Source of the DNA: an uncultured Prolixibacteraceae bacterium
GTDB lineage: Bacteria; Bacteroidota; Bacteroidia; Bacteroidales; FEN-979
Length of the DNA stretch: 64,000 nucleotides
Direction: 5' to 3'
NCBI GenBank assembly: GCA_964605775.1
Contig: CAZSDU010000001.1
Coordinates: 102,741-166,740 of the forward strand
Shown piece after piece: positions 1 through 64,000 of the stretch. The position numbers and the translations under genes are program-made. Under the pieces are notes generated by a model. The model ran no database searches. It was not told the DNA's origin and worked only from the letters and a program-made list of their open reading frames with translations. The number at the start of each line of letters is the position of its first letter. Position 1 is the first letter of the stretch.

Positions 1-820
1 CCCTTTCGGCATCCACAATCAGCACACATACATCACTTGATTCAATGGAACGGATGGCACGCATCACGGAATAAAATTCAATATCTTCTTTCACTTTGGC
101 TTTTTTCCTAATCCCGGCTGTATCCACCAGTATAAAATCCATACCGAAGAACTGATAATGAGAATTTATGGAATCGCGTGTTGTTCCCGGGATTTCCGTG
201 ACGATGGTCCGGTCTTTCCCCAGCAGGACATTCACCAGGGAAGACTTTCCCGCGTTCGGTCGTCCAATGATGGCAATCCGGGGTAAATCACTCAGGGTTG
301 CCGGCTCGTTTTCTGAAACTTCCACAGGGGGAAAGTCCATCACCAAGGCATCCAGCAACTCTCCCGTCCCGCTTCCGGTCATGGCTGAAACCCCATAGAT
401 TTCTCCCAGTCCCAGGCGGTGAAATTCATGAATGTCTTCCGTTTGCTTATTGCTGTCGAGTTTATTGGCTACCAGGAAAACCTTTTTTTTCGATCTCCTC
501 AGCAATTTCGCCACATCTTCATCCATGGTCGTGATGCCTTCACGGATATCTACCAGAAAGAGGATCACATCAGACTCTTCAATGGCCAGGTTGACTTGTT
601 TTTTGATCTCCGTTTCAAAGATATCCCCTGAATTATCCACATATCCGCCAGTATCGATGACCGAAAATTCTTTTCCGTTCCAATCGGATTTTCCATAATG
701 CCGGTCACGGGTTACTCCGCTTTCCGGATCGACAATGGCATCACGTTTGCCGCAAAGGCGGTTGAATAAGGTTGATTTTCCGACATTCGGCCGGCCAACA
801 ATGGCTACGATGTTTGACAT
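1..820 (-). CDS. der: ribosome biogenesis GTPase Der (EngA), 5' part; runs off window start
   Basis: Not in ORF track; manual reading from ATG at 820 gives [21 protein letters not shown], and a second G1 motif ([14 protein letters not shown]) lies near 240-285; adjacent to era. Confidence 0.95.
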
Positions 821-830
821 GACGATAATT

Positions 831-878
831 TGAAGATTTGAAAATTTGAAAATATCACTTTGTCACTTTGTGACTTTG
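831..878. repeat. two abutting degenerate 8-nt tandem arrays filling the era-der spacer
   Basis: tgaagatt tgaaaatt tgaaaata followed by tcactttg tcactttg tgactttg. Confidence 0.8.
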
Positions 879-1763
879 TTACTTATCTATTGAATATCCG
901 AACCTTTTCAGCGCACGTACGTCCTCTCTCCAATCCTTGGCCACTTTGATATGAAGCTCCAGGAAAACATGTTTCCCCAGAAATATTTCAATGTCTTTGC
1001 GGGCATCTGTACCCAGTTTCTTGATGGCAGAACCCTGATGTCCGAGTAAAATTCCTTTCTGTGATTCCCTGGCCACATAAATGGTTGCCGCGATACGTGT
1101 CAGTGAAGGTTCTTCCTTGAATTCAGTGATGGCAATTTCGGTGCAATAAGGAACTTCCTGGGAGAAATTCAAAAGAATTTTTTCCCGGATGATCTCACTA
1201 ATAAAAAAACGCTCAGAGCGATCCGTCAACTCGTCTTTGGAGAAATACGCGGGTGACTCAGGCAGGTGAAACAATATGGCCTTCATCACCTGATCGATAT
1301 TCATACCATGCAGGGCTGAAACCGGAAAGACTTCCGATTGGGGAAGCAGGGTTTTCCATTTGAACACTTCTGATTCCAGGATCTCCATATTGCCCAGGTC
1401 AACTTTATTGATGACCACAATCACTGGTTTTTGAATCTCTTTGATTTTATTCAGTATCTCTTCATGTTCAAAGTTCTGTTTGATTTCAGTAACCAGTAAA
1501 ATAATGTCCGCGTCATCCAGGGAAGAAAACACGGCCGACATCATGGCCTGATGAAGTTTATAATGGGGTTTGATAATTCCCGGAGTGTCGGAATAAATCA
1601 CCTGGAAATCTTCCCCATTGACGATCCCCATGATGCGATGGCGGGTCGTCTGGGCTTTGTGGGTGATGATCGAAAGTTTTTCTCCCACCAGGGCATTCAT
1701 CATGGTTGATTTTCCCACATTGGGATAACCGATAATTGCGACAAAACCTGATTTATGTGACAT
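879..1763 (-). CDS. era: GTPase Era
   Basis: MSHKSGFVAIIGYPNVGKST, DTPG, NKVD, C-terminal KH domain (QEVPY, LGHQGSAIKKLG); start moved to ATG at 1763. Confidence 0.97.
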   Translation of the reverse strand: MSHKSGFVAIIGYPNVGKSTMMNALVGEKLSIITHKAQTTRHRIMGIVNGEDFQVIYSDTPGIIKPHYKLHQAMMSAVFSSLDDADIILLVTEIKQNFEHEEILNKIKEIQKPVIVVINKVDLGNMEILESEVFKWKTLLPQSEVFPVSALHGMNIDQVMKAILFHLPESPAYFSKDELTDRSERFFISEIIREKILLNFSQEVPYCTEIAITEFKEEPSLTRIAATIYVARESQKGILLGHQGSAIKKLGTDARKDIEIFLGKHVFLELHIKVAKDWREDVRALKRFGYSIDK

Positions 1764-1826
1764 GGTGTTGTATTTAGTCATCAACGAACAGACGGGAAGC
1801 ATTCTGAAAACAAAGCTGTTCCGAGG

Positions 1827-1834
1827 CAAAGGTA
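1827..1834 (-). promoter_or_regulatory. Bacteroidota sigma70 -7 element (TACCTTTG) for era-der
   Basis: Matches TAnnTTTG about 65 nt upstream of the era ATG. Confidence 0.55.
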
Positions 1835-1898
1835 GGTAAAAAAAACGGGTTGTCAGCAGGGACCCACTAAGCTTAAGGGATGAATGAATTTCAGAAAA

Positions 1899-2282
1899 TT
1901 ACTCCGGCTGCTTTGTCCGGATCAGGTAAATATGAAGGCTCACCGCCAGGGTGATCCCGCTGACCAAGATTTTCAGCCAGAGATAAGGAATAAAGAAAAT
2001 CAGTGAAACAAGGGTAGAGGTCCACAGAAACCCTATGGAAAGAATTTTTACCCTGAGCGGAATGCCTTTTCCGGCTTTATAATCCCTTAGATAATGCCCA
2101 AAATAAGGATTGTTCATGATCATGTTATAGAAGCGGGCTGAACTCCGGTAGAAACAAGCAGCTGCTGCAACAAGGAAAGGGGTTGTCGGCAGTAAAGGAA
2201 GGATGGCTCCAAGAATGGCCAGGAAGGTAAAGAAGAAACCACATGCGATGAATACATGCCGGATTATTTTGTTTTTAGCCAC
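1899..2282 (-). CDS. YbaN/DUF454 family inner membrane protein
   Basis: LGAILPLLPTTPFL...SSARFY motif; probable GTG start at 2282 because the longer ORF overlaps the tRNA. Confidence 0.85.
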   Translation of the reverse strand: MAKNKIIRHVFIACGFFFTFLAILGAILPLLPTTPFLVAAAACFYRSSARFYNMIMNNPYFGHYLRDYKAGKGIPLRVKILSIGFLWTSTLVSLIFFIPYLWLKILVSGITLAVSLHIYLIRTKQPE

Positions 2283-2400
2283 TCTCGGGGTTTTATCGTC
2301 TGACTGTATCAAGAAAAATTCTGTTTGAGTTTGGATAAAAAGAATATAACTGCTATCTTTGCCGTTGGAACGCAGATTACAAAGATACATAAAAATATAC

Positions 2401-2472
<72 letters not shown>

Positions 2473-2477
2473 CTCAG

Positions 2478-2506
2478 AAAGTCAGCATTTAGCTGACTTT
2501 TTTTTT
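2478..2506. terminator. intrinsic terminator after the tRNA, possibly bidirectional
   Basis: aaagtcagc-attta-gctgacttt followed by T run. Confidence 0.8.
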
Positions 2507-2519
2507 ATTCAGGCAAGGG

Positions 2520-3731
2520 TTAAGCCTCCTTTTTTTGCTTCTTCCGCCATGATTCATCCAGCGCTTCACCCAGGTAGCGGAACTGATCGATCGAATTGTA
2601 CAGTTGAACGGTAATCCTTATCAACTGTTGAATCGGAACTCCCCAATGCCAAACCGGGATTTCAATATGATATTGATGGTAAAGATAATCCTGGAAGGGG
2701 GTCATGCTTTTATAATCAGGCCTGTCGGAAGAGTCATTCATTGGGAGTTCAAGGGTTGCCATCGAAGCGATCATGGAGTCGGAACATGGAATGGCAAGTT
2801 GAAGTTTTTCACAAAGAAAGTTACGCGCTTCTATACAGCCTTGATGATTTCGTTGCATCAGTTCATTCCATCCTCCCGGCAGTATTGAACCCAGGTAAGC
2901 AATGGTATCCCCAACACAGAGTGCAGGGGTGGGATCATAGGTCCCAGGCCAGTAAAATCTTTCAGAAAATGGTTGGGCATTATATCCGGCATGACTGACG
3001 ACAAGGGGAAAAATTAATTTCTGCTTATCCTTCCTGACATGCAAAATCGCTGTGCTTTTAGGAGCACAAAGCCATTTATGACAATTGGCCGTATAATAGG
3101 CCGCCCTCGTCTTTTCCAAATCGAGGGGGATACATCCCAGCGCATGAGCCCCATCGATCATGGTGTCTATGCCCCTGTTTTCCAGTTCAATCACAATTTG
3201 TTCCACTGGCTGTATGATAGCAGTAGCCGAAGTAATATGATCGATCAGGGCAATTCTTGTCTTAGGGGTCACTTTCCCAAGAACAGCGTCTATAATGATA
3301 TCGGGAGAACTGATCGGGAATTCATAGCAGGCTTCCACGAGGCGAGCGCCCGTCTGATCGCAGATAAACTCCAGTAAACGCCGGCAGGCTGGATAAATAT
3401 GATTGGTGGTAAGTAATTCATCTCCGGGATTGAAGCGCAGTGAACGAAATACAGTATTGACCGCTTCCGTAACATTACGGACAAAAACCAGATCGTCAGC
3501 GGAAGCATTCACAAAAGCTGCCACTTTTTGTCTTGACTGATTAAACATGGTTTCCAACTCCCGCATCATAAACCTTACCGGCTGACTTTCGAGCCGCTGA
3601 CGGTAACGTTGTTGTTTTTCCAGAATTGCTACTGGACAGGCTCCGAAAGAACCATGGTTAAGAAAGACCATCCCCGGATCAAGCGACCAAATTTTTGAAT
3701 ATTCAGAAGGTAATGGAAAATTCATGGACAT
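2520..3731 (-). CDS. class V PLP aminotransferase (CefD/L-cysteine desulfhydrase/EgtE-like)
   Basis: FLNHGSFGACP, IDGAHALG, NCHKWLCAPK (PLP lysine). Confidence 0.85.
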   Translation of the reverse strand: MSMNFPLPSEYSKIWSLDPGMVFLNHGSFGACPVAILEKQQRYRQRLESQPVRFMMRELETMFNQSRQKVAAFVNASADDLVFVRNVTEAVNTVFRSLRFNPGDELLTTNHIYPACRRLLEFICDQTGARLVEACYEFPISSPDIIIDAVLGKVTPKTRIALIDHITSATAIIQPVEQIVIELENRGIDTMIDGAHALGCIPLDLEKTRAAYYTANCHKWLCAPKSTAILHVRKDKQKLIFPLVVSHAGYNAQPFSERFYWPGTYDPTPALCVGDTIAYLGSILPGGWNELMQRNHQGCIEARNFLCEKLQLAIPCSDSMIASMATLELPMNDSSDRPDYKSMTPFQDYLYHQYHIEIPVWHWGVPIQQLIRITVQLYNSIDQFRYLGEALDESWRKKQKKEA

Positions 3732-3746
3732 CGTTTTTAAAAGTGA

Positions 3747-4931
3747 TTATTTTACATGAAGTATCATCCCTTTGAGGTAGTCCCCTTCGGGATGAAATAT
3801 ACTGACGGGATGATCAGGCCCCTGGGAAAGCCGGTGAAGGATCCTGACTTCGCGGCCGGCTTCCAGTGCGGCGCTCATCACTGCCGACTGAAAATTTTCC
3901 CGGCTGATGGCCTGGGAACAGGAAAAAGTAAACAATATCCCGCCTTTGTTTAACCGAATCAACGCATTTTTATTGATATGAACATAAGCATGTAAAGCGT
4001 TGTTGGTCACCTTATGCGTCTTGGCAAATGCAGGGGGATCGAGAATGATCATGTCATACCATTCACTGGTCTCGTTCAGATACTTTTTGGCATCTGTCAC
4101 CATTGCTTGATGATGACCGGAATCAAGCCCGTTAAGCGCCACATTTTCATTGGCCCAGTCAATTGACTGACTGGAGCTGTCGACGGAATGCACCAACCTG
4201 GCGCCACCTTTCAGCGCATATACCGAAAATGCCCCGGAATAACAAAAACAGTTCAGCACCTTCCTGTTTCTTGCATAATACTGGGCAAACATCCGGTTTC
4301 CCCTTTGATCCAGAAAGAAACCTGTTTTTTGTCCACGCTCCCAATCAACAAGAAAACGATGGCCGGTTTCAAGGATCTCACCCTTTTGGGAAATGCCATA
4401 TAAGTACTGATCACGGATGTCGGAGGACGGGTGAGGAGTTGTTTCTCTGCTTTTATCATAAACCGCTTTGAGTTGATCGCCGAATATTTGCTGAAGGGCA
4501 GTAACAAATACCGGTTTCAGTTTATGCATGCCCAGAGCGTGAGCTTGAATCACCGCCACACCATTGTACCAGTCAATAATCAGTCCGGGCAATCCATCTC
4601 CCTCAGAATTTACCAGGCGACAGGCATTGTCGGAAGGAGATGTCAACAGGCCAAGATGAATCCTGAAATCATACGCCTTTGAAACTTTTTCAATCCAGAA
4701 AGCCTCATTGATTTCTGTTTGTTGAAAACTGAATATCTTGACTGCAATGGAACTTTCAGCATAATGCCCCAGGGCAAGGAACTCATGTTGATGGGAAAAC
4801 AGTTCAACCGTATCACCTTCCTTTACATTTCCCTTTATCTGATTGATGGCTCCGGAAAAAATCCAGGGATGGAAACGTCTGACTGCCAATTCTTTACCCG
4901 GTTTCAGGATAATTTTGGGAAAGATGTTCAT
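3747..4931 (-). CDS. rlmI: RlmI-type 23S rRNA m5C methyltransferase
   Basis: PUA N-terminus RRFHPWIFSGAI, GQKTGFFLDQR, ILDPPAF, FTFSCS; start reset to ATG at 4931. Confidence 0.88.
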   Translation of the reverse strand: MNIFPKIILKPGKELAVRRFHPWIFSGAINQIKGNVKEGDTVELFSHQHEFLALGHYAESSIAVKIFSFQQTEINEAFWIEKVSKAYDFRIHLGLLTSPSDNACRLVNSEGDGLPGLIIDWYNGVAVIQAHALGMHKLKPVFVTALQQIFGDQLKAVYDKSRETTPHPSSDIRDQYLYGISQKGEILETGHRFLVDWERGQKTGFFLDQRGNRMFAQYYARNRKVLNCFCYSGAFSVYALKGGARLVHSVDSSSQSIDWANENVALNGLDSGHHQAMVTDAKKYLNETSEWYDMIILDPPAFAKTHKVTNNALHAYVHINKNALIRLNKGGILFTFSCSQAISRENFQSAVMSAALEAGREVRILHRLSQGPDHPVSIFHPEGDYLKGMILHVK

Positions 4932-4980
4932 TTTTTTGTTTTTCTTAGTAAATTTGATGCAAATTAAAAAATTCAACCCA

Positions 4981-5832
4981 ATGAAAAAGTATTTATTGCT
5001 TTTATTAATTCCGGTATTTTTTGCCTGTGGCCGTGAGGCCAAGAAAAAAGCCGAAGAATTGCAGGCCAGATCAGATAGTCTGATGAGCCAAACCCTCCAA
5101 AAAGATGAAGCCATCAACGAATTTATCCGCTCCATTAATGAAATCCAGGGGACCCTGGATACCATCAAGATGAAAGAAAACATCATCAACCTGAATACGG
5201 ACCGTGGTGAAGAACTGAAACTTTCTGCCAAAGATCAGATCAAGAACGACATTCAATCCATTTATGGTTTGATGGCTAAGAATAAGGAAACCATCAATGC
5301 CCTGACCAAAAAGCTGAAAAATTCCAATATGAAAGTGGACGAACTTCAGAAAATGGTTGAAAGGCTGAATAAGGACCTTGCCCAGAAAACAGCCGACATT
5401 GAAGAGCTGAGGGAAAAACTTTCCAAGATACACATCGCCTTTGAAAAAGCCAATCTGAAGATAGATACCCTTTCAAGGACGGTTAAATCCCAGGACAGGC
5501 AGTTATCAGATCAGGGTCAGACGATTGCGGAACAGGATGCCGCCCTGCATACCGCTTATTACGTTATCGGGACAGCCAAGGAATTAAAGAAAAGCGGAGT
5601 CATCAAGAGTGGCGAGGTACTGGCAGACTTCAACAAGGATCTCTTTACCCGTATAGACATCAGAAAAACCACCGAGATTTCTGTCCTGAGCAAGAAAGCC
5701 AAGATTCTTTCAAGCCATCCTTCCTCCTCCTATAAATACAATGGGGATAAAAAACTTATCCAATCGCTTCAGATTCTCGATTACAAATTATTCTGGAGCA
5801 ATAGTAAATACCTTGTCATTGTGGTAAACTAA
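4981..5832 (+). CDS. coiled-coil lipoprotein with conserved C-terminal domain (resembles Bacteroidales Cbp1-like family)
   Basis: Signal MKKYLLLLLIPVFFAC (lipobox Cys), long heptad region, C-terminal AYYVIGTAKELKKSGVI. Confidence 0.7.
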   Translation: MKKYLLLLLIPVFFACGREAKKKAEELQARSDSLMSQTLQKDEAINEFIRSINEIQGTLDTIKMKENIINLNTDRGEELKLSAKDQIKNDIQSIYGLMAKNKETINALTKKLKNSNMKVDELQKMVERLNKDLAQKTADIEELREKLSKIHIAFEKANLKIDTLSRTVKSQDRQLSDQGQTIAEQDAALHTAYYVIGTAKELKKSGVIKSGEVLADFNKDLFTRIDIRKTTEISVLSKKAKILSSHPSSSYKYNGDKKLIQSLQILDYKLFWSNSKYLVIVVN

Positions 5833-5852
5833 ACCTAATATCATAACTTCAG

Positions 5853-5880
5853 GGGGCGGGATCAGTCCTGCCCTTTTTTT
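5853..5880 (+). terminator. intrinsic terminator
   Basis: ggggcggga-tcag-tcctgccc followed by T run. Confidence 0.75.
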
Positions 5881-5903
5881 TATCTTTACTGAAATAGAAA
5901 AAC

Positions 5904-6920
5904 ATGCGCCTTCGGTTAATTATTATTCTGACTTTCGTCCTGAGCAGTCAGGTTGTATTATCGCAAAAACACAGCACGGAACTATTTAAGATCGTTTTTT
6001 ATAATGTCGAAAACCTGTTCGATACCCTTGACAATCCCCTGACTGATGACGAGGAATTTTTACCTGATTCCAAGATAGCATGGAACAGTGAACGTTATTG
6101 GCATAAAATTCAAAATACTGCAAGGGTACTGATGGCTATCGACAGTGTGAATCTGCCGGGAATGATAGGACTGGCCGAGATCGAGAACAATTCAGTACTT
6201 GAAGATTTAATCCTGACCACGGGATTAAAACATGGTAATTATGATATCATTGTTGAAAGCGGACAGGATCCCAGAGGAATCAATGTTGCGTTATTATATA
6301 GAAAAAACATCTTTCGTCAAATAGATCATAAGGCAATCCCCTCAGCGCTTTCTTTTAAAACCCGGGATATCCTTTATGCCAGGCTGTTATGCGCCTCAGG
6401 CGATACTTTCCATGTTTTTGTCAACCACTGGAAGTCAAGACACGGAGGGGCACAGGAAACAGAAATCATGCGTATTGAAAACGCCAGGACCTTAAAACAT
6501 CAGACCGACTCTGTGCTAACCGTGTTTCCTCAGGCCAAACTGATCATCATGGGAGATTTCAATGATGAACCCGGAGATAAAAGCATAACGGAAACCCTCG
6601 GAATCAAAAAACCCGGGGAAACAATTTCCCCTACCGGATTATATAACCTGCTTTATGACCATTACGAAAAGGGGGAAGGGACTTTATATTATAAAGACTG
6701 GGACGTGTTCGACCAGATCATTGTTTCCGGAAATTTGCTACTGAAAAAGAAAGGGAAAAAGCCATTCATTCTGACTGTCGATACACAGATTTTTAAACCT
6801 GACTGGCTGCTCTACAAAAATAAAAACGGAGAACTTGTACCAAACCGGACAGCGGGTTCAAAAGAATATTTCGGGGGCTTTTCCGATCATTTGCCGGTCT
6901 ATACTACAGTAAGGTATTAA
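5904..6920 (+). CDS. exported endonuclease/exonuclease/phosphatase (EEP) family protein
   Basis: Signal peptide; FYNVENLFD, GLAEIEN, VNHWKSR, MGDFND, FDQIIVS, SDHLPV. Confidence 0.9.
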   Translation: MRLRLIIILTFVLSSQVVLSQKHSTELFKIVFYNVENLFDTLDNPLTDDEEFLPDSKIAWNSERYWHKIQNTARVLMAIDSVNLPGMIGLAEIENNSVLEDLILTTGLKHGNYDIIVESGQDPRGINVALLYRKNIFRQIDHKAIPSALSFKTRDILYARLLCASGDTFHVFVNHWKSRHGGAQETEIMRIENARTLKHQTDSVLTVFPQAKLIIMGDFNDEPGDKSITETLGIKKPGETISPTGLYNLLYDHYEKGEGTLYYKDWDVFDQIIVSGNLLLKKKGKKPFILTVDTQIFKPDWLLYKNKNGELVPNRTAGSKEYFGGFSDHLPVYTTVRY

Positions 6921-6937
6921 TGGTCAGAAGTCAATTT

Positions 6938-7384
6938 TTAATTTTTGATAACTTTCGCTGGTAGCGGGTAGTCGATTTCCTTTAAGAGCCGTCCGTTTTC
7001 ATCATAGAAGCTCCATTTTCCAATCCGGGTATCTTCTTTATAATACCCTTCATAACGGATCTTCCCATTTTCAAAATAGACGATCCGCTTGCCATCGCTT
7101 TTTCCGTTTTTAAATGACCCTTCACTCCAGACCTTACCGTTATCATACCAGGAAACCCACTTTCCGTCACGTTTTCCATCCTTATACGTTCCCTCCATCT
7201 GGATCTGCTTATTGGAATAATAGGTTGTTTCTTTCAGCAATTCACGGGTTTCGTCTTTACCTCTATAGATACAGACTCTTTTCGGCGAGCCATCAGGATA
7301 GGATTCTTCAACGACTTTGTATTCAAATTTGCATGAGTAGAGAATTAACAGCAGTGCCGTCATTATTGTCACTCTGATTTTCAT
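6938..7384 (-). CDS. MORN-variant repeat lipoprotein (YwqK-like)
   Basis: Lipobox LYSC; repeated Y/W-Y-x-NG-x(4)-EG-x-Y/F-KxG units. Confidence 0.8.
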   Translation of the reverse strand: MKIRVTIMTALLLILYSCKFEYKVVEESYPDGSPKRVCIYRGKDETRELLKETTYYSNKQIQMEGTYKDGKRDGKWVSWYDNGKVWSEGSFKNGKSDGKRIVYFENGKIRYEGYYKEDTRIGKWSFYDENGRLLKEIDYPLPAKVIKN

Positions 7385-7386
7385 TG

Positions 7387-8745
7387 TTATTCCATGTTAA
7401 ATTCCAATCGCATTCCCTGTTTTGATTCCATGATATTTCCTTGCTGATATAACAGATTCCCGTTCACCCAGGTATGGCTGATACGTGATCTGAAAGAAAA
7501 CCCCTCCAGGGGTGACCATCCGCATTTATACAGGAGGTTATCCTTTTTCACGGTCCAGGGATCATTCAGATCCACCAGTAAAAGGTCGGCAAAAAACCCT
7601 TTACGGATAAACCCCCTGTTTTTGATCCGGTACAAGGTAGCCGGTCCATGGCACATTTTTTCCACGATCAGCTCGAGGGAAATTTTCTGCTGGTGATAGT
7701 ATTCAAGCATGGTTACCAGACCATGTTGTACGAATGGCGCTCCCGAAGGACAAGAAAGATAAGGTTGTTGCTTTTCTTCTAAGGTATGAGGGGCATGATC
7801 TGTGGCGATGATATCGATTTTTCCGGATAACAGTCCCTGAAACAATCCAAGCTTATCCCCTTCTGTTTTTATGGCCGGGTTCCACTTGATTTTTGCACCC
7901 AGCCTGTCATAATCACTATCGTCAAACCAGAGATGATGTACGCAAACTTCGCCGGTAATGAACTTTTCAGCGAGGGGTTTGTCGTTTTCCAGCAATTCGA
8001 GTTCTCGGGCTGTGGAGAGGTGAAGCAAATGCAGGCGGGAGGAGTACTTCTTAGCCAGTTTGACTGCTTTCAGTGAGGAAGCATAGCATGCCTCCTCATT
8101 CCGGATGAGGGGATGAGCGAAAACCGGAATGTCTTCTCCGTATTTCTTTTTGAAATATGCCAGGTTTTCCCGGATAATGGATTCTTCTTCAGCATGAACC
8201 ACTATCCTGATTGGGGATTGACGGAAAATTTTTTCAAGGATACCGGGATCATCCACCAGCATATTCCCGGTTGATGCTCCCATAAAGATTTTCAGTCCAC
8301 AGATCCTTAGCGGATCGGCTTTTAAAATTTCATTGAGGTTATTATTGGAAGCGCCAAGGAAAAAAGAATAATTGGCCAGTGACTTAGTAGAGGCAAGATG
8401 ATACTTCTCTTCAAGGATATCCAAAGTAGTCGCTTTAGGCTCGGTATTGGGCATATCCATGAAGGAGGTCACTCCTCCGGCGACGGCTGCACGGCTTTCA
8501 GTCAGCAAATCACCTTTGCGGGTCAAACCGGGCTCGCGAAAATGAACCTGATCATCGATAATCCCAGGCATCAGGCATCTGCCATGTGCATCAATCCTCA
8601 GGATATTTTCAGGCAAGAGAAGATCTTCCGGGGGGTCACCTTCAAAAACATCAGCAATAAGCCCATTTTCAACCCTGACAGACCCGTGAAATTGTCTGCC
8701 CTCGTTAACGATAAGGGCATTGCTTATAATAAAAGGAGAACTCAT
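7387..8745 (-). CDS. pyrC: dihydroorotase
   Basis: PGIIDDQVHFREPG, MDMPNT, KWNPAIK, IATDHAPH. Confidence 0.92.
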   Translation of the reverse strand: MSSPFIISNALIVNEGRQFHGSVRVENGLIADVFEGDPPEDLLLPENILRIDAHGRCLMPGIIDDQVHFREPGLTRKGDLLTESRAAVAGGVTSFMDMPNTEPKATTLDILEEKYHLASTKSLANYSFFLGASNNNLNEILKADPLRICGLKIFMGASTGNMLVDDPGILEKIFRQSPIRIVVHAEEESIIRENLAYFKKKYGEDIPVFAHPLIRNEEACYASSLKAVKLAKKYSSRLHLLHLSTARELELLENDKPLAEKFITGEVCVHHLWFDDSDYDRLGAKIKWNPAIKTEGDKLGLFQGLLSGKIDIIATDHAPHTLEEKQQPYLSCPSGAPFVQHGLVTMLEYYHQQKISLELIVEKMCHGPATLYRIKNRGFIRKGFFADLLLVDLNDPWTVKKDNLLYKCGWSPLEGFSFRSRISHTWVNGNLLYQQGNIMESKQGMRLEFNME

Positions 8746-8746
8746 T

Positions 8747-9487
8747 TTAACCTTTGAGACGTTTGTATTTTTTAAAGAGACTTTGTATTCTCAGACTCAT
8801 GACTCCAAAAATCGCCTCTTTAAAAATACCCTTACTCATTTTTGACTCACCCATGGTACGGTCAGTAAAAATGATGGGAACTTCCACGATATTGAATCCC
8901 AGTTTCCAGGCAGTGAACTTCATCTCAATCTGGAAGGCATATCCGGTAAATCTTACTTTATCCAGGTCGATGGCTTCAAGAACCTTGCGGGTATAACATT
9001 TGAAGCCTGCTGTGGTGTCCCTGACTTTCATCCTGGTCACAAAACGCACATAGGAAGAGGCATAGTAGGACATTAGAACCCTGCCGATAGGCCAGTTTAC
9101 GACATTGACACCGGAAACGTAACGGGAACCGATCACCAGATCGGCTCCCTTGTTTTTTGCAGCATCATATAAACGCAACAAATCTTCAGGATTATGGGAA
9201 AAGTCGGCATCCATCTCGAAAATAAAATCGTATGCATGCGACAATCCCCAACGGAAACCATGAATATAGGCCGTACCAAGACCCAGTTTCCCTTTACGTT
9301 CTTCCATCTTCAGACGACCGGGAAACTCCTGCATTAAACCCTTAACAATATCAGCCGTGCCATCAGGAGAATTGTCTTCGATGATTAAAATATCAAAATC
9401 CTTGGCAAGGGAAAATACCTTACGGATAATCCGTTCTATGTTTTCCTTTTCGTTAAAAGTAGGGATGATGACTAAGCTATCTGACAC
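8747..9487 (-). CDS. polyprenol-phosphate mannose synthase-like GT2
   Basis: IIPTFNEKENI, DNSPDGT, EMDADFSHNP, DTTAGFKCY. Confidence 0.9.
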   Translation of the reverse strand: MSDSLVIIPTFNEKENIERIIRKVFSLAKDFDILIIEDNSPDGTADIVKGLMQEFPGRLKMEERKGKLGLGTAYIHGFRWGLSHAYDFIFEMDADFSHNPEDLLRLYDAAKNKGADLVIGSRYVSGVNVVNWPIGRVLMSYYASSYVRFVTRMKVRDTTAGFKCYTRKVLEAIDLDKVRFTGYAFQIEMKFTAWKLGFNIVEVPIIFTDRTMGESKMSKGIFKEAIFGVMSLRIQSLFKKYKRLKG

Positions 9488-9513
9488 AAGCTGATGATTT
9501 AAAGGTTAAATGA

Positions 9514-11961
9514 TTAATTGATTACGATTTTTTTAAAGAGTTTTCCTTCCGAGGTCGATAACTGCAATAAATATATGCCTTTGGTTAGCGTTAAGTTATT
9601 AACCGGAACATCATTGTTTCCCTGATGAATGTTACGATTTTCTTCCCAAAGTGTTCTGCCATCAAAGCCAATCAAACCAAGATGAATAATTTCATTGTTT
9701 TTAGCCTGGAACCTAAGTGTAAAATGATCGGTAGTCGGATTTGGGTAGATGATTAACTTGGAAATCAAGTCATTCTCTTCACTGATCCCGTCATGAGGCT
9801 TGAAGGTTATCCTGACTGTATCTGACTGAACACCGTAAGAGTCGGTCACCCTGCAGTATACTTTTTTAGTACCAAAACCCACGCCTGTAGAATCGATATG
9901 AACGATTTGTCCCAGATCTCCTGTGGACCACACATAGGTTTCAAATTGACCGGCATCCAGGGTCACGGTTTCATTTGCATATACAATCTGATCAGGACCC
10001 AGGTCAAGCACGGGGTGATCGCTTAAAGGAATGGCAAGCTTAAAACGCTGGATAAACTCCTGATAAAAAAGATTAGCAATCAAGGCATCATGAATGACGA
10101 TGCTGTTTTCGTCATTATTGACGTTGGCTGCATCGCTCCAGTTATGGGAACCAGTCCACACGAAGGGGTCAGAAGATGGATTTGACTGATCCACTATCAT
10201 CATCTTGCTATGGAGTAGTCCCTGTTCATGGTATTCCCTGAAATTATTCCCGAGGGCAGTGCCAAGGTTTGCGACCACGGTAGCATCGGAAGTGGCACGA
10301 TTGGAGATAACCACCTTGGAGTTCACTCCTGCCTGTGATTTTGCAATGATGGCATTGCTGATCACAGTACGGGTGATTAGCATTGTCCCGACCTCCATAT
10401 CCGTATTGGCTGTTCCGATGTGGTTGACGATCTGCTGATTGACGCCATCGCTGGGACTGAAATAAACTTCCACCCTTTTACCCCCAATGATCAGTTCATG
10501 AGGAGTATTATCGGATTTCGCGGGTCCAAATTTTGCATTGGACGCGTTGGGGGTAATGGTGGATGAACCATACATTTCTTCGAATTCAAGGGTATAAACG
10601 ATGGCCAAACTCTTGTCCTGAATAAACAATACATTATTGGCATCGGTATTTATATTCTGATCTGTCCAGTTACAGGACCCTGTCCATACGATGGGATCGT
10701 TGGGGTTGGCAGACTGCCCATCGATCACCATGAATTTGTCATGCATTATTCCCGAAGTAACCGGCCGGGCAATTTTCCCGATACCGGCATTGAGCTCCTG
10801 CATGGCGGAGTTATTGGTTCCCCCATCGGTTACGATCCTGACCCTGACCCCTCTGGCATTGGCAGCATTAAGCGCGCCTACGATACTACTGATCCCTTCA
10901 ACGTTAAAATTGTAAATGGCAATATCGATGGTTTGTTTGGCCCGGTTAATATAAGCGATACAAGTATCATCCACAGCGCGGTTAATTTGTATTGCTTTTT
11001 CAGAAGTTGCTACGGTAGTATCAACCGGTCTTGTGAAATAAATCTTGAATATACCGCTGGAAAGGGATTGAGTGACGAAATTCTTCAGTCCCGACCAGCC
11101 GGTATCGGAAGCGGCCACAGAAAAGGCTTTAACATAGATCAAATCGGAAGGGCTGAGCCCTGAAAGACTGATGCTGTGTGTCAGTCCGCTTCCTGTCGAA
11201 GGAATATGACCGAGTTCCAGTTGAGGGGTGCGTCCATAGAAAAGCTCCGTGCTTCCTGCAATATTGGTTGTCCAATCCAGGGAAAACCCGCTGGTGGTAA
11301 TATTGCTGACTGCAAGGGGGGTGGTGAACAGGATTGAGCTGCTGGCAAGAATATCATTTTTATCGCGGAGCAGCAGTTGATATCCCTGGGTGGGGTTCGA
11401 ATAATGAAATTGAGAACAGATACCTACGAGGGTGACTTTATCCGCAGGGATGATTTGTCCTACAAGGTTTGAATTATTGTTGACACGAACCTGGGCAGTT
11501 TGACTCCCTGCGGTCACATTATAATTGGTATTTCCGGCAAAAACTCCACCGGCATTGGCAAATGTAACATCTACCATTTTGACCAGCATGGCTTCGTTGG
11601 CTTCATTCATTCCGCCGGGAGTGATGACCAGGGGTTCAGGAAGATTAACCGGGGCTATGGCCGAAAAGGAATTAACCGGATCCAATTCAAGGAGCTGGTT
11701 ATATAATTTCGTGACCCCGGTGATCAGGATGGAATCCCCCCTGACAACGGAGCTCAGGGTATTGCTATAAGCTGCAATGCCGGCAGTGCCATCCTGCAGA
11801 TAACGGATAATGCCCAATTCAGAACCATTGGTAACGACTCCACGGACAGTGACTGTCGATCCTTCAGGCATAGCTTTGGCAGCGGCGATGGTAATCGCCT
11901 GAGAGAAGCCCTGAAGTCCAAAGATCGTCAGGAAAATGATTAAAGAAGCAATTTTTTTCAT
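9514..11961 (-). CDS. T9SS cargo: two OB-fold-like domains, Fn3-like domain, double-HKD phospholipase D/Nuc-like domain, CTD
   Basis: Signal peptide; TVTVRGVVT...YLQDGTAGI; HDKFMVID and HSKMMIVD with WTGSxNW; IYPNP CTD. Confidence 0.85.
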   Translation of the reverse strand: MKKIASLIIFLTIFGLQGFSQAITIAAAKAMPEGSTVTVRGVVTNGSELGIIRYLQDGTAGIAAYSNTLSSVVRGDSILITGVTKLYNQLLELDPVNSFSAIAPVNLPEPLVITPGGMNEANEAMLVKMVDVTFANAGGVFAGNTNYNVTAGSQTAQVRVNNNSNLVGQIIPADKVTLVGICSQFHYSNPTQGYQLLLRDKNDILASSSILFTTPLAVSNITTSGFSLDWTTNIAGSTELFYGRTPQLELGHIPSTGSGLTHSISLSGLSPSDLIYVKAFSVAASDTGWSGLKNFVTQSLSSGIFKIYFTRPVDTTVATSEKAIQINRAVDDTCIAYINRAKQTIDIAIYNFNVEGISSIVGALNAANARGVRVRIVTDGGTNNSAMQELNAGIGKIARPVTSGIMHDKFMVIDGQSANPNDPIVWTGSCNWTDQNINTDANNVLFIQDKSLAIVYTLEFEEMYGSSTITPNASNAKFGPAKSDNTPHELIIGGKRVEVYFSPSDGVNQQIVNHIGTANTDMEVGTMLITRTVISNAIIAKSQAGVNSKVVISNRATSDATVVANLGTALGNNFREYHEQGLLHSKMMIVDQSNPSSDPFVWTGSHNWSDAANVNNDENSIVIHDALIANLFYQEFIQRFKLAIPLSDHPVLDLGPDQIVYANETVTLDAGQFETYVWSTGDLGQIVHIDSTGVGFGTKKVYCRVTDSYGVQSDTVRITFKPHDGISEENDLISKLIIYPNPTTDHFTLRFQAKNNEIIHLGLIGFDGRTLWEENRNIHQGNNDVPVNNLTLTKGIYLLQLSTSEGKLFKKIVIN

Positions 11962-12019
11962 GTTATTGTTTTTATTTCAGTATTAGATTAGTACCAGAGT
12001 AACAAAGTTAAACATCTTA

Positions 12020-12051
12020 CTCACCATCTCACAAACTCACCATCTCACCAG
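12020..12051. repeat. degenerate 8-nt tandem array (ctcacca-type)
   Basis: ctcaccat ctcacaaa ctcaccat ctcaccag. Confidence 0.8.
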
Positions 12052-12055
12052 CTTA

Positions 12056-14935
12056 TTAATAGCTGATAGCGATGGATGCATTGAACCTTCTTCCCATCCC
12101 AAAGAATACGCCGGCCGATGAAGCATCAAATCCTGTGGTTTTTGTAGAATAGGAATCGTTGTTTTTGGCATCAGAAATATACTTCTGGTTAAGCAGGTTT
12201 AAAACGCTTGCCCTGATATCCAGCTTGAAATTTTTAAATGTAAAACGATATCCGGCATTCAGGTCAACCAGATAATACACGGGTAATTGCCAGGAATCAG
12301 GAGGATTTCCATCTTTGTCCATATATTTTGGAATCAGGGAGGCGGGATCCATCTGGGAGTAATTTTTAGCAAACAGAGTAAAGCTGCCAGAGACATACAG
12401 ATATTTAATGATTTCCCAACGCAGGCTTTCCATCAACTGGAACTGGGCTGCATCTCCGACATGTACTCCTTTGGCATTAAAAGTCAGGCTATCCAGCAGG
12501 TTGCCACTGGGATCGTAAACATAGGCCGTACCTCCTGACATCCATCGCCAATCTCCCCAGGCTACTACCTGATCCCATTGTATTGAGGGAATGGGTTTCC
12601 ATCCAAATTCAACTTCTATCCCGGTATGTAATGCATCTATACCGTTTATGTTTACAGGAAAATTGTCGCCATTGATCGTAACGTATAATGCTTGATCAAG
12701 GGGGCGGTTTTTCCAGTTGGTGAGGTAGGCATTAAGATTAAGTCCGATGGTTTTTGAATTGTAGCTATATCCTACTTCCACAGCCCTGATGATTTCATTT
12801 CTTACATCCAGGTATTCCTTATTGTTGTTATCAAATACATTCTGGAAACGGGGAGCTTTCGACAAATAACCCAGGTTGATAAATACGTTATTCCTTTTAT
12901 CAATATTATAGTTCGCTCCTCCTTTGATGGTAAATCCGGGAAAATATTTCCATTTTGTCCTTGTCGCAAACGCATGAGATGAATTAATATCGTATGCCGT
13001 GGGATTGACAATGGAAAAGGTGTCTTTTATCGAACCATTCTGTTTTACCACGAAAACAGTATCTCCTGAAGTAAATTGGGTATCTCCTTTCCCCTGTGAA
13101 TAAGTGAGATTGTCATTGCCATTATAATAGAAAGTATCTCCATATCCCACTGCCTGGGTGAAAGTATTGCCATCCACGATAATATCTTTTTTCTTGAAAT
13201 AATCAATACGGTTATAGGCAGATAAGGCAGTGGTCAGGTTAATGAAAGCCGACCATTTATCTTTTTTAAATTCCAGTTGTGCAAAGACTCCTCCCCAGCG
13301 GACCAATCCATCATTGTAATAATAGATTTTGTCGCCAACAACCATGTTATCATACTGATTTTTATTCTTGTTGGCATCATCCCGCATGAAATCGCCTCCC
13401 AGCAGGTCGTACACCTCACCGTAATGCTGACCCTTGTATGTTCTCAGGTCAAGACCACCGGAAAGGGTGAACATCGGGTTAATCTCCCAGTTAAAAGTAG
13501 ATAACAATCCATACCAGTAATGATTGTTAACACTACTGCGAATAATGCCTTCGGAACGATGAGTGGGATCATTCATATTCCTGTCATAATAACTCTGGTA
13601 ATTGATCAGTCCATTAGAAAGGTCAATATTCGAAAAAGTAGAGGTGATATAGGCTCCGCTGGAAGTAGTGGAAAAATTCCCCGTTCCTCCTCCGTTTCCG
13701 ATGGAAGCATAAACAATATTAGACCAATAAAATTTATCGGTGACACGCCAGAAATCCCTTAAACTGAGCTGGGGTTTGAAATAATAATTTTTGGATTGGG
13801 ACAGATCTTCCGTTTTATCCAGATAGACCGGATTTCCTTCTGTATCTTTTTCTGTCCAGCGGTTCAGGTGTCCCCAGTTCGAATTGTATCGGATCCCATA
13901 GGAATAGGTGGAATCTATGAGGCCCTGGCGGACGCCGACTTTTGCCGCATAAACCTTATCAAAGGTGGCGATGGATTTCATATAGGATCGCTGGGCATGC
14001 TGCTGGGGAGCACCCATGGCTGAAAAGGTGAGGGTATGCCGGCCAAATCGCTTATCCACCCGGATATATCCAAACCAGCCTTTGGTCCAGGTATTGTCCA
14101 CCCAGCCATTACCTTGTTTGTAGGAAGCGGCTATTGTCACGCCCCAGCCATATTTCAATTGACCGGTCGTGACGCCAAGGGAGGTCCTGAAAAAACCATC
14201 GCTGCCAAATTCCTGTTTGACGATTCCGCCCAGGTTCACATCTATCCCCTTGGTGATAATATTCATGGTTCCACCGACGGAAGGCAAAGCCAGTTTTGAA
14301 GCGCCCAGACCACGTTGGACCTGGATATTCCGGGTCACGGCATCAAGGCCGAACCAGTTGGACCAGTAAACCCATCCATTTTCCATATCATTCACCGGAA
14401 TCCCGTCAATCATCACGGCAAGATTGCGTTGGCTGAAACCCCGGATGTTAATACGGGCATCGCCATCGCCTCCTCCCTGTTGGGTAGCATAAACCCCGGG
14501 AGTTTTGTTAAGGATCATCGGGAGATCGCGGGAAGCAAGTCCTTCCTGCATCTGAAGAGGAGTCACCGTGGAAAATGCAACGGGGGTTTCCCGGGTTTTT
14601 GCCACATCACCCACAACTTCCACCTCTGTGAGGGTGGGTGTTTTTAACTGAAAGTCATAGGTGATATCCGACTCGGCGACCACGATATCTGCTTCCTGGG
14701 GAAGATATCCCACATAAGAAACCCTGAGGTGGTAGTTGCCCTTTTCAACTTTGATATAATATCTTCCATCCATATCGGAAACAACTCCTTTATTTTCACC
14801 ATACATGATGGTAGCGCCGATAAGTGTTTCCCCTGATCCGGCATCTTTGATCACTCCCCTGATCATCCGTTTTTGCGCAAACATAACAACAGGCAGGAAC
14901 ATGATCAACATAAGAACAACTGCACGCTTTGTCAT
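12056..14935 (-). CDS. TonB-dependent receptor with N-terminal carboxypeptidase-regulatory-like domain
   Basis: GETLIGATI, plug motifs (TPGVY, INIRGF, DGIPVND, IQVQRGLGAS..GGTMNIIT), C-terminal NLLNQKY...GRRFNASIAISY. Confidence 0.93.
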   Translation of the reverse strand: MTKRAVVLMLIMFLPVVMFAQKRMIRGVIKDAGSGETLIGATIMYGENKGVVSDMDGRYYIKVEKGNYHLRVSYVGYLPQEADIVVAESDITYDFQLKTPTLTEVEVVGDVAKTRETPVAFSTVTPLQMQEGLASRDLPMILNKTPGVYATQQGGGDGDARINIRGFSQRNLAVMIDGIPVNDMENGWVYWSNWFGLDAVTRNIQVQRGLGASKLALPSVGGTMNIITKGIDVNLGGIVKQEFGSDGFFRTSLGVTTGQLKYGWGVTIAASYKQGNGWVDNTWTKGWFGYIRVDKRFGRHTLTFSAMGAPQQHAQRSYMKSIATFDKVYAAKVGVRQGLIDSTYSYGIRYNSNWGHLNRWTEKDTEGNPVYLDKTEDLSQSKNYYFKPQLSLRDFWRVTDKFYWSNIVYASIGNGGGTGNFSTTSSGAYITSTFSNIDLSNGLINYQSYYDRNMNDPTHRSEGIIRSSVNNHYWYGLLSTFNWEINPMFTLSGGLDLRTYKGQHYGEVYDLLGGDFMRDDANKNKNQYDNMVVGDKIYYYNDGLVRWGGVFAQLEFKKDKWSAFINLTTALSAYNRIDYFKKKDIIVDGNTFTQAVGYGDTFYYNGNDNLTYSQGKGDTQFTSGDTVFVVKQNGSIKDTFSIVNPTAYDINSSHAFATRTKWKYFPGFTIKGGANYNIDKRNNVFINLGYLSKAPRFQNVFDNNNKEYLDVRNEIIRAVEVGYSYNSKTIGLNLNAYLTNWKNRPLDQALYVTINGDNFPVNINGIDALHTGIEVEFGWKPIPSIQWDQVVAWGDWRWMSGGTAYVYDPSGNLLDSLTFNAKGVHVGDAAQFQLMESLRWEIIKYLYVSGSFTLFAKNYSQMDPASLIPKYMDKDGNPPDSWQLPVYYLVDLNAGYRFTFKNFKLDIRASVLNLLNQKYISDAKNNDSYSTKTTGFDASSAGVFFGMGRRFNASIAISY

Positions 14936-14958
14936 AATTCAGTTATTAGTGTTTTGAC

Positions 14959-14997
14959 ACAATATAGGGGCAACCCTGCGGCTTGCCCCTATATTGT
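14959..14997. terminator. perfect 15-bp stem-loop between the LTD and TBDR genes
   Basis: acaatataggggcaa / ttgcccctatattgt with 9-nt loop. Confidence 0.7.
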
Positions 14998-15021
14998 TTT
15001 TAACCATTTTCAATCATTCCT

Positions 15022-16044
15022 TTATTGGGTAATGATCTTTCGGATCACCGGCTGATTGTCGCCCAGGAACACTTTAACCAGATAAATTCCATCGGGCATT
15101 TCATTCAGCACAACCCTGACTTCTTTCTGACGGTTAGCCAGGGTTTTGGAATAAACCGTTTTCCCCACGATGGAAACTACTTCTACCGCGGTGATGGATT
15201 GGTTGGCAGCAACAGTAAACTGATTATTGGTCACAGGATTCGGCTGAACAGTAACGCTGACCGATTGCTGGGGTTCAGTAATCCCCTGTGAGGATTTGCA
15301 ATCGCACCAATGGGTTCCGAGGCTGTCGAAAAAGTTGGCAGGCAGTGTATCATATTCTTTCAAGGCATAGAAGCTGTTGGGGACACCGCCGGTGATTGAA
15401 TCTCCATAATGGCTCATGGTTATTCTGTCAACCCCGAACTTAACGGTATGCTTGCGAACCAGGGTTTTACTTTTCGTCAGGTATCGTCCTGTTCCAATCA
15501 CATAGGGTTTGGTATCGGTCCAGGCGCCGGAAGGGCTGTAAGTTCCCTGCCAGTTTTTCGGACGAACGCCGATTTCCCCGAAAATATCTATATCCTTCCA
15601 GGATTCGTTGGGTTGTTTTTTCTGAAGGGATACGGCATCATCTCCATTCCAGAAAACACAATTTCCGCCGGGAGTTGTTCCACCATAATCATAAGGTGCG
15701 AGCCAGTCTGCTTTTTTACGTAAGCCAGGCCAAACCATGGTATCCTGGCCGGGTTTGGTAGTATCCTGTATGATGACCCAGGTGGAAAACGCAGCAATGG
15801 TTCCGGTCAAGGGCAGATTGTAAAGCAATTCCTGATCAGAAGTAGTGCTTCCGTTGGAATAACGGATAAGGCGGTAATTACCATCCAGGGTAATGGGGTT
15901 GGGGGTAGGATTATACAATTCAACGGCTTTGTTATTGTTCCATCCTTCCACATGTTCCGACATGAAGATATCAGCACAGTCTGTCTGTGCATAGATCAAA
16001 GCTGCCGGAAAGAAAAGCGAAATAGAAAGTAAAAGTTTTTTCAT
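15022..16044 (-). CDS. T9SS cargo with lamin-tail domain
   Basis: Signal peptide; IFMSEHVEGWNNNKAVELYNP, FWNGDDAVSL, DIFGEIG; VQPNP CTD. Confidence 0.82.
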   Translation of the reverse strand: MKKLLLSISLFFPAALIYAQTDCADIFMSEHVEGWNNNKAVELYNPTPNPITLDGNYRLIRYSNGSTTSDQELLYNLPLTGTIAAFSTWVIIQDTTKPGQDTMVWPGLRKKADWLAPYDYGGTTPGGNCVFWNGDDAVSLQKKQPNESWKDIDIFGEIGVRPKNWQGTYSPSGAWTDTKPYVIGTGRYLTKSKTLVRKHTVKFGVDRITMSHYGDSITGGVPNSFYALKEYDTLPANFFDSLGTHWCDCKSSQGITEPQQSVSVTVQPNPVTNNQFTVAANQSITAVEVVSIVGKTVYSKTLANRQKEVRVVLNEMPDGIYLVKVFLGDNQPVIRKIITQ

Positions 16045-16121
16045 ATTTTAGGTATTAAGGGGGTTTCTCCGAAATTCTATACAAAAATAGAAAAAGAATG
16101 TCCGTGAAAGTTAAGGGATTA

Positions 16122-19100
16122 TTAAATGTTAGTAACTTTTTGCAAAGATAAAGACTCAAGTCTGGTCAGCGCATCTTCAATTCCGGCTACATTCTTCAGG
16201 GTGATCAGTAAACGATCCTTGTCTTCCTTCATCTGGCAAAACCGGGGATGATCCTTTATAAAATCGAGCAATGCGGTAAACTGGAGCGACTGATAGTAAG
16301 GAGAGTCGGGGTTTGAGATGAAATAAGCATTCAGGCGGTTGTTACGCAGCAACAGTTTTTCAAAGCCGATCTTTCTTGCCAGCCAGCGTAACCGGATGGT
16401 AAGGATAAGGGTTTCCGTCTGAGGTGGAAGGGGGCCAAAACGATCCGTCAATTCAGTCTGAAACCGGATCAGTTTTTCTTCCGTTTCAATGGCATCGAGT
16501 TCCTTGTAAAGATTGAGCCTTTCCGTGATATTCACAACATAATGGTCGGGGATGAGAATTTCGAGGTCAGTTTCAATAACACAGTCTTTCACGTACTCCC
16601 CTTGGAAATCTTCTTTGAAAACATCCCTGAATTCATTTTCCTTCAGTTCAAGTAAGGCTTCATCCAGGATTTTCTGGTACATTTCATAGCCGATTTCTGA
16701 AATAAAACCGCTTTGTTCCCCTCCCAGGATGTTTCCTGCTCCGCGAATATCAAGGTCGCGCATGGCAATACTGAACCCACTGCCAAGGTCGGCAAATTCT
16801 TCAATGGTCCTCAGGCGTTTTCTTGCCTCATCGGTCAGGGTTGACATGGGTGGGGCAAGAAGATAGCAAAAAGCTTTCTTATTGGAACGGCCCACCCTCC
16901 CCCTGAGTTGATGGAGATCGCTCAGTCCATAATGATGAGCATCATTGATGATAATGGTATTGACGTTGGGAATGTCAAGCCCTGATTCGATGATGGTAGT
17001 GGAAACCAACACATCATATTCTCCTTCGATGAAATCGATCATGATCTTTTCCAGCCTGGCCCCTTCCATTTGTCCATGAGCGATGGCAATTTTTGCCCTG
17101 GGAACAGCCCTTTGGATCATCCCCGTGATGTCAAGGATATTCTGAACCCTGGTATTCACAAAGAATACCTGTCCTCCCCTGGCCACTTCATCATTGATGG
17201 CGTCCCGGATAATTGCTTCACTGAAGGGATGGATTTCTGTCTGGACAGGATATCGGTTGGGGGGAGGGGTGTTGATGATGGAAAGGTCGCGGGCGCCCAT
17301 GAGGGAGAATTGCAAGGTACGGGGAATGGGTGTGGCGGTGAGCGTGAGTGTATCCACGCTCACCTTGAACTGTTTGATTTTCTCTTTTGCCCCTACCCCG
17401 AATTTTTGTTCTTCATCTATAATCAGTAGTCCGAGATTTTTAAACTTTACGTCTTTACTGAGTAATCTGTGGGTTCCGATCAGGATGTCGATTTTCCCAA
17501 CAGCCAGGTCCTGAAGTAATTTTGTTTGAGCTTTGGTCGTTCTGAAGCGATTGATATAATCCACCCTGCCCGGAAAATTCTTTAAGCGGTCGGAAAATGT
17601 TTTATAATGCTGTAAAGCGAGTATGGTCGTAGGAACGAGAATGGCGACCTGCCGGCTTTCCGTGATGACTTTAAACGCTGCCCGGATGGCGATTTCCGTT
17701 TTTCCGAAGCCGACATCCCCGCAGATCAACCGGTCCATGGGATAAGTTTCCTCCAAATCCTTTTTTACATCCAGGGTAGTCTTGATCTGGTCGGGAGTGT
17801 CTTCATAGATAAAGGAAGCCTCCAGTTCATGCTGAAGATAAGTATCTGGAGCACAGGCATAACCCTTGGTAGCGCGCCTTTCGGCATAAAGTCGGATCAG
17901 ATCCTTGGCAATGTCCTTGACCCTGCTCTTGGTTTTGGTTTTCAGTTTATTCCAGGCCTCCGACCCCAGGCGGTTGAGGCTGGGGGCAGATCCATCCTTT
18001 CCGATGAATTTTGTTATCCTGTGGAGGGAATGAATACTGACATAGAGAAGGTCATTGTTTTTATAAATCAGGCGGATGGCTTCCTGTTCTTTTCCGTTAT
18101 TGACAATCTTCTCCAAGCCATCGAAACGTCCTACTCCATGATCAATATGGGTAACGAAATCTCCGGGTTTCAGATCGTAAAGCTCTTTCAGGGTCAGGGC
18201 TTCTTTGCTGGTATATCCATCCCTCAGATGAAACCGGTGGTAACGTTCAAAGATCTGATGGTCAGTATAACAGGCCAGCTTCAGGTCATGGTCAATGAAA
18301 CCCTCATGAATGGTGAAATTCAGCGTAAGCAGGGAGGGATCAGTATCGGGTGATAAGGGAGGGGAAATGAGAAAAGATTTGCTTTTCATCTCCTCAACAA
18401 TACTGTACAGGCGTTCTGCTTGTTTTGGATTGTCGGTCAGTAAAATATTCTGAATGCCCTGATCCCGGTTTTTATCAAGGTTTTGCAGCAGAAGGTCAAA
18501 GTTTTTATTGAAAGAAGGCTGGGGTTGGGTATGGAAGGTTACAGATGCGGCTGATTTAAAATAAAACTGATGACCAAATTCGAGGGTGGAGAAGCGAAGC
18601 AGCCACATCAGAAAGTCATTGCCTGTTAACAAAAGATCAGAGGCAGGTTGTTTGTTGATGATGTCGCTTATATAATCCATATCATCCAGCCAGATCATAG
18701 CGGCATCCGGAAGGAAAGAAAATAAAGGCTCATAGGATATTTTCTTATCCGGGCTGATTCTGATATCCGGCACAATGGAGATCTCGGCTTTTTTCTCAAT
18801 CGACAATTGCGTGGAAGGGTCAAAGCTGCGGATGGAGTCCACTTTATCATCCAGAAAAGAAATGCGGTAAGGGTGGTCACTACTGAAAGAATATACGTCA
18901 ATAATTCCGCCGCGCAACGAGAACTGACCCGGTTCTATGACAAAATCAGTGCGTTCAAACTCATATTCCACCAGCAAATCCAGAATAAAATCCATGTTCA
19001 CCTGCTCGCCTGCAAATAGTCTGAGGGTATTTTTCTCCAGAAATTTTTTATTGACTACTTTTTCGGCCAGGGCTTCCGGGTAAGTGACCAGGAGGAATTT

Positions 19101-19520
19101 CGGGGATTTGCGGTTCAGGCGGTTCAGCACTTCGGTTCTGGCAAGCAGTCCCTGATTGTCCTTCAGTCCGGAATCAATACCGCGTTTGAATGAAGAAGGA
19201 AAAAACAGCACCATTTTTTTTTCCGAATCCAGGTCCTTTTCGTCCAGGATGTTTTCAAGGTCATTATAAAAATATGCCGCCGATTCTTTATCAGGGAGAA
19301 TAAAAAAATGGACAGCGGGAAGCTTACTGAATACGGAAACCGCCACAAATGCTTTAGAAGAAGCGACAAGCCCCCTGAGGTGGAGACGAAATCTGGTGAG
19401 CTGGTGAGTGGGTGAGCTGGTGAGTGGACGAGTGGACTCAGACAGGTTTAGAATTTCCTGGACCCCGGGATGCTGGTGATAGGCTGAGAGTAATGCTGCG
19501 TGGTTCAATCCTTTATTCAT
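16122..19520 (-). CDS. mfd: transcription-repair coupling factor
   Basis: UvrB-like region (GQFSLRGGIID), CarD/TRCF domain (VTHIDHGVG), GDVGFGKT, DEEQKFG, TATPIPRTL, QLRGRVGR; likely start ATG at 19520. Confidence 0.97.
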   Translation of the reverse strand: MNKGLNHAALLSAYHQHPGVQEILNLSESTRPLTSSPTHQLTRFRLHLRGLVASSKAFVAVSVFSKLPAVHFFILPDKESAAYFYNDLENILDEKDLDSEKKMVLFFPSSFKRGIDSGLKDNQGLLARTEVLNRLNRKSPKFLLVTYPEALAEKVVNKKFLEKNTLRLFAGEQVNMDFILDLLVEYEFERTDFVIEPGQFSLRGGIIDVYSFSSDHPYRISFLDDKVDSIRSFDPSTQLSIEKKAEISIVPDIRISPDKKISYEPLFSFLPDAAMIWLDDMDYISDIINKQPASDLLLTGNDFLMWLLRFSTLEFGHQFYFKSAASVTFHTQPQPSFNKNFDLLLQNLDKNRDQGIQNILLTDNPKQAERLYSIVEEMKSKSFLISPPLSPDTDPSLLTLNFTIHEGFIDHDLKLACYTDHQIFERYHRFHLRDGYTSKEALTLKELYDLKPGDFVTHIDHGVGRFDGLEKIVNNGKEQEAIRLIYKNNDLLYVSIHSLHRITKFIGKDGSAPSLNRLGSEAWNKLKTKTKSRVKDIAKDLIRLYAERRATKGYACAPDTYLQHELEASFIYEDTPDQIKTTLDVKKDLEETYPMDRLICGDVGFGKTEIAIRAAFKVITESRQVAILVPTTILALQHYKTFSDRLKNFPGRVDYINRFRTTKAQTKLLQDLAVGKIDILIGTHRLLSKDVKFKNLGLLIIDEEQKFGVGAKEKIKQFKVSVDTLTLTATPIPRTLQFSLMGARDLSIINTPPPNRYPVQTEIHPFSEAIIRDAINDEVARGGQVFFVNTRVQNILDITGMIQRAVPRAKIAIAHGQMEGARLEKIMIDFIEGEYDVLVSTTIIESGLDIPNVNTIIINDAHHYGLSDLHQLRGRVGRSNKKAFCYLLAPPMSTLTDEARKRLRTIEEFADLGSGFSIAMRDLDIRGAGNILGGEQSGFISEIGYEMYQKILDEALLELKENEFRDVFKEDFQGEYVKDCVIETDLEILIPDHYVVNITERLNLYKELDAIETEEKLIRFQTELTDRFGPLPPQTETLILTIRLRWLARKIGFEKLLLRNNRLNAYFISNPDSPYYQSLQFTALLDFIKDHPRFCQMKEDKDRLLITLKNVAGIEDALTRLESLSLQKVTNI
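19393..19437. repeat. 8-nt tandem array inside the mfd coding sequence
   Basis: ctggtgag ctggtgag tgggtgag ctggtgag tggacgag tggac. Confidence 0.85.
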
Positions 19521-19617
19521 TACACAAACCGGGAGGGTTAAGGGGGCGGGGTTTATAATTTTATTCCTGAGCAAAATTACAAAAAGATCCGTCCGGAATT
19601 TTCCTTATTTTTGATCC

Positions 19618-20940
19618 GTGTTAATCAATGTATTCAAATTCGGAGGGGCATCGGTAAAAGGTGCAAAGGGCGTGAAAAACGTAGCCGACATCCTGGAGGA
19701 TCAGGGTGACAAACCTATTGTGGCAGTCATTTCGGCCATGGGTAAAACCACCAATGCGCTTGAAACTTTACTGGGACATTTTCTTTGCGGGGATTCGGTA
19801 TCCATGGTGGAAACCTATCATCGGATCAAGGATTTCCATTTCAACCTGCTGGAGGAACTTTTTCCGGTCAGGGATCATCCGGTCTTCTCAGAAGTTGAGG
19901 TTCTTTTCCAGCATTTAAGGGTTTATCTGGCAAGGAAAAGACTGGTAAACGAGAGCGCATACAATTATGATTTCGAATATGATCAGATCGTGGTTTTTGG
20001 TGAACTGATCTCTTGCTGTATTGTTTTTCACTTTCTGCTTCTCAGGGGGCTTTCCGTTGCCATTCAGGATGCCCGTGACCTCATCAGAACCGACAGTACT
20101 TACAGGGATGCAAATGTGGATTGGAAGCTGACCAAAAAGCTGATCAGGGAGAACATTCAATCCACTCTTCACGGTGGTTCAAATCCGGTGAATATTGTTC
20201 TGACCCAGGGTTTTATCGGCAGGGACTCCAAGGGATATTCCACGACCCTGGGCAGGGAGGGTTCTGATTTCTCGGCTGCTATTTTCGCCTTTTCTTTGCA
20301 ATCGAAAGAAGTCACCATATGGAAGGATGTACCCGGGGTCATGAATGCCGATCCGAAATGGATGAAACAAGCCCGTAAGCTGGACCTTCTCTCCTATCGC
20401 GAAGCCATTGAGCTGGCGTATTTCGGAGCATCCATCATTCATCCCAAGACCATCAAACCCCTGGAAAATGCAAATATCCGTCTGAGGGTAAAATCTTTTC
20501 TCCATCCGGAGGAAGAAGGAACCCTGATAGAAAACTTAGATACCTGGGAAATACACTGCCCTATTTTTATCCGAAAAAAAAATCAGGTACTGGTTTCTGT
20601 TTCTCCCAAGGACTTTTCCTTTATTCAGGAGGAAAACCTGAGTCAGATCTTTGCCATCCTGACGACCTTAAGGGTGAAGGTGAATGTCATGCAGAATTCT
20701 GCAATTTCATTTTCAATTTGTGTTGATGGCAGCCATCAGTCGTTGCCGGAATTGATCGCTGCCCTGAAAAAAAAGTATAAGGTGAGGTATAACGATGGGC
20801 TTGAACTGATCACCATACGACATTATCATTCCCGGGATATTCAAAGAATTACACGAAACAGAAAAGTGTTTCTGGAACAAAAGACCAGAAACACCGTACA
20901 TTTGGTTGTATCCACTCCTACGTCTCCCCTCCTGGTCTGA
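19618..20940 (+). CDS. lysC: aspartate kinase
   Basis: VFKFGGASV, VISAMGKTTN, TLGREGSDFSAA, WKDVPGVMNADP, C-terminal ACT. Confidence 0.93.
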   Translation: MLINVFKFGGASVKGAKGVKNVADILEDQGDKPIVAVISAMGKTTNALETLLGHFLCGDSVSMVETYHRIKDFHFNLLEELFPVRDHPVFSEVEVLFQHLRVYLARKRLVNESAYNYDFEYDQIVVFGELISCCIVFHFLLLRGLSVAIQDARDLIRTDSTYRDANVDWKLTKKLIRENIQSTLHGGSNPVNIVLTQGFIGRDSKGYSTTLGREGSDFSAAIFAFSLQSKEVTIWKDVPGVMNADPKWMKQARKLDLLSYREAIELAYFGASIIHPKTIKPLENANIRLRVKSFLHPEEEGTLIENLDTWEIHCPIFIRKKNQVLVSVSPKDFSFIQEENLSQIFAILTTLRVKVNVMQNSAISFSICVDGSHQSLPELIAALKKKYKVRYNDGLELITIRHYHSRDIQRITRNRKVFLEQKTRNTVHLVVSTPTSPLLV

Positions 20941-20953
20941 GCAGTAAGGCAAC

Positions 20954-22189
20954 CTATTCCGGCAACACTACAGGAAAATTGTAACGAAATTCGCCGAATT
21001 GAGGCTGTTCAAGGATCTGAGTAAGAAAATCCATATAGGCGGGAGTAAATGAAAATTTATTGATATCGTAATAATCTTCAGAAAGGGGTTTGTTCCCCAC
21101 TGCTCCCATGTCAATGGAAACCGTGTTAAATTCTTCGAGTTCAACCAGTGGAACGATTTTCTTTATTACCGGCATCTGTCCATAATCTTCGCGAAGGAGC
21201 AGGTCAACCACTTTATCGGCCAGGGTTGTGGTAAGCCTGCGGTCGTAATGACGGCAATGGCCGGAACGGGCAAAATATCCGCTGATCTGTGCCCTGGCTT
21301 CAATGCCCAGCTTTTTAGAAATTTCTGAAGCCACTACCCCGCTGACACCTCCGAAACGGGGATGACCGTATTCATCGACTTCTGAGCTGGCATAGACCAT
21401 GTCGACCTTTCCTGATTTTTCATCATACCATCGGATGCCTTCTGAAACCGGAATGACGAGACATTTCTTTTTAGAATTCATATAAGCCTCTTTGACTGTT
21501 TCCAAAAAGACTTCTTTCCTTTCTTTCGTGATCTCAAATTCGGGGATCAGTCCGAGAGATGCTCCTCCAAAAATGGCAGAGCCGGTCAGCCAGCCGGCAT
21601 CCCGTCCCATGACCTCCATCACGATGATACGGGAATGTGATTCTGCCGTAGTTCTTAAAGTGGCGGTAAATTCCATGACAGAGCGGGCGGCAGAGGGGAA
21701 ACCCGGACAAAGTACGGCTTCTATTTCCTTCCCCTGATAATGATGCATGGTGCGCGTCCTCAAATCATTATCAATGGTTTTCGGAAATCCGATCACCGGA
21801 ATGCCTTCGGTTTCAAACAAGCGTTTGGCGGCTCCATTGGTATCGTCTCCACCGATTGAAACAAGGACGTCAATTTTATAGCGCTCGAAATTTTTCAGGA
21901 CCTGGGGAACCCGGCTTTCCGGATTCTTTTTTGAAGGGAAGGGATTGGTACGGCTTGAACGTAGGGCCGTTCCTCCATAATACCCATCATAAGGCTGATT
22001 GGTAAGGTCAACGATATTCCCGTTTCCCAGCAGGCCTTTCCATCCCTGCAATACGCCCAGCACCCTGAAACCAAGCAGGGAAGCCCTGTTTCTTATTGCT
22101 TCTATACTGGAATTGATGGCCGGAGTATCGCCTCCGCCAGATAAAATAGCTAAAGTTTTGCCGTTAAATAGCTTGTGATCCTGTTTCAT
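20954..22189 (-). CDS. 6-phosphofructokinase, PPi-dependent signature
   Basis: SGGGDTPAIN, GGDDT, PKTIDND, EVMGRDAGWL. Confidence 0.88.
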   Translation of the reverse strand: MKQDHKLFNGKTLAILSGGGDTPAINSSIEAIRNRASLLGFRVLGVLQGWKGLLGNGNIVDLTNQPYDGYYGGTALRSSRTNPFPSKKNPESRVPQVLKNFERYKIDVLVSIGGDDTNGAAKRLFETEGIPVIGFPKTIDNDLRTRTMHHYQGKEIEAVLCPGFPSAARSVMEFTATLRTTAESHSRIIVMEVMGRDAGWLTGSAIFGGASLGLIPEFEITKERKEVFLETVKEAYMNSKKKCLVIPVSEGIRWYDEKSGKVDMVYASSEVDEYGHPRFGGVSGVVASEISKKLGIEARAQISGYFARSGHCRHYDRRLTTTLADKVVDLLLREDYGQMPVIKKIVPLVELEEFNTVSIDMGAVGNKPLSEDYYDINKFSFTPAYMDFLTQILEQPQFGEFRYNFPVVLPE

Positions 22190-22253
22190 AATTCAAAATA
22201 ATTTAAGGCAAAGCTAAAAGAAAATAGTGAAATAATGATGTCCCGGGTATGGA

Positions 22254-23186
22254 TTACAAGTCAAGAATTTTTTGAACCAGGACTTCAGCAAGTCTGATGT
22301 TGGATTCTACCGTCCAACCGGCGATATGTGGTGAGAGGATGACATTTTCTGATTGTACGAGGTATTGAAAATCATCCGGAAGCCGTTCTTTCATGGCTTC
22401 TAATGTAGAGTCCTCATATTCCAGAACATCCAGTGCCGCACCCAGCACTTTGCCTGATTTCATATTCCTGACCAGATCGGCGGTGTTTACCACACTTCCG
22501 CGGGAGGTATTGATCAGCATGACAGGTTTTCTGAAATGCTGCAGGAAGGAGTGATTGACGAGGTAATGCGTTTCCCGGGTAAGCGGGACATGAAGGCTTA
22601 ATATATCACAGTTCTCAAAGACTTTTTCCAGGGTCGATTCTCTGACAAATTCATCAGCATAATCGGTTTTATATTTATCATATGCCAGAACTTCGGCTTC
22701 AAACCCTTTCAATCGTTGGGCAAATGCACTGCCCATGTTGCCATAACCGATGATGCAGATTGTTTTCCCCTTGATCTCTCTGCCCCGGTTTTCTTCTCTT
22801 TTCCACAATCCCTGGCGTACCTGGCGATCGGCTCTTGGCAGATGGTTCAGAAGTGCAAGGAGCATGCCCAAAGTATGTTCTCCGACAGCATCGCGATTGC
22901 CTTCCGGAGAATTCAGGCAGCAGATATTCCTGCTTATGGCATATTCCACATCAATGTTTTCCATTCCCGAGCCAACCCTGCCGATAAATTTCAAACGTTT
23001 GGCTTTCTGAAGGATTTCCTTGTCAAGAATGATCTTACTCCGGATGATCAATCCTTCATAATCTCCGATGATCCGCTCATACTCCTCACGATGATATTCC
23101 GGGAAATAATCGCAGCCATAACCCCTGGCCGAAAGCCGCTCCCGGATCAGGGGATGAACGGAATCAATGAAAAGGACTTTCTTCAT
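22254..23186 (-). CDS. D-2-hydroxyacid dehydrogenase (SerA-like)
   Basis: RVGSGMENID, IIGYGNMG, INTSRG, LDVLEYE, SPHIAGWT. Confidence 0.88.
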   Translation of the reverse strand: MKKVLFIDSVHPLIRERLSARGYGCDYFPEYHREEYERIIGDYEGLIIRSKIILDKEILQKAKRLKFIGRVGSGMENIDVEYAISRNICCLNSPEGNRDAVGEHTLGMLLALLNHLPRADRQVRQGLWKREENRGREIKGKTICIIGYGNMGSAFAQRLKGFEAEVLAYDKYKTDYADEFVRESTLEKVFENCDILSLHVPLTRETHYLVNHSFLQHFRKPVMLINTSRGSVVNTADLVRNMKSGKVLGAALDVLEYEDSTLEAMKERLPDDFQYLVQSENVILSPHIAGWTVESNIRLAEVLVQKILDL

Positions 23187-23194
23187 ATGGTGAC

Positions 23195-23202
23195 AAAGTT
23201 AC
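23195..23202 (-). promoter_or_regulatory. -7 element (TAACTTTG) of the dehydrogenase; a divergent TAATTTCG variant at 23216-23223 serves the MMPL gene
   Basis: TAnnTTTG match in a 57-bp divergent spacer. Confidence 0.45.
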
Positions 23203-23243
23203 CAAGGATTTTCGTAATTTCGCTGTTCTAAATTTTTGTTATT

Positions 23244-25595
23244 GTGTGGAATTTTCTGGTTAGGTTGATTTTAAGAAACCGCATTACGATTCTGATACTG
23301 GTAGGGCTGATCACCTCCTTCATGGGTTACAAAGCCCTGGATGTCAAACTTCAATATGAAAGCAGCAGTATTCTTCCTGCCTCCGATTCAACGAATATCG
23401 TCTATCAAAGTTTCATCAAGCAATTCGGGGAGGACGGAACCATCATGTTTCTGGGTATTGTTGACAGCAATCTTTTTCGCCTGTCAAAATTCAATGATTA
23501 TTATGATCTGGCAGATTCCCTGAAAAAAATCAAGGGGGTCCAGGAGATCGTGTCCATCACCCGCCTCTATCGACTGGTTAAAAATGACTCCCTTAAAAGA
23601 TTTGAATTCCAGCCGGTTTGTCCCCGGAAACCGGTTACCCAAAGCGAACTTGATTCCATCAAGGGGCTGATCTATTCGTTACCTTTTTATGAAGGTCTGG
23701 TTTACAATAAGCATACTTCAGCCACACTGCTTGCACTCACCCTCGATAAGAAGACCATAAATTCCAAAGAGCGTCTCAGGCTAATTCTGGAAATCAAAGC
23801 CATGGTCGATCGTTTTGCCAAGAAAGACCAGGTGGAAGTTCATTTCTCCGGACTGCCTTATATCCGTACCCTGGTAGCCAAAATGCTGGAAAACGAGATG
23901 CGGTTATTCATGGTTCTGGCCATTCTGATCTCCGCGGTTTTTCTATTTATCTTTTTCCGTTCTGCAAAAGCGGTCATTTTTCCTATTCTGATCGTGATCA
24001 TCAGTGTGATCTGGGCACTTGGCTTTATGTCGTTGTTCGGATATAAAATCACCATGCTTACGGCTATCATACCGCCTTTACTGATCGTAATCGGCGTAGA
24101 GAACTGCATTTTTATCCTGAACAAATATCACTACGAATTCAGTCATCACCGCAACCAGGCCAAATCCCTTTCCAGGGTGATCCAGCGTATCGGGATGGCC
24201 AACCTGCTCACGAATGCAGCCACTGCCACCGGTTTTGCCGCGTTTACCATCACCAATAACAAACTGCTGGTAGAATTCGGTCTCATCGCGGCCATTAACA
24301 TCATGGTGGTGTATGTGCTTTCACTTACCCTGGTTCCGATTTTCTTCAGCTTTTTACCTCCACCCAAAGGTCGGCATACCAAGCACATCCAGGACAGCCT
24401 GGCAAAATCGTTTATTGATAAAGCTGTTTTCTGGGTTACCCATTACCGTAACCCCATCTATATTTTCATGGGTATAATCATCGTGGTGGCTATCATCGGG
24501 GCATTCCGGCTCAAAACAAGCGGAACCATCGTAGATGACATTTCGAAACGGGATCCGATTTATAAAGACATGCTCTTTTTTGAGCGACACTTTAAAGGGA
24601 TCATGCCCCTTGAAATCACCATTGATACAAAAAAGAAAAAAGGGGTTATGCAATTGACTACCCTGAAAAAAATCGACCGTTTACAGGACAGCCTCAGCAC
24701 CTTCACTGAATTGTCGAAAGCTTTATCCATCGTGGAAGTGGTTAAAACAGCCCGACAGGCTTTTTACCAGGGTGACCCGGAATATTACGCCCTGCCTGAC
24801 AACAACGAACTTGCCTTTATGGCCGATTACCTGCCTCAGTTTAAATCGAACAAACGTACCCTCATTAATAATTTCCTCGACACCAATCTCCAGGTAACCC
24901 GTGTGAGTGTGCAAATGGCCAATGTCGGAACAAAAAAGATCGATAGTATCCAGAAAAAACTCAGACCTGTCATTGATTCTATCTTTAATCCTCAGAAATA
25001 TAAAGTAGAAGTCACGGGTACCAGTGTGGTATTTTTAAAAGGCACCAATTTTCTGATCCGTAACCTCTGGGAAAGTATTGCCCTTGCCGTGGTTGTAATC
25101 GCCATTCTGCTTGCCTTTCTGTTCGCTTCCTGGAGGATGATCCTGATTTCCATGATCCCCAACCTGATTCCGCAATTGATGACCGGCGCCTTGATGGGTT
25201 TTTTGGGCATCCCCATCAAACCTTCAACCATTCTGATATTCAGCATTGCCCTGGGGATTTCCGTGGATAATTCAATTCAGTTCCTGTCGCGTTACCGTTT
25301 GCAATTGAAGCAAACCGGGCACAACATTCCTGCTTCCGTGGTCTCTGCCCTGAAAGAAACGGGTTATAGTATGATCTATTCCTCTACCGTGTTGTTTTTC
25401 GGCTTTGGAATTTTTGTCCTTTCTTCCTTCGGGGGTACGCAGGCGCTTGGATTCCTGGTTTCCTTCACCCTGCTGGTTGCAGGCTTGCTGAACATGTTCG
25501 TCTTGCCTTCCCTGCTTTTGACTTTAGATAAATGGAGTACCACCAAGGCTTTCGAAAAACCACTGGTAGAAATCTACGGCGATCCTGAAGATTAG
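23244..25595 (+). CDS. MMPL/RND family membrane transporter
   Basis: Two repeats of TM + periplasmic loop + 5 TM; IVIGVENCIF and ALGISVDNSIQF motifs. Confidence 0.9.
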   Translation: MWNFLVRLILRNRITILILVGLITSFMGYKALDVKLQYESSSILPASDSTNIVYQSFIKQFGEDGTIMFLGIVDSNLFRLSKFNDYYDLADSLKKIKGVQEIVSITRLYRLVKNDSLKRFEFQPVCPRKPVTQSELDSIKGLIYSLPFYEGLVYNKHTSATLLALTLDKKTINSKERLRLILEIKAMVDRFAKKDQVEVHFSGLPYIRTLVAKMLENEMRLFMVLAILISAVFLFIFFRSAKAVIFPILIVIISVIWALGFMSLFGYKITMLTAIIPPLLIVIGVENCIFILNKYHYEFSHHRNQAKSLSRVIQRIGMANLLTNAATATGFAAFTITNNKLLVEFGLIAAINIMVVYVLSLTLVPIFFSFLPPPKGRHTKHIQDSLAKSFIDKAVFWVTHYRNPIYIFMGIIIVVAIIGAFRLKTSGTIVDDISKRDPIYKDMLFFERHFKGIMPLEITIDTKKKKGVMQLTTLKKIDRLQDSLSTFTELSKALSIVEVVKTARQAFYQGDPEYYALPDNNELAFMADYLPQFKSNKRTLINNFLDTNLQVTRVSVQMANVGTKKIDSIQKKLRPVIDSIFNPQKYKVEVTGTSVVFLKGTNFLIRNLWESIALAVVVIAILLAFLFASWRMILISMIPNLIPQLMTGALMGFLGIPIKPSTILIFSIALGISVDNSIQFLSRYRLQLKQTGHNIPASVVSALKETGYSMIYSSTVLFFGFGIFVLSSFGGTQALGFLVSFTLLVAGLLNMFVLPSLLLTLDKWSTTKAFEKPLVEIYGDPED

Positions 25596-25638
25596 GATTA
25601 TTTTTTATTACTTTTATTGACTGTTAAATGTTCTGAAG

Positions 25639-26499
25639 ATGAAAGGAATCATTCTCGCAGGTGGCGCCGGTACAAGGCTACATCCTTTGACTTTGGCAGT
25701 GAGTAAACAACTGATGCCGGTTTACGACAAACCCATGATCTATTACCCCTTATCGGTGTTGATGATGGCCGGGATCAGGGAAGTACTGATCATTTCAACG
25801 CCTCATGATCTGCCAAATTTTCGTCAGTTGCTGGGGGATGGTCACGCGCTGGGATGTGAATTTTCCTATGCCGAACAAGTGATCCCTAACGGACTGGCAC
25901 AGGCTTTTGTGATCGGGGAATCCTTCATCGGGAAAGACAAAGTGGCCCTGATCCTTGGCGACAATATTTTTTATGGCAACGGATTGTCACAAATCGTGCA
26001 GGAAAACAACGACCCTGAAGGCGGAGTGGTTTTCGCCTATCACGTGAACGATCCGGAAAGATATGGCGTAGTGGAATTCGATGAGGACTTCAATGCCCTG
26101 TCCATTGAAGAAAAGCCGAAACAACCCAAGTCCAATTACGCTGTACCTGGTTTGTATTTCTATGATAATACCGTCATTGAAACCGCCAAAAACATACAGC
26201 CAAGCGCCCGCGGCGAATATGAGATCACCGATGTCAACCGGTTTTACCTGATGCAAAACAAACTCAAAGTAGGCGTTCTCAGCCGGGGTATCGCATGGCT
26301 TGACACCGGGACCTTTGAATCCCTGCTTCAGGCTGCCCAGTTCGTGGAAGTGGTACAAAATCGTCAGGGACTAAAGATCGGTTGCATCGAAGAAATCGCT
26401 TTTCGTATGAAATTCATCAGTAGAGAACAACTCCATGCCATCGCTCAGCCCCTTCTGAAAAGCGGGTATGGACAGTACCTTATTAACCTTCAGGATTAA
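25639..26499 (+). CDS. rfbA: glucose-1-phosphate thymidylyltransferase
   Basis: [47 protein letters not shown]. Confidence 0.97.
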
Positions 26500-26506
26500 A
26501 CCAGCC

Positions 26507-27481
26507 ATGCACACTGCCTCCCTCCTGCAGGAAAAAATACGGAAAGTTTTTATAGCGGAAAACTTTCTTTTTGATCCCCCCGAGCTGTATGCACCCATCG
26601 CCTATACTTTATCGCAGGGGGGAAAACGACTACGCCCCTTACTGACCCTGATGGCATGCGATCTTTTCGGAGAAAATCCGGAAAAGGCTGTATTTCCTGC
26701 CATGGGACTTGAAATTTTCCATAATTTCACCTTGTTGCATGATGACATCATGGACAATGCCCCTTTAAGGCGCGGACAACCCACGGTGCATAAAAAATGG
26801 GATAGCAATACCGCCATTCTTTCCGGGGATACCATGTTTGTGATGGCTTATGAATATATCACCCGAACCGAGCCGGATAAGTTACCCCGCGTCCTCGACC
26901 TGTTCAACACAACAGCAAGAGCTGTTTGCGAAGGTCAGCAATACGACATGAATTTCGAAACCTCTCCAGATATAAGCATTCCTGATTATCTGATGATGAT
27001 CCGCCTGAAAACGGCGGTGCTGATCGCCTGCAGCCTGAAACTCGGGGCCATCCTTTCCGGAGCTAACGAAGAAGACACTGAAAATATCTACTTTTTTGGT
27101 GAACACCTGGGAATGGCTTTTCAGCTTCAGGATGATTACCTCGATGCTTTCGGGGAGGTCAATAAATTTGGAAAAACAATCGGAGGGGATATTCTGACCC
27201 GGAAAAAAACCTATTTAACCCTTAAAGCGTTTGAGTTGTCCAGGGAAGATACCCTGATCCGCCTGACCCATTACTTTTCCGATCAGGAATTACCCTCTGC
27301 TGAAAAAGTTCAGAAAATCACTGAAATTTACAAATTGCTTAAAGTGGATGAAATGATCCAGGAGGAGATCCGGAAATATCTCGAAAAAAGTCTGACCTAC
27401 CTTCAAGCCATTCACCTTGACGATGATCGAAAAGCCGGGTTAAAGTCACTGGCTATGGAGATGATCGGCCGGGAAAAATAA
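26507..27481 (+). CDS. polyprenyl diphosphate synthase
   Basis: GGKRLRP, LLHDDIMD, GQQYD, KTA, FQLQDDYLD; start ATG at 26507. Confidence 0.92.
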   Translation: MHTASLLQEKIRKVFIAENFLFDPPELYAPIAYTLSQGGKRLRPLLTLMACDLFGENPEKAVFPAMGLEIFHNFTLLHDDIMDNAPLRRGQPTVHKKWDSNTAILSGDTMFVMAYEYITRTEPDKLPRVLDLFNTTARAVCEGQQYDMNFETSPDISIPDYLMMIRLKTAVLIACSLKLGAILSGANEEDTENIYFFGEHLGMAFQLQDDYLDAFGEVNKFGKTIGGDILTRKKTYLTLKAFELSREDTLIRLTHYFSDQELPSAEKVQKITEIYKLLKVDEMIQEEIRKYLEKSLTYLQAIHLDDDRKAGLKSLAMEMIGREK

Positions 27482-27484
27482 CAA

Positions 27485-27508
27485 CTCACCAACTCACAAA
27501 CTCAATAT
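27485..27508. repeat. degenerate 8-nt array (ctcacca-type) overlapping the ABC-F stop codon
   Basis: ctcaccaa ctcacaaa ctcaatat. Confidence 0.65.
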
Positions 27509-29434
27509 CTCCAACTCATAATGGAGGGTTTCCCAGTGATGCATTTCCGTTTTAAGGGCTTGCTTCAACTTTTCATATTCACAATATAAACTGCCGTCCT
27601 GGATTTGTTGTTGATATTTTACCGGATTTCCAAGCATTTCTTCCTTCAGCTTCATTTCTTTTTCAAGCTTCTCAATTTCCGCTTCGCTTTTCGTGATCTT
27701 CGTGTTAATTTTACGGATCTCCCGCTCATTTTCTTTCTTTTTTTCCCAGTTTATTTTATTGGTAGAAACCGTTTGTTCTTCCTTTGAGTTTATATTGGTC
27801 TGAAGCAGGTCAAACTCTGAAAGCGTGCGCATTTTCCTTTGCTCAAGAAAATCATAGATATCCCCAAGATACTCCTTGATTTTTCCATGGCGGAATTCAA
27901 AGACACGCTTAGTCAGGCCCTGCAGAAAATCACGGTCATGGGAAACGATGATCAGGGTGCCATCGTATTGAAGCAAAGCGTTCTTCAGTACATCTTTCGA
28001 GCGCATATCCAGGTGGTTGGTAGGCTCATCAAGGATGAGAAGATTGGCGGGGGTCAGCAAAAGCTTAGCCAGGGAAAGCCTCGACTTTTCCCCTCCGGAA
28101 AGCACTTTTACCTTTTTTTCAATGTCGTCGCCGCTGAATAAAAAACCTCCGAGGATACCTTTAATTCTTGCCCGGATATCGCCCACGGCAATATCGTCAA
28201 TGGTCTGAAAAACGGTTTTTTCCTGATCGAGGTAGTCCCCCTGATCCTGGGCGTAATAACCCATCACGATGTTATGTCCGTATTTCAGCTCCCCAGAGTA
28301 ATCCGACTTTCCATTAATGATTTTCGACAGGGTTGTTTTTCCCTCCCCGTTTTTTCCGACAAAGGCGATGCGGTCGTTTTTAATGATGGAAAATTCCAGC
28401 TCGTTCAATACCCGTTTCTGGGGATAATCCTTGCACAGATGTCTGGCTTCCAGTATGATTTTTCCGGAATGAGGGGCTTTGGGAAAGCGGAAATTGATCG
28501 CTGACTCATCCATGATGTCGATCTCCACCAGATCGATTTTTTCCAGCATTTTAATCCGTGATTGGACCTGTGCCGCTTTGGTGGCTTTTGAGCGGAACCT
28601 TTCAATGAAACGTTCCACCTGCCGGATTTGTCTTTGCTGATTGTTAAAAGTCGCCAACTGGCTCTCCATCCGTTCTTCCCGCATCAGGACATAGCCCGAG
28701 TAATTGGCTTTATAATCAAATATTTTTCCCAGGCTGATCTCGATGGTACGGCGGGTGACATTATCCAGGAAGGCCCGGTCGTGAGAAACCAGCATCACCG
28801 CGCTTGTACAGGAGGAAAGAAACCCTTCCAGCCATTGAATGGATTCAATATCCAGATGGTTGGTAGGCTCATCAAGCAGGATTAGGTCTGGTTTTTGCAA
28901 TAAGATTTTCGCGATCTCAACCCGCATTTGCCATCCGCTGCTGAAAGTCGAGAGACTGCGGTCCAATTCCTCTGATTCGAAACCCAATCCCAGCAGTATC
29001 TTTTCAATATCCACATGAACGGCCTGCCCCCCGAGCATATGATAGCGTTCAAGCGTATCGGCATGACGTTTTAATAATCGCTGATAATCTTCAGACTCAT
29101 AATCGCAGCGTATCCTGATTTCCTCTTCATCATGATGCAATTGTTCTTCCATTTCAATGATCTCCTGAAAAGCAGTCAGTGCTTCTTCCATCACAGTCTT
29201 TGTGCTTCGCGACTGAAGTTCCTGTGGCAGGTAGCCCACAGTGAATCCTTCCGGTAAAATGACCTCCCCTTCATCGGCTTTCTGCAAACCTTTAATAATT
29301 TTCAGCAAAGTAGATTTTCCTGCCCCATTTTTACCAACCAGACCTATACGGTCCTTTTCGTTGATAAAAAATGAAAGATGGTCAAAGAGAGATTCCCCTC
29401 CGAAAGCAACAGAAAGGTTGTTGATTGAGATCAT
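27494..29434 (-). CDS. ABC-F family ATP-binding protein
   Basis: Two ABC domains (GKNGAGKST, FSSGWQMR, LDEPTNHLD; GKNGEGKTT, LSGGEK), no TM segments, C-terminal coiled coil. Confidence 0.93.
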   Translation of the reverse strand: MISINNLSVAFGGESLFDHLSFFINEKDRIGLVGKNGAGKSTLLKIIKGLQKADEGEVILPEGFTVGYLPQELQSRSTKTVMEEALTAFQEIIEMEEQLHHDEEEIRIRCDYESEDYQRLLKRHADTLERYHMLGGQAVHVDIEKILLGLGFESEELDRSLSTFSSGWQMRVEIAKILLQKPDLILLDEPTNHLDIESIQWLEGFLSSCTSAVMLVSHDRAFLDNVTRRTIEISLGKIFDYKANYSGYVLMREERMESQLATFNNQQRQIRQVERFIERFRSKATKAAQVQSRIKMLEKIDLVEIDIMDESAINFRFPKAPHSGKIILEARHLCKDYPQKRVLNELEFSIIKNDRIAFVGKNGEGKTTLSKIINGKSDYSGELKYGHNIVMGYYAQDQGDYLDQEKTVFQTIDDIAVGDIRARIKGILGGFLFSGDDIEKKVKVLSGGEKSRLSLAKLLLTPANLLILDEPTNHLDMRSKDVLKNALLQYDGTLIIVSHDRDFLQGLTKRVFEFRHGKIKEYLGDIYDFLEQRKMRTLSEFDLLQTNINSKEEQTVSTNKINWEKKKENEREIRKINTKITKSEAEIEKLEKEMKLKEEMLGNPVKYQQQIQDGSLYCEYEKLKQALKTEMHHWETLHYELEILSL

Positions 29435-29496
29435 GGAACAAAGATACGAAAAGTCACCTCCCTACCAGTAGGGATGGGCCGGGGGTGGGTACAACA

Positions 29497-29526
29497 AAAA
29501 AAGGCCGGGGAAACCCGGCCTTTTTT
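29497..29526 (-). terminator. intrinsic terminator of T9SS gene 1
   Basis: A-tract-ggccggg-gaaa-cccggcc-T-tract. Confidence 0.85.
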
Positions 29527-29542
29527 AATATCCAATGAAGGA

Positions 29543-32500
29543 TTAGTGGCTGACCGTGATTTTAACGGTACGGATACCTTGTGTGGTAGTGACTTTCACA
29601 AAGTAAACTCCGTTCATCAAAACAGAAACATTGACCTTGGCGGTTTTACTTTCAACATTTTGTTTAGTGTAAACCGTTTGTCCAAGATAATTCATCATTT
29701 CAATGTTGGTGATGTTATCACTGCTCTTAATGTTCACGACTTCAGTTGCCGGATTCGGGTAAACCGAGAAGTTGGTCGTAACCTGAGGATCTATACCAAG
29801 CACAACATCTGCCATAACAATGTTAGAAGCATCTGAGGTACATTCTGCAAATACTGAAGTGACATAATAATAATGCAAACCATATTCAACACCCATATCA
29901 ACATAGGTAGTATCCGTAACAACGGAAGTGTTGATCTTGTTGAATGTAATCTGGTTGTCGTCACTACGCCAGATATCATATCCCTGGAGAGAGGAAGCCG
30001 TTGGATTGTTCGGCATGATCACGCCACTACCGATATGACTGTAAGTATCCCCGCTGATATTGGAGAGCTCGGTAGTATTGTTGCCAGGTGTGCCGGTAAA
30101 TGGATTCTGTCCGGGAAGAATGTTGAAACCATTTGCACTTTTGCCATTGGTATAACCATTGGCCCTGATGGTAGCAACAGCCGGGGTTCCCAGATATTCA
30201 CCAAAGGTTTGCCATACGGATCCATCATACCTCATGCCATAATCGTCTGCAGCATAAGGTCCGTTATCGTCAACACCCATCCAATACGGTCTGGTTCCTG
30301 TATGGTTTGAATGAACCATACCATAGAAGGTACCGCTGAAATCGATGTTGGGAACCGGGATATTCTGCCATACATTGGGAACCTGCATTACCGGTGCCGA
30401 TGTTCCGATGAGGGTATAAGTATCATCAAAGACATCAATGGTAACCTGAGTTGCCCCGGTGGAAGAACCATCATAGTGGAATACATCAAAAGAAGTCAGG
30501 GTTCCGCTGCCACCGCTGGGGAGCATGAACATATTTCCAAACCATCTTTCTCCACTGGATGAACTCAGCCCGTTCTCGTAAGTGCCATCATCCCAGATGA
30601 TCTGGAAAGCAGTACTCGAAACACAAAGAGGGCCGGTCCATGACAGATAGACATCCTGGTCGGCAATATCATTTACCAGTAAATTCGTCGGTGGTGTACA
30701 AACGGCATAAACATGGATGTTATCCACATACCAGTGGAGCATGTCAATAGAGTTCTCTCCATTGGCGCGGAAACGAATCTTGAAGGCCTTGCCCATGGTG
30801 CCCTTGAGTTCGAAGTGCTGGCTGTTCCAGTCAACATCACCTTCATTGACGAATTCCGTTACTTTTTTCCAGGAACCGTTGGTGTATAATTCTACCGTTA
30901 GTTTTTCATCACCGGTTGCATTGCGGTCAAGAAGCTTATAGTCGAAGTCCAACCATATCTTGGCACAGGTATAAATTGCTGCGCTCAGGGTCGGGGATTC
31001 AATGCTTCTCGAATAATTGGTCAACAGTGAAGTAAAGGCCTGGAAGTCGGCTGAAGGCAATGGATTTCCAAAGCCAGTGCTGACCACCCAACCACCTTCA
31101 GTATTCCATTCATGAAATGTGAATGTTCCCTGATCCCATGGTTCGTAGAACGGTATGGGAATACCATAATTGATCGTTACTTCAACCGGTCCGGCTGCCA
31201 GTGAATTGTCATTCAGCGGCGGAATCGGGGCAACATCATAGTAACCCGTCACTTCATAGGAATATACTCCCGGATCCAGGAAATAATCATAATACTCAAG
31301 CGTATTGGGATTGGGTACATAACCTACCAAAGCTCCATCACGCCAGATATTGTATCCCAGCAAGGTCGGGGGAGAGGTCATCGGTGCACTCGGGGAGACA
31401 TCGGCTACAATCGTCTGGTCCATGCCAAGATTGATGGCGGCGCCAACCAATTGAGTCGGGTTCTGGCCCTGGGGCTTCTGGGTGGGATCCAATACCACCG
31501 TACTGCCGCCGTGACCTTTCTTGTCATATACAAATGCCGTGGCCCTTTGCAGGAAGGTACAGGGAGTATAGCCAAATACGTCGACTGCGCTCGCGAATAC
31601 CCCGTCATAGTTTGTCCAGGCGAGTCCATCAGGAGGTACCTGAGGTCCGCTGTTGTCATACATGAAGTAGTTCTTCACCGGGGTGGCTGATATATAATAA
31701 TCTACCAGCGCGTAGAAGGGTCCCGTAAACGGAATATCGTTTACGTTCACCGTTACCCAGTTCCCTGAAGGATAGGGGGCGCCTGTGTTGATAAACGGCG
31801 CCGACTGGCCGATCAGGTTTTCGGCTATATCATAAATGTATAGGATACAGCTCTGTGCAGATGAACTGCTGGTGGAGCTGAAATACATATCAAAGGATTT
31901 CAGTACGCCAGTGGTTGCGGCATCGATCGGGAATTTGTTACCCATCATGATCTGGTAACCGGCATTGATCGATACTCCGTTTTCTGCCGTTCCGTCGTCA
32001 TATACCCAGGTGACCAGGTGACCGCCTCCGCAATTCGGCTTCTCCCAGGTCAGGTAAGCCGTGCTTTCAATCGGCGTTCCCGTAAGTTCTGTCGGGGGAC
32101 AGAGGAACTTGGCCGTGAAAGTGGTGCATACCTGGGGTGAATATCCGCTTCCATAGACTGCTTCCACGCAGGCATTATAGGTGTTGCCATAAATCACTTC
32201 GCCCGGGGGAATATTGTAGGTAGTATCCGGGGTGAAGTGAAGTGCTCCATTCAGGTAGAAATTATAACCGTAAACACAGGGGTTAGGTCCGCTTACGGCA
32301 TCAACGCCGTACAACTGGATATTGTCAAGGTTCCAGTTGTTGATATCATAGGAGTCTTCGCCGGCAGCATGGAACCTGAATTTAAAGGTGTTGTTCACCT
32401 CATAGGGGGTGACATCCACTGCGATGGTCGTCCAGGCGATATTGCCAGTATTGGCATGGCTGTCAACTTCAACCCAGGTTGTCCCGTTCCAGAACTCCAC

Positions 32501-35095
32501 GGCCATGGTATTCAGGTTACTGGTACCATAATTGCTCAGGTAGAGGTCATAGACGAACAGGTGGGCCGGGGCTGCAGAGCCCTCAAGCACCTTGCTGGTA
32601 ATATACTGGTCGTAGCCCATGACTTCAGGACTCCAGTTGAACATGGCCGATGGAGCCGGGTGGCCTGTACCGGTGCTCACGCTCCAGTTTCCGCCATCAA
32701 CTGTCCAGCCGTTGGCGGTAAAGTTGCCACTTGCCCAGGCTTCATTGAAGAGAAGCTTCTTATTCCTGGGAGGAGACCAGCTTGCTTCAAGGGTTACACC
32801 ATCAACCATCAGGTTGGTGACCGGATCCTTGACATGCAAGGGCGATACATCAAAGGTTGAAGGACCGAAAATGGCTACATCCTGGGTGTAAAGATCATAG
32901 AAAATACGATCCACGATCAGGTGGTAATTGCCTTTCCATACATTGGTAAAGTTGACTTTACCCGTGGCATCGGTCGTGCCGGTATAAGTGGTATCCGGAA
33001 TATCAATGTTCTCCAGCGTGACAACCGTTCCTTCCAGAGGATCCGAAGCGCAGGTAAGAGTGACGTTGACCGTAACGTTGGTCGTCCAGTTCTTGCCCAA
33101 TATATTGGAGAAGATATAGTCTGACCAGCGGTTGCCGGTGTATTTGGCTTTCACGGCCCAGCGGTAAGCGCCATCGGGCAGGGAAGGCCAGCTATTGTCA
33201 ACGGTACTGTTAGTAGTCGGGGTAGAAACCGAAGTCCAGACAGCCGGATTGGTTTCTTCACCCGGGTGGAGACGAAAGACCTGATAGCCTATGAGTGCCG
33301 TGGGGGCATCAATGGGGCCGCCGAGTCCGTTCACCACGCAGCGCATCATAAAGTTGCCGTCGGCAGGTACCCAGGGGCCGCTGCCGGTCACAAATTGACT
33401 ATAGCTGCGAAGCTGGGTGGCTGTATTGTCAACAGCCAAACGGGCAGCTACCGAGGAGTTGCCTCCCTGGATCATCACCATATAGAAATTGCCCGAGTTG
33501 ATCACCACGCTGGGAAGCGTGAAGGTGTTCCAGCCAAATACGCTGGGCACTACATCCACGGGATCCCCTATGGGGCTGCCCGGAAGTCCGCCTGGGCCGG
33601 TGGCATCATAAAGCTGGACCTGGAAAGGAGCCAGATCTCCGATGGCCGGACTGCCCGGATAATCACTTTGTGCGCCAATGTTTATACTACCGCTTTTAAT
33701 GGTCACCGGGTAGTTCAGCGGGGTGAATTTCAATGCATTGAAATTCCCTTCTGCTGCCCATACCGTGGTAGTTTCTTTAACCCCGTCGTCATAGATCAGC
33801 TCATAGTCGCCAATGGGTTGTCCCCAGGTCAGCGCCACCTGTGTCGGCGGTGTGTTCAGCGTAGCTGTAAACGGTTGAATAGGTTTGTTCAGGGCTTCAC
33901 CCAGGGCGATGTTTACCGTTTGGGTAACACCCGGAGTAAAAGTATAATTACCTGAGAGGAAGTTCTCAAATCCGGCTTTGCTTACCGCGATCGGATAACT
34001 GCCACCGGGAAAGACCTGAAGGGAATAAGTTCCACCTTCGATAGAATAAGTAGTCAGTCCGTTCACCGTGATCTTAGCTCCTTTTACCGGTGCTCCATTG
34101 GCCGCATTGGTAATGGTTCCGTTAAGAATGGCCGGAGTCGGCGTCATGGTAAAGTTTTTGGTTGTGGTGGACCCGCTGACAATAACCGCAGTGCCTGAGT
34201 ATGGCATATAGCCTGCTAAGGTGGCATTGACCGTAGCCGTTCCGGCAGGAATACCGGTTTTGGTATAAACCCCAGAAGCATTGGTAGTGACCGGAGTAAG
34301 GGCATTCACGGTTACGGTTACTCCTGAGATTGGAGTACCTGTAAAGGTATTGGTAACCGTACCTGTTAAGGTTCCGCCGGGTCCTCCCGGCAGGGTGATA
34401 TTCCAGGTAGCCAGCACTTCTGCATCGCTTAAAGCCCGGTTGTATAAACGGAATTCATCCATCAGACTTCCTCCTGGCATACAGTAGGTAGTTGTTCCAT
34501 ACCCGCCAATCAGGAAGGGACCGGCGCCTGATATTGTTACAGCCGGTTGAGTTACGGGAGTCCCGGAAAGAACACCATTTTTAAAAACCCTGATCGAAGT
34601 TCCGGTATAGACAAAATGAACAACCACAGGCCCCGTTGAAACACCTGATACGACAACATCACTTAAACCTCCACCGCGAAGTAAGAGATTCCCTGCCCCA
34701 GCAGCGCCGTTCATAAAGCAACGGAAAGAAGTGGCGTTAATGTCACCAAAAAGATAGTTCAGATCGGTATTACTGGGAATCCCGTTCAACCACATCGAAA
34801 TGGTCCAACCGGTACTGGGCAGATTCGTAACCCAGTTAGTATTTAAGCGGTGTGAAGAGGAGGGATTAGTCGTTCCGACACCCTGCATGGCAGTGCTGAA
34901 CTGACCCGTACCACCAATGGTCAATCCTGAAAGGATAGCAGGATTAGTCCCTGTAGGAGGTGCGGAGGCATAATTCACCTGATTGCCGGCAGCGTTGAAG
35001 TTATAATACATCAACTCAGGAACATTCTGGGAGAATACTTCCATGGTCATAAATACCAGGAAAAACATCTGAATAATTTTGTACAATTGTTTCAT
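29543..35095 (-). CDS. large T9SS adhesin-like protein 1 (LamG-like head, carboxypeptidase-regulatory-like repeats, Fn3-like hosts with inserted domains, CTD)
   Basis: 1850 aa; signal peptide; WTISMWL...MDEFRLYNRALSD head; VYPNP CTD. Confidence 0.85.
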   Translation of the reverse strand: MKQLYKIIQMFFLVFMTMEVFSQNVPELMYYNFNAAGNQVNYASAPPTGTNPAILSGLTIGGTGQFSTAMQGVGTTNPSSSHRLNTNWVTNLPSTGWTISMWLNGIPSNTDLNYLFGDINATSFRCFMNGAAGAGNLLLRGGGLSDVVVSGVSTGPVVVHFVYTGTSIRVFKNGVLSGTPVTQPAVTISGAGPFLIGGYGTTTYCMPGGSLMDEFRLYNRALSDAEVLATWNITLPGGPGGTLTGTVTNTFTGTPISGVTVTVNALTPVTTNASGVYTKTGIPAGTATVNATLAGYMPYSGTAVIVSGSTTTKNFTMTPTPAILNGTITNAANGAPVKGAKITVNGLTTYSIEGGTYSLQVFPGGSYPIAVSKAGFENFLSGNYTFTPGVTQTVNIALGEALNKPIQPFTATLNTPPTQVALTWGQPIGDYELIYDDGVKETTTVWAAEGNFNALKFTPLNYPVTIKSGSINIGAQSDYPGSPAIGDLAPFQVQLYDATGPGGLPGSPIGDPVDVVPSVFGWNTFTLPSVVINSGNFYMVMIQGGNSSVAARLAVDNTATQLRSYSQFVTGSGPWVPADGNFMMRCVVNGLGGPIDAPTALIGYQVFRLHPGEETNPAVWTSVSTPTTNSTVDNSWPSLPDGAYRWAVKAKYTGNRWSDYIFSNILGKNWTTNVTVNVTLTCASDPLEGTVVTLENIDIPDTTYTGTTDATGKVNFTNVWKGNYHLIVDRIFYDLYTQDVAIFGPSTFDVSPLHVKDPVTNLMVDGVTLEASWSPPRNKKLLFNEAWASGNFTANGWTVDGGNWSVSTGTGHPAPSAMFNWSPEVMGYDQYITSKVLEGSAAPAHLFVYDLYLSNYGTSNLNTMAVEFWNGTTWVEVDSHANTGNIAWTTIAVDVTPYEVNNTFKFRFHAAGEDSYDINNWNLDNIQLYGVDAVSGPNPCVYGYNFYLNGALHFTPDTTYNIPPGEVIYGNTYNACVEAVYGSGYSPQVCTTFTAKFLCPPTELTGTPIESTAYLTWEKPNCGGGHLVTWVYDDGTAENGVSINAGYQIMMGNKFPIDAATTGVLKSFDMYFSSTSSSSAQSCILYIYDIAENLIGQSAPFINTGAPYPSGNWVTVNVNDIPFTGPFYALVDYYISATPVKNYFMYDNSGPQVPPDGLAWTNYDGVFASAVDVFGYTPCTFLQRATAFVYDKKGHGGSTVVLDPTQKPQGQNPTQLVGAAINLGMDQTIVADVSPSAPMTSPPTLLGYNIWRDGALVGYVPNPNTLEYYDYFLDPGVYSYEVTGYYDVAPIPPLNDNSLAAGPVEVTINYGIPIPFYEPWDQGTFTFHEWNTEGGWVVSTGFGNPLPSADFQAFTSLLTNYSRSIESPTLSAAIYTCAKIWLDFDYKLLDRNATGDEKLTVELYTNGSWKKVTEFVNEGDVDWNSQHFELKGTMGKAFKIRFRANGENSIDMLHWYVDNIHVYAVCTPPTNLLVNDIADQDVYLSWTGPLCVSSTAFQIIWDDGTYENGLSSSSGERWFGNMFMLPSGGSGTLTSFDVFHYDGSSTGATQVTIDVFDDTYTLIGTSAPVMQVPNVWQNIPVPNIDFSGTFYGMVHSNHTGTRPYWMGVDDNGPYAADDYGMRYDGSVWQTFGEYLGTPAVATIRANGYTNGKSANGFNILPGQNPFTGTPGNNTTELSNISGDTYSHIGSGVIMPNNPTASSLQGYDIWRSDDNQITFNKINTSVVTDTTYVDMGVEYGLHYYYVTSVFAECTSDASNIVMADVVLGIDPQVTTNFSVYPNPATEVVNIKSSDNITNIEMMNYLGQTVYTKQNVESKTAKVNVSVLMNGVYFVKVTTTQGIRTVKITVSH
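30699..33928. repeat. 3,230-bp direct repeat, copy 1
   Basis: Matches 36556-39785 at offset 5857; translations and all shadow ORFs are identical; boundaries read by eye. Confidence 0.92.
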
Positions 35096-35150
35096 AGATT
35101 TGGTTTTTTTTAGATAGCTAAAATATAATGGATCAACTAATTCGATAATT

Positions 35151-35168
35151 AATTGATATATATAGGGA
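35151..35168. promoter_or_regulatory. 18-bp upstream motif shared by T9SS genes 1 and 2
   Basis: aattgatatatataggga, 56 nt from the gene 1 ATG; identical at 40912-40929. Confidence 0.55.
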
Positions 35169-35345
35169 GGGCGTTTCGTACATACCTGTTTTTCAGTATT
35201 TTAAAAATTGTGCCAAATATACATAAAAAAATAATTCAAATAAAAAAATAATTTTGGGAATATTTTCCAGAAATTAACTTCAGGGAAAGGGAAGGAAAGA
35301 GAATAGAACTCCCTACGATTTTTGAAATGGCTGAGGGGTGAGCAT

Positions 35346-35380
35346 AAAAAAAGAGGGCGGCCAATGGTCGCCCTCTTTTT
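35346..35380 (-). terminator. intrinsic terminator of T9SS gene 2
   Basis: aaaaaagagggcggcc-aat-ggtcgccctcttttt. Confidence 0.85.
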
Positions 35381-35399
35381 AGAAATTTCCAATGAAGGA

Positions 35400-38300
35400 T
35401 TAGTGGCTTACAGTGATTTTAACGGTACGGATACCCTGTGTAGTAGTAACTTTCACAAAGTAAACTCCGTTCATCAAACCGGTAACATTAATCTTTGCTG
35501 TCTTGTTATCAACATTCTGTTTTGTGTAAACAGTCTGTCCAAGATAGTTCATGATTTCAATGTTGGTGATGTTATCGCTGCTCTTGATGTTCACGACTTC
35601 AGTTGCCGGATTCGGGTAAACTGAGAAGTTGGTCGTTACTTGAGGATCTATTCCAATGATAACGTCAACAGTAACAGTATCCGAGGTCATGGACATGGTG
35701 CATTCCGGATACACGGAGAGTACATAATAATTATACTCACCGGCATTCAGGTCAAGATCCATATAGGTGGTATCCGTAACAAGTGCAGTATTAATCTTGT
35801 TGAATTCCGTTCCGTTAGGATCCATACGATAGACATCATATCCTGCCAGTGCGCTGGGTTGGTTAGAAGTAACCTGAGCAGCATGCTGGTTGGTTTGGAG
35901 GTATCCGTTAAAGGTATAAGAAGGATTGACGTTGCGTGTCATGGCCTGAAGTTCTGAAACAGGAACCTGACGCGGGGAAACGAGTTCTCCCTTGCCAAAT
36001 TCTGTTCTGATCCAGAGGTTCTGGAGGAAGTCACCAATACCAGAGGTGGCAAATCCGGAATAATCAGGTAAAGGACCATAGACAGAAACGCCATCCGGAC
36101 CGCTGTTGTCAGCAGAGAAGCAAGGATAGGCATCGGTTGAAGAATTGCTCAGAGGTTCAAGCATGATACCAATCATACCACCTCCGGAGCCATCGGTTTC
36201 TTCAAGAGAAACACCATTTTCCCAGATATCATCGCCGGTTGTGGTCAAAGGACCAAGAACAGCAATCTCGGTATAGGTATTCCAATCCACGATATGGATG
36301 TTATACTGCCAGGTGCCCATTGTGCCCCAGGAAGCATGATGGAAGTCAATCATTTCAAGGGTAGCATCAGGATATGCAGCCAGATCATATACCACGCCGT
36401 AAGCATAGTCATAATTCTGATAATAACCATTATCCGGATCGCCATCCCATTGCCATAATTTAACCAGAACGCCTGAATTACCGCAATTCGGTGATTTCCA
36501 GTCGAGTTTCACATTCATACCCTGTGCATCGCCAGCAAGATCCTGTGCAGGTTGGCAAACGGCATAAACATGGATGTTATCCACATACCAGTGGAGCATG
36601 TCAATAGAGTTCTCTCCATTGGCGCGGAAACGAATCTTGAAGGCCTTGCCCATGGTGCCCTTGAGTTCGAAGTGCTGGCTGTTCCAGTCAACATCACCTT
36701 CATTGACGAATTCCGTTACTTTTTTCCAGGAACCGTTGGTGTATAATTCTACCGTTAGTTTTTCATCACCGGTTGCATTGCGGTCAAGAAGCTTATAGTC
36801 GAAGTCCAACCATATCTTGGCACAGGTATAAATTGCTGCGCTCAGGGTCGGGGATTCAATGCTTCTCGAATAATTGGTCAACAGTGAAGTAAAGGCCTGG
36901 AAGTCGGCTGAAGGCAATGGATTTCCAAAGCCAGTGCTGACCACCCAACCACCTTCAGTATTCCATTCATGAAATGTGAATGTTCCCTGATCCCATGGTT
37001 CGTAGAACGGTATGGGAATACCATAATTGATCGTTACTTCAACCGGTCCGGCTGCCAGTGAATTGTCATTCAGCGGCGGAATCGGGGCAACATCATAGTA
37101 ACCCGTCACTTCATAGGAATATACTCCCGGATCCAGGAAATAATCATAATACTCAAGCGTATTGGGATTGGGTACATAACCTACCAAAGCTCCATCACGC
37201 CAGATATTGTATCCCAGCAAGGTCGGGGGAGAGGTCATCGGTGCACTCGGGGAGACATCGGCTACAATCGTCTGGTCCATGCCAAGATTGATGGCGGCGC
37301 CAACCAATTGAGTCGGGTTCTGGCCCTGGGGCTTCTGGGTGGGATCCAATACCACCGTACTGCCGCCGTGACCTTTCTTGTCATATACAAATGCCGTGGC
37401 CCTTTGCAGGAAGGTACAGGGAGTATAGCCAAATACGTCGACTGCGCTCGCGAATACCCCGTCATAGTTTGTCCAGGCGAGTCCATCAGGAGGTACCTGA
37501 GGTCCGCTGTTGTCATACATGAAGTAGTTCTTCACCGGGGTGGCTGATATATAATAATCTACCAGCGCGTAGAAGGGTCCCGTAAACGGAATATCGTTTA
37601 CGTTCACCGTTACCCAGTTCCCTGAAGGATAGGGGGCGCCTGTGTTGATAAACGGCGCCGACTGGCCGATCAGGTTTTCGGCTATATCATAAATGTATAG
37701 GATACAGCTCTGTGCAGATGAACTGCTGGTGGAGCTGAAATACATATCAAAGGATTTCAGTACGCCAGTGGTTGCGGCATCGATCGGGAATTTGTTACCC
37801 ATCATGATCTGGTAACCGGCATTGATCGATACTCCGTTTTCTGCCGTTCCGTCGTCATATACCCAGGTGACCAGGTGACCGCCTCCGCAATTCGGCTTCT
37901 CCCAGGTCAGGTAAGCCGTGCTTTCAATCGGCGTTCCCGTAAGTTCTGTCGGGGGACAGAGGAACTTGGCCGTGAAAGTGGTGCATACCTGGGGTGAATA
38001 TCCGCTTCCATAGACTGCTTCCACGCAGGCATTATAGGTGTTGCCATAAATCACTTCGCCCGGGGGAATATTGTAGGTAGTATCCGGGGTGAAGTGAAGT
38101 GCTCCATTCAGGTAGAAATTATAACCGTAAACACAGGGGTTAGGTCCGCTTACGGCATCAACGCCGTACAACTGGATATTGTCAAGGTTCCAGTTGTTGA
38201 TATCATAGGAGTCTTCGCCGGCAGCATGGAACCTGAATTTAAAGGTGTTGTTCACCTCATAGGGGGTGACATCCACTGCGATGGTCGTCCAGGCGATATT

Positions 38301-40850
38301 GCCAGTATTGGCATGGCTGTCAACTTCAACCCAGGTTGTCCCGTTCCAGAACTCCACGGCCATGGTATTCAGGTTACTGGTACCATAATTGCTCAGGTAG
38401 AGGTCATAGACGAACAGGTGGGCCGGGGCTGCAGAGCCCTCAAGCACCTTGCTGGTAATATACTGGTCGTAGCCCATGACTTCAGGACTCCAGTTGAACA
38501 TGGCCGATGGAGCCGGGTGGCCTGTACCGGTGCTCACGCTCCAGTTTCCGCCATCAACTGTCCAGCCGTTGGCGGTAAAGTTGCCACTTGCCCAGGCTTC
38601 ATTGAAGAGAAGCTTCTTATTCCTGGGAGGAGACCAGCTTGCTTCAAGGGTTACACCATCAACCATCAGGTTGGTGACCGGATCCTTGACATGCAAGGGC
38701 GATACATCAAAGGTTGAAGGACCGAAAATGGCTACATCCTGGGTGTAAAGATCATAGAAAATACGATCCACGATCAGGTGGTAATTGCCTTTCCATACAT
38801 TGGTAAAGTTGACTTTACCCGTGGCATCGGTCGTGCCGGTATAAGTGGTATCCGGAATATCAATGTTCTCCAGCGTGACAACCGTTCCTTCCAGAGGATC
38901 CGAAGCGCAGGTAAGAGTGACGTTGACCGTAACGTTGGTCGTCCAGTTCTTGCCCAATATATTGGAGAAGATATAGTCTGACCAGCGGTTGCCGGTGTAT
39001 TTGGCTTTCACGGCCCAGCGGTAAGCGCCATCGGGCAGGGAAGGCCAGCTATTGTCAACGGTACTGTTAGTAGTCGGGGTAGAAACCGAAGTCCAGACAG
39101 CCGGATTGGTTTCTTCACCCGGGTGGAGACGAAAGACCTGATAGCCTATGAGTGCCGTGGGGGCATCAATGGGGCCGCCGAGTCCGTTCACCACGCAGCG
39201 CATCATAAAGTTGCCGTCGGCAGGTACCCAGGGGCCGCTGCCGGTCACAAATTGACTATAGCTGCGAAGCTGGGTGGCTGTATTGTCAACAGCCAAACGG
39301 GCAGCTACCGAGGAGTTGCCTCCCTGGATCATCACCATATAGAAATTGCCCGAGTTGATCACCACGCTGGGAAGCGTGAAGGTGTTCCAGCCAAATACGC
39401 TGGGCACTACATCCACGGGATCCCCTATGGGGCTGCCCGGAAGTCCGCCTGGGCCGGTGGCATCATAAAGCTGGACCTGGAAAGGAGCCAGATCTCCGAT
39501 GGCCGGACTGCCCGGATAATCACTTTGTGCGCCAATGTTTATACTACCGCTTTTAATGGTCACCGGGTAGTTCAGCGGGGTGAATTTCAATGCATTGAAA
39601 TTCCCTTCTGCTGCCCATACCGTGGTAGTTTCTTTAACCCCGTCGTCATAGATCAGCTCATAGTCGCCAATGGGTTGTCCCCAGGTCAGCGCCACCTGTG
39701 TCGGCGGTGTGTTCAGCGTAGCTGTAAACGGTTGAATAGGTTTGTTCAGGGCTTCACCCAGGGCGATGTTTACCGTTTGGGTAACGCCTGAAGCAAAAGT
39801 ATAATTACCTGAGAGGAAGTTCTCGAATCCGGCTTTGCTTACCGCGATCGGATAACTACCCGGAGTGTAAACGTTCAAAGAGTAAACACCACCTTCAATA
39901 GAATAGGTAGAAAAACCATTCACTGTAATCTTGGCTCCTTTAACCGGTGCGCCATTGGCCGCGTTGGTAACAATACCATTCACGATACCCGGCAAGGGGT
40001 AAAGGGCAAAATTCAATGTTGCGGTTCCACCTGAGGGAACGGTGGTACTCTTGGTCTGTGGTTCATAGAGGGCTTTAGCAGCAGTGGCAGAAACCAGGCC
40101 TGAAGGAACAGTCATGGTATAATTACCTGATGCATTGGTTGTAGCTACCGTTGTTCCGACTGTAACCGTGGCGCCCACCAGGGGTGCATTGGTGTTGGCA
40201 TCCTTGACCTGGCCGGTCAGTGTTCCCGGAGGAATAGCCAATTGGTACAAACGGATATTTTCACGGACAGAAGCCATGTAAACAGTACCGGTAAGGGAAC
40301 AACCTGTTCCGTAATCGGTATAAGCATAATTGGCCTGTGTGGTGTTGGCCGTTCCATTTACAGAAAACGAGGTACCCCATACAGCGTCTGCATTATCATG
40401 GCAGAAATTCAGCTTAATGTTGGAGGTGCCATTCCATGGAAATGGAGTTGTCAGTGTAATGATCTGCCATCCTGTTCCGGAAAAGGCGAAACTGGCCGAC
40501 TCATAGACTATCGTCCAGCCTGCTTCATCAAAAGCAGTAGTAACAACAGCATCCGTAGTATTCTTCATGGAAATTTTGAAGTTCACCAGTGCAAATCCAC
40601 TGGCGGTGGTGTTGTCGAATGCCAATTTGGTGATGTTCCCAGCTGTTAAAGTGGGAGTCATTTCACTGGCAAGAAAGATTACCTGATGACGGTGATCGGC
40701 CCAGGTTGAATAGAAGGGGTAAGAGGTCGTTGAGGTCCCAGTCCCGATCTGAACATACACTTCCTGCGCCAAACCTGTCTTCGCAAATAGCATCATCGAC
40801 ACAAAAAAGAGCAGCATCGACTTTGCAAGCAGTTTGGTAACATTTTTCAT
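35400..40850 (-). CDS. large T9SS adhesin-like protein 2 (different head and tail, shared core)
   Basis: 1816 aa; signal peptide; head QEVYVQIGTGTSTTSYPFY; VYPNP CTD. Confidence 0.85.
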   Translation of the reverse strand: MKNVTKLLAKSMLLFFVSMMLFAKTGLAQEVYVQIGTGTSTTSYPFYSTWADHRHQVIFLASEMTPTLTAGNITKLAFDNTTASGFALVNFKISMKNTTDAVVTTAFDEAGWTIVYESASFAFSGTGWQIITLTTPFPWNGTSNIKLNFCHDNADAVWGTSFSVNGTANTTQANYAYTDYGTGCSLTGTVYMASVRENIRLYQLAIPPGTLTGQVKDANTNAPLVGATVTVGTTVATTNASGNYTMTVPSGLVSATAAKALYEPQTKSTTVPSGGTATLNFALYPLPGIVNGIVTNAANGAPVKGAKITVNGFSTYSIEGGVYSLNVYTPGSYPIAVSKAGFENFLSGNYTFASGVTQTVNIALGEALNKPIQPFTATLNTPPTQVALTWGQPIGDYELIYDDGVKETTTVWAAEGNFNALKFTPLNYPVTIKSGSINIGAQSDYPGSPAIGDLAPFQVQLYDATGPGGLPGSPIGDPVDVVPSVFGWNTFTLPSVVINSGNFYMVMIQGGNSSVAARLAVDNTATQLRSYSQFVTGSGPWVPADGNFMMRCVVNGLGGPIDAPTALIGYQVFRLHPGEETNPAVWTSVSTPTTNSTVDNSWPSLPDGAYRWAVKAKYTGNRWSDYIFSNILGKNWTTNVTVNVTLTCASDPLEGTVVTLENIDIPDTTYTGTTDATGKVNFTNVWKGNYHLIVDRIFYDLYTQDVAIFGPSTFDVSPLHVKDPVTNLMVDGVTLEASWSPPRNKKLLFNEAWASGNFTANGWTVDGGNWSVSTGTGHPAPSAMFNWSPEVMGYDQYITSKVLEGSAAPAHLFVYDLYLSNYGTSNLNTMAVEFWNGTTWVEVDSHANTGNIAWTTIAVDVTPYEVNNTFKFRFHAAGEDSYDINNWNLDNIQLYGVDAVSGPNPCVYGYNFYLNGALHFTPDTTYNIPPGEVIYGNTYNACVEAVYGSGYSPQVCTTFTAKFLCPPTELTGTPIESTAYLTWEKPNCGGGHLVTWVYDDGTAENGVSINAGYQIMMGNKFPIDAATTGVLKSFDMYFSSTSSSSAQSCILYIYDIAENLIGQSAPFINTGAPYPSGNWVTVNVNDIPFTGPFYALVDYYISATPVKNYFMYDNSGPQVPPDGLAWTNYDGVFASAVDVFGYTPCTFLQRATAFVYDKKGHGGSTVVLDPTQKPQGQNPTQLVGAAINLGMDQTIVADVSPSAPMTSPPTLLGYNIWRDGALVGYVPNPNTLEYYDYFLDPGVYSYEVTGYYDVAPIPPLNDNSLAAGPVEVTINYGIPIPFYEPWDQGTFTFHEWNTEGGWVVSTGFGNPLPSADFQAFTSLLTNYSRSIESPTLSAAIYTCAKIWLDFDYKLLDRNATGDEKLTVELYTNGSWKKVTEFVNEGDVDWNSQHFELKGTMGKAFKIRFRANGENSIDMLHWYVDNIHVYAVCQPAQDLAGDAQGMNVKLDWKSPNCGNSGVLVKLWQWDGDPDNGYYQNYDYAYGVVYDLAAYPDATLEMIDFHHASWGTMGTWQYNIHIVDWNTYTEIAVLGPLTTTGDDIWENGVSLEETDGSGGGMIGIMLEPLSNSSTDAYPCFSADNSGPDGVSVYGPLPDYSGFATSGIGDFLQNLWIRTEFGKGELVSPRQVPVSELQAMTRNVNPSYTFNGYLQTNQHAAQVTSNQPSALAGYDVYRMDPNGTEFNKINTALVTDTTYMDLDLNAGEYNYYVLSVYPECTMSMTSDTVTVDVIIGIDPQVTTNFSVYPNPATEVVNIKSSDNITNIEIMNYLGQTVYTKQNVDNKTAKINVTGLMNGVYFVKVTTTQGIRTVKITVSH
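36556..39785. repeat. 3,230-bp direct repeat, copy 2
   Basis: Matches 30699-33928. Confidence 0.92.
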
Positions 40851-40911
40851 AATGTTAGATTTAAGTGAATATTAATTGATTATTAGAAGAAAATATGGGG
40901 ATCAATTTTGC

Positions 40912-40929
40912 AATTGATATATATAGGGA
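40912..40929. promoter_or_regulatory. 18-bp upstream motif, second copy
   Basis: aattgatatatataggga, 62 nt from the gene 2 ATG. Confidence 0.55.
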
Positions 40930-41143
40930 AATTTGTCTCATACAATTAAAAATGTCAATTATTCAGAAATTTTTTCTAAATAATTGATTATCTTAGTTTT
41001 AAAAATTATTCTGGAGAAGAACAACATTGATTTTCTACTCCGACAGCAAATATAAAACAAATTATATTATCCCATGCAAATTTTTTCGTTTTTTCTTTCT
41101 TTTTGCCTCAAGTGGATTTTTTATAATTTTGCAAAAAAAAAAC

Positions 41144-41533
41144 ATGAAAATTATCAGACCGCTGCTTATTATTCTCTCCTGCGTGATCATATTTGATGGC
41201 TGCAGTTCCCTGAAGAACACCAATAAAAAAACCGTGATCGGTTACTGGAAAAAATACCAGGGTAATGCTGAAGGGGAAAAAACTGCTGCTTTAAAGGGAG
41301 AATTGACTGCCATGGAATTCAGGGCAGATAAAACGGCCACCTTAACTTATACGGACAGGGAATTAAATGGTAAATGGGCACTTGACAATACCGGAACGGG
41401 CATCTTATTTACTGAAACAAACACCAAAACTCCCTTTGAAATACGACTGGCCCGGGTGGCAGATGATGCTTTGGGAATCAATGAAGATGTTGAAGGAGGG
41501 GAAAGGCTAATAAAATTCCTCAGGGAAAAATAA
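41144..41533 (+). CDS. small lipoprotein, lipocalin-like
   Basis: MKIIRPLL...FDGC lipobox; IGYWK, FRADKTATL, GKW; start ATG at 41144. Confidence 0.65.
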   Translation: MKIIRPLLIILSCVIIFDGCSSLKNTNKKTVIGYWKKYQGNAEGEKTAALKGELTAMEFRADKTATLTYTDRELNGKWALDNTGTGILFTETNTKTPFEIRLARVADDALGINEDVEGGERLIKFLREK

Positions 41534-41664
41534 TCCCCTGATTAATCCGTTCCTTCCCTGTAATTCTTTTTATCATGAAATATCAGCAAGAATAACGTTC
41601 AGGCAAACCGTGAATGATAATTTATGGATATTCCTGACTGATTTGTAACCATCAATATTATCCT

Positions 41665-42192
41665 ATGAAAAATAATACCACCCTATTACTCCTTGTATTT
41701 TCCGCCATGATTATGCTGGGGTCCTGTTCCGTTTCGAATATGAACAAGCAGTTGATCCTGGGTCGCTGGGAAGTTGTCAAAACAGGTCCATTTATCCAGA
41801 AAAATACCGCGGCTGAATCGCTGCAGGCCGGCGACAGCCTTACAGCCTTAGCGCTGAATCCGGACGTTCAGGCAGAAATGGAACGCCAGGGAATGACCAA
41901 TTACAAGAACATCGCCCGTGACACCAAAAAGAAACAGCGCCAGGTCATGCGGGCAAGTCTTTTTTCGAGTGTAGTTTTTGATGCGGATCAGACCGCAACC
42001 TTATATTTCGGGAAAAAGGGATTTCCTGCCCAATGGAAAATGAACCGTAGGGGAAATAAAATCATGATGAGGGATACTGCTTCCTCGATCAAAGCTACCC
42101 TCACGGTTGTTCTTCTGGATTCCCTCAACCTGAAAACGATCAATAAATTCCCGGAGGGAAAGCTGGAAAAAACATACCTCAGGCAGAAGTAA
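41665..42192 (+). CDS. small lipoprotein, lipocalin-like
   Basis: MLGSC lipobox; LGRWE, FDADQTATL, AQW. Confidence 0.65.
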   Translation: MKNNTTLLLLVFSAMIMLGSCSVSNMNKQLILGRWEVVKTGPFIQKNTAAESLQAGDSLTALALNPDVQAEMERQGMTNYKNIARDTKKKQRQVMRASLFSSVVFDADQTATLYFGKKGFPAQWKMNRRGNKIMMRDTASSIKATLTVVLLDSLNLKTINKFPEGKLEKTYLRQK

Positions 42193-42196
42193 TCCG

Positions 42197-45100
42197 CTAA
42201 TATTTGATCATTGGAATACAGTACATCCCGGCATTGCCGGTGGTGAAAACTTTCATCAGGTAATGACCCTCCGACAGGTTCTCTAAGGGGATGATCGTCT
42301 CCAACACAGCATTCAGGGAAAAATCGGCTACTTTTAATCCCAGGACATTGATCAGGAGTATCCTGTTCATGGGCATCGTGGATTTCACCCGGATCTGATC
42401 CCGGGCGGGATTGGGGTAAACAGTGAGTGGTCCATCATACTGCTTTCCCAAGGAGGTAATCACATCCACTTCAATGGTATCGGAAGCTGTGGCTTCGTTG
42501 CAGGTATTGCCGGTAGTCTGAATATAGTAACGATACAAGCCGTAAGGGAGTCTGAAGTCAATGAAGGCCGTATCGGTCAAAGGCTGGGAATTGGCTTTGA
42601 CATAAACCCCGCCGGCAGGGTCCTGGCGGTAAACGTCATATAAGATCGGAGGGGTAGTAAATTCCAGTTTTTGTCCCCCCAGGGTACAGTCGTCTATCCC
42701 CCAGTAATACCACAGACCCTGTCCGCCGTTGTCGGTGGCATGCCAGGCCAGGTCAACCACATCCCCCAGGTAGGATGACATATTAATCATATAAGGATGT
42801 TGCCATTGATTATACCCGCCGGGTCCCGGGAAGGGAGGAAGGGCGGAGAGGTCCATCAGTACATCCCAGCTATTGCCCTGGTCGGTGGAAACCTTGACAT
42901 AGTAATGGTCATCATGGGCTGATCCCTGATAGGCGAGACTCCAGAAGCTGAGGTTGCCACCCACATAGACATTTTTAGCGATAAGCCATTCGTCCTGATG
43001 GTTATAGTCCCAGTATAATCCTGCGGAATAATTCCCGGAATGCACGCCAATCGGTGGGGAGATACCTGTATGCGTCCAGCTTGCCCCGGCATTATGCGTG
43101 ATCTGAGACCAGCCCGGGGGAGGAAATTCTTCTCCCTCAAACCCTTGCTGAAGAATATTTCCTCCTCCGCTGCATTGGGGAGGGCTCCAGGAGAGATGAA
43201 TATCATCACCCCAGGCTTCGCCGTAAGGATCAGTGGGTGGCAAACAAACAGCATAAACAGCAATATTATCCACCAACCACGTACTGATGTTGTCGGAATT
43301 ATTTCCGCCGGCAATGAAGCGAAAACGAAAGCCTTTTCCTTTCACCACGCTGATATCGATATGCTGAGTAATCCATTCGATATTGCCCGAATTGCTGAAT
43401 TCGGCTTTTTGATGCCAGGTGTTATTGTAAAAAACCTCTGCGGTCAGCTTTTCATTTCCGTTAGCTGTTTTATCCAGGAGTTTCAGGTCGAAATCCATCC
43501 AAATTTTTGCGCAGTTATCCGGTGTTGCATCCAGGACGGGACTTTCGAGGGCAAAGGAATAAAGCTGATGGTTGGGAGATCCCGTAAAAACGGCTGAGGG
43601 AAGAGGGTTTCCCTCCTCCTGACTGATCACCCAGTTTCCCTGCTGACCGTTGAAACGCCATTCATTATAGGTAAAAGACCCCTGATTCCAGGGTTCATTA
43701 AAAGGCAGTAACCTTCCGTAATGAATCATGACCGATACCGGTCCAGCGGGCATCGAATGGTCTTCCTGACCGGGATGTCCATAAGTGGTAAGGTCATATA
43801 AAGCATCCACCGTATAGGAATAGTTGCCGGGTTCCAGATTGACATCATAAAAGGAGAGGTTATCGTTCCCCGGAAGATAGATAAGAAAACTGCCGTTTCT
43901 ATAGATGTTGTATCCTTTGATTCCTTCGGGCATTACCGGGCCTGAATCCGAGGGCATGGTAGGTTCGTGCCAGCTCAGGTAAACGGTATTTTCAAGGATT
44001 TCGGCATTCAGTTCGGTGGGAGGCCAGAGAAAATGTGACGTTAATGCAGCGCAGACCTGTTCGGAATACCCGCTGGTATAGATGGCCCTGACGCATGCCT
44101 GATAAGTGGAATCGTAACGGACCAGGGATCCGTCTATGGTATAATGGTTATCGTTGACCAGGGCAAGCAGGGTGTTATCAAGATAAAAATTATAGCCAAA
44201 AATACAGGGAGCCAGGAGGTGGGCGGATTCTGAAGCCGTGATTAGGATATTATCAATATACCAGCCGTTGATCTGGTAAGAATCTTGCCCGAATGCCCGG
44301 AAACGGATGTTAAAGTGGGTGTTGGAATAGGCAGAAATATCGATGACATCGGTGGTCCAGGGGATGCTGCCGCCGGCATTGGTCCATACTTTCAGGGTAT
44401 GCCATGAAATTCCGTCGTAAATCTCTATGGCCATCTGGTTGAGCGCCGCCGTGGAATAATTATCCAGGTTGATTTCGTATTGCAGGGTCATGATGGGACT
44501 GTTCTGACCTTCTACCATCCGGCTGGTCAGCGATTGTTCATAGTTGGGAACAGGAGGGGACCAGCTAAAAAACGCGGAGGGTGCAGGATGACCTGCCGTC
44601 ATGGAAATCCTCCAGTTGATCCCTCCTTCTCTTACCCAGCCCCCGCTCAGAAAATCGCCGCTGTTAAAGTTTTCCTGCAGCAGGGGAAGGGAATAAAACG
44701 GTTCATCCCAGACCGCGTGAAGGCTGACACTATCCACGACCAGGTTAGTGGGCGGGGATTTGATCTGAAGCAGAATGATATCGAGGGATAAAGGGGTATT
44801 GACAGAGCAAAACCCTGAATAGGTAAGATAACCAAACTTCATCGCTTTGACTTCATAGGACCCTTTCCATACGCCGGGGAAAACGACCTGGCCGCTGGGA
44901 TTGCAAACCCCCTGGTAAACGGTATCCTGATAGACCTGATTCGTCAGGGTGATGAGGGTTCCTTCGGGGTCGGCTGCTGCACAGCTCAGGCTAAGGTTGA
45001 TGTTAACCGGAGCTGTCCAGCATTTTCCCAGTACATTAGAGAAAGTCGGTTCTGACCATCGGTTACCTGTATAACCCGTCTTTACACACCAGCGGTGAGG

Positions 45101-46168
45101 GCCGCAGGGCAGGGCCGGCCAGGAAGGGTCCACCGTCTCGGTGATGTTCACGCTACCCAGGAAAACCCAAGCCATGGGGTTCAGTTCTTCACCCTGATGC
45201 AACCTCCATAATTGATAGCCTATCAAGCTTTGTTCGCCGGAAGTGAGGTCCAAAGGCCCGCCAGTACCTGATACCAGGGCACGGATCATGAAATTCCCTG
45301 CTGCCGGTACCCAGGGTTGGTTTCCCGTGACTGCTTTAAAATAACTGCGGTATTGAGGGAAAGTCACATCAATGGCCAGTCCGGCTGCATTGGGAGCATT
45401 TCCACCCTGTATCATGGCAATGAAGAAGTTCCCTGCTGCAAGGCTTACCGGAGACGGAAAGGTAAAATCTATCCATCCCAAAGCGGCGGGGATCACATCA
45501 AAGGGACCCGCGATCACATTTCCGGGTGTACCTCCCGTTCCGTTTCCATCCAGGATGATCACCTGGAAAGGGACCAGGGGATTACTTCCCGGTGGATAGT
45601 TGGAGGCGTTTCCAATATTGATTTTACATCCTTTAACCAGAACAGGATATCCCACTGGCGTAAATTTCACGGCATTCATGTTTCCCGCCTGGGACCATAC
45701 GGTAAAATTATCCTGCAGGCCATCGTCATAGATCAGTTCGTATGTTCCTTCGGGTTGGCCCCAGGAGAGATAGACTCTCTGGTTGGCCGTATCCATCACT
45801 GCCGATAATAGCGGTGAAGGGTTGGGGGTTTCCCATAAAGTAATATTGAGGGTAATGATGTTCCCGGACTGAAAGGTTACGGGATCAGAAGTGAAAGGGT
45901 CAAAGCCGGCTTTTGATGCGTTCACCGGAAAAACGCCTAAGGGTTGAATGTTAAGACTGTAAACTCCGGCGGTAACCGAGTACGTGGAAACACCGTTGAC
46001 CGTTATCCTGGCACCGATCACGGGATGTCCGGTGGTGGCATGGGTTACGGTACCCACCAGGGTGGCGGAGGACAGAAATCCGGTTTGCGAAAAAAGAGGA
46101 AAACCAGTTAAAAACAAAAGTCCCCAAAAAAGGATCTGAAAATAATATTTTATTTGTGATGGATTCAT
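42197..46168 (-). CDS. large T9SS adhesin-like protein 3 (headless paralog with cleaved-adhesin/choice-of-anchor-J-like tail)
   Basis: Clear homology to the core of genes 1/2 (ELIYDDG..AGNMNAVKFTP, KYTGNRWS, GKCWT); tail QGFEGEEFPPPGW...QDEWLI...YYVKVSTDQGNSW; VYPNP CTD; start ATG at 46168. Confidence 0.82.
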   Translation of the reverse strand: MNPSQIKYYFQILFWGLLFLTGFPLFSQTGFLSSATLVGTVTHATTGHPVIGARITVNGVSTYSVTAGVYSLNIQPLGVFPVNASKAGFDPFTSDPVTFQSGNIITLNITLWETPNPSPLLSAVMDTANQRVYLSWGQPEGTYELIYDDGLQDNFTVWSQAGNMNAVKFTPVGYPVLVKGCKINIGNASNYPPGSNPLVPFQVIILDGNGTGGTPGNVIAGPFDVIPAALGWIDFTFPSPVSLAAGNFFIAMIQGGNAPNAAGLAIDVTFPQYRSYFKAVTGNQPWVPAAGNFMIRALVSGTGGPLDLTSGEQSLIGYQLWRLHQGEELNPMAWVFLGSVNITETVDPSWPALPCGPHRWCVKTGYTGNRWSEPTFSNVLGKCWTAPVNINLSLSCAAADPEGTLITLTNQVYQDTVYQGVCNPSGQVVFPGVWKGSYEVKAMKFGYLTYSGFCSVNTPLSLDIILLQIKSPPTNLVVDSVSLHAVWDEPFYSLPLLQENFNSGDFLSGGWVREGGINWRISMTAGHPAPSAFFSWSPPVPNYEQSLTSRMVEGQNSPIMTLQYEINLDNYSTAALNQMAIEIYDGISWHTLKVWTNAGGSIPWTTDVIDISAYSNTHFNIRFRAFGQDSYQINGWYIDNILITASESAHLLAPCIFGYNFYLDNTLLALVNDNHYTIDGSLVRYDSTYQACVRAIYTSGYSEQVCAALTSHFLWPPTELNAEILENTVYLSWHEPTMPSDSGPVMPEGIKGYNIYRNGSFLIYLPGNDNLSFYDVNLEPGNYSYTVDALYDLTTYGHPGQEDHSMPAGPVSVMIHYGRLLPFNEPWNQGSFTYNEWRFNGQQGNWVISQEEGNPLPSAVFTGSPNHQLYSFALESPVLDATPDNCAKIWMDFDLKLLDKTANGNEKLTAEVFYNNTWHQKAEFSNSGNIEWITQHIDISVVKGKGFRFRFIAGGNNSDNISTWLVDNIAVYAVCLPPTDPYGEAWGDDIHLSWSPPQCSGGGNILQQGFEGEEFPPPGWSQITHNAGASWTHTGISPPIGVHSGNYSAGLYWDYNHQDEWLIAKNVYVGGNLSFWSLAYQGSAHDDHYYVKVSTDQGNSWDVLMDLSALPPFPGPGGYNQWQHPYMINMSSYLGDVVDLAWHATDNGGQGLWYYWGIDDCTLGGQKLEFTTPPILYDVYRQDPAGGVYVKANSQPLTDTAFIDFRLPYGLYRYYIQTTGNTCNEATASDTIEVDVITSLGKQYDGPLTVYPNPARDQIRVKSTMPMNRILLINVLGLKVADFSLNAVLETIIPLENLSEGHYLMKVFTTGNAGMYCIPMIKY

Positions 46169-46268
46169 ACGCTCCCTACAAAAATACAAAAAGCAGGGTT
46201 GAAAAAGACTTTTTCATGCTTTTAAGGTTCTTTTTTTTCGGAAAAACTTGCCAGAATGAAAATTTTTA

Positions 46269-46276
46269 TAACTTTG
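46269..46276 (+). promoter_or_regulatory. -7 element (TAACTTTG) of rplU-rpmA
   Basis: TAnnTTTG match 35 nt upstream of the rplU ATG. Confidence 0.65.
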
Positions 46277-46310
46277 CACTCCCAAAATTATGAACATCAA
46301 CCCATCAAAA

Positions 46311-46685
46311 ATGTACGCAATCGTTGAAATCGCAGGGCAGCAATTCAAAGTTGAGAAGAATGATGAAATCTTCGTCCACCGTCTCGAAGGTGAAGCCGGG
46401 ACGAAGGTAGCATTCACTGATGTCTTGCTACTGGATCATGACGGAAAAATATCTGTCGGAAAGCCCCATGTTGAAGGCAGTCGGATTACCGGAAAAATTC
46501 TTGAGCATGTCAGGGGGGATAAGGTGGTTATTTTCAAGAAAAAGCGTCGGAAGGGTTATGAGAAAGAAAGCGGTCACCGCCAGGATTTCAGTAAAATTTT
46601 AATTGAAAATATCAGTGTCAAAGGAGCTTCCAAAGCGAAAAAGGCAAAGGAAGAGGAAGAGGAAATCGTCAATCGTCAATCGTAA
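46311..46685 (+). CDS. rplU: 50S ribosomal protein L21 with charged C-terminal extension
   Basis: MYAIVEIAGQQFKV, FKKKRRKGY..GHRQ. Confidence 0.97.
   Translation: MYAIVEIAGQQFKVEKNDEIFVHRLEGEAGTKVAFTDVLLLDHDGKISVGKPHVEGSRITGKILEHVRGDKVVIFKKKRRKGYEKESGHRQDFSKILIENISVKGASKAKKAKEEEEEIVNRQS
46664..46684. repeat. 7-nt tandem array encoding the last L21 residues and stop
   Basis: aatcgtc aatcgtc aatcgta. Confidence 0.7.
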
Positions 46686-46699
46686 ATACATAAGGTGTT

Positions 46700-46972
46700 A
46701 TGGCACATAAAAAAGGGGCGGGTAGTTCAAGTAACGGCCGCGAATCACACAGCAAACGTTTAGGCGTTAAGATCTACGGAGGCCAGGCCGCCAAAGCCGG
46801 CAACATCATTATCCGTCAGCGTGGAACCGTGCACAATCCCGGGCTGAATGTCGGCATCGGAAAAGATCATACCCTGTTTGCGCTTGTGGATGGCATCGTT
46901 GAATTCAAAAAGAAACGTCAGGAACGTTCCTATGTTTCCGTGCTTCCTTTTGAAGAAAAAGCCAGTTCATAA
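46700..46972 (+). CDS. rpmA: 50S ribosomal protein L27
   Basis: [24 protein letters not shown]. Confidence 0.98.
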
Positions 46973-46987
46973 GCACAGCTCATCATC

Positions 46988-47224
46988 TTCAACGCAAAGA
47001 CGCTAAAATTATTAACATAGCGCTTAATTCCTTCCTTAAATACTGACCCATCAGACTTAATCAGGAATCCTGATTTCTTATTGGATAGACTTATTTAACC
47101 ACAAAGTTCACCATGATTTTTACAAAGACCGCAATGGGTTGCTTTGACTGCATTGAGCCTCCCTGGTGTTATTGAGGTATGAAAAATTTCATCTTTTTTG
47201 CGTCTTGGCATCTTTGAGGTTAAA
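46988..47224. repeat. non-coding element bounded by degenerate inverted repeats
   Basis: ttcaacgcaaagacgctaaa at left; ttttgcgtcttggcatctttgaggttaaa at right; inner aaccacaaag copy at 47098. Confidence 0.45.
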
Positions 47225-47259
47225 GGAGAAAGGAGCAGAATTGGGGTTTGGAAATTTTT

Positions 47260-47267
47260 TACCTTTG
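47260..47267 (+). promoter_or_regulatory. -7 element (TACCTTTG) of serS
   Basis: TAnnTTTG match 70 nt upstream of the ATG. Confidence 0.6.
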
Positions 47268-47283
47268 CAGAACCCCACCCCAA

Positions 47284-47306
47284 CCCCTCCCCTTGGAGGG
47301 GAGGGG
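47284..47306. repeat. GC-rich REP-like palindrome in the serS leader
   Basis: cccctcccc-ttgga-ggggagggg. Confidence 0.7.
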
Positions 47307-47336
47307 CTCTTGTCACAAAAACAAAACTTCCGTAAA

Positions 47337-48608
47337 ATGCTGCAATTAAACTATATCCGGGAACATGAAGCAGAAGTCTTAGATCGGCTTTCCATCAAGA
47401 ATTTCAATGCCCGTGATATGATCCGGGAAATTATCCTGCTGGATAATACGCGTAAGGAAACGCAAAAAATGCTGGATGAAATCCATTCCCGTGAAAACAG
47501 TCTGGCAAAAGAAATCGGAATATTGTTCAAAGCCGGGAAGCAGGAAGAAGCCGGTGCCCTGAAAGCACAAACAGTTCAATTAAAAAATACGGCCAAAGAA
47601 CTGGACCTGAAACTTGAAACCACCTGTAAATCCCTGGATGAGCTGCTGGTGAAAATTCCAAATCTCCCTCACCCGGATGTCCCTCCGGGGAAATCCTCAG
47701 AAGATAACATTACTGTTTTTCAGGAAGATAACATCCCGTTTGATACTGCCGGTTTACTGCCCCATTGGGATTTGTGTTCCAAATACGATCTGATTGATTT
47801 TACGACGGGGACAAAAATCGCCGGGGCAGGATTTCCCTTATATAAAGGCAAAGGAGCCCGGTTGCAGCGCGCCCTGATTAATTTTTTCCTTGAAGAAGCA
47901 ATCCAGGCAGGGTATGAAGAAGTACAACCACCCTACATGGTAAATTCAGCTTCAGCCTTTGCCACCGGACAACTGCCTGATAAAGATGCCCAGATGTATC
48001 ATGTCGGACTTGACAATCTCTACCTGATCCCCACCGCAGAAGTTCCGGTGACCAATATTTACCGGGATACAATTCTGAAAATCAAGGATATGCCACTGAA
48101 AAACGTAGCCTATTCCGCCTGCTTCCGCCGTGAAGCCGGTTCTTACGGTAAAGACGTGAGGGGTTTAAACCGCCTTCATCAGTTCGACAAAGTAGAAATC
48201 GTTCAGATCGTCCATCCCTTACATTCCTACGAAGTGCTCGAAGAAATGCGGGAATACGTAGCCGGGCTGCTACGGAAGCTGAAACTCCCTTTCCGTATTT
48301 TAAAACTCTGCGGAGGGGATATGAGCTTTACATCCGCTATGACTTATGATATGGAAGTATGGTCATCAGGACAGGGCCGCTGGCTTGAGGTCAGTTCCGT
48401 TTCAAATTTTGAAAGCTTCCAGTCCAACCGAATGAAACTCCGCTTCAAGGACGATGACGGTAAAATGCAGATGGCCCATACCCTGAACGGAAGCGCCCTG
48501 GCCCTACCCCGCGTTGTGGCAGCCCTGATGGAAAACAACCAGACCCCTCAGGGAATAATCATTCCGGAAGCGCTTGTGCACTATACAGGGTTCAACATTA
48601 TCAATTAG
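47337..48608 (+). CDS. serS: serine--tRNA ligase
   Basis: N-terminal coiled arm, LIPTAEVP, FRREAGSYG, RLHQFDKVE, TLNGSALA; start ATG at 47337. Confidence 0.97.
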   Translation: MLQLNYIREHEAEVLDRLSIKNFNARDMIREIILLDNTRKETQKMLDEIHSRENSLAKEIGILFKAGKQEEAGALKAQTVQLKNTAKELDLKLETTCKSLDELLVKIPNLPHPDVPPGKSSEDNITVFQEDNIPFDTAGLLPHWDLCSKYDLIDFTTGTKIAGAGFPLYKGKGARLQRALINFFLEEAIQAGYEEVQPPYMVNSASAFATGQLPDKDAQMYHVGLDNLYLIPTAEVPVTNIYRDTILKIKDMPLKNVAYSACFRREAGSYGKDVRGLNRLHQFDKVEIVQIVHPLHSYEVLEEMREYVAGLLRKLKLPFRILKLCGGDMSFTSAMTYDMEVWSSGQGRWLEVSSVSNFESFQSNRMKLRFKDDDGKMQMAHTLNGSALALPRVVAALMENNQTPQGIIIPEALVHYTGFNIIN

Positions 48609-48640
48609 GAATTAAAAATTGGGAATTAAGAATGAGGAAT
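48603..48640. repeat. degenerate 7-nt array over the serS stop codon
   Basis: aattagg aattaaa aattggg aattaag aatgagg aat. Confidence 0.65.
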
Positions 48641-48732
48641 TTTTTTAATAAAAAATTTATAAATATTTCCATTTTAATTTTTCTCGTATTTATTAATTTT
48701 TAATTTTGTTTTTCATCTAAACCTTTTATTCT

Positions 48733-49326
48733 ATGAAAAAATACTTTTTATTTTTCGTGTTCCTGCTTTCAGCAAGCATTGTTTTTGCAGGACTTGATCT
48801 GGGTGTAAAAGTTGGCTATAATGCCGCCAAACTATCCACCAGTATGGACTCCATTAAAACCAACTTTAAATCCGGTTTTCAGTTTGGTGTCTTTGTCCGT
48901 ATCGGAAAACGCTTATATGTTCAGCCCGAAGCTTATTACACTACCCAGGGAGGTGTTTTCACCAGCAATGTATCAAACTGGAAGCAGAATGTCAAATTAG
49001 GTTCCGTGGATATCCCCGTCCTTCTGGGGTTTAAGATCATCAACAACGATAACCTGAACCTCCGCATCCTTGCCGGACCGGCTGCCTCCATCATCGTAAA
49101 CAAAACGATAGAGAACACCGGAAACATAACCGATCCCATCACCAAGGCTGACATCCATACCTTGAACTGGAACATCCAGGCAGGAGCCGGGGTGGACATC
49201 TGGAAGTTCACGCTCGATGTCCGTTACCAGATAGGATTGAATCAACTGATCAAAGACATTGGAAATAAGAAATTTAACTCCCACAACAACGTCTGGGTGG
49301 TCAGTCTCGGGTTTAAAATATTCTAA
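48733..49326 (+). CDS. outer-membrane beta-barrel (porin family/PorT-like)
   Basis: Signal peptide; GVKVGYN, YVQPEAYY, DIPVLLG, ILAGP; terminal aromatic LGFKIF. Confidence 0.85.
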   Translation: MKKYFLFFVFLLSASIVFAGLDLGVKVGYNAAKLSTSMDSIKTNFKSGFQFGVFVRIGKRLYVQPEAYYTTQGGVFTSNVSNWKQNVKLGSVDIPVLLGFKIINNDNLNLRILAGPAASIIVNKTIENTGNITDPITKADIHTLNWNIQAGAGVDIWKFTLDVRYQIGLNQLIKDIGNKKFNSHNNVWVVSLGFKIF

Positions 49327-49344
49327 TTCTTTATTTTACCCGGT

Positions 49345-49743
49345 ATGGAAAAAAGATACTATTTCCTTATCCTGGTTATTTTTTCCCTGACCTTTGTAAT
49401 CGTTGCATGCAATAAACTGGAAACGAATGACAATCCCCTTCCTGTATGGGAAGATACAGGCCCTGACTCAGTGACTTTTTCCGTCACGGTTCAGACCCTC
49501 GAGGGCATTCTGCTTCCCGGACAATATGTCAATCTGGCCTTTTCTCAAGACAGTATGGCCCAGGGCATCATGGTGAGAAGGGTCGCCACCAATGGCATCG
49601 GGCGGGCTCATTTTCCCAGATTGTATCCCCGCAAATACTATTACAATTGTTACGCCACTTATCTGACCAATATTTATTACGGATACTCTCTGATAAAATT
49701 GAATCCCATGGATATACGGGATACTATTCTCACGGTACATTGA
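49345..49743 (+). CDS. hypothetical lipoprotein (Ig/transthyretin-like)
   Basis: VIVAC lipobox; ATNGIGRAHF beta-rich segment. Confidence 0.6.
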   Translation: MEKRYYFLILVIFSLTFVIVACNKLETNDNPLPVWEDTGPDSVTFSVTVQTLEGILLPGQYVNLAFSQDSMAQGIMVRRVATNGIGRAHFPRLYPRKYYYNCYATYLTNIYYGYSLIKLNPMDIRDTILTVH

Positions 49744-49749
49744 AATGTT

Positions 49750-50796
49750 TTGATCGTTAACGGAAAAAATTACAGGACAGTCTGGTCAGAGGAAAACAGT
49801 GTTTTCTACATTGAGCAGAACCTGCTTCCTTTTCAGTTCATTATTCGCAAGGCAGACCAATACAGGGAATGTTGTCATGCCATTAGCAACATGGAAATCC
49901 GTGGCGCAGGGGCCATCGGGGCCATGGCCGGCTTTGCCATGGCGCTGGCTTTCAGGGAAGCGCCCGAAAAGGGATTCAGCGGTTTTGTCAACCAGGCCAG
50001 GCGCGATATCGAAGCCACCCGACCCACCGCCAGGAACCTGTTTTACGCGGTTGAAAAAGTCTATGACAAAGGACTGGTTTCCATTCAGGAAGCCGAAGCA
50101 GAGGCCCAGCGTCTGGCCGATCAGGATGCAGAGAGCTCCCGCCGGATCGGGGAACATGGATTGACCCTGCTGCGCGATGGATATTGTATCGAAACCCATT
50201 GCAATGCCGGCTGGCTGGCTTTCGTGGATTATGGTACGGCCCTCTCCCCTGTTTATCTGGCCCATCAATCGGGTATGAAGATATTTGTCTATGCCGATGA
50301 AACCCGTCCCAGGGGACAAGGCGCCAGGCTCACAGCCTGGGAGTTGCAGCAGGCAGGCGTACCGCATGTAATCATCCCCGACAATGCCGGGGCAGCCCTG
50401 ATGGCTCAAGGAAAAATTGACTTGATGATCACCGGGGCCGACCGCATTGCTGCCAACGGAGATACGGCCAATAAAATAGGCACGCTTGAGAAAGCCATTG
50501 TCGCTAAAAACCTGGGGGTTCCGTTCTATATTGCAGCGCCTACTTCCACTTTCGATCTGCAATGTAAATCCGGAAAGGATATCGTGATCGAAAACCGGAG
50601 TTCGGATGAAGTCTTGTACCAGGAGGGCGTGAACGAAAAGGGTGAATGGGTGAAAATCAGGGTTTGTTCTCCCGGTTCTCAAGCATTAAACCCGGCTTTC
50701 GATGTTACACCGGCAAAATTTATCAAGGGAATAATCACTGAAAAAGGGATCATTAAACCTGATCCTGAATCCATAAGGAGACTTTTTAAAGGGTAA
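49750..50796 (+). CDS. mtnA: S-methyl-5-thioribose-1-phosphate isomerase
   Basis: IRGAGAIG, TRPTARNL, THCNAGWLA, DETRPRGQGARLTAWEL, GADRIAANGDTANKIGT, NPAFDVTP. Confidence 0.93.
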   Translation: MIVNGKNYRTVWSEENSVFYIEQNLLPFQFIIRKADQYRECCHAISNMEIRGAGAIGAMAGFAMALAFREAPEKGFSGFVNQARRDIEATRPTARNLFYAVEKVYDKGLVSIQEAEAEAQRLADQDAESSRRIGEHGLTLLRDGYCIETHCNAGWLAFVDYGTALSPVYLAHQSGMKIFVYADETRPRGQGARLTAWELQQAGVPHVIIPDNAGAALMAQGKIDLMITGADRIAANGDTANKIGTLEKAIVAKNLGVPFYIAAPTSTFDLQCKSGKDIVIENRSSDEVLYQEGVNEKGEWVKIRVCSPGSQALNPAFDVTPAKFIKGIITEKGIIKPDPESIRRLFKG

Positions 50797-50809
50797 ATCA
50801 GTATGGTGT

Positions 50810-51940
50810 TTACTGATAAAATGCTGAGATTTTTTTGCAGATAAAATTTATCTGAGCGTTTTTGAGTTTATAGAAGAAAGGTAATCTTAGCAGGCAGTTG
50901 CTGAACGTATCGGTATTGGGTAAAGCCCGGCCACTATATTTTTCTGAGAGATAGGGACTGGAATGCAAGGGAAAATAATGAAAAACGGCATGGATTCCAT
51001 GATTTTTCAAATCGTTAAGTAAACGATCTCTTTCTTCCCGGGTATGTGTCACCATATAGAACATATTGCCGTTGACCGTAGCAAACTCAGGAATCACGGG
51101 ACATTTCAGATATCCTTTTGCTTCCAGCGGCTGTAGTCTTTCATAATACCGCCACCAGATTTTCCGGCGATGCCGCTGGATGTCATCAAGCCGGGACAGT
51201 TGTGTATATAGAATTGCGGCAGTGGTATCTGAGGGCAGAAAAGAAGATCCGATATCGACCCAACGGTATTGATCGATTTCACCCCGGTAGAAAGCAGCGC
51301 GGTTAGTACCCTTTTCCCAGATGATCTCTGCTCTTCCTGCATCTTCCTGACGATTGATTACGAGCATCCCGCCTTCTCCTGAAATGATATTTTTTGTTTC
51401 ATGAAAAGAAAAGGTACTGTAATCGCCAAAGGAACCCAGGGGACGTCCGCGATAATAGGAATCAAAAGCATGAGCGGCATCTTCAATGACTTTAATGCCA
51501 TGTTCCCCGGCAATCGCCATGATCCTGTCCATTTTACAGGCCAATCCGCTGTAGTGAACCACCACGATCAGCTTCGTCCTTGGCGTGATCAGCCTGGAAA
51601 TCTCTTCGGGATCTATATTGGGGACATCTGAGAGTGTATCCGCAAAAACCAAGCTGGCTCCCCTCAGCAAAAAAGCATTGGCGGTGGACATAAAGGTGAA
51701 GGAAGGAAGAATGATCTCATCCCCGGGTCCGATCCCGGAAAGCAGGGCCGACATCTCGAGGGCATCGGTACAGGAAGTGGTCAGCAGTACCTTGCGGAAT
51801 CCAAAACGATTTTCCATTACACGATGACATTTTTTGGTGTAAGGTCCGTTACCGGATATGTTGCCGGAAATGGCGGCGAGCGCCAAATTCTTGATGGTCA
51901 ATAGGGGAAAATAAGGCTTATTGAAAGGGATATGGCTCAT
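50810..51940 (-). CDS. wecE: dTDP-4-amino-4,6-dideoxygalactose transaminase (WecE/RffA family)
   Basis: TSCTDALEM, PSFTFMSTANAF, EDAAH, SFHETKNIISGEGG, EKGTNR. Confidence 0.9.
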   Translation of the reverse strand: MSHIPFNKPYFPLLTIKNLALAAISGNISGNGPYTKKCHRVMENRFGFRKVLLTTSCTDALEMSALLSGIGPGDEIILPSFTFMSTANAFLLRGASLVFADTLSDVPNIDPEEISRLITPRTKLIVVVHYSGLACKMDRIMAIAGEHGIKVIEDAAHAFDSYYRGRPLGSFGDYSTFSFHETKNIISGEGGMLVINRQEDAGRAEIIWEKGTNRAAFYRGEIDQYRWVDIGSSFLPSDTTAAILYTQLSRLDDIQRHRRKIWWRYYERLQPLEAKGYLKCPVIPEFATVNGNMFYMVTHTREERDRLLNDLKNHGIHAVFHYFPLHSSPYLSEKYSGRALPNTDTFSNCLLRLPFFYKLKNAQINFICKKISAFYQ

Positions 51941-51968
51941 AAATAGCGAAATAGTGAAGGAGCGAAAT
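51941..51968. repeat. degenerate 8-nt array immediately upstream of the wecE start
   Basis: aaatagcg aaatagtg aaggagcg aaat. Confidence 0.6.
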
Positions 51969-52032
51969 TATGAAATTCAGCTGGAATTATTTTACTTTTG
52001 TCCGCAATTTTGACTTTCATTTCCTTCATCCT

Positions 52033-53352
52033 TTGGCAAAAAGAACTTACCTCCGCGATATCCTTAGCATTTTAAGCAGTAACCTAATGGCTGCATGCTG
52101 CAACCTGGCCATAGGAATCATCTTGTCGAGGCTGTTGGGTGCAGCCGGTTATGGTTTATATTCCGCCATTATCGTGGTACCCATGATCGTGATCGGATTT
52201 ACCCAGTTAGGTATCAAACGGTCCACGATTTACCACATTGGAAATAAGCTACTGCCGGAAGATCATATTGTATCTGCTCTTTTCATTCTGCTGATTTATA
52301 CCAGTGTTTTGAGTATTCTCATCTGCGGACTGGTCTATTTTTTTTCCGCCACCCAACCCTTCGACCCCCTGATCGTAGTGTTTGTGCTGCTCACCATTCC
52401 GCTTCTTTTGACGAATGTATATGCCGGAGGCGTTTTCCTGGGGAAAGATGAGATCAGGCGGGCAAGTATCGTCAATGCCGGGCCTACCATCCTTATCCTG
52501 GTCTTCACCATTATTTTTGTATGGGTATTTCCCCTTTCGGTACTGGGAGCATTTTTAGCCATTCTGGTGGCAAATATCCTGATGTGTTTTTATAATTACC
52601 ATGTTTTCTTCAGGGTGTATCAGTACAGAATTACCTGGAAATACCATGAATCGCTCATTAAAAGCATGATCAAGCTGGGGTTGGTTAATGCCATGGCTGT
52701 TTTTATCATGCAGCTCAATTATCGCATGGATATCCTGATGCTGAAAAAACTCTCTTCGCTGGAGGAAGTTGGGTTTTATTCCCTTGGGATGCAGATCGCC
52801 GAGCAGCTTTGGCATATTCCCTATGCCATCGAAACGATCATTCTCAGCCGTTCTGCCAATTCCAACAACGATCAGCAAATCAACCGTACGGTAGCCTCAA
52901 TTTTCAGGGTTTCCCTGATCCTTGGCGTAACGGGAGGAATACTGATTTTTTTCATTGCTCCGTTGTTAATTCCTCTGATTTTTGGGAAAGCATTCATCCC
53001 AAGCGTCACCATGATCCAGGTGGTGCTTCCCGGGGTACTTTTCCTCGTAGGATTCCGAATCCTGAACAGCAGGTTGACGGGAATGGGGAAACCTCAGGTT
53101 GCGATATATGCTTTTCTTCCGGCCCTGGTCATCAATTTCATTGCCAATCTGTTCCTGATACCCCGCTTTGGCGGAATAGGGGCAGCCTGGGCCACCAACA
53201 TCAGTTACGGGATTGGCTCCCTTGCGTTTATCCTGGTCTATTCCCGTCTGTTGAAAATACCTTTGACCGAAATTTTAAGGATCAGGAAAAGTGATTTTTA
53301 TTTCATCCGTGATTTTAAAAAGATTCTTTATGAAAAACGAAGATCTAAGTAA
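52033..53352 (+). CDS. Wzx-type polysaccharide flippase
   Basis: About 12 TM; SRLLGAAGYGLY, YRMDILML..EEVGFYSLG, IPRFGGIGAAWAT; probable TTG start at 52033, downstream of TACTTTTG at 51993-52000. Confidence 0.88.
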   Translation: MAKRTYLRDILSILSSNLMAACCNLAIGIILSRLLGAAGYGLYSAIIVVPMIVIGFTQLGIKRSTIYHIGNKLLPEDHIVSALFILLIYTSVLSILICGLVYFFSATQPFDPLIVVFVLLTIPLLLTNVYAGGVFLGKDEIRRASIVNAGPTILILVFTIIFVWVFPLSVLGAFLAILVANILMCFYNYHVFFRVYQYRITWKYHESLIKSMIKLGLVNAMAVFIMQLNYRMDILMLKKLSSLEEVGFYSLGMQIAEQLWHIPYAIETIILSRSANSNNDQQINRTVASIFRVSLILGVTGGILIFFIAPLLIPLIFGKAFIPSVTMIQVVLPGVLFLVGFRILNSRLTGMGKPQVAIYAFLPALVINFIANLFLIPRFGGIGAAWATNISYGIGSLAFILVYSRLLKIPLTEILRIRKSDFYFIRDFKKILYEKRRSK

Positions 53353-54454
53353 GATACCCATTTTTTTTATCTTCGGACGACCCCGTTCCGGGACTACCTT
53401 ACTCACCACCCTTTTCAATGCGCATCCGAACATACGGATTGCACCGGAATTCCCGATCATGCTTTTCCTTTACCAAAAGTTCAGAAAAGTAAAAAATTGG
53501 GACGAAGCGACCATCAGGTCATTTATTGAACATGCCTATTACAATTCCAAATTCAATTACAGAACCCTTGAAAATCTGAAGATCGACAAGGAAAACCTCC
53601 TGGGGGACCTCATGAAATACCAGGGAAAAAATGATGTCAGCGTCTTTCTGAAAAGCATTAATTACCATGCGTTTTCGCTGTTTAAAAAAGAAGAGACGCT
53701 TTGGATTGGGGATAAAAACCCGATTTATTCCATCAATGCCCACCGCTTCCGCAAAATCTTCCCTGAAGCAAAATTCATCTGCATCATAAGGGATTACCGG
53801 GATAATTTTATCTCTATCCGCAAATTGGCGGAAAAGCAGGTGGAAGTTGAAGCCCCTGTATTGGATCTCCAGGTTGCCAGATGGCGTTTTTTTACCCGTC
53901 TGTTTTTTCAATGTCAAAGGAAATACCCGGATAAATATTATATCCTCCGTTATGAAGACCTGGTGACGGATCAGGAGAAAACCTTTCGTTCACTCTGTGA
54001 ATTCCTCGGCATTGTCTATGATCCGGCGGTTTTTGATTTTCACCGGAAAAAAGAAGAAACCCTGAATACTTATGGGAATGTGATCTGGGAGAAATTCCAT
54101 GAAAACCTGCTGAAGCCGATCCATACCGGAGGCATGAATACCTGGCAGAATGAGCTTACTCCAGCCCAGGTCAGGATGGCTGATCAGATCGCCGGAAAAT
54201 ATGCGGATCAGTTGGGATATCCGAGAGGAAACAAGCGTTTAAATGTTTGGTTGTTTCTGAAATCCAGACCCATGGTGGCCTACAATTATATCCTGCTGAA
54301 CCTGATGGTCTTTGGCACTTATCTGCCCTACAAAGCAAGTCGTTGGTGGTTTTTTAAATCCCTGATATTGCTTAAGATCTATATGCGATTCTTTGGCAGG
54401 AAAAAAGTTCCTATTCCCCATCCAGATGGTCCGCAACCAGCCTCCGGTCGTTGA
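53330..54454 (+). CDS. PAPS-dependent sulfotransferase
   Basis: 5'-PSB motif GRPRSGTTLL, GDKNP, 3'-PB IRDYRDNFIS, RYEDLV; start ATG at 53330. Confidence 0.88.
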   Translation: MKNEDLSKIPIFFIFGRPRSGTTLLTTLFNAHPNIRIAPEFPIMLFLYQKFRKVKNWDEATIRSFIEHAYYNSKFNYRTLENLKIDKENLLGDLMKYQGKNDVSVFLKSINYHAFSLFKKEETLWIGDKNPIYSINAHRFRKIFPEAKFICIIRDYRDNFISIRKLAEKQVEVEAPVLDLQVARWRFFTRLFFQCQRKYPDKYYILRYEDLVTDQEKTFRSLCEFLGIVYDPAVFDFHRKKEETLNTYGNVIWEKFHENLLKPIHTGGMNTWQNELTPAQVRMADQIAGKYADQLGYPRGNKRLNVWLFLKSRPMVAYNYILLNLMVFGTYLPYKASRWWFFKSLILLKIYMRFFGRKKVPIPHPDGPQPASGR

Positions 54455-56117
54455 AATTACCGTTGACATAGCGCTGCATCAGTTTAAACCGCTGGAGTTT
54501 GCCACTGGATGTTTTGGGGATTTCATTTGATTTAACCAGGATCAGCTCATCCATGGTGATCCCCAGGTTACTGCGCAGCAAAGCCCTGAGTTTCCGAAAA
54601 ACCTCCCTGGATTTTTCCTGATGAAGACCAGCCACAAAAGCGATCACTTTATCCTGTCCTGTCTCCCTGGCAGTCGTTCCTCCGAAACAGATCTTCCCGA
54701 AGTCGATTTCTTCCAAGGTGCAAGCCATGGCTTCGAGATCGTTGGCGAAATAATTGCGTCCATACTTAAAAATGATGTCTTTATAGCGTCCGCTGATATA
54801 TAATCGACCTTTATAGAAGAACCCGATGTCACCGGTTCTGAGCCATTCCCCGCAGAATGCAGCTTCCGTGGCTGGCGGATTGTTGTAATACCCCCGGGTA
54901 ACGCCGGCGCCCCTCAACTGGATATGACCCGAATTCCCTTCCTGAACGGGCTGATCATGCTCATCCGTAATCCGTATTTCGACTTCATTCAGCGCAAGGC
55001 CGACCTCGGAGAGTATCCTTGCCTCCGGATCTGAGGGATCCACCTCCCTGACCCGGTTTTCCGTATCCAGCAACATTGCATCAAAGGCCTTTATCTCCGA
55101 TGGTTCCATCAGCGGAGTGAAAGAAACGGCAAGCGTAGCCTCTGCCATCCCATAAACCGGCATCATCGCCTCTGGTCTGAACCCATATGGCTGAAGCACT
55201 TCCATGAATTCCTTCATGATGGTCACGGAAATGGGTTCGGCCCCATTAAGCAGGGCTCTCATGGCAGAGAGATTCCAGTCGGCCACAGGATTTTTCCGAT
55301 GAAAATAGCGTAAAAATAAAGCCAGTCCAAAGTTGGTACAACCAGAAATCGAAACCTTATGCTGACTCATTAAATTCAGCCATAAACCCGGATTCATTAT
55401 AAAATCATACGTTTCAATAAGGTATTGATATGATAGTGAAAATAAAGGGGTCAGATGATATCCTATTAAACCCATGTCATGGAAAAGTGGCATCCAGTTA
55501 CCGATATGATCAGGAAAGTGTAAATCAAGACCGATGCGTATGGCTTCCATGTTCACTATCAGGTTGGCGTGAGTGAGCATAACTCCTTTAGGCTCCCCTG
55601 TGCTTCCGGATGAAAACTGAATAAAAGCCAGATCATCGGGATTCAGCTTAGGTTTGGGATAGACCGCCTTTACCTCCAGGTCATTCTTGTGCTTGATTGT
55701 TTCCCGAGGTAACACGTCGGTATCCAGAAAATCCAAACTTAAAAAAACATAGGGTCTTCCGAGTTGTTCAAAAATATTCAACAGTTTCACAACCGGAGGG
55801 TTATATCCTGAAAAGGTCATGGGGGGCTGAAGAATGGTTGGGATAAGCCCAAGCAGAAAACAACCCCAGAGCAATTCAACCGTTTCCCGGTTATTGTTAA
55901 GGGCAAGGATCACTTTATCCCCCTGCCTGAGCCCGAGGGCATACAATCCGCCCGCCAACTGTTCGGCTTCGGTCAGTAAATCTTTCACATTCTGAATTTC
56001 GAGTTCCCCGTTTTTATCGGAATAGGCGATAAACAAATCCGGGTGTTTACGAATGGCCCTGTAAAGAATATCCGGTAAGGTGAGTTCAGCTTTGTAGTAT
56101 GCAGTTGGTAAAGGCAT
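54411..56117 (-). CDS. fatty acyl-AMP ligase-like adenylation enzyme
   Basis: FIQFSSGSTGEPKGV, WMPLFHDMGLIG, PVYGMAEATL, LRTGDIGF, KTSSGKLQR. Confidence 0.88.
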   Translation of the reverse strand: MPLPTAYYKAELTLPDILYRAIRKHPDLFIAYSDKNGELEIQNVKDLLTEAEQLAGGLYALGLRQGDKVILALNNNRETVELLWGCFLLGLIPTILQPPMTFSGYNPPVVKLLNIFEQLGRPYVFLSLDFLDTDVLPRETIKHKNDLEVKAVYPKPKLNPDDLAFIQFSSGSTGEPKGVMLTHANLIVNMEAIRIGLDLHFPDHIGNWMPLFHDMGLIGYHLTPLFSLSYQYLIETYDFIMNPGLWLNLMSQHKVSISGCTNFGLALFLRYFHRKNPVADWNLSAMRALLNGAEPISVTIMKEFMEVLQPYGFRPEAMMPVYGMAEATLAVSFTPLMEPSEIKAFDAMLLDTENRVREVDPSDPEARILSEVGLALNEVEIRITDEHDQPVQEGNSGHIQLRGAGVTRGYYNNPPATEAAFCGEWLRTGDIGFFYKGRLYISGRYKDIIFKYGRNYFANDLEAMACTLEEIDFGKICFGGTTARETGQDKVIAFVAGLHQEKSREVFRKLRALLRSNLGITMDELILVKSNEIPKTSSGKLQRFKLMQRYVNGNFNDRRLVADHLDGE

Positions 56118-56144
56118 AAGAGATCATTCAAAAAGGATTGAACT

Positions 56145-56198
56145 GCAAAGTAACGGATTTTTGTCTATATCTCTTTCTCGGGAAAATTCTTACATTTG
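56145..56198. promoter_or_regulatory. divergent -7 elements for FAAL1 (minus, TACTTTTG 56145-56152) and ACP (plus, TACATTTG 56191-56198)
   Basis: Two TAnnTTTG matches in a 100-bp divergent spacer. Confidence 0.55.
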
Positions 56199-56217
56199 CG
56201 CCAAAATTTGATGCCCC

Positions 56218-56466
56218 ATGAAAATTGAAGATTTCATCGCCCAACTGGAAGAAGAATATGAAGATATCAAACCCGGGACGCTTAGCCCTGAAAGTGTCTT
56301 CAGGGAAATTTTTGAATGGAGTTCCATCAACGCGCTCATCTTGATTGCCCTGGTAAAAACCCAGTACGATGTAACGATCAATGCTGAAGATATTGCCAAA
56401 TCCGTGACCATAAAAGACCTTTTCGGAATTATCCAGGAAAGGGCCCAAAAAAATCAACCGGTTTAA
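56218..56466 (+). CDS. acyl carrier protein
   Basis: 82 aa, acidic; FEWSSINALILIA (Ser attachment site), KSVTIKDLF. Confidence 0.85.
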   Translation: MKIEDFIAQLEEEYEDIKPGTLSPESVFREIFEWSSINALILIALVKTQYDVTINAEDIAKSVTIKDLFGIIQERAQKNQPV

Positions 56467-58508
56467 TTTTCCACTATCAGTTTCCTCCCTTCTGCTGCCA
56501 TCTGAAGGATGGACATCTCTTCGAAAAAAAGATAGGGTGGCCATTCAAATCCAAAAGTGGTTTTCGTCAGTTCAGTCAGTTCAAGCGCTTTTAAAGAATC
56601 TATCCCATAAGCAGCCAGGCTGCTGTCGGGGTTTATGGGGTTACCCTCATTCAGTCTCAATGTCACCCAATGAATAAGAAATTGTTCCAGGTTAAGGGGC
56701 TGATCGCTGAAAAAATCTGTCTGAGGTATTTCTCTTTCCGGAAAAAAACGCTCGGAGATAATCTCTAATTGCCCCTTGCACAGTGCTTCCCGAACGGCCT
56801 TTCGCATGATTTTGCCACTTGAGGTTTTCAGGATTGCTCCGCTCCGGATCAGGGTAACGCGTGCAGGTTGGATTTCGAATTCCCGGGAAACGGCTGCCAG
56901 GATATCAGCCATGATCTTATCGTGATCCTGTGGCAGAATGGAACGGCGTAACTCTGCTACGAGGGCAAGTCTTTCTCTTCCGTTTTCTTCAACGGAAAAA
57001 GCGGCGGTACATGTTTTTCGTATGGCAGCATGGGCTTCTTCCACCACTGTTTCAATGTCCTGGGGATAAAAATTGCGGCCCCGGATAATGATCAGATCTT
57101 TCAGTCGCCCCGTAATAAAAAGCTCTCCTTCATGGAGAAAACCCAGATCCCCGGTACGCAGCCAAACCGGTTCATCCTGTCCGGCAGGGCTTGCCCGGAA
57201 AACTTCCTCAGTCAGCTGAGGATTGTTATAATATCCCAGGGCAATGGTGCTTCCACTCCCCCAGATTTCGCCTACACGGTCTTCCGCAAGGATTTTCTTT
57301 GTTTCCGGATCAACGATGAGAACAACAGTATCAAGGCTTGTTTTACCGTTTCCGGTAATGATCCTGACATCCTCTTTTCTATCCCCTTTGCTGATCTTTT
57401 TCACCTGGTGCTGCCCAAGGGCTGAAGCCTGTATTTCCAGGAAATGAGGAACACGGGTTACATCAGCCACGGTAAGGATAAGGGTGGATTCTGCCATACC
57501 ATAACCGGGAGTAAAAGTTTCAGGTCTCAGGCCGCAGGGGGAAAAGGCCTCCAGGAAAAGATCCAGCGTTTGTTTTCTTACAGGTTCGGCGCCACTGTAA
57601 AGCACCCGGAGAGAAGACAAATCCAGGTTTCTTTTCCGGGCCTCCTCAATTCTCCCGACACAATGAAGGTAGGCGAAATCCGGTTGACCGCTCAGTGTAG
57701 CGTGATGGCGTGTGATGGTTTGCAGAAGGCAGATGGGGTCGGCAATGAAATCGAGGGGAGAGATCAAAACGGAGGATGAGCCGGAAAAAACAGTTTCCAG
57801 GATCCCGAAAACCAATCCGAGGTCGTGAAACTGAGGCACCCAGTGCACGGCTACGTCTGCCGGGGTGATTTGAAATAAAATCTGCAGTGAGCGCAGGTTA
57901 TACATTATATTCCTGTGACTCACCATCACCCCTTTGGGTTGTCCTGTCGAACCGGAGGTATATTGCAGGAAGGCAAGGTCTTCAAATCCGGGTTCAAAGG
58001 AATGACTTTCCACGGCTGTTCCTGACAACCAGGAATTTGTATCCATCCATGTCAGGCTATTCAGCAGGGGATCAGAAGAAAAATTTCTTTCCATGGAGCG
58101 GATTATCGTTTCTGTGGTCAAAATAGAAACAGCGCTGCAATCAGAGATGATGGCATGTATCCTTTGCAGGGAACGATTTTTTTTGGGAGGATAGGCAGTC
58201 ACGGGAATGACGGAGGCATAGAGACATCCGAAAAAAGCCAGAATAAAATCCAGCCCGGCAGGGTAGAACAACAGTACTTTTTTCCCTTTCAGTCCATGTT
58301 CTGTAAGCTTCATGGCGATATTCCGGGCGGAGGCATCCAGCTCCCCGTAGGATATGGAAACTTCTTCTTCTTTCCCGTCCACCAGAAAAGAAAAGGCATT
58401 TTTTTCCGGATGTAAGAGGGAACGTTGCTTCACGACAGAAACAAGGCTTGCCTGATGGGGAACCAAATGAAGGTCTCCGGGGACGGGCGTTGGTGTGATC
58501 AAATCCAT
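56463..58508 (-). CDS. fatty acyl-AMP ligase fused to a C-terminal carrier domain (FAAL-ACP)
   Basis: FLQYTSGSTGQPKGV, WVPQFHDLGLV, PGYGMAESTL, LRTGDLGF, GRNFYPQDIE, KTSSGKIMR; C-terminal YGIDSLKALEL. Confidence 0.92.
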   Translation of the reverse strand: MDLITPTPVPGDLHLVPHQASLVSVVKQRSLLHPEKNAFSFLVDGKEEEVSISYGELDASARNIAMKLTEHGLKGKKVLLFYPAGLDFILAFFGCLYASVIPVTAYPPKKNRSLQRIHAIISDCSAVSILTTETIIRSMERNFSSDPLLNSLTWMDTNSWLSGTAVESHSFEPGFEDLAFLQYTSGSTGQPKGVMVSHRNIMYNLRSLQILFQITPADVAVHWVPQFHDLGLVFGILETVFSGSSSVLISPLDFIADPICLLQTITRHHATLSGQPDFAYLHCVGRIEEARKRNLDLSSLRVLYSGAEPVRKQTLDLFLEAFSPCGLRPETFTPGYGMAESTLILTVADVTRVPHFLEIQASALGQHQVKKISKGDRKEDVRIITGNGKTSLDTVVLIVDPETKKILAEDRVGEIWGSGSTIALGYYNNPQLTEEVFRASPAGQDEPVWLRTGDLGFLHEGELFITGRLKDLIIIRGRNFYPQDIETVVEEAHAAIRKTCTAAFSVEENGRERLALVAELRRSILPQDHDKIMADILAAVSREFEIQPARVTLIRSGAILKTSSGKIMRKAVREALCKGQLEIISERFFPEREIPQTDFFSDQPLNLEQFLIHWVTLRLNEGNPINPDSSLAAYGIDSLKALELTELTKTTFGFEWPPYLFFEEMSILQMAAEGRKLIVEN

Positions 58509-58515
58509 TTCGGGG

Positions 58516-58561
58516 CAAAATTAGAAAAAATCGGATTTGATAAAAAAAAACAGTATTTTTG
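58516..58561. promoter_or_regulatory. divergent -7 elements for FAAL-ACP (minus, TAATTTTG 58516-58523) and KAS III (plus, TATTTTTG 58554-58561)
   Basis: Two TAnnTTTG matches in a 92-bp divergent spacer. Confidence 0.55.
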
Positions 58562-58600
58562 CTTAGTTCATCATTCCGGAAGAATCAACAGAAGCTCATA

Positions 58601-59674
58601 ATGGCAATTTTCGAAGTATCTGATGTACGCATTGCCGGTATTTCGGCATGTGTTCCCAAGAAAATCTCCTCCAATCATAATTATAACTGGATTACGCAAA
58701 AGGAGCGCGATCTTCTGATCAAGACCATAGGTGTGGAAACCCGTCATAAGGCTGCAGCGGGGCAAGCCTGTTCCGATCTCTGCCTTCAGGCTGCTGAACA
58801 ATTGCTTGAACGCCTGGGATGGGAACGGCAGGAGATCAATCTGCTGATTTTCGTTTCCCAGTCGAGGGATTATATCATTCCCTCCACTTCTGCTATTCTT
58901 CAAGACAGGTTAAACCTATCCACGCATTGTATGACCCTGGATATTAATCTCGGATGTTCCGGTTATGTTTACGGACTTTCCGTGATCACCAGCCTGATGA
59001 AGACCACCGGTCTCCGGAAAGCATTGTTGCTGGTCGGGGATATTTCCACCCTCACTTCTTCCTACCGTGATAAAAGCACCTTCCCACTTTTCGGTGATGC
59101 CGGAACGGCAACCGCACTGGAGTTGAAAGAGGGAGCTCCTGGGATGCAATTCAACCTGCAGACCGATGGAAGCGGATATGAAGCCATCATCATTTATGAC
59201 GGGGGCGTCAGGAATTTTCCCAGTAAAAAATCATTTATTTTTAAAAAGTACGGGGAAGGAATTTATCGAAACCGCTTACAGGTAGCGTTGAACGGGATTG
59301 AGGTATTCAATTTCTCACTCCGTGAGGTCGTTCCCAACATCAAGGCTACCCTGAGCCATTTCAACCGTAGTCTGGACGAGTTTGACTATCTGGTATTCCA
59401 TCAGGCCAACCGTCTGATCAATGAGACCATCCGGAAGATGCTTAAAGTTGTCCCTGAGAAAGTCCCCTATTCGCTGAAAGATTTCGGTAACACTAGTTGC
59501 TCTTCTATCCCTCTTACCATCGTTACCCAGATCAGGAATGAGGTGGAAAACAAACCCAAGAAACTCCTGTTTTCAGCTTTCGGAATCGGTTTGTCGTGGG
59601 GAAGCGTGCTTCTGGAAACCGATGGCATAATGGTTCCGGAACTTACGGAACAGGAGTATATTCCTAACGTCTGA
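58601..59674 (+). CDS. ketoacyl-ACP synthase III (FabH-like)
   Basis: Cys-His-Asn triad: [19 protein letters not shown]; LFGDAGTAT; start ATG at 58601. Confidence 0.92.
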
Positions 59675-59679
59675 CAAGT

Positions 59680-60414
59680 ATGAATGCATTTGATCTGAGC
59701 GGAAAAACAATCCTGGTCACCGGCGCCTCTTCCGGGCTCGGAAGGCAAACAGCCATCAGTGTTTCCCAGCACGGCGCCAGGCTGGTCATCACTGGAAGGA
59801 ATGTAGAAAGGCTGAATGAAACTTTTATGTCGCTAGAGGGTGAAGGACATCTTCAAATGACCGCTGATCTCACGGTTCAGGCAGATATCGACCAACTGGT
59901 GGCCAAGCTCCCTCCTCTTCATGGACTGGTTCACAGCACCGGTATATCCGATATGACACCGGCAAGATTCATTACCAGTGAAACCATTTCGAGAACCTTC
60001 CGCATCAGTTTTGATGCAATCGTCCTTTTAACTGCTGCTATTCTGGGAAAGAAAAAACTGGTCAAGGGGAATAGCTCCATTGTGTTTATTTCTTCCATTT
60101 CCACGCGATATCCTTTCATTGGCGGGGCCATGTATGTCAGCGCCAAAGCGGCCCTTGAAGGCTTTTCAAGGGTTCTCGCCATGGAACTCAATCCGCGGGG
60201 AACCCGGGTGAACTGCATTGCTCCTGCCCTGGTCAGAACCCCCATGATGGATGAAACGGCTGAAAACTATTCTGAAGAAGTCATCAGGCAGATTGAAGCG
60301 CGTCAATTACTTGGCCTCGGAGAACCTATTGATGTGGCCAATGCCATCATATATTTCCTTTCGGATGCATCAAAGTGGGTGACGGCCGGTCATCTGATTT
60401 TAGGAGGAGGTTAG
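59680..60414 (+). CDS. SDR oxidoreductase (FabG-like)
   Basis: [24 protein letters not shown]. Confidence 0.9.
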
Positions 60415-60415
60415 C

Positions 60416-61360
60416 ATGAACAATAGTAAAAACCCTGAGTATTCCATTGTGGTACCGGTTTTCAACAGCAGTGAATCGCTGGAGGAACTGTTCCGGAGGA
60501 CTGCCCAGACCATGCACAAACTGTCAAAGTCATTTGAGGTGATCTTTATCGACGACGATAGTCAGGACGACAGTTGGAGCAAGCTGGAAACCATCCGTAA
60601 CACCCATCCGGAAAAAGTTACGGCCGTACGCCTTGCCCGCAATTTCGGCCAGCACAATGCCACCATTTGCGGCATTGCACAAGCGAATGGGGAATATATC
60701 ATCACCATGGATGATGATCTTCAAAACCCACCGGAGGAAATGGCCAAACTGATCACCACCATGGATGCCGGCCAGGCCGATCTGGTCTATGGTATCTATG
60801 AGAAAAAGAAACATTCCATGGCACGCAACCTGGGCAGCAAAGCGATGAAGGTAACTTCCAGGAGACTGTTCCGCAACAAAGGCAAAGGGTCTTCTTTCCG
60901 CCTGATGAAAGCCTCACTGGGGAAATGCCTGCTTAAACATCAGATAAACTTTATTTATATTGATGAATTGTTTAACTGGTACACCAGCCATATTGGATTT
61001 GTGATGGTTGACCATCAGAAAAGACCCTACCAGAAATCAACCTATAGTTCCCGTTCCCTCTTTTCCATGTTCTCCAACCTGGTAATTTATTATACGGCCA
61101 TCCCATTGCGTATCATGGTTTACGGAGGGTTCATTTCCGCCCTGCTGAGTTTTATTTTCGGGCTGGTATTCATCTACCGGAAAATCGTCCATGACGTACC
61201 CCTGGGGTTTACCGCCCTGATCGTCGCCATCCTTTTTTCCACCAGTATTATCCTTTTATCTCTGGGTGTCATCGGAGAATACCTGAGCCGTATCTATACG
61301 GTTCAAAATAACAAACCCCCTTTTTCCATTAAAACAATCCTCCGCCATGAAGTTCTATAA
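60416..61360 (+). CDS. GT2 polyprenyl-phosphate glycosyltransferase (GtrB/ArnC-like)
   Basis: SIVVPVFN, IDDDSQD, LARNFGQHNA, TMDDDLQNPP, two C-terminal TM helices, GVIGEYLSRIY. Confidence 0.9.
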   Translation: MNNSKNPEYSIVVPVFNSSESLEELFRRTAQTMHKLSKSFEVIFIDDDSQDDSWSKLETIRNTHPEKVTAVRLARNFGQHNATICGIAQANGEYIITMDDDLQNPPEEMAKLITTMDAGQADLVYGIYEKKKHSMARNLGSKAMKVTSRRLFRNKGKGSSFRLMKASLGKCLLKHQINFIYIDELFNWYTSHIGFVMVDHQKRPYQKSTYSSRSLFSMFSNLVIYYTAIPLRIMVYGGFISALLSFIFGLVFIYRKIVHDVPLGFTALIVAILFSTSIILLSLGVIGEYLSRIYTVQNNKPPFSIKTILRHEVL

Positions 61361-62051
61361 ATACGGTATTACCCTGGAAAGACTGAAAGAAGAAGACATT
61401 GAGCTGGTCAGGCAATGGCGGAATTCAGACCCGGTAAGGCTGAACATGAAATACCGTGAAATCATCACGCCTGAGCAACAAAAAGCCTGGTTCCGTTCCA
61501 TCGACAACCTGAATTTCCACTATGTGATCATTCAGTACCAGGGTGAAAAAATCGGATTGCTCAATGACAAGAACATTGACTGGCAGAACCTGACCTCTGA
61601 AACCGGGATCTTTATCGGAAGGCCTGAATTTTACCATACTTTTGTCCCCTACCTGGTATCCATTGCCGGAATAGAAACCTTTTTTTATCTGATCGGTTGG
61701 AAAAAACAATATGCCCATATCCTGCGTAGCAATGCGAATGCCATCCAATATAATCTCGGGCTTGGATACAGGCTTTGCGAAGGTCAGGAAGGCATCGAAC
61801 ACCAGCGGTATGAGATTACCCGTGAAAGTTTTGAGCAGACAGCCGGAAAAATCAGGAAAATGGTCAGATCTGTTGCCGGAAATGACATTAGAAGCAGCAT
61901 GCTGTTTGAACCTCCCGATTATCAAAGCGGCATTGCACAGAAGTTCGAAGCTTTATTTCTGAACAATCATCTGCCTCATCAGCGCAAGGAGACTGCTGAA
62001 GGAGTATGGTATATGGAATGGGATGAAAATGTGACCCCTCAGCCTCACTAA
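61347..62051 (+). CDS. GNAT N-acyltransferase (PseH/RimJ-like)
   Basis: LERLKEEDIELVRQWRN, EQQKAWF, NANAIQYNLGLGY. Confidence 0.8.
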   Translation: MKFYKYGITLERLKEEDIELVRQWRNSDPVRLNMKYREIITPEQQKAWFRSIDNLNFHYVIIQYQGEKIGLLNDKNIDWQNLTSETGIFIGRPEFYHTFVPYLVSIAGIETFFYLIGWKKQYAHILRSNANAIQYNLGLGYRLCEGQEGIEHQRYEITRESFEQTAGKIRKMVRSVAGNDIRSSMLFEPPDYQSGIAQKFEALFLNNHLPHQRKETAEGVWYMEWDENVTPQPH

Positions 62052-62063
62052 TGCTCTCCGGCA

Positions 62064-63515
62064 ATGCTTTTCAATTCGATCGGATACCTGCTTTTTCTTC
62101 CTGTCACGGTTATCGTTTATTATTTTTTACCCTCTCGTTGGCGCCGGATCTTCCTCCTGGCCGCCAGTTATATTTTTTACCTCTTCTGGAAGGTTGAATT
62201 CGTTCTGGTATTGATGGCTGCCACCCTGGTTTCGTATTTTGCCTCCAGGCAAATGGGGCTGGTCCAACGCAAGAAAAAAAGGTTGAAGTACCTGGTTTTC
62301 GTTCTGGTTATAAACCTTGGAATGCTGTTCGTATTCAAATACCTTTTCTTTTTTACTGATCTCCTGAGCGAGATGGCCGGGATTGCCGGGTTCAGGATAA
62401 GTATTCCGATGATGAATATAATCCTGCCTGTCGGGATATCGTTTTATACTTTCCAGACCATTGGTTATGCCGTTGATGTTTACCGGGGGGTGATCAGACC
62501 TGAGCAAAATGCCGGGGTGTATGCCTTATTCGTATCTTTTTTCCCCCTGGTGCTGGCTGGTCCTATTGAAAGGGGGAGGAATCTGATTCCCCAGCTTCAT
62601 CTGAAACACAACTTTGATCCTCAACTGATCAGTTCAGGCCTGAGGCTGATCTTATGGGGAATGTTCAAGAAAATTGTCATCGCCGACCGGCTTTCCACCA
62701 TTGTTCAGCCGGTTTTTATGGAACCGGGATATTTTCATGGGATTGAGATCGTATTTGCCATTGTTTTAAAGATCATGCAGGTCTATGCTGATTTTTCAGG
62801 GTATACTGATATCGCCATCGGTTCGGCCAGGTTGCTGGGGTTCAGGCTGAGTCCCAATTTCAAGCGTCCCTTTGCCGCTCAATCCATCGCTGCTTTCTGG
62901 AGCCGATGGCATATCTCCCTGACTTCCTGGTTGAGGGATTATGTGTATTTCTCCCTGCCTTTCATGTTTCGTGGTAAAACCGTAGCATGGCGAGTTCACC
63001 TGAACCTGCTCTTCACTTTCCTGTTGGTGGGATTCTGGCATGGTCCTTACTGGAATTTTCTTATTTTCGGATTATTGCATGGTTTATTTATCATTCTGGC
63101 CAATATTTTCAAGCCGATGATGATAAATTTCAACCGGATCAGCAGTCTGGACGGAAAACCCGGGCTGCTGAAAGGATTGAACATCACCTGTACATTCCTG
63201 CTGGTGTGTTCCACGGGGTTTTTCTTCGGATCCCATCCCCTCAACGAATCCCTGATCATGATCAGGAACCTCTTTGATTTCAGTCATAGCGGAACTGCTT
63301 TGAAACTGTTGTTCGCGAACAATGATCTGATCCTGGGAATCCTCTTGATTATTTTTATGCTTTGGTTTGAATACCTGATTGCCGTGAAATCCCTGGCTGT
63401 GAAATTTTTAAGCAAACCCATTGTCCTAAGGTATACCGCTTATCTTTTCATGCTGTTTTTCCTGCTTATATTCGGGATCTTTTCAAATCAGCAATTTTTC
63501 TATTTTCAATTTTAA
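62064..63515 (+). CDS. MBOAT O-acyltransferase (AlgI/DltB/PatA-like)
   Basis: LPVGISFYTFQ, FFPLVLAGPIER, DFSGYTDIAIG, FWSRWHISL..WLRDY, GFWHG catalytic His. Confidence 0.95.
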   Translation: MLFNSIGYLLFLPVTVIVYYFLPSRWRRIFLLAASYIFYLFWKVEFVLVLMAATLVSYFASRQMGLVQRKKKRLKYLVFVLVINLGMLFVFKYLFFFTDLLSEMAGIAGFRISIPMMNIILPVGISFYTFQTIGYAVDVYRGVIRPEQNAGVYALFVSFFPLVLAGPIERGRNLIPQLHLKHNFDPQLISSGLRLILWGMFKKIVIADRLSTIVQPVFMEPGYFHGIEIVFAIVLKIMQVYADFSGYTDIAIGSARLLGFRLSPNFKRPFAAQSIAAFWSRWHISLTSWLRDYVYFSLPFMFRGKTVAWRVHLNLLFTFLLVGFWHGPYWNFLIFGLLHGLFIILANIFKPMMINFNRISSLDGKPGLLKGLNITCTFLLVCSTGFFFGSHPLNESLIMIRNLFDFSHSGTALKLLFANNDLILGILLIIFMLWFEYLIAVKSLAVKFLSKPIVLRYTAYLFMLFFLLIFGIFSNQQFFYFQF

Positions 63516-63517
63516 CG

Positions 63518-64000
63518 ATGAAACAGAACAAGCGGTTTTTTGTCAAATTCTTGGTTTTCCTGATCCTAGTCATTGGTATTAATACCGTGTTGAATGCGGT
63601 ATATGATCAATGGATGTACTACAACCGGCTGAATCGCAACCAGGATCAGCAATTCCTGTCTTTTTCCGACACCCTGAAATACCTGATGATGGGTAATTCG
63701 CATAACATAGTGAACCCGGCTCTTCTGAAAAACAGCTACAGCTATGTCACCCCGAGGGAATTATACACCCATACCTACTATAAGCTGAAATATATCCTGG
63801 AAAACACAGATAAAAAGCCGGATTACCTGTTACTTTCAATCGATCCTTTGAATTTTAGTCCGAAAGCCGAAACCGATCTGACTTTTGACGGGTATTGGCG
63901 AAAGTATCTTGATTACTGCGAACTCATAAGTGTTTCCCATGATCTCTCCTACCTCCTGAATTGGGCTTCCGGACATTACTTTTCCTATGTCGGGAACTTT
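63518..64000 (+). CDS. SGNH/DltD-like membrane-anchored protein, truncated by window end
   Basis: Not in ORF track; manual translation MKQNKRFFVKFLVFLILVIGINTVL...YLMMGNSHNIVNP... stays open to 64000; N-terminal TM and G-x-S-H block directly after the MBOAT gene. Confidence 0.65.
   Translation, partial: MKQNKRFFVKFLVFLILVIGINTVLNAVYDQWMYYNRLNRNQDQQFLSFSDTLKYLMMGNSHNIVNPALLKNSYSYVTPRELYTHTYYKLKYILENTDKKPDYLLLSIDPLNFSPKAETDLTFDGYWRKYLDYCELISVSHDLSYLLNWASGHYFSYVGNF

Follow-up and report, generated by a model that had tools for sequence, protein, structure and literature searches.

[quoted passage not shown] This question is raised by three neighbouring genes in the genome of an uncultured Prolixibacteraceae bacterium, which were studied within a window of 64,000 nucleotides (the whole stretch of DNA that was analysed; contig CAZSDU010000001.1, positions 102,741 to 166,740). 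An initial, sequence-only reading had described three co-oriented genes for a lamin-tail domain (LTD) protein, a TonB-dependent receptor (TBDR) and an OB-fold/PLD protein, and had suggested that they form a T9SS-based scavenging unit. The Pfam and NCBIfam profiles confirmed all three genes, which lie on the minus strand in the order LTD, TBDR and PLD. The features of the locus are as follows:

16082-16089, minus strand: promoter-like Bacteroidetes -7 motif TATTTTTG, read from the sequence, 37 nt upstream of the LTD start codon
15022-16044, minus strand: gene 1, LTD protein with a T9SS C-terminal sorting domain (CTD), P0001, 340 aa
14959-14997, minus strand: RNA hairpin with a 15-bp stem between the LTD and TBDR genes, MFE -28.8 kcal/mol, z -5.5
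12056-14935, minus strand: gene 2, TonB-dependent receptor, P0002, 959 aa
12020-12057, minus strand: array of 8-nt (N)TGGTGAG units in the TBDR-PLD spacer
9514-11961, minus strand: gene 3, DUF5689-Fn3-double-HKD PLD-Ig-CTD protein, P0003, 815 aa
11347-11898, minus strand: tandem-OB DUF5689 module of P0003, residues 22-205, behind an SPI signal peptide
11062-11346, minus strand: Fn3 domain of P0003, residues 206-300
10027-11061, minus strand: predicted single-chain double-HKD PLD-superfamily nuclease domain of P0003, residues 301-645
Residues 646-735 of P0003, minus strand: Ig-like spacer
Residues 736-815 of P0003, minus strand: T9SS CTD (Por_Secre_tail; TIGR04183 exceeds its cut-off)
5904-6920, plus strand: exported EEP nuclease gene, P0005, 338 aa, separately transcribed

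Gene arrangement and transcription signals

The cassette is flanked by housekeeping genes, with mfd upstream and genes for a GT2 glycosyltransferase, a dihydroorotase and a MORN protein downstream. The TBDR gene and gene 3 are separated by 94 nt, and the EEP nuclease gene lies 2.6 kb from gene 3. According to the explanation that we prefer, and in which we have moderate confidence as a whole, the LTD, TBDR and nuclease genes constitute one operon. The motif in front of the LTD gene corresponds to TAnnTTTG, the Bacteroidetes -7 consensus. Of 95 complete trios, 71 have TAnnTTTG within the 110 nt that precede the LTD gene (median position -46), 3 have it in front of the TBDR gene and 7 in front of the third gene, the background being 0.056 per 110 nt. 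Moreover, the LTD-TBDR spacer contains a stem of 9 bp or more in 82% of 72 trios (median z -3.55), compared with 11% for the spacer between the TBDR and the third gene (z +0.33). The hairpin sequences vary among lineages, and the hairpin of the present locus has no clear U tract. It is a candidate for a leaky terminator or a 3'-end stabiliser, which would set the LTD protein above the TBDR in abundance. Five read-sized metatranscriptome contigs, which could include DNA, match the cassette: they fall in the nuclease gene, in the TBDR gene and at the junction of the LTD and TBDR genes, where one of them (14923-15057) runs through the hairpin. The (N)TGGTGAG array is probably not specific to the cassette: there are six matches in the window versus 0.02 expected, and it is also found at 19395-19424 and 27485-27506.

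Domain architecture of the encoded proteins

P0001 consists of an SPI signal peptide, an extended LTD (approximately residues 21-255) and a T9SS type-A CTD. The LTD model PF00932 covers residues 21-147 with 40.7 bits versus a cut-off of 34.3, Por_Secre_tail was detected by Pfam at residues 268-338 and TIGR04183 exceeds its cut-off. No catalytic domain was found in the protein with the Pfam and NCBIfam profiles, and P0001 is the sole copy of the LTD protein in the genome. At the cell surface, P0001 may assist the barrel as an accessory protein. P0003 also ends in a type-A CTD, and a lipobox cysteine after the signal peptide is absent from both proteins. The host genome encodes the SprA translocon (SprA_N, E 3e-164) and at least 27 other CTD-bearing open reading frames, and the CTDs probably leave P0001 and P0003 on the cell surface.

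The N-terminal part of P0003, which had been described as an OB fold, does contain an OB module, and this assignment could be refined: it is the DUF5689 module of the lipoprotein DdbD from Bacteroides (PF18942, 44.8 bits versus a cut-off of 28.6). In a comparison with 10 DdbD-like lipoproteins, hhalign gave 98.5% with an E-value of 2.8e-15 over 181 columns, and the aligned region is the two-barrel DUF5689 part of DdbD (template positions 47-268 of 447). At the level of sequence, the OB module of P0003 is therefore homologous to DdbD; a Foldseek search with the N-terminal model returned only Fn3 matches, so that the OB/HIN-like fold is without structural confirmation. With a median pI of 4.7-5.0, the LTD, OB and PLD modules are acidic overall, unlike a simple electrostatic DNA binder.

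The catalytic part of P0003, the only PLD of its type in the genome and part of its only DUF5689 protein, comprises two PLDc_2 domains (E 1.6e-38), and its top NCBIfam name is nuclease NucT. Both lobes fit the HxK(x)4D(x)6G(S/T)xN catalytic motif of PLD-superfamily nucleases, the first with H407-K409-D414...G428-S-C-N431 and the second with H584-K586-D591...G604-S-H-N607. Among 58 homologues, H407, K409, D414, N431, H584, K586, D591, G604 and N607 are invariant and G428 is conserved in at least 90%. A phmmer search of the PDB with the PLD domain yielded Zucchini (1e-9), Nuc (1.6e-7) and NucT (2.6e-4), as well as one phospholipase (3e-3). In the AlphaFold2 (AF2) model of P0003 (pLDDT 85.7), Nuc (1byr) superposes on one lobe with a TM-score of 0.83 and 26% identity. 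Phospholipases D are among the top Foldseek matches of the two-lobed domain, a search which alone does not discriminate a nuclease from a lipid-acting PLD. Judged by sequence, the domain is nearer to the nuclease branch of Zucchini, Nuc and NucT than to the lipid-acting enzymes, and P0003 is a putative nuclease. Like P0003, Nuc from the Salmonella plasmid pKM101, NucT from H. pylori and Zucchini/PLD6 carry HxK(x)4D...GSxN motifs; however, they have one HKD motif each, are about 150-220 aa long and form dimers, whereas P0003 unites both lobes in one chain with OB, Fn3, Ig and CTD modules.

The receptor P0002 possesses a signal peptide, a CarbopepD_reg_2 domain (residues 25-107), a TonB-box-like LTEVEVVGD (101-109), a Plug domain (114-213) and a divergent barrel. 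As had been predicted, it is without a SusD partner, since no SusD/RagB family member was found among the ten neighbouring genes scanned; a polysaccharide utilisation locus of the SusC/SusD type was rejected for this reason. P0002 is by far the genome's top match to three DdbC-like barrels (E 8e-30 to 1e-18), with runners-up, where listed, at about 4e-5 to 5e-5. The best DdbC-like barrel aligns over nearly the full length of P0002 (E 8e-30), and the identity to these barrels is merely 22-24%.

P0005, which the sequence-only reading had correctly named as an exported EEP nuclease-family protein, matches Exo_endo_phos_3 (E 2e-90) and has an N-terminal SPI signal peptide; a CTD and a lipobox are both absent. 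It may be a DdbB-like nuclease, either periplasmic or released. P0005 is encoded outside the operon and falls into PF19580, not into the nuclease domain of ExeM; genes of the PF19580 family adjoin classical DdbC/DdbD pairs at 8 of 15 loci sampled. An EEP-family gene is also located approximately 0.15-3 kb upstream of the LTD gene in six distant cassettes. DdbB, for which the ddb paper gives no family name, may be assigned to the same EEP family.

Distribution and relationship to known systems

The conservation of the gene order, which had been put forward as a check, was borne out across the Bacteroidia. The order LTD, TBDR and PLD was found in 51 of 61 PLD-anchored loci, down to identities of 40% for the PLD and 29% for the LTD protein, while about 10 of the 61 OB-PLD genes are without an adjoining TBDR. 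In an even sample of 40 LTD-anchored loci across the class Bacteroidia, the TBDR gene follows the LTD gene in 37 cases from 22 families, an association that is far beyond chance because it is repeated over so many families. The third gene of these 37 cassettes encodes a T9SS nuclease in 34 cases, namely Endonuclease I (27), OB+PLD (5) or OB+Endonuclease I (2). A phylogenetic tree, the second proposed check, placed the LTD-linked TBDRs including P0002 in one clade (support 100/100), which lies together with the DdbC-like barrels in a larger group (92/84); the branching order of the clades is not fixed by the tree. The PLD and Endonuclease I cassettes interleave within the LTD-linked clade, indicating that the catalytic domain has been swapped while the slot was kept. 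Near relatives of the P0002 barrel are also found alone, without any nuclease.

Of 401 Bacteroidia genomes, 107 from 22 families encode the LTD protein, a frequency which together with the 37 of 40 sampled loci suggests that about a quarter of the Bacteroidia genomes harbour the cassette. A classical DdbD-type gene, recognised by a strong DUF5689 match, occurs in 85 of the 401 genomes. Both were never found in the same genome, versus 22.7 genomes expected (p 7e-14, without correction for phylogeny), and three families contain both types in separate genomes.

The closest described system is the ddbABCDEF DNA-utilisation locus, known from the BT3558-3563 region of Bacteroides thetaiotaomicron in Bt and Pv subtypes that share about 25% (Sharan et al. 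2025, 10.1101/2025.03.18.642099 = PMC12478041). A locus of the ddb type would be expected to be necessary for the depletion of exogenous DNA. The extracellular components of ddb are lipoproteins, as the sequence-only reading had stated, and DdbD is the predicted DNA-binding partner of DdbC (Sharan et al. 2025). Both systems combine a SusD-less CarbopepD_reg TonB-dependent barrel directly upstream of a DUF5689 tandem-OB module with secreted nucleases, the PF19580 EEP family is associated with both, the variants exclude each other within one genome and the overall logic resembles that of a polysaccharide-utilisation locus. However, the extracellular parts of the cassette are T9SS cargo with an SPI signal peptide and a CTD, whereas those of ddb are SPII lipoproteins. 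Moreover, DUF5689 is fused to the nuclease in the cassette, while DdbD is a separate protein that bears a choice-of-anchor-J domain. Where ddb employs an EEP enzyme, the cassette has a double-HKD PLD, and sister cassettes have Endonuclease I. An LTD-CTD protein precedes the barrel, and the barrel forms its own clade.

A second relative is the Riemerella anatipestifer pair RA0C_RS04915/RA0C_RS04920, in which a CarbopepD_reg barrel is followed by a DUF5689 protein next to a ddbB-like nuclease, again in a T9SS-bearing member of the Bacteroidota (PMC8459023). However, the DUF5689 protein of Riemerella is annotated as choice-of-anchor J with DUF5689 and DUF5017, no nuclease domain has been reported for it, the operon is without an LTD gene and its demonstrated role is transformation (PMC8459023). 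In the 401-genome sample, the LTD protein and this Riemerella-like classical type never share a genome. The extracellular nucleases ExeM, NucH and YhcR likewise have an LTD and nucleic-acid-binding OB folds as accessory domains, and the DUF5689 model also matches in B. subtilis. The N-terminus of ExeM (NF033680) matches P0001 with an E-value of 3e-12, covering residues 5-97 only at 45 bits versus a cut-off of 1300, and NF033681 (ExeM_NucH) matches P0005 at 43 bits versus 300. These enzymes are single polypeptides with an EEP or SNase domain, a GlyGly-CTERM or sortase anchor and no dedicated TBDR, whereas in the cassette two T9SS proteins encoded on either side of a transporter share the domains between them, and a PLD fold would carry out catalysis. 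Identity with the ExeM/NucH family was rejected, the LTD, OB and DNase domains being on separate proteins and both models scoring far below their cut-offs. On the whole, the sequence-only interpretation was supported, most of the checks that it had proposed having turned out favourably. Altogether, the cassette looks like a T9SS-dependent, lipoprotein-free variant of the DNA-uptake module of ddb and Riemerella; no paper describing such a version was found in the searchable literature, in line with the earlier suspicion.

Function and biological meaning of the cassette

It is fairly probable that the cassette is a T9SS-dependent outer-membrane system for harvesting nucleic acid and an apparent functional counterpart of the ddb loci. 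This reading is based on the architecture, the operon signals, the gene order, the homology to the DdbD module, the exchange of the nuclease type and the exclusivity with classical DdbD. Transcription would begin at the TAnnTTTG promoter upstream of the LTD gene, and the hairpin behind it would lower, or outlast, read-through into the TBDR and nuclease genes. The T9SS would export the LTD protein and the nuclease, which the CTDs probably keep on the surface, where the LTD protein may help the barrel in capture or docking. The DdbD-like tandem-OB module would hold nucleic acid at or over the barrel, the putatively metal-independent double-HKD domain would cleave it and the TBDR would take the cleavage products up into the periplasm, in which P0005 and housekeeping enzymes may complete the degradation to provide phosphorus, nitrogen and carbon.

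Alternatively, the cassette could be the outer-membrane step of natural transformation, with the nuclease processing the duplex and ComEC taking the DNA to the cytoplasm. We regard this as rather unlikely, and it would be compatible with a nutritional role. NucT of H. pylori, the closest NCBIfam name of the PLD domain, has been linked to transformation, and genes for ComEC and a ComEA-like HHH_3 protein are present in the genome. However, ComEC and ComEA are near-universal (matches in 10 and 11 of 14 control genomes, respectively), no competence gene is linked to the cassette at any examined locus and the DNA-binding module is fused to a predicted non-specific nuclease. Most cassettes contain Endonuclease I, an enzyme that antagonises transformation in Vibrio. 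In favour of the transformation reading, both the barrel RA0C_RS04915 and RA0C_RS04920, with a DUF5689 module as in P0003, are essential for transformation in R. anatipestifer (PMC8459023).

It is very unlikely that the nuclease merely remodels extracellular DNA, for instance in biofilm matrix turnover, dispersal or escape from DNA traps, as has been shown for BT3563 of B. thetaiotaomicron, with the TBDR importing no products. The T9SS-secreted Endonuclease I of R. anatipestifer does affect adhesion and virulence (PMC12398890), but a pure matrix nuclease has no need of a dedicated importer, the barrel forms the unvarying core of the cassette and appears to be co-transcribed from the single promoter, and the fact that the cassette and the transporter-anchored DdbC/DdbD system exclude each other suggests that transport is their common function. 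Hardly credible is an action of the PLD on phospholipids or another phosphodiester polymer, with import of head-groups, phosphate esters or an unrelated cofactor. The JGI source annotation of the PLD protein as a [quoted passage not shown], the phospholipases D among the Foldseek matches and weak BtuB and PqqU matches of the TBDR in NCBIfam would fit this idea. However, the best sequence-level matches are nucleases, the PLD domain is fused to a DdbD-type OB module, the BtuB matches reach 33-44 bits versus cut-offs of 600-836, and orthologous cassettes in which Endonuclease I takes the place of the PLD speak against phospholipids as the substrate.

Going beyond the harvesting reading, we tentatively suggest, with some doubt, that the LTD-CTD protein is the dedicated T9SS-delivered surface subunit of the LTD-linked barrel clade, which would correspond to SusD and DdbD without being a lipoprotein, and that the LTD cassette and the classical DdbC/DdbD pair are mutually exclusive versions of one class-wide nucleic-acid importer. 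If so, roughly half of the Bacteroidia would possess an importer that serves both catabolism and natural transformation and replaces the type IV pilus route of other Gram-negative bacteria.

Bacteroidota are prominent polymer degraders in water, sediment and sludge, and a major pool of phosphorus and nitrogen in these habitats is extracellular DNA. Dedicated outer-membrane DNA utilisation was first described in 2025, in gut Bacteroides alone, which are without a T9SS. The cassette would carry this biology over to environmental T9SS-bearing lineages, and it would demonstrate that the extracellular partners of a TonB-dependent transporter can be T9SS cargo in place of lipoproteins. Recognition of the module would correct the annotation of barrels and PLD proteins that are generically or misleadingly named as TonB-dependent or cobalamin-like receptors and cardiolipin-synthase-like enzymes. 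Moreover, the conserved promoter and hairpin are handles for expression studies, and the strict LTD-or-DdbD distribution provides a clean comparative framework.

Organisation and transcription of the locus

The locus is formed by three genes encoding a lamin-tail (LTD) protein, a TonB-dependent receptor (TBDR, hereafter barrel) and a nuclease with PLD domains, and a separate gene for an Exo_endo_phos (EEP) nuclease lies nearby. The following features are relevant:

15022-16044, minus strand: gene 1 (P0001), 340 aa; signal peptide, lamin-tail domain, T9SS type-A C-terminal sorting domain (CTD)
12056-14935, minus strand: gene 2 (P0002), 959 aa; TBDR with CarbopepD_reg_2 N-terminal domain and Plug
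9514-11961, minus strand: gene 3 (P0003), 815 aa; signal peptide, DUF5689 match, two PLDc_2 domains, T9SS CTD
5904-6920, plus strand, opposite to the trio: P0005, exported Exo_endo_phos_3 (EEP) nuclease
16122-19574: mfd, on one side of the trio
Other side of the trio: GT2/dihydroorotase/MORN gene group
16082-16089: -7 motif TAnnTTTG, 37 nt upstream of the ATG of the LTD gene
14959-14997: hairpin with a 15-bp stem in the LTD-barrel spacer (MFE -28.8, z -5.5)

Domain searches agreed in every item with the sequence-only reading, which had described an LTD protein, a TBDR devoid of SusD, an OB/PLD protein and an EEP nuclease. No SusD-like gene was found among the ten neighbouring genes scanned. 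The first 97 residues of P0001 match the N-terminus of ExeM, and the best NCBIfam name for P0003 is nuclease NucT. Both proteins lack a lipobox, and the T9SS translocon SprA is present in the genome, as are at least 27 further proteins with a CTD. The genome contains one copy each of DUF5689, of an LTD protein of the P0001 type and of a PLD protein of the P0003 type. The downstream genes were rejected as members of the unit because the dihydroorotase (670 bits vs a cut-off of 535), the polyprenyl-phosphate GT2 and the MORN protein are housekeeping functions. Upstream of P0005, a Cbp1-family coiled-coil lipoprotein resembling collagen-binding glycoprotein adhesins is encoded at 4843-5832 (NF052320, 244 bits vs a cut-off of 90). 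The same genome has another EEP nuclease paralogue of the PF19580 type, located beyond the window on contig C2 (161346-162494; 382 aa, HMM E 3e-96).

In the 110 nt preceding each gene of 95 complete trios, the motif TAnnTTTG, which we take to be the consensus of the Bacteroidetes -7 element, was seen before 71 LTD genes, 3 barrel genes and 7 third genes (background 0.056). The median intergenic spacers are about 50 nt long. In the window, the 37 nt between the motif and the LTD gene are too short to accommodate a 60-nt RNA leader. Since the frequency before the third gene is near background, the sequence TAACTTTG at 12003-12010 was regarded as unproven as an internal promoter of the nuclease gene. 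Of 72 trios, 82% can form a stem of 9 bp or more in the LTD-barrel spacer (median z -3.55); its sequence varies from lineage to lineage, and a comparable hairpin was not seen in the barrel-nuclease spacer (11%, z +0.33). Because the barrel gene lacks a separate promoter motif, the hairpin most likely serves either as a leaky terminator or to stabilise 3' ends, and would in this way hold the LTD transcript at a higher level. Five contigs of read size from one public metatranscriptome are identical to the locus, and one of them runs from the end of the LTD gene through the hairpin into the start of the barrel gene. These contigs are direct, if weak, evidence for transcription and read-through, and they are too few for deriving relative expression.

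Arrays of the 8-nt unit (N)TGGTGAG are located at 12020-12057 (minus strand) in the TBDR-nuclease spacer, at 19395-19424 (plus strand) inside the 5' part of mfd and at 27485-27506 (minus strand) near 27.5 kb; the pattern has 6 matches in the window against 0.02 expected. The array in mfd encodes a low-complexity stretch within a variable N-terminal region. The listed mfd ORF begins at a TTG codon (window 19393-19574). As relatives leave the first ~20-60 residues unmatched, with tblastn alignments that begin between query residues 14 and 63 in the various loci, translation probably starts further downstream.

Conservation of the gene order and exchange of the nuclease

The sequence-only reading had proposed to examine whether the gene order is conserved, and it indeed is, as judged by two surveys. 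A nuclease-anchored scan with one genome per species yielded 80 loci, 61 of which had enough upstream sequence. The order LTD, barrel, nuclease was found in 51 of these 61 loci, 47 by strict ORF and HMM criteria and four with a barrel that is split over two frames and visible by tblastn. In MAGs carrying the labels Rikenellaceae, Saprospiraceae, Salinivirgaceae and Prolixibacteraceae, the order is kept down to 40% nuclease and 29% LTD identity. The barrel was absent beside ten OB-PLD genes, which are mostly of a shorter type. The LTD-anchored survey relied on 401 genomes sampled evenly across the class, of which 115 gave an LTD-protein match and 107, from 22 families, a full-length-type match (E <= 1e-25). 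Among 40 loci fetched from the full-length-type carriers, the LTD gene was directly followed by the barrel gene in 37. The third gene encodes a T9SS nuclease in 34 of the 37 loci, which is Endonuclease I in 27, OB-Fn3-PLD in five and OB plus Endonuclease I in two cases; of the other three loci, one encodes a tyrosine recombinase and another an unclassified CTD protein in this position, and in the last a nuclease could not be recognised behind the barrel gene.

Six Endonuclease-I cassettes (L120, L115, L117, L105, L112 and L138) contain an ORF of ~150-220 aa between the barrel and nuclease genes, and the single one that was scanned matched no family. The 'LPTSW...GW' N-terminus of the Endonuclease-I-type third genes was considered as the choice-of-anchor-J half of DdbD, the DUF5689 lipoprotein of the B. 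thetaiotaomicron DNA-utilisation locus ddb, and rejected (hhalign 0.4%; NCBIfam only choice-of-anchor D).

The sequence-only reading had also suggested placing the TBDR in a phylogeny. In a maximum-likelihood tree, the LTD-linked barrels form a single clade (100/100), within which PLD-type and Endonuclease-I-type cassettes interleave. Thus, the enzyme slot has been refilled by an unrelated nuclease fold while the LTD protein and the barrel were kept. No other observation argues as strongly for nucleic acid, rather than lipid, as the substrate of the PLD domain of P0003. In P0003, both HKD motifs are conserved, and H407, K409, D414, N431, H584, K586, D591 and N607 are invariant in an alignment of 58 sequences. 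By sequence, each PLD half is nearest to PLD-superfamily nucleases of known structure (Zucchini, 1e-9; Salmonella Nuc, 1.6e-7; NucT, 2.6e-4), and the AlphaFold model (pLDDT 85.7) superposes on Nuc with a TM of 0.83. Two-lobed PLDs, including PLD4 bound to ssDNA, also match the model, so the fold alone does not settle the substrate; whole-protein Foldseek was discarded as a substrate test because it does not separate lipid-acting from nucleic-acid-acting PLDs.

In the model, two five-stranded barrels (22-205) are followed by Fn3 (206-300), PLD (301-645), an Ig-like spacer and the CTD. The Pfam match is confined to the latter half of DUF5689. Profile-profile comparison (hhalign) of residues 22-300 with ten classical, i.e. 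DdbD-type, DUF5689 lipoproteins aligned 181 columns (98.5% probability, E 2.8e-15), which span the two-barrel region of the latter. A Foldseek search of the PDB with the model of residues 22-300 (pLDDT 92.9) for HIN/p202-like or YhcR-like OB folds gave only Fn3 domains as top matches, so the OB assignment relies on Pfam, hhalign and the strand pattern. In a net-charge test for DNA binding, the LTD, OB and PLD modules were acidic, which counts against simple electrostatic binding of DNA.

Relation to the ddb locus and proposed function of the unit

In B. thetaiotaomicron, ddbABCDEF is needed for the depletion of exogenous DNA (10.1101/2025.03.18.642099). DdbC is a TonB-dependent barrel, and DdbD is its predicted cap, with a predicted resemblance to the HIN domain of p202, which binds dsDNA; DdbA, DdbB and DdbF are the nucleases (10.1101/2025.03.18.642099). 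The extracellular parts are lipoproteins (10.1101/2025.03.18.642099), as the sequence-only reading had stated for Bacteroides DNA-utilisation loci. The VPI-5482 operon comprises BT3560-3563 with two EEP lipoprotein nucleases. The trio shares with ddb a SusD-less barrel, a putative DNA-binding DUF5689 module encoded after the barrel, secreted nucleases and an associated PF19580 nuclease. However, its extracellular proteins are not lipoproteins like those of ddb, and its barrel belongs to a separate clade. Moreover, the trio adds the LTD protein, which is absent from the descriptions consulted of ddb and of the homologous barrel/DUF5689 pair of Riemerella anatipestifer. Although the trio is not an enzyme of the ExeM/NucH type, it re-uses accessory domains of this family. 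Literature searches for a T9SS nuclease with a TBDR or an LTD protein with a TBDR brought up no description of the trio, consistent with the earlier suspicion that a T9SS version may be undescribed.

In a phylum sample, the classical pairs consist of a ~860-960 aa barrel and, after it, a DUF5689 lipoprotein of 440-530 aa, to which NCBIfam assigns 'M949_1556 family lipoprotein' and choice-of-anchor J. The two genes adjoin in 14 of the 15 loci examined, and a PF19580 EEP nuclease, the family of P0005, is their neighbour in 8 of the 15. P0002 is by far the best match in its genome for three classical barrels (E 8e-30 to 1e-18; the next, where listed, about 4e-5). As its identity to DdbC-like barrels is 22-24% and the tree does not fix the branching order among the DdbC-like, solitary-barrel and LTD-linked clades, which lie within one larger group (92/84), P0002 is treated as a probable relative of DdbC rather than as a member of the DdbC subfamily. 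Among the 401 genomes, 107 carry the LTD protein and 85 a strong classical DUF5689 match (E <= 1e-30), and none carries both (22.7 expected; p 7e-14, one-sided Fisher, genomes counted without correction for phylogeny). Families f12, f62 and f70 hold both kinds in separate genomes. This exclusivity, which resembles that reported among ddb subtypes (Sharan et al., 10.1101/2025.03.18.642099), fits two interchangeable versions of one function.

The solitary barrels (L086-L091; genomes G047, G055, G147, G123 and G012) are 37-44% identical to P0002 and have pgi nearby, mostly directly adjacent. No LTD, DUF5689 or nuclease gene was found beside them; they warn against a functional name for the barrel family as a whole and count against the model. 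Locus L093 (G119:C11, 6909-12740), from a genome of the same order, encodes a P0002-like barrel, a 597-aa lipoprotein without Pfam match and then a second lipoprotein, of 389 aa, that has an OB fold of the tRNA_anti-codon type; the locus may be another lipoprotein-based variant for nucleic-acid uptake, perhaps the 'Pv type'. At L097 (G015:C33, 11890-15891), a 1333-aa T9SS protein combining Calx-beta, two DUF5689 and an EEP nuclease domain, an ExeM-like single-chain version, is encoded one gene from a P0002-like barrel.

DNA taken up by the unit may serve as food or may feed natural transformation, for which the Riemerella pair is essential (PMC8459023). The latter reading is kept in play by ComEC and a ComEA-like protein encoded in the genome of the window; however, the genes for both are near-universal. 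As a unit for nucleic-acid capture, cleavage and import, a general function well supported by comparative evidence, the trio would work like the ddb locus.

Follow-up and report, generated by a model that had tools for sequence, protein, structure and literature searches.

Two adjacent genes for T9SS cargo proteins, g1 and g2, share a stretch of 3,230 bp (the core) without a single mismatch, and this identity very probably reflects recurrent gene conversion between two functional, separately transcribed tandem genes. The pair lies in the window, a 64-kb stretch of DNA from an uncultured Prolixibacteraceae-related Bacteroidota bacterium of freshwater or sludge. A diagonal scan at an offset of 5857 showed that positions 30699–33928 equal positions 36556–39785 in one uninterrupted run, read from assembled sequence in which no read spans the whole core, either in the window or in the related genome L001. 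An exact repeat of 3,230 bp cannot have arisen by chance. The first-pass annotation had claimed this exact identity, many synonymous differences in the flanking homologous parts, and homogenisation of the core by gene conversion after the copies had diverged. Exact alignment reproduced all of its coordinates and the figure of 5,857 bp, the synonymous differences were found in both the CTDs and the shoulder on the gene-5' side, and the homogenisation is strongly supported and proved to be recurrent, as seen in the window and L001 lineages and in the polymorphism among strains.

Both genes are encoded on the minus strand. The open reading frame of g1 (29543–35095) encodes a T9SS cargo protein of 1850 aa, and that of g2 (35400–40850) one of 1816 aa. 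Based on Pfam and NCBIfam matches, g1 consists of a signal peptide, a Laminin_G_3 head (aa 90–227), three CarboxypepD_reg domains, the core (aa 390–1466), tail-1 and a type-A CTD. The order in g2 is a signal peptide, head-2 (aa 1–205), three CarboxypepD_reg domains, the core (aa 356–1432), tail-2 and a type-A CTD; no known family was matched by head-2, and an exact-protein look-up of g2 returned no record. The N-termini, MKQLYKIIQMFFLVFMTMEVFSQ/NV in g1 and MKNVTKLLAKSMLLFFVSMMLFAKTGLAQ/EV in g2, are by inspection putative Sec signal peptides. At the extreme C-terminus, the type-A CTD scores above the curated cut-offs in g1 and g2, with 49.3 and 51.8 bits for PF18962 (Por_Secre_tail; cut-off 27) and 41 and 43.5 bits for TIGR04183 (cut-off 23), which places both proteins among the T9SS cargo. 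In a PDB sequence search, this CTD weakly matched chains 8glj_D and 8glk_D. Two further CTD proteins are encoded in the window (9514–11961 and 15022–16044), which fits a T9SS organism; porK/L/M/N, sov/sprA and porU/V are not among the genes of these 64 kb.

The core, present as copy 1 in g1 (30699–33928) and copy 2 in g2 (36556–39785), encodes 1,077 aa with an FN3-like domain, a CarboxypepD_reg domain, two MAM/choice-of-anchor-J-like domains and two 'YDDG' beta-sandwich domains. Copy 1 is supported by the exact identity, by a k-mer depth of about 2x and by these domain matches, and copy 2 by the identity and by contigs that run from the tail-2 flank into the core in the metagenome runs X3, X4 and X5. 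The two edges of the core are different in nature. The gene-3' edge is abrupt, at 30698/36555, directly after the codons for VYAVC. At the gene-5' edge, identity is lost gradually (95, 70 and 50% per 100 bp), and 19 synonymous differences per 50 codons were counted on this side. The shoulder beside copy 1 (33929–34113) is partly homogenised and about 85% identical to its counterpart at 39786–39970, with many synonymous differences. With regard to a possible GC bias of conversion, the GC3 of the core is 0.585 versus 0.44–0.48 in heads and tails, but it is already 0.547 in the unconverted homolog g3.

Outside the core, the two genes have little in common, with only 25–35% protein identity between their heads and between their pre-CTD tails. 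Tail-1 (29820–30698) contains an FN3-like domain, a third 'YDDG' beta-sandwich and a linker. It is exactly equal in length to tail-2 (35677–36555), at 25–30% aa identity and with 13 nt as the longest common nucleotide word. The tail types are old, as a tail-1-like sequence (57%) is found in L009_1067 and a tail-2-like sequence (56%) in L031_20730. To judge from these comparisons, the heads and tails of g1 and g2 are old, distinct module types. The CTD-coding ends are again alike: the end of g1 (29543–29819) belongs to a direct-repeat copy at 29527–29819, which extends 16 nt past the stop codon, and this copy is 87% identical to the g2 end at 35384–35676, at the same offset of 5,857 bp, with 10–11 synonymous differences per 50 codons. 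CTD orthologs are 94–97% identical and thus closer than the paralogs (about 90%), and this direct repeat looks like an older conversion tract.

The same gene pair is present in L001 (CAYSAU010000003.1, a MAG of an uncultured Prolixibacteraceae bacterium), which is collinear with the window across 15.3 kb at 92% nucleotide identity. The two L001 cores are identical to each other over 3,167 bp of the corresponding interval, and the last 60 bp differ. Between the window and L001, 262 of the 3,167 core sites differ (91.7% identity, dS about 0.33). Inside the tract, paralogs are therefore 100% identical (3,230 bp in the window, 3,167 bp in L001) versus 91.7% for orthologs, while in the heads and tails outside the core the orthologs are 90–99% and the paralogs 25–60% identical. 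Paralogs that are closer than orthologs inside a tract, with the reverse outside it, are the pattern of interlocus gene conversion. Since the L001 core pair is internally identical yet 8.3% diverged from that of the window, at least one homogenisation must have occurred in each lineage after the split, and conversion is independent in the two. Relative to the L001 orthologs, dN/dS is 0.07–0.09 in heads, core and tails, indicating that both genes have been kept under purifying selection since then.

Additional evidence was obtained from Logan contigs of independent metagenome runs (X numbers), which were compared with the window at low depths of 3–10x. Depth over the core is about double that of its flanks in X1 (9.6 vs 3.3–6.1), X2 (7.6 vs 2.5–4.8), X9 (8.3 vs 3.1–4.8), X3 and X6, and about 1.3 times as high in X5. 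Contigs bridge tail-1 to the core and tail-2 to the core, and both head branches occur at 1x depth; at least four of the depth-tested runs contain the two tail/core junctions, the two head branches or contigs running from head-1 through the intergenic region to tail-2. Logan contigs that carry the neighbouring ABC-F gene all break within the g1 CTD. The read depth over the core, which the first-pass annotation had named as a check, together with the junction contigs largely removes the concern about an assembler artefact.

The same contigs indicate that the core is polymorphic among strains with almost identical flanks. Compared with the window, X1 differs at 2 of 4,623 flanking positions and 18 of 2,706 core positions (Fisher p = 1e-6), and X2 at 2 of 5,468 and 42 of 2,606, respectively (Fisher p = 8e-19), so that core divergence is 15- to 45-fold above that of the flanks in near-identical strains. 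The ends of the tract vary as well: in X1 the copies remain identical up to 34000, 72 bp into the gene-5' shoulder, and g1 alleles are seen at 39786–39825 at 2x depth. At 30839–30899, a patch of 14 differences is found that neither window copy has. In X1 it lies on a 1x variant contig (30699–30936, 14 differences) linked to tail-2 by 5 nt only, in X5 on a 1x variant contig (30782–31012, 12 differences) that is apparently tail-2-linked, and in X9 within a 2x contig that begins exactly at 30699. Similar one-copy and two-copy states were seen for the patches 32975–33005 and 33770–33853, the latter linked to head-2 in X18. The variant patches change all four bases, and for the one at 33207–33251 no match with 12 or fewer mismatches was found in the window or in L001–L003. 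Variable tract ends and one- or two-copy patches were thus found across X1, X2, X5, X6, X9 and X18, a mosaic pattern that a mixture of strains could mimic at this low depth and in Logan contigs, in which small bubbles may be popped. Across these populations, conversion appears to have been sampled while under way, with a patch in neither, one or both copies.

These observations are best explained by homology-dependent (presumably RecA-type) intrachromosomal conversion between direct repeats, which very probably keeps the 3.2-kb middle of the two genes identical. On this explanation, concerted evolution is confined to this part of the gene, with the heads and tails staying different, and tracts stop where nucleotide homology collapses. 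On the tail side the end is abrupt, at a domain boundary; on the head side it is graded, with older tracts having terminated at differing points. The variation of core alleles among otherwise identical strains would most simply arise via allelic exchange, followed by spread to the second copy. That RecA is required, in which direction single events ran and what the proteins do are inferences. The 64-kb window contains no inverted repeat and no gene for a recombinase, transposase or reverse transcriptase, and the neighbouring genes are housekeeping genes; this lack of other recombination machinery is the sole indirect evidence for RecA dependence.

Both g1 and g2 are transcribed. Metatranscriptome contigs cover tail-1, tail-2 is covered in four metatranscriptomes, head-2 RNA contigs are present in X18 (the sole RNA run compared there), and one RNA contig spans 40261–40937. 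Directly past the g2 stop codon, an intrinsic-terminator-like hairpin (35345–35379, minus strand; AAAAAGAGGGCG-ACCATTGGC-CGCCCTCTTTTTTT) was read from the sequence; its loop of 9 nt was missed by an automated scan. This hairpin suggests that g1 and g2 are separate transcription units. The upstream regions of g1 (35096–35215) and g2 (40851–41052), both on the minus strand, each carry a putative Bacteroidetes-type -7 box, TATATTTG, followed by a leader. The g1 leader contains a conserved CCCTATATATATCAATT motif (35167–35130) in an extended 11-bp hairpin, and the g2 leader is about 190 nt long with three hairpins, of which HP3 lies inside the motif span 40928–40897. This structured 5' leader is conserved across the gene family and absent from Rfam, and it may be a more original lead than the conversion case.

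With regard to function, g1 and g2 are probably T9SS-secreted, beta-sandwich-rich proteins of the cell surface, which may be ligand- or glycan-binding and adhesin-like; this assignment draws on weak domain and fold evidence only. PDB sequence searches found only the CTD and the carboxypeptidase-D-like domain. For head-2, AF2 run on the single sequence gave a model of no use (pLDDT 34), and for the 'YDDG' domain a model built from five internal copies was of marginal quality (pLDDT 54, pTM 0.59). In Foldseek, the latter model gave weak matches to CBM6/32/36/51, discoidin and MAM jelly-rolls (E about 0.01–0.1, TM 0.3–0.4), which is only a hint that this domain may be a glycan-binding-like beta-sandwich.

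The window also encodes a third, shorter paralog, g3 (42197–46189, minus strand; 1330 aa), with a choice-of-anchor-J domain and a CTD. It is 48% identical to the core at the aa level, the longest common nucleotide word is 14 nt, and it takes no part in conversion; the short common word and the lack of a match to the 33207–33251 patch in the window and in L001–L003 ruled it out as a donor of the variant patches. A metagenome scan with a single core protein gave no match, and a scan with alignment A1 gave 71 distant loci. Other lineages also hold tandem pairs with a more similar core, for example L030, in which aa identity is 22–26% in the heads, 82–99% in the core, 43–47% in the tail and 87% in the CTD. 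L002 has one gene with g1-like ends. Its single gene had led to the proposal that g1 is the ancestral gene, which was withdrawn, being weakened by the finding that, in other lineages, the single-copy gene beside ABC-F most often carries head-2.

Several other explanations of the identical core were considered. In one of these, the core would be a selected 'portable homology region' that reassorts old heads and tails, imports foreign core alleles, copies them to the second gene and occasionally collapses or expands the array, with co-regulation via the undescribed leader RNA. This is unlikely. If true, T9SS surface proteins would have a cassette system that needs no recombinase and recurs in L009, L026, L030 and L031.

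It is distinctly unlikely that the core is kept identical as a recombination substrate for adaptive, recombinase-free surface variation, and we are equally sceptical that crossover between the cores interconverts the two-gene state with a single-gene head-2/tail-1 chimera or an array of three genes. In any RecA+ cell, some recombination is bound to occur between perfect 3.2-kb direct repeats at a distance of 5.9 kb, and the geometry of the 5,857-bp deletion is correct. Other combinations do exist, with head-2 and tail-1 in L009_1067 and L029_12386, a head-2-like head with tail-2 in L031_20730 and head-1 with another tail in L010, and the tandem copy number differs between lineages. However, these relatives with other combinations are 44–57% identical, which points to ancient events and not to recent deletion products, and three of the four head/tail combinations are no proof of recombination. 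In X1 and X2 the short-read depth of the middle segment is not below that of the outer flanks, purifying selection has maintained both genes since the window/L001 split (dS about 0.3), and nothing points to a regulated or selected rate. A PCR for excised circles cannot work, because recombination between identical repeats leaves such a circle without a novel junction.

That the copies differ, or that only one gene exists and one consensus was written twice, is very improbable. The L001 contig (NODE_75) was assembled with SPAdes, a search for Nanopore or PacBio runs found none, and short-read assemblers resolve a repeat-spacer-repeat loop to identical copies by construction. Against this stand the doubled core depth in X1, X2, X3, X6 and X9 and the junction and branch contigs, as well as the single 2x contig of X9, which runs to the exact edge at 30699. 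Differences at the edges do get resolved (in X1, X2, X5 and X18 and in the last 60 bp of L001), which makes the identity of the window up to both edges informative. Even with a few hidden interior SNPs, the paralogs would be at least about 99% identical, in contrast to the 91.7% of the orthologs.

There is similarly little chance that one recent event, either a new duplication or the swap of one domain, accounts for the core with nothing ongoing. Zero differences in 3,230 bp would be expected from a very recent event, but L001 has its own identical core pair, strains with identical flanks are unlike in where tracts end and in the state of the patches, and the CTD and the head-side shoulder resemble older tracts. 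Extreme purifying selection on the nucleotides themselves (an embedded RNA or overlapping genes) is next to impossible: long plus-strand ORFs do overlap the core (32237–32860 and 33266–33955), but about 200 synonymous and 61 non-synonymous differences make up the 262 sites at which the orthologous cores differ, and in the minus-strand frame dS is 0.33 and dN/dS 0.075, which shows that the sequence is free to change and that likeness is maintained only between the two copies of one genome.

Recurrent conversion between g1 and g2 is a classical mechanism and not a new one, and the pair is an unusually clean natural case of partial-gene concerted evolution in bacteria, with sharp limits and in two lineages. 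It shows that, beyond Porphyromonas too, T9SS cargo genes are evolving mosaics in which exchangeable modules surround a common scaffold, and that surface-protein repertoires of environmental Bacteroidota diversify via such mosaics. Such genes are mis-assembled in MAGs, and orthology and strain typing derived from them can mislead.

Multiple known systems can be compared with this pair. Invertase shufflons, DGRs and pilE/pilS silent cassettes are similar in that surface proteins are varied via DNA rearrangement. A DGR, invertase or shufflon was rejected here, as the neighbourhood encodes neither a recombinase nor a reverse transcriptase, inverted repeats are lacking and the changes are not limited to adenines. 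A silent-cassette system of the pilE/pilS type was also rejected, as no promoterless cassettes are present and both g1 and g2 are complete, constrained and transcribed.

The tufA and tufB genes of Salmonella are known to undergo concerted evolution by gene conversion. The same process has been described for 26 genes among prokaryotic paralogs (PMC6053082, Commun Biol 2018;1:12) and for rRNA operons (PMC8022953). As in these cases, the g1/g2 paralogs of one genome resemble each other more than they resemble their orthologs in another genome, and the process is homology-dependent, non-reciprocal and persistent across speciation. The known cases concern whole genes, the products of which should match, whereas in g1 and g2 only the middle is affected and the ends stay old, different modules, so that the products are deliberately or tolerably different, unlike those of the 26 genes, the rRNA operons and tuf. 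In Mycobacterium tuberculosis, the PE/PPE genes are gene-conversion diversity hotspots (preprint PMC13061034). There too, conversion between paralogs gives patchy, clustered polymorphism far above the background divergence of the strains. The g1/g2 pair differs from PE/PPE in phylum and secretion system and in its net effect within the genome, which is the homogenisation of two expressed genes, and, with dN/dS about 0.08, it does not bear the marks of diversifying selection driven by immunity.

In Porphyromonas gingivalis, the paralogous T9SS-CTD genes rgpA, kgp and hagA contain identical long repeats, both within and between genes (PMC5266723, Front Microbiol 2017;8:48). These repeats break short-read assemblies, and modular domain reassortment and allelic exchange between strains have been attributed to homologous recombination and gene conversion (PMC5266723). 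The g1 and g2 genes are adjacent in tandem, while rgpA, kgp and hagA are dispersed; the former share one bounded 3.2-kb tract with many domains, and the latter have repeated cassettes of about 160 aa. The host of g1 and g2 is environmental, an uncultured relative of the Prolixibacteraceae, in contrast to the host-associated pathogen P. gingivalis. Neither Cleaved_Adhesin (PF07675) nor DUF2436 nor peptidase C25 was matched in Pfam, even at E <= 1, in the five segments scanned, which comprise head-2, both tails and the core. The resemblance to gingipain/HagA shuffling that had been suggested for this locus consequently does not extend to the protein family, but it holds as an analogy of mechanism, and by that analogy rgpA, kgp and hagA of P. 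gingivalis are the closest analogue of g1 and g2.

Gene conversion acting only on the middle of two genes that otherwise differ, a form of concerted evolution, is well supported for the tandem T9SS cargo genes g1 (29543-35095, minus strand, an ORF of 1850 aa) and g2 (35400-40850, minus strand, an ORF of 1816 aa). Each contains one copy of a common 3,230-bp core, flanked by a 5' head and a 3' tail. In an exact diagonal scan at offset 5,857, seeded by a repeat finder, 30699-33928 was identical to 36556-39785, the sole mismatch-free run; in the codon alignment, the core covers aa 390-1466 of g1 and aa 356-1432 of g2. The 50 codons upstream of the core are 76% identical with 19 synonymous differences, and the decay is gradual. 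Downstream, identity ends abruptly after the ...HVYAVC codons, and the following ~270 codons are 25-30% identical. Both proteins start with a typical signal peptide and end with a type-A T9SS sorting domain (CTD), recognized by PF18962 (49 bits for g1 and 52 for g2; cut-off 27) and TIGR04183 (41 and 43.5 bits; cut-off 23). In the CTD, the final ~100 codons show ~82% amino acid identity with 10-11 synonymous differences per 50 codons, and the repeat there (293 bp) has 87% nucleotide identity. The first-pass annotation had described the cores as apparently identical and their homologous flanks (the CTDs and ~180 bp past the 5' core edge) as rich in synonymous differences; the diagonal scan and the codon alignment bear this out, and all of its factual statements are correct.

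The surroundings are ordinary chromosome, with Era, Mfd, phosphofructokinase, seryl-tRNA synthetase, polysaccharide and fatty-acid genes and one tRNA, and no recombinase, transposase or reverse transcriptase was found in the 64-kb window. The shorter third paralog g3 (42197-46189, 1330 aa), located upstream of g2, carries a choice-of-anchor-J domain and a CTD and shares 48% identity with the first two thirds of the core. Between g2 and g3, two small lipoprotein genes, paralogous to each other, are divergently oriented on the plus strand at 41027-41533 (MKIIRPLLIILSC...) and 41665-42192 (MKNNTTLLLLVFSAMIMLGSC...); neither has a Pfam match. Homologs are present at the same position in many loci of the family, and these genes may belong functionally to the locus. 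The closest public genome is a MAG labeled 'uncultured Prolixibacteraceae bacterium' (CAYSAU010000003.1, here L001), which aligns collinearly with 15.3 kb of the window (92% nucleotide identity). Near-identical sequences are present in metagenomes from freshwater, sludge, wastewater, sediment and 'food'. A second T9SS-linked cluster, on the minus strand, runs from 9514 to 16044: 9514-11961 encodes a PLD-like nuclease/phospholipase that also has DUF5689 and a CTD, 12056-14935 a TonB-dependent receptor, and 15022-16044 a CTD-bearing protein with a lamin-tail domain.

g1 and g2 each have a Bacteroidetes-type -7 box (TATATTTG), and a terminator-like hairpin follows g2. The motif CCCTATATATATCAATT-GNAA-AATTGATCC is found upstream of g1, g2 and ~40 relatives. 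In g2 (40851-41052, minus strand) and 22 relatives, the motif belongs to a ~190-nt leader that carries three hairpins and a conserved -7 box; the order is -7 box TATATTTG, HP1 and HP2 (both covarying), HP3, TAATAACYTAAA and ATG, where HP3 is the near-invariant CCCTATATATATCAATT-GNAA-AATTGATCCCC. The region upstream of g1 (35096-35215, minus strand) has only HP3, with an extended 11-bp stem. The leader is also present at L001 and at L002, a complete Bacteroidales MAG chromosome, and HP3 has compensatory changes (ATCAATA/TATTGAT) in L030, L031, L048 and L067. In the leader alignment, 86% of cells are paired, against 36-53% when the partners are slid; changes on both sides occur in 15 of 27 pairs, and the covariation score was reached by none of 500 shuffles. 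An RNA contig spans the motif, and a search of Rfam gave no match. The element appears to be a cis-regulatory leader, so far undescribed, of this T9SS cargo family and is a candidate new cis-regulatory RNA, or possibly an operator palindrome.

Between the window and L001, dN/dS is 0.07-0.09 in the heads, core and tails of both genes. Metatranscriptome contigs map to the g2-specific tail (35587-36465) in four runs (X18, X25, X26 and X27); X18 contigs additionally cover tail-1, head-2, the core and the 87 nt preceding the g2 start. Contigs on the g1-specific tail (29969-30450) are clear in X18 only, and none of the four runs has an RNA contig on the g1 head at 34132-34743. Expression of g2 may therefore be higher than that of g1, contig depth being a poor measure. 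The constraint and the RNA contigs on both genes indicate that neither is a silent cassette. The proteins are built from beta-sandwich modules: three CarboxypepD_reg domains, FN3-like domains, two MAM/choice-of-anchor-J-like domains and three 'YDDG' domains, the third of which forms the variable tail. The model of the 'YDDG' domain is marginal (pLDDT 54) and weakly resembles CBM and discoidin jelly-rolls. Laminin_G_3 is present in the g1 head only, and head-2 gave no match in domain or PDB-sequence searches. Most likely, these are large ligand- or glycan-binding surface proteins, their specificity being set by the head and the last 'YDDG' domain and the core serving as a common stalk.

L001 has the same layout as the window (g3, g2, g1, ABC-F), and its two cores match each other without a difference along 3,167 bp of the corresponding interval. 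The window core differs from the L001 core at 262 of these 3,167 sites (91.7% identity; dS 0.33, dN/dS 0.075). Outside the core, heads and tails share 90-99% identity between orthologs but 25-60% between paralogs; in the CTD, paralogs share ~90% and orthologs 94-97%. Paralogs that resemble each other more than their orthologs within a tract, with the reverse outside it, are the defining signature of concerted evolution. Since both lineages have an identical core pair while their orthologous cores have diverged, at least one homogenization must have occurred in each lineage after the split. The earlier proposal that the core was homogenized by gene conversion after the copies diverged is thus upheld, by this reversal and by the variable tract ends described below.

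At its tail edge, the core stops where the second MAM-like domain ends, ahead of an FN3-like domain. Beyond this edge, shared nucleotide words reach at most 13 nt, and between g3 and the core 14 nt, compared to 35 nt in the CTD and 32 nt in the head shoulder. The tails and g3 offer no hold for homology-dependent strand exchange, which explains the abrupt tail edge and the exclusion of g3. On the head side, homology falls from 85% to 64% and then 50%, which looks like the sum of older tracts with different end points; the CTD looks like a still older conversion tract. The tails (29543-30698 and 35400-36555) are both exactly 1,156 nt from core edge through stop codon, despite several indels and 25-30% identity, and equal lengths are also found in L001. 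This keeps the core and CTD repeats in one register (offset 5,857) and may be coincidence or a length constraint. GC3 is 0.585 in the core, 0.44-0.48 in heads and tails and 0.47-0.55 in neighboring genes; GC-biased conversion is possible, although the unconverted homolog g3 already has 0.547.

Logan contigs from ten sequencing runs were placed on the locus, and k-mer depth was compared between core and flanks. Core depth, proposed as a check in the first-pass annotation, was ~2x that of the flanks in X1 (9.6 vs 3.3-6.1), X2 (7.6 vs 2.5-4.8), X3 (~17-26 vs 6-9), X6 (core 6.7-6.9) and X9 (8.3 vs 3.1-4.8). Contigs span the tail-1/core and tail-2/core junctions and connect head-1 to tail-2 across the intergenic region, and each of the two head branches is represented by a 100-nt contig of single depth. 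A two-gene tandem with a double-copy core is therefore natural and not a peculiarity of one assembly.

Strains differ mainly in the core: X1 and X2 have 2/4,623 and 2/5,468 differences from the window in the flanks, but 18/2,706 (Fisher p = 1e-6) and 42/2,606 (Fisher p = 8e-19) in the core, clustered in patches. Patch 30839-30899 (14 differences) is in neither window copy; in X1 and X5 it is on a single-depth contig apparently joined to the tail-2 flank, and in X9 on a double-depth contig starting exactly at core edge 30699. Patch 33770-33853 (8 differences) is at single depth next to a window-like allele in X1 and X2, and is linked to head-2 alleles in an X18 transcript contig. Patch 32975-33005 accounts for half the total depth in X1 and X6 and for all of it in X2 and X9. 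The identical tract of X1 extends 72 bp further into the head side than that of the window, and that of L001 ends ~60 bp before the tail edge. Both such variable ends and the presence of a given variant in one copy, in both or in none are predicted by ongoing interlocus conversion. In X2, an in-frame patch at 33207-33251 (= 39064-39108), on a double-depth contig, has ~20 substitutions and a compensated 1-nt insertion and deletion in 45 nt (NPAVWTSVSTPTTNS to TPLVWNSVAVTSATN), with no donor in the window or L001-L003; the patch is a hypervariable core loop in a strain that is otherwise identical. Some variants are L001 alleles (10/47 and 11/31 tested sites). Together with this dense patch, they suggest that new core alleles are acquired from other strains by exchange and subsequently reach the second copy. 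An X18 RNA contig has six G-to-A differences in 19 nt (31913-31931), which are not L001 alleles and could be a strain allele or something else.

That the assembler itself wrote the core identity is very improbable. No read spans the whole core, loop-resolving assemblers output identical copies, and depths are low enough for strain mixtures to imitate some one-copy calls, but copies that differ near an edge get resolved everywhere, so that the window's identity up to both edges is informative, and a few hidden interior SNPs would still leave paralogs at ≥99% against 91.7% for orthologs.

A profile-based scan recovered 71 metagenome loci at 40-56% amino acid identity. In the commonest layout, a g3-like gene is followed by small lipoprotein gene(s) on the opposite strand, one 'big' gene and ABC-F; L002 also has a single big gene. 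Several lineages have two tandem big genes with middles more alike than their ends. In L030, amino acid identity is 22-26% in the heads, 82-99% in the core, 43-47% in the tail and 87% in the CTD, and the repeat has 84% nucleotide identity over 4,081 bp. Repeats in L031, L026, L009 and L061 have 81-85% over 1.9-4.1 kb, and those in L010 and L033 (92-96%) are interrupted by contig ends. The count of tandem pairs is a lower bound, because perfect-repeat pairs would mostly fail assembly. Head-2 is combined with tail-1 in L009_1067 (57%/57%) and L029_12386 (44%/44%), and a head-2-like region with tail-2 in L031_20730 (tail 56%), L071 and L072 (51%); head-1 is found in L010, L020 and L051 (54-57%). 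These head and tail types are old and are found in several pairings. This fits module reassortment around a common core over long times, three of four combinations at 44-57% identity being no proof. The locus has expanded in other ways in L017/L021, L013, L022 and L061, where it contains either an additional gene of 1850 aa, located upstream of the g3-like gene and sharing only ~25% identity with the downstream gene, or a row of two to three g3-like genes. This locus is, in general, a hotspot for the gain of paralogs.

RecA-proficient cells recombine such repeats at some low rate. The geometry of the core-core crossover envisaged in the first-pass annotation holds: 5,857 bp would be lost, head-2/core/tail-1 would remain, and the excised circle would hold the core, head-1, the spacer and tail-2. 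No evidence was found that this crossover is frequent or used: the depth of the middle segment is not reduced in X1 or X2, and both genes have been retained under constraint since the split from L001. A circle formed via identical repeats has no new junction, and only a read or amplicon spanning head-2 to tail-1 is diagnostic.

In Porphyromonas gingivalis, rgpA, kgp and hagA have identical repeats within and between T9SS adhesin genes, with modular rearrangement and allelic exchange (PMC5266723). This is the closest known case, and the likeness suggested earlier stands for the process but not for the family, as the Cleaved_Adhesin, DUF2436 and C25 domains of those proteins are absent from g1 and g2. 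Concerted evolution by gene conversion is known in prokaryotes for a limited set of genes (PMC6053082); in contrast to this general form, conversion in g1 and g2 is limited to the middles of the genes.

Follow-up and report, generated by a model that had tools for sequence, protein, structure and literature searches.

In Gram-positive pilus-tip adhesins, such as RrgA and the tip pilins of GBS and GAS, the adhesive domain lies inside a loop of an Ig-like stalk domain, the protein is anchored at the surface and the stalk is covalently stabilised. The hosts are CnaA or CnaB domains with isopeptide bonds, the inserts are vWFA or thioester domains, and anchoring is by sortase and LPXTG. In FnIII-2 of the insulin receptor and IGF1R, an insertion of more than 100 residues, largely disordered, occupies the C-C' loop. 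Glycoside hydrolases such as the GH3 beta-glucosidases carry PA14/CBM insertions, in which a beta-sandwich carbohydrate-binding module sits in a loop and occurs sporadically among homologs. Choice-of-anchor J, cleaved-adhesin and MAM domains are arranged in tandem in the familiar examples, and engineered monobodies or adnectins use the B-C loop pole of the tenth Fn3 domain of fibronectin as a display surface with short randomised loops. For the nested Fn3 sockets described here we found no earlier description.

The window, which is the whole stretch of 64,000 nucleotides that was analysed, derives from a Bacteroidales bacterium and contains three adjoining genes:

29543-35095, minus strand: gene 1 (1850 aa), with putative signal peptide, LamG_3, two CarboxypepD_reg, Fn3 with type A insert, CarboxypepD_reg-like, Fn3 with type M, Fn3 with type B, tandem M domain, Fn3 with type B' and T9SS type A tail
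35400-40850, minus strand: gene 2 (1816 aa), sharing the scaffold of gene 1 with two differences, N-terminal domain X (unnamed) and insert type Q at unit 4
42197-46168, minus strand: gene 3 (1323 aa from the ATG), with CarboxypepD_reg, Fn3 with type A, CarboxypepD_reg-like, Fn3 with type M, intact Fn3, tandem M domain, Fn3 with type J and T9SS tail

The open reading frame of gene 3 (42197-46189) starts with TTG and has the ATG at 46168, the gene end given in the preliminary description, as codon 8. A start at this ATG is supported because the closest ortholog is 1323 aa long, matching the length counted from it; residue numbers of gene 3 are counted from 46189 (TTG), not from this ATG. The neighbours of the locus are housekeeping genes, without polysaccharide-utilisation genes.

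Each gene encodes four Fn3 units, and 11 of the 12 are interrupted after LxWxxP and resume at GYxxxR. Searched as [LVA]xWxxP (entry) and GYxxxR (exit), the motifs pair four times per gene (residues 422 to 603, 771 to 943, 1015 to 1247 and 1484 to 1705 in gene 1; 388 to 569, 737 to 909, 981 to 1213 and 1449 to 1670 in gene 2; 141 to 324, 492 to 665, 738 to 759 and 999 to 1184 in gene 3), the last exit of gene 3 deviating as LYDVYR. The inserts measure 163-223 aa, with the exception of unit 3 of gene 3, where 12 aa are found. HMMs of the host halves, which the preliminary description had proposed as a check, match the units (E 1e-5 to 1e-12 for the N half, 1e-9 to 1e-31 for the C half), apart from unit 1 of genes 1 and 2, whose N half was detected by motif only; more than 200 homologs are laid out in the same way. 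Because of these matches and this recurrence the split layout is not due to chance, and the observation of split units is confirmed. The features are as follows:

33815-33886, minus strand: gene 1 unit 1 N half, strands A-B, ending LTWGQP, aa 404-427
33299-33814, minus strand: gene 1 unit 1 insert, YDDG type A, aa 428-599
33080-33298, minus strand: gene 1 unit 1 C half, strands C-G, from GYQVFR, aa 600-672
32768-32839, minus strand: gene 1 unit 2 N half, ending ASWSPP, aa 753-776
32279-32767, minus strand: gene 1 unit 2 insert, MAM/Reelin-B-like type M, aa 777-939
32108-32278, minus strand: gene 1 unit 2 C half, from GYNFYL, aa 940-996
32036-32107, minus strand: gene 1 unit 3 N half, FLCPPTEL to LTWEKP, aa 997-1020, with Cys at the start of strand A
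31367-32035, minus strand: gene 1 unit 3 insert, YDDG type B, aa 1021-1243
31148-31366, minus strand: gene 1 unit 3 C half, from GYNIWR, aa 1244-1316
30701-31147, minus strand: gene 1 MAM-like domain, tandem and not nested, aa 1317-1465
30629-30700, minus strand: gene 1 unit 4 N half, CTPPTN to LSWTGP, aa 1466-1489
29993-30628, minus strand: gene 1 unit 4 insert, YDDG type B (WDDGTYENG), aa 1490-1701
29774-29992, minus strand: gene 1 unit 4 C half, from GYDIWR, aa 1702-1774
29546-29764, minus strand: gene 1 T9SS type A C-terminal sorting domain (Pfam/NCBIfam matches)
39156-39671, minus strand: gene 2 unit 1 insert, type A, aa 394-565; host halves 39672-39743 and 38937-39155
38136-38624, minus strand: gene 2 unit 2 insert, type M, aa 743-905; host halves 38625-38696 and 37965-38135
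37224-37892, minus strand: gene 2 unit 3 insert, type B, aa 987-1209; host halves 37893-37964 and 37005-37223
36561-37004, minus strand: gene 2 MAM-like domain, tandem, aa 1283-1430
35853-36488, minus strand: gene 2 unit 4 insert, type Q (WQWDGDPDNG), divergent YDDG relative, aa 1455-1666; host halves 36489-36560 and 35631-35852
45230-45751, minus strand: gene 3 unit 1 insert, type A, aa 147-320; host halves 45752-45823 and 45011-45229
44207-44698, minus strand: gene 3 unit 2 insert, type M, aa 498-661; host halves 44699-44770 and 44033-44206
43706-44032, minus strand: gene 3 unit 3, uninterrupted seven-strand Fn3 (empty socket) lacking both Cys, aa 720-828
43250-43705, minus strand: gene 3 MAM-like domain, tandem, aa 829-980
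42647-43177, minus strand: gene 3 unit 4 insert, choice-of-anchor J (type J), aa 1005-1181; host halves 43178-43249 and 42431-42646
30699-33928 and 36556-39785, no strand assigned: copies 1 and 2 of a perfect direct repeat of 3,230 bp, units 1-3 and the tandem M domain of genes 1 and 2

Neither the uncut proteins of the three genes nor a C half of unit 3 alone gave a match to Pfam fn3 (PF00041). With the insert spliced out, unit 4 of gene 1 reaches 28.4 bits on this model (cutoff 25, E 1.9e-6) in an alignment that spans the junction; the remaining single spliced units mostly stay under the cutoff (E 0.05-0.2). A profile built from 27 spliced hosts, with the halves joined end to end and the inserts left out, matches the solved Fn3 domain 3mpc_A (E 3.4e-11; positions 7-79 aligned, gapless at the junction) and also many titin Fn3 domains, whose B-C loop falls exactly at the junction. 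Unit 3 of gene 3 aligns on both sides with unit 3 of gene 1, at a site where genes 1 and 2 carry 223 aa, and it is a contiguous seven-strand domain in an AF2 model of pLDDT 87. The empty site previously placed at about 43900-43985 is found as LSWHEP to GYNIYR (aa 738-764, 43898-43978) within an intact Fn3. Because the spliced hosts match without a gap and the same site is intact in this unit, the inserts are assigned to the B-C loop. At the level of sequence and profile, this supports the view, already taken in the preliminary description, that the hosts are Fn3 domains made discontinuous by a passenger.

The AF2 secondary structure of units 1 and 2 of gene 3 and unit 3 of gene 1 consists of two strands, the insert and five strands, and that of unit 4 of gene 3 has four strands after the insert. 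In the model of unit 3 of gene 1, strands A (6-13) and B (16-22) have pLDDT values of 87-93, and strands C-G block means of 72-97. The B-strand Trp is invariant, and the coupling analysis contains B-E and B-C pairs across the junction, in a signal that host subfamilies confound. Strands A and B would presumably pack against the rest of the Fn3 domain in three dimensions.

The inserts in the window belong to two superfamilies, YDDG (types A, B and Q) and a MAM/choice-of-anchor-J-like group (types M and J), and relatives add a YDDG type S3 and a few further classes. By blastp and hhalign, the YDDG types are linked (B-A, E 5e-10; B-S3, 3e-7; Q-B, 2.7e-5), as are J and M (E 5.6e-14), and no link between the two groups was obtained with either program. 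The YDDG module of about 220 aa reported at 31370-32030 agrees in position with the 223-aa insert of unit 3 (31367-32035), also present in gene 2, but only about 170 aa form a beta-sandwich and about 50 aa are a low-complexity return linker. It follows from the two-superfamily grouping that the three different inserts noted earlier at the last site are two distant homologs and one unrelated domain. The last-site insert of gene 1 is a clear homolog of its unit-3 insert (31% identity over 192 aa, E 2e-17), and type Q of gene 2 is a distant relative of type B (hhalign E 2.7e-5). Type J of gene 3 matches choice-of-anchor J (NF038128; aa 1013-1168, 69.1 bits against 30, E 5e-19); its earlier description as cleaved-adhesin-like is borne out only through this model, and Pfam Cleaved_Adhesin (PF07675) has no match in the window proteins at E<=10 and is on record only for some Cloacimonadota homologs. 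Against the MAM/Reelin subrepeat B models (PF00629, PF21471, PF20773), the whole gene 3 protein scores 27.6 bits and those of genes 1 and 2 score 22.3, with a cutoff of 27, and M domains taken singly reach 16.8-18.6 bits. Between units 3 and 4, each gene has one MAM-like domain that is not inserted but simply lies in tandem with its neighbours. DUF4082 (PF13313) was rejected as a home for YDDG (best E 0.013 for S3 and 0.036 for A; 15.9 bits against 28.4), and type B gave no match to it. Foldseek matches of the YDDG unit were weak (Cwp84 lectin-like domain, E 4e-4; phage and viral jelly rolls), so that "lectin-like" is a statement about fold class only.

Among relatives, the unit profile matches 420 representative clusters at E<=1e-30, and in the best 150 of them W..P precedes the YDDG domain in 138 of 164 cases, with the C half usually following. 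Hosts of the unit-3 type are empty (125) or hold B (14), S3 (7), S6 (7), S10 (4) or S11 (3), and those of the unit-4 type hold J (125), S3 (13), B (12) or Q (3). Orthologs with flanks 76-100% identical have inserts only 6-30% identical, and the breaks fall at the loop boundaries. Flank and insert identities are 76-96% and 13-26% in the homologs P0125 and P0126, and 60-86% and 6-30% in P0132 and P0140, in which the same socket holds J and B, respectively. The inserts of P0125 and P0126 are of types B and S3, and both start with WDDGT. In the Cloacimonadota pair P0172 and P0175, the scaffold outside two sockets is mostly 72-100% identical and the flanks 93-100%, and a 72%-identical YDDG insert lies in socket 1 in one member of the pair and in socket 2 in its partner. 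The short paralog (gene 3 type) is architecturally fixed, being a single length-conserved ortholog of about 1320 aa (47-92% identity) in 77 species genomes, whereas the long paralogs (gene 1 and 2 types) vary at sockets 3 and 4. These comparisons with hundreds of relatives show, in line with the exchangeable passengers proposed earlier, that the inserts have been exchanged like cassettes over evolutionary time in a constant host domain.

Several entry points end in Cys (WEKPNC, WTGPLC, WKSPNC, WSPPQC), as had been noted. In counts that ignore phylogeny, 163 units have Cys both at the strand-A start and directly behind W..P, 25 have one of the two and 513 have neither; empty, A-type and M-type sockets lack the pair. 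The co-occurrence would fit a disulfide closing the N-half hairpin; the earlier Cys idea gains statistical support, but with the likely partner at the start of strand A the bond would not clamp the insert.

The T9SS type A sorting domain (TIGR04183, NCBIfam cutoff 23) scores 41 bits in gene 1 and 43.5 bits in gene 2; the tail of gene 3 reaches 29.1 bits with Pfam Por_Secre_tail (PF18962, cutoff 27) and 15.3, below cutoff, with NCBIfam. Hydrophobic N-terminal leaders can be read in all three sequences, and catalytic domains had no Pfam or NCBIfam match in the three proteins. The products are probably T9SS-exported, non-enzymatic multidomain proteins anchored at the cell surface. Another CTD protein lies at 9514-11961. 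We suggest that Fn3 strands A and B come first and that the chain would exit at the B-C loop, fold as a complete beta-sandwich of 150-220 aa (a YDDG lectin-like or a MAM/choice-of-anchor-J module) and come back, in type B via the linker of about 50 aa, to complete the same Fn3 with its strands C-G. Where sockets 3 and 4 are filled, the Cys at the strand-A start and the Cys two residues past W..P would be in register across the A-B hairpin and are probably disulfide-bonded, holding the detached two-strand half together. The conserved host halves may serve as homology arms, so that recombination would replace inserts or shift them between sockets. The proteins are likely to bind glycans or other surface ligands multivalently, and cassette exchange would diversify their specificity. 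Taken as a whole, this model of exported proteins with Fn3 sockets, exchanged inserts, a disulfide and likely ligand binding appears probable to us.

One might instead read the proteins as beads on a string, in which LxWxxP either links domains or forms the first hairpin of the next jelly-roll and GYxxxR starts an independent, truncated Ig-like domain. The lack of a Pfam fn3 match in the uncut proteins and the truly tandem MAM-like domain of each gene would agree with this, but the spliced halves match Fn3 end to end, the N half runs straight into the C half at empty sites, and the N half tracks the host class rather than the insert type (about 80% identity between P0125 and P0126, against about 20% for the insert). 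Moreover, by established Fn3 topology, a five-strand remnant would leave strand E without an A or B sheet partner, and we find such an array scarcely credible. It is also highly improbable that the inserts diversified in place from one ancestor. A, B, S3 and Q are indeed distant homologs, as are M and J, and the common WDDGT start of P0125 and P0126 could be a trace of descent. However, divergence in place would not explain why 76-100% identity gives way to 6-30% precisely where the loop begins and ends, why the unrelated superfamilies J and B fill one socket in orthologs, why one insert type lies in different sockets of near-identical proteins, or why some orthologous sockets are empty.

The perfect repeat shared by genes 1 and 2 ends at the first codon of unit 4. 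At the last site the whole unit differs, and because the host halves are also only about 50% identical, this difference is not an insert-only swap. The repeat, together with variant positions within it in public contigs of related populations, might indicate an assembly artefact, with strain variants of one long gene set in tandem or copies homogenised by the assembler. We consider this quite improbable, since the independent related MAG L068 keeps the order gene 3, gene 2, gene 1 with long paralogs 92% identical in the repeat region, each gene has orthologs on other long contigs, and public contigs span three of the four repeat junctions; the nested architecture is in any case independent of the repeat. 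Somewhat less remote, though still unlikely, is that the architecture is real and the proteins are structural, as an S-layer-like coat or spacer whose inserts make lattice or self contacts. The conserved gene 3 type, a weak and partial match of the CarboxypepD_reg domains to an anammox S-layer model, and the housekeeping neighbours would suit such a role, but the long paralogs vary as binding repertoires do, and in their folds the inserts are similar to lectin, CBM and MAM modules.

Beyond this locus, we put forward tentatively, as a possibility that falls short of an expectation, that Fn3 B-C-loop sockets serve T9SS cargo across Bacteroidota, Cloacimonadota and neighbouring phyla as a general display platform that has so far gone undescribed, in which the host halves would act as homology arms for replacing, losing, doubling or moving binding domains between paralogs and strains. 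If true, recombination would generate a repertoire of surface specificities, comparable to the way cassettes vary in phage receptor-binding proteins. Pfam has no match for most of these large proteins, and their homologs are named after a minor domain only; domain finders miss the Fn3 units because they are nested and interrupted. Recognising the nested unit delimits at least one large superfamily of inserts that is not curated (YDDG) and provides a parsing rule for many T9SS cargo proteins in wastewater, sludge and freshwater metagenomes. The clean swaps are a natural case of tolerated domain insertion and modular exchange, and bear on Fn3-scaffold protein engineering and on surface diversification in uncultured Bacteroidales and Cloacimonadota.

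With the pilus-tip adhesins, these proteins share a domain placed in a loop of a putative stalk domain of a surface protein, but here the hosts are Fn3, the loop is always B-C, the disulfide is putative, export is by T9SS and the inserts are visibly swapped. The insulin receptor and IGF1R likewise have a natural Fn3 with a large loop insertion, which is not a folded exchangeable module. The PA14/CBM insertions are also plug-in beta-sandwiches, whereas their glycoside hydrolase host is catalytic and has no repeated socket array. Compared with choice-of-anchor J, cleaved-adhesin and MAM proteins (gingipain-HagA type arrays, RPTPmu, reelin), the unit-4 insert of gene 3 is a member of choice-of-anchor J, the M domains show borderline similarity to Reelin subrepeat B and MAM, and these domains are combined with Fn3/Ig domains and a T9SS tail; unlike in those tandem examples, most such domains here are nested inside Fn3. 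Monobodies and adnectins use the same B-C pole, at which the present proteins carry whole natural domains rather than short loops.

The three neighbouring surface-protein genes g1, g2 and g3 are surrounded by housekeeping genes (ABC-F ATPase, polyprenyl synthetase, L21, seryl-tRNA synthetase and Mfd) and occupy the following positions of the window:

29543-35095, minus strand: g1, 1850 aa
35400-40850, minus strand: g2, 1816 aa
42197-46189, minus strand: g3, a TTG-opened ORF with the ATG at 46168 as its likely start

The ATG is the likely start of g3 because the nearest ortholog has 1323 aa; the residue numbering of g3 used here begins at 46189. Each protein begins with a hydrophobic leader, ends in a T9SS type A sorting tail and contains CarboxypepD_reg domains; g1 additionally has a LamG_3 domain. 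Pfam leaves the greater part of each protein without a match, and searches of Pfam and NCBIfam detected no catalytic domain in any of the three. A Pfam search at E<=10 left the unnamed N-terminal domain of g2 (aa 31-201; window 40248-40760) without a match. This uncurated domain family has 151 copies among 80 homologs, and the Cloacimonadota-type proteins carry up to four each. Between g2 and g3, two plus-strand ORFs (41027-41533, 168 aa, and 41665-42192, 175 aa), both without a Pfam match, are possible genes.

The preliminary description of this DNA had claimed that Fn3-like units in these genes are split between an entry and an exit strand. We found pairs of an [LVA]xWxxP entry motif and a GYxxxR exit motif at the positions described, four in each gene, with a spacing of 163-223 aa in 11 of the 12 pairs and of 12 aa in unit 3 of g3. 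The latter site had been called empty and is so (43898-43978), the module placed at 31370-32030 in unit 3 of g1 lies at 31367-32035, and the four entry strings ending in Cys were all found. HMMs of the two host halves, the N half (strands A-B) and the C half (strands C-G), retrieved the units with E values of 1e-5 to 1e-31.

Four lines of evidence lead us to regard each host as one discontinuous Fn3 domain with its socket in the B-C loop, in which the A-B hairpin would pack against strand E and the core. After removal of the insert, unit 4 of g1 matched Pfam fn3 at 28.4 bits (gathering score 25 bits) in an alignment that spans the junction. The remaining spliced units had only weak fn3 matches, and Pfam fn3 matched neither the C half of unit 3 alone nor the uncut proteins. 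A profile built from the joined halves of 27 hosts matched 3mpc_A, an Fn3-like protein of Clostridium thermocellum, with an E value of 3.4e-11 over profile positions 7-79 and no gap at the junction; it also matched many titin Fn3 domains, the B-C loop of which falls exactly at the junction. Unit 3 of g3 can be aligned with unit 3 of g1 on both sides of a 223-aa insertion. PDB sequence searches with the whole proteins yielded only T9SS-tail, carboxypeptidase-regulatory and weak titin matches.

AlphaFold2 was used to model g3 aa 120-1255 from an alignment of 88 sequences (mean pLDDT 87); in this model unit 3 forms a contiguous seven-strand domain, and in units 1, 2 and 4 two strands are followed by the insert and then by four or five strands. 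The cassette of g1 unit 3 was modelled on its own (pLDDT 80.6, pTM 0.67), which placed strands A and B at residues 6-13 and 16-22 (pLDDT 87-93), a beta-rich insert at 29-194, a low-confidence linker at 195-247 and strands C-G at 248-312. The B-E, B-C and A-G pairs were within the top 45 in a mean-field coupling analysis of 902 split hosts, in which pairs across the junction were no more frequent than expected and the signal is confounded by host subfamilies; this analysis weakly supports the discontinuous Fn3. A Foldseek search with a single unit found the Fn3 structure 3pe9_A (TM 0.59 on the target, rmsd 15 A), a model-based match that is compatible with nesting and is no proof of it. The Foldseek search with the 1136-residue g3 model was rejected as a test of nesting, since its matches to reelin, titin, RPTPmu, ROS1 and GhpA came without query ranges.

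The inserts fall into several types. Within the window, BLAST showed that the unit-1 inserts of the three genes are orthologous (type A), that the unit-2 inserts are homologous to the tandem MAM-like domain between units 3 and 4 (type M; E 1e-19 to 1e-23), and that the unit-3 and unit-4 inserts of g1 are homologous to each other (type B; 31% identity over 192 aa, E 2e-17). The unit-4 insert of g3 is a choice-of-anchor J domain (type J; 69 bits, cutoff 30). Comparison of deeper profiles by hhalign linked B with A (E 5e-10), B with S3, a class found in relatives (3e-7), Q, the last insert of g2, with B (2.7e-5), and J with M (5.6e-14). The same comparison gave no link between the YDDG group (A, B and Q) and the M/J group, and therefore the window contains two insert superfamilies. 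The last site was thought to hold three different inserts; this is true for J, which is unrelated to the others, but B and Q are distant homologs of each other. Single-linkage clustering at E 1e-5 was abandoned because it fused J, M, B and Q via multi-domain inserts, and the classes were taken from stricter clustering and hhalign instead.

No Pfam model covers the YDDG group, and profile searches of PDB sequences with types A and B gave no meaningful relatives, nor did a PDB search with the type J insert as a single sequence. By Foldseek, the model of a YDDG unit weakly resembled lectin-like and viral or phage jelly rolls, with the PBCV-1 capsid protein (E 1e-5) and the lectin-like domain of Cwp84 (4e-4) as best matches. 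Among relatives, class S6 just passed the Pfam cutoff for DUF4394 (30.0 against 29.6 bits, E 4e-7) and matched DUF6923 below the cutoff. In types A, M and J the chain is back at the host within 10-15 aa. In type B, a fold of about 170 residues is followed by a return linker of about 50 residues, which is poorly conserved, rich in P, T, S, G and N, and of low model confidence:

about 31367-31520, minus strand: type B return linker, g1 aa about 1193-1243, with an equivalent in g2

Exchange of inserts was evident among relatives. HMMs of host halves and insert classes were used to annotate 228 homologs, the loci of 77 genomes and a further 143 proteins that a search among 1.84 billion cluster representatives had yielded. 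The short paralog (g3 type) has the constant layout R-A-c-R-M-c-n-c-M-n-J-c-T with socket 3 empty. Here R denotes CarboxypepD_reg, T the T9SS tail and X the N-terminal domain of g2 that has no name; n and c denote the two halves (N and C) of an Fn3 host, and insert types are written as A, M, B, J and Q. By our count, a long paralog (g1/g2 type) with the same scaffold adjoins the short one at about 40 of the 77 loci. Its socket 3 contains B, S3, a 280-aa class (S6/S10), S11 or nothing, and its socket 4 contains B, S3, Q, J or nothing. The hosts group by position, not by insert type.

Pairwise identity profiles of these sequences show clean replacement of inserts. Between the homologs P0125 (B) and P0126 (S3), the flanks are 76-96% identical and the inserts 13-26%; identity breaks directly past ...APNC and recovers at ...APLASSLQGY. 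For P0132 (J) and P0140 (B) the corresponding values are 60-86% and 6-30%. The Cloacimonadota proteins P0172 and P0175 have scaffolds mostly 72-100% identical, with flanks of 93-100%, and differ only at two Fn3 sockets: both carry a YDDG insert (72% identity), one protein in socket 1 and its partner in socket 2, and the remaining inserts at these sockets are choice-of-anchor-J-like and only 30% identical. Some sockets hold two tandem domains (unit 1 of P0139, P0144, P0146 and P0150; unit 4 of P0123 and P0145), the contents being A then an S11-like domain (about 465 aa) in one case and M plus B (about 386 aa) in another. The unit profile retrieved 11,210 representatives at E<=1e-3, of which many are plain Fn3 arrays; at E<=1e-30 it retrieved 420. 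In the 150 best representatives, W..P preceded the YDDG domain in 138 of 164 cases, and the layouts R-B-c-R-B-c-T and M-B-c-T recurred.

The window itself gives a different picture. A perfect direct repeat of 3,230 bp is common to g1 and g2 (30699-33928 and 36556-39785; g1 aa 390-1466) and stops at the first codon of unit 4, exactly at the boundary with the tandem MAM-like domain. Beyond it the entire unit 4 differs, with host halves about 50% identical. Therefore, the window alone documents whole-unit divergence together with conversion or homogenisation; the difference described at the last site of g1 and g2 holds for the whole unit, not as an insert-only swap. The repeat possibly results from recent gene conversion or from homogenisation by the assembler. 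An independent related MAG has the same gene order and two long paralogs that are 92% identical over the repeat region; public contigs contain variants inside the repeat and fit a real repeat as well as an assembler-homogenised one.

Cysteines were counted in 711 units, one near the start of strand A and one at most three residues past W..P; both were present in 163 units, a single one in 25 and neither in 513, kinship being ignored. The pair occurred in 120 of 158 J-type, 24 of 25 B-type, 3 of 4 Q-type and some S3 units, and was missing from A-type, M-type and empty sockets; unit 3 of g3 has Trp and Thr instead. The hairpin centre in the g1 unit-3 model lies between residues 14 and 15, which makes positions 3 and 26 neighbours across the two strands. 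We infer a putative disulfide that would close the detached two-strand half, a clamp unlike the clamped socket pictured in the preliminary description. In J-type units a second pair of Cys co-occurs at the insert end and in the F-G loop, again with kinship ignored.

The nearest genome match is a Prolixibacteraceae MAG (93% identity), and near-identical DNA is contained in wastewater, sludge, sediment and freshwater metagenomes. The g3 family was found in 77 species-level genomes, nearly all of them MAGs of Bacteroidales, Prolixibacteraceae or Draconibacterium. Two contigs with full g3 orthologs are labelled Alphaproteobacteria (L035) and Syntrophothermus (L055) and are probably mis-binned Bacteroidales; a locus of Lentisphaeria (L076) has a J-type nested unit. 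Elsewhere in the window, an MBOAT acyltransferase clusters at 54411-63515 with two AMP-binding enzymes, one of which has a carrier-protein domain, possibly as an envelope-modification system, and a TonB-dependent receptor (12056-14935) adjoins another candidate for export:

9514-11961, minus strand: probable T9SS cargo with PLD-like nuclease/phospholipase domains, DUF5689 and Por_Secre_tail

The nested Fn3 units are confirmed as an observation, and their interpretation is supported for architecture and exchange by the spliced-host Fn3 matches and the homolog comparisons; the disulfide clamps and the ligand binding are putative. The B-C loop is at the N-terminal pole of an Fn3 domain, and therefore each insert would stick out to the side where two domains of a T9SS-tailed chain join. 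Proteins with a type A T9SS tail normally lose it by cleavage and become attached to the cell surface. No catalytic domain was detected in the three proteins, and the inserts are of lectin-, CBM-, MAM- and adhesin-like fold classes. We suggest, at about even odds, that the likeliest role would be multivalent ligand binding, with a specificity that the long paralogs may vary by exchanging cassettes. The main alternative to ligand binding is a structural or coat role, in favour of which the strict conservation of the short paralog speaks.

No earlier account of inserted domains that split the Fn3 domains of T9SS proteins was found in the literature searched, and a check of the Sevenless/ROS1 structure paper for five words on domain insertion or interruption found none of them. 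Conceptual precedents for the nesting in g1-g3, none of which is known to unite hosts of the Fn3 type with a constant insertion site in the B-C loop, several sockets per chain, T9SS export and demonstrable swapping, are provided by the nested domains in surface adhesins such as Gram-positive tip pilins, by glycosidases with PA14 and CBM insertions, and by the insert domain in FnIII-2 of the insulin receptor.
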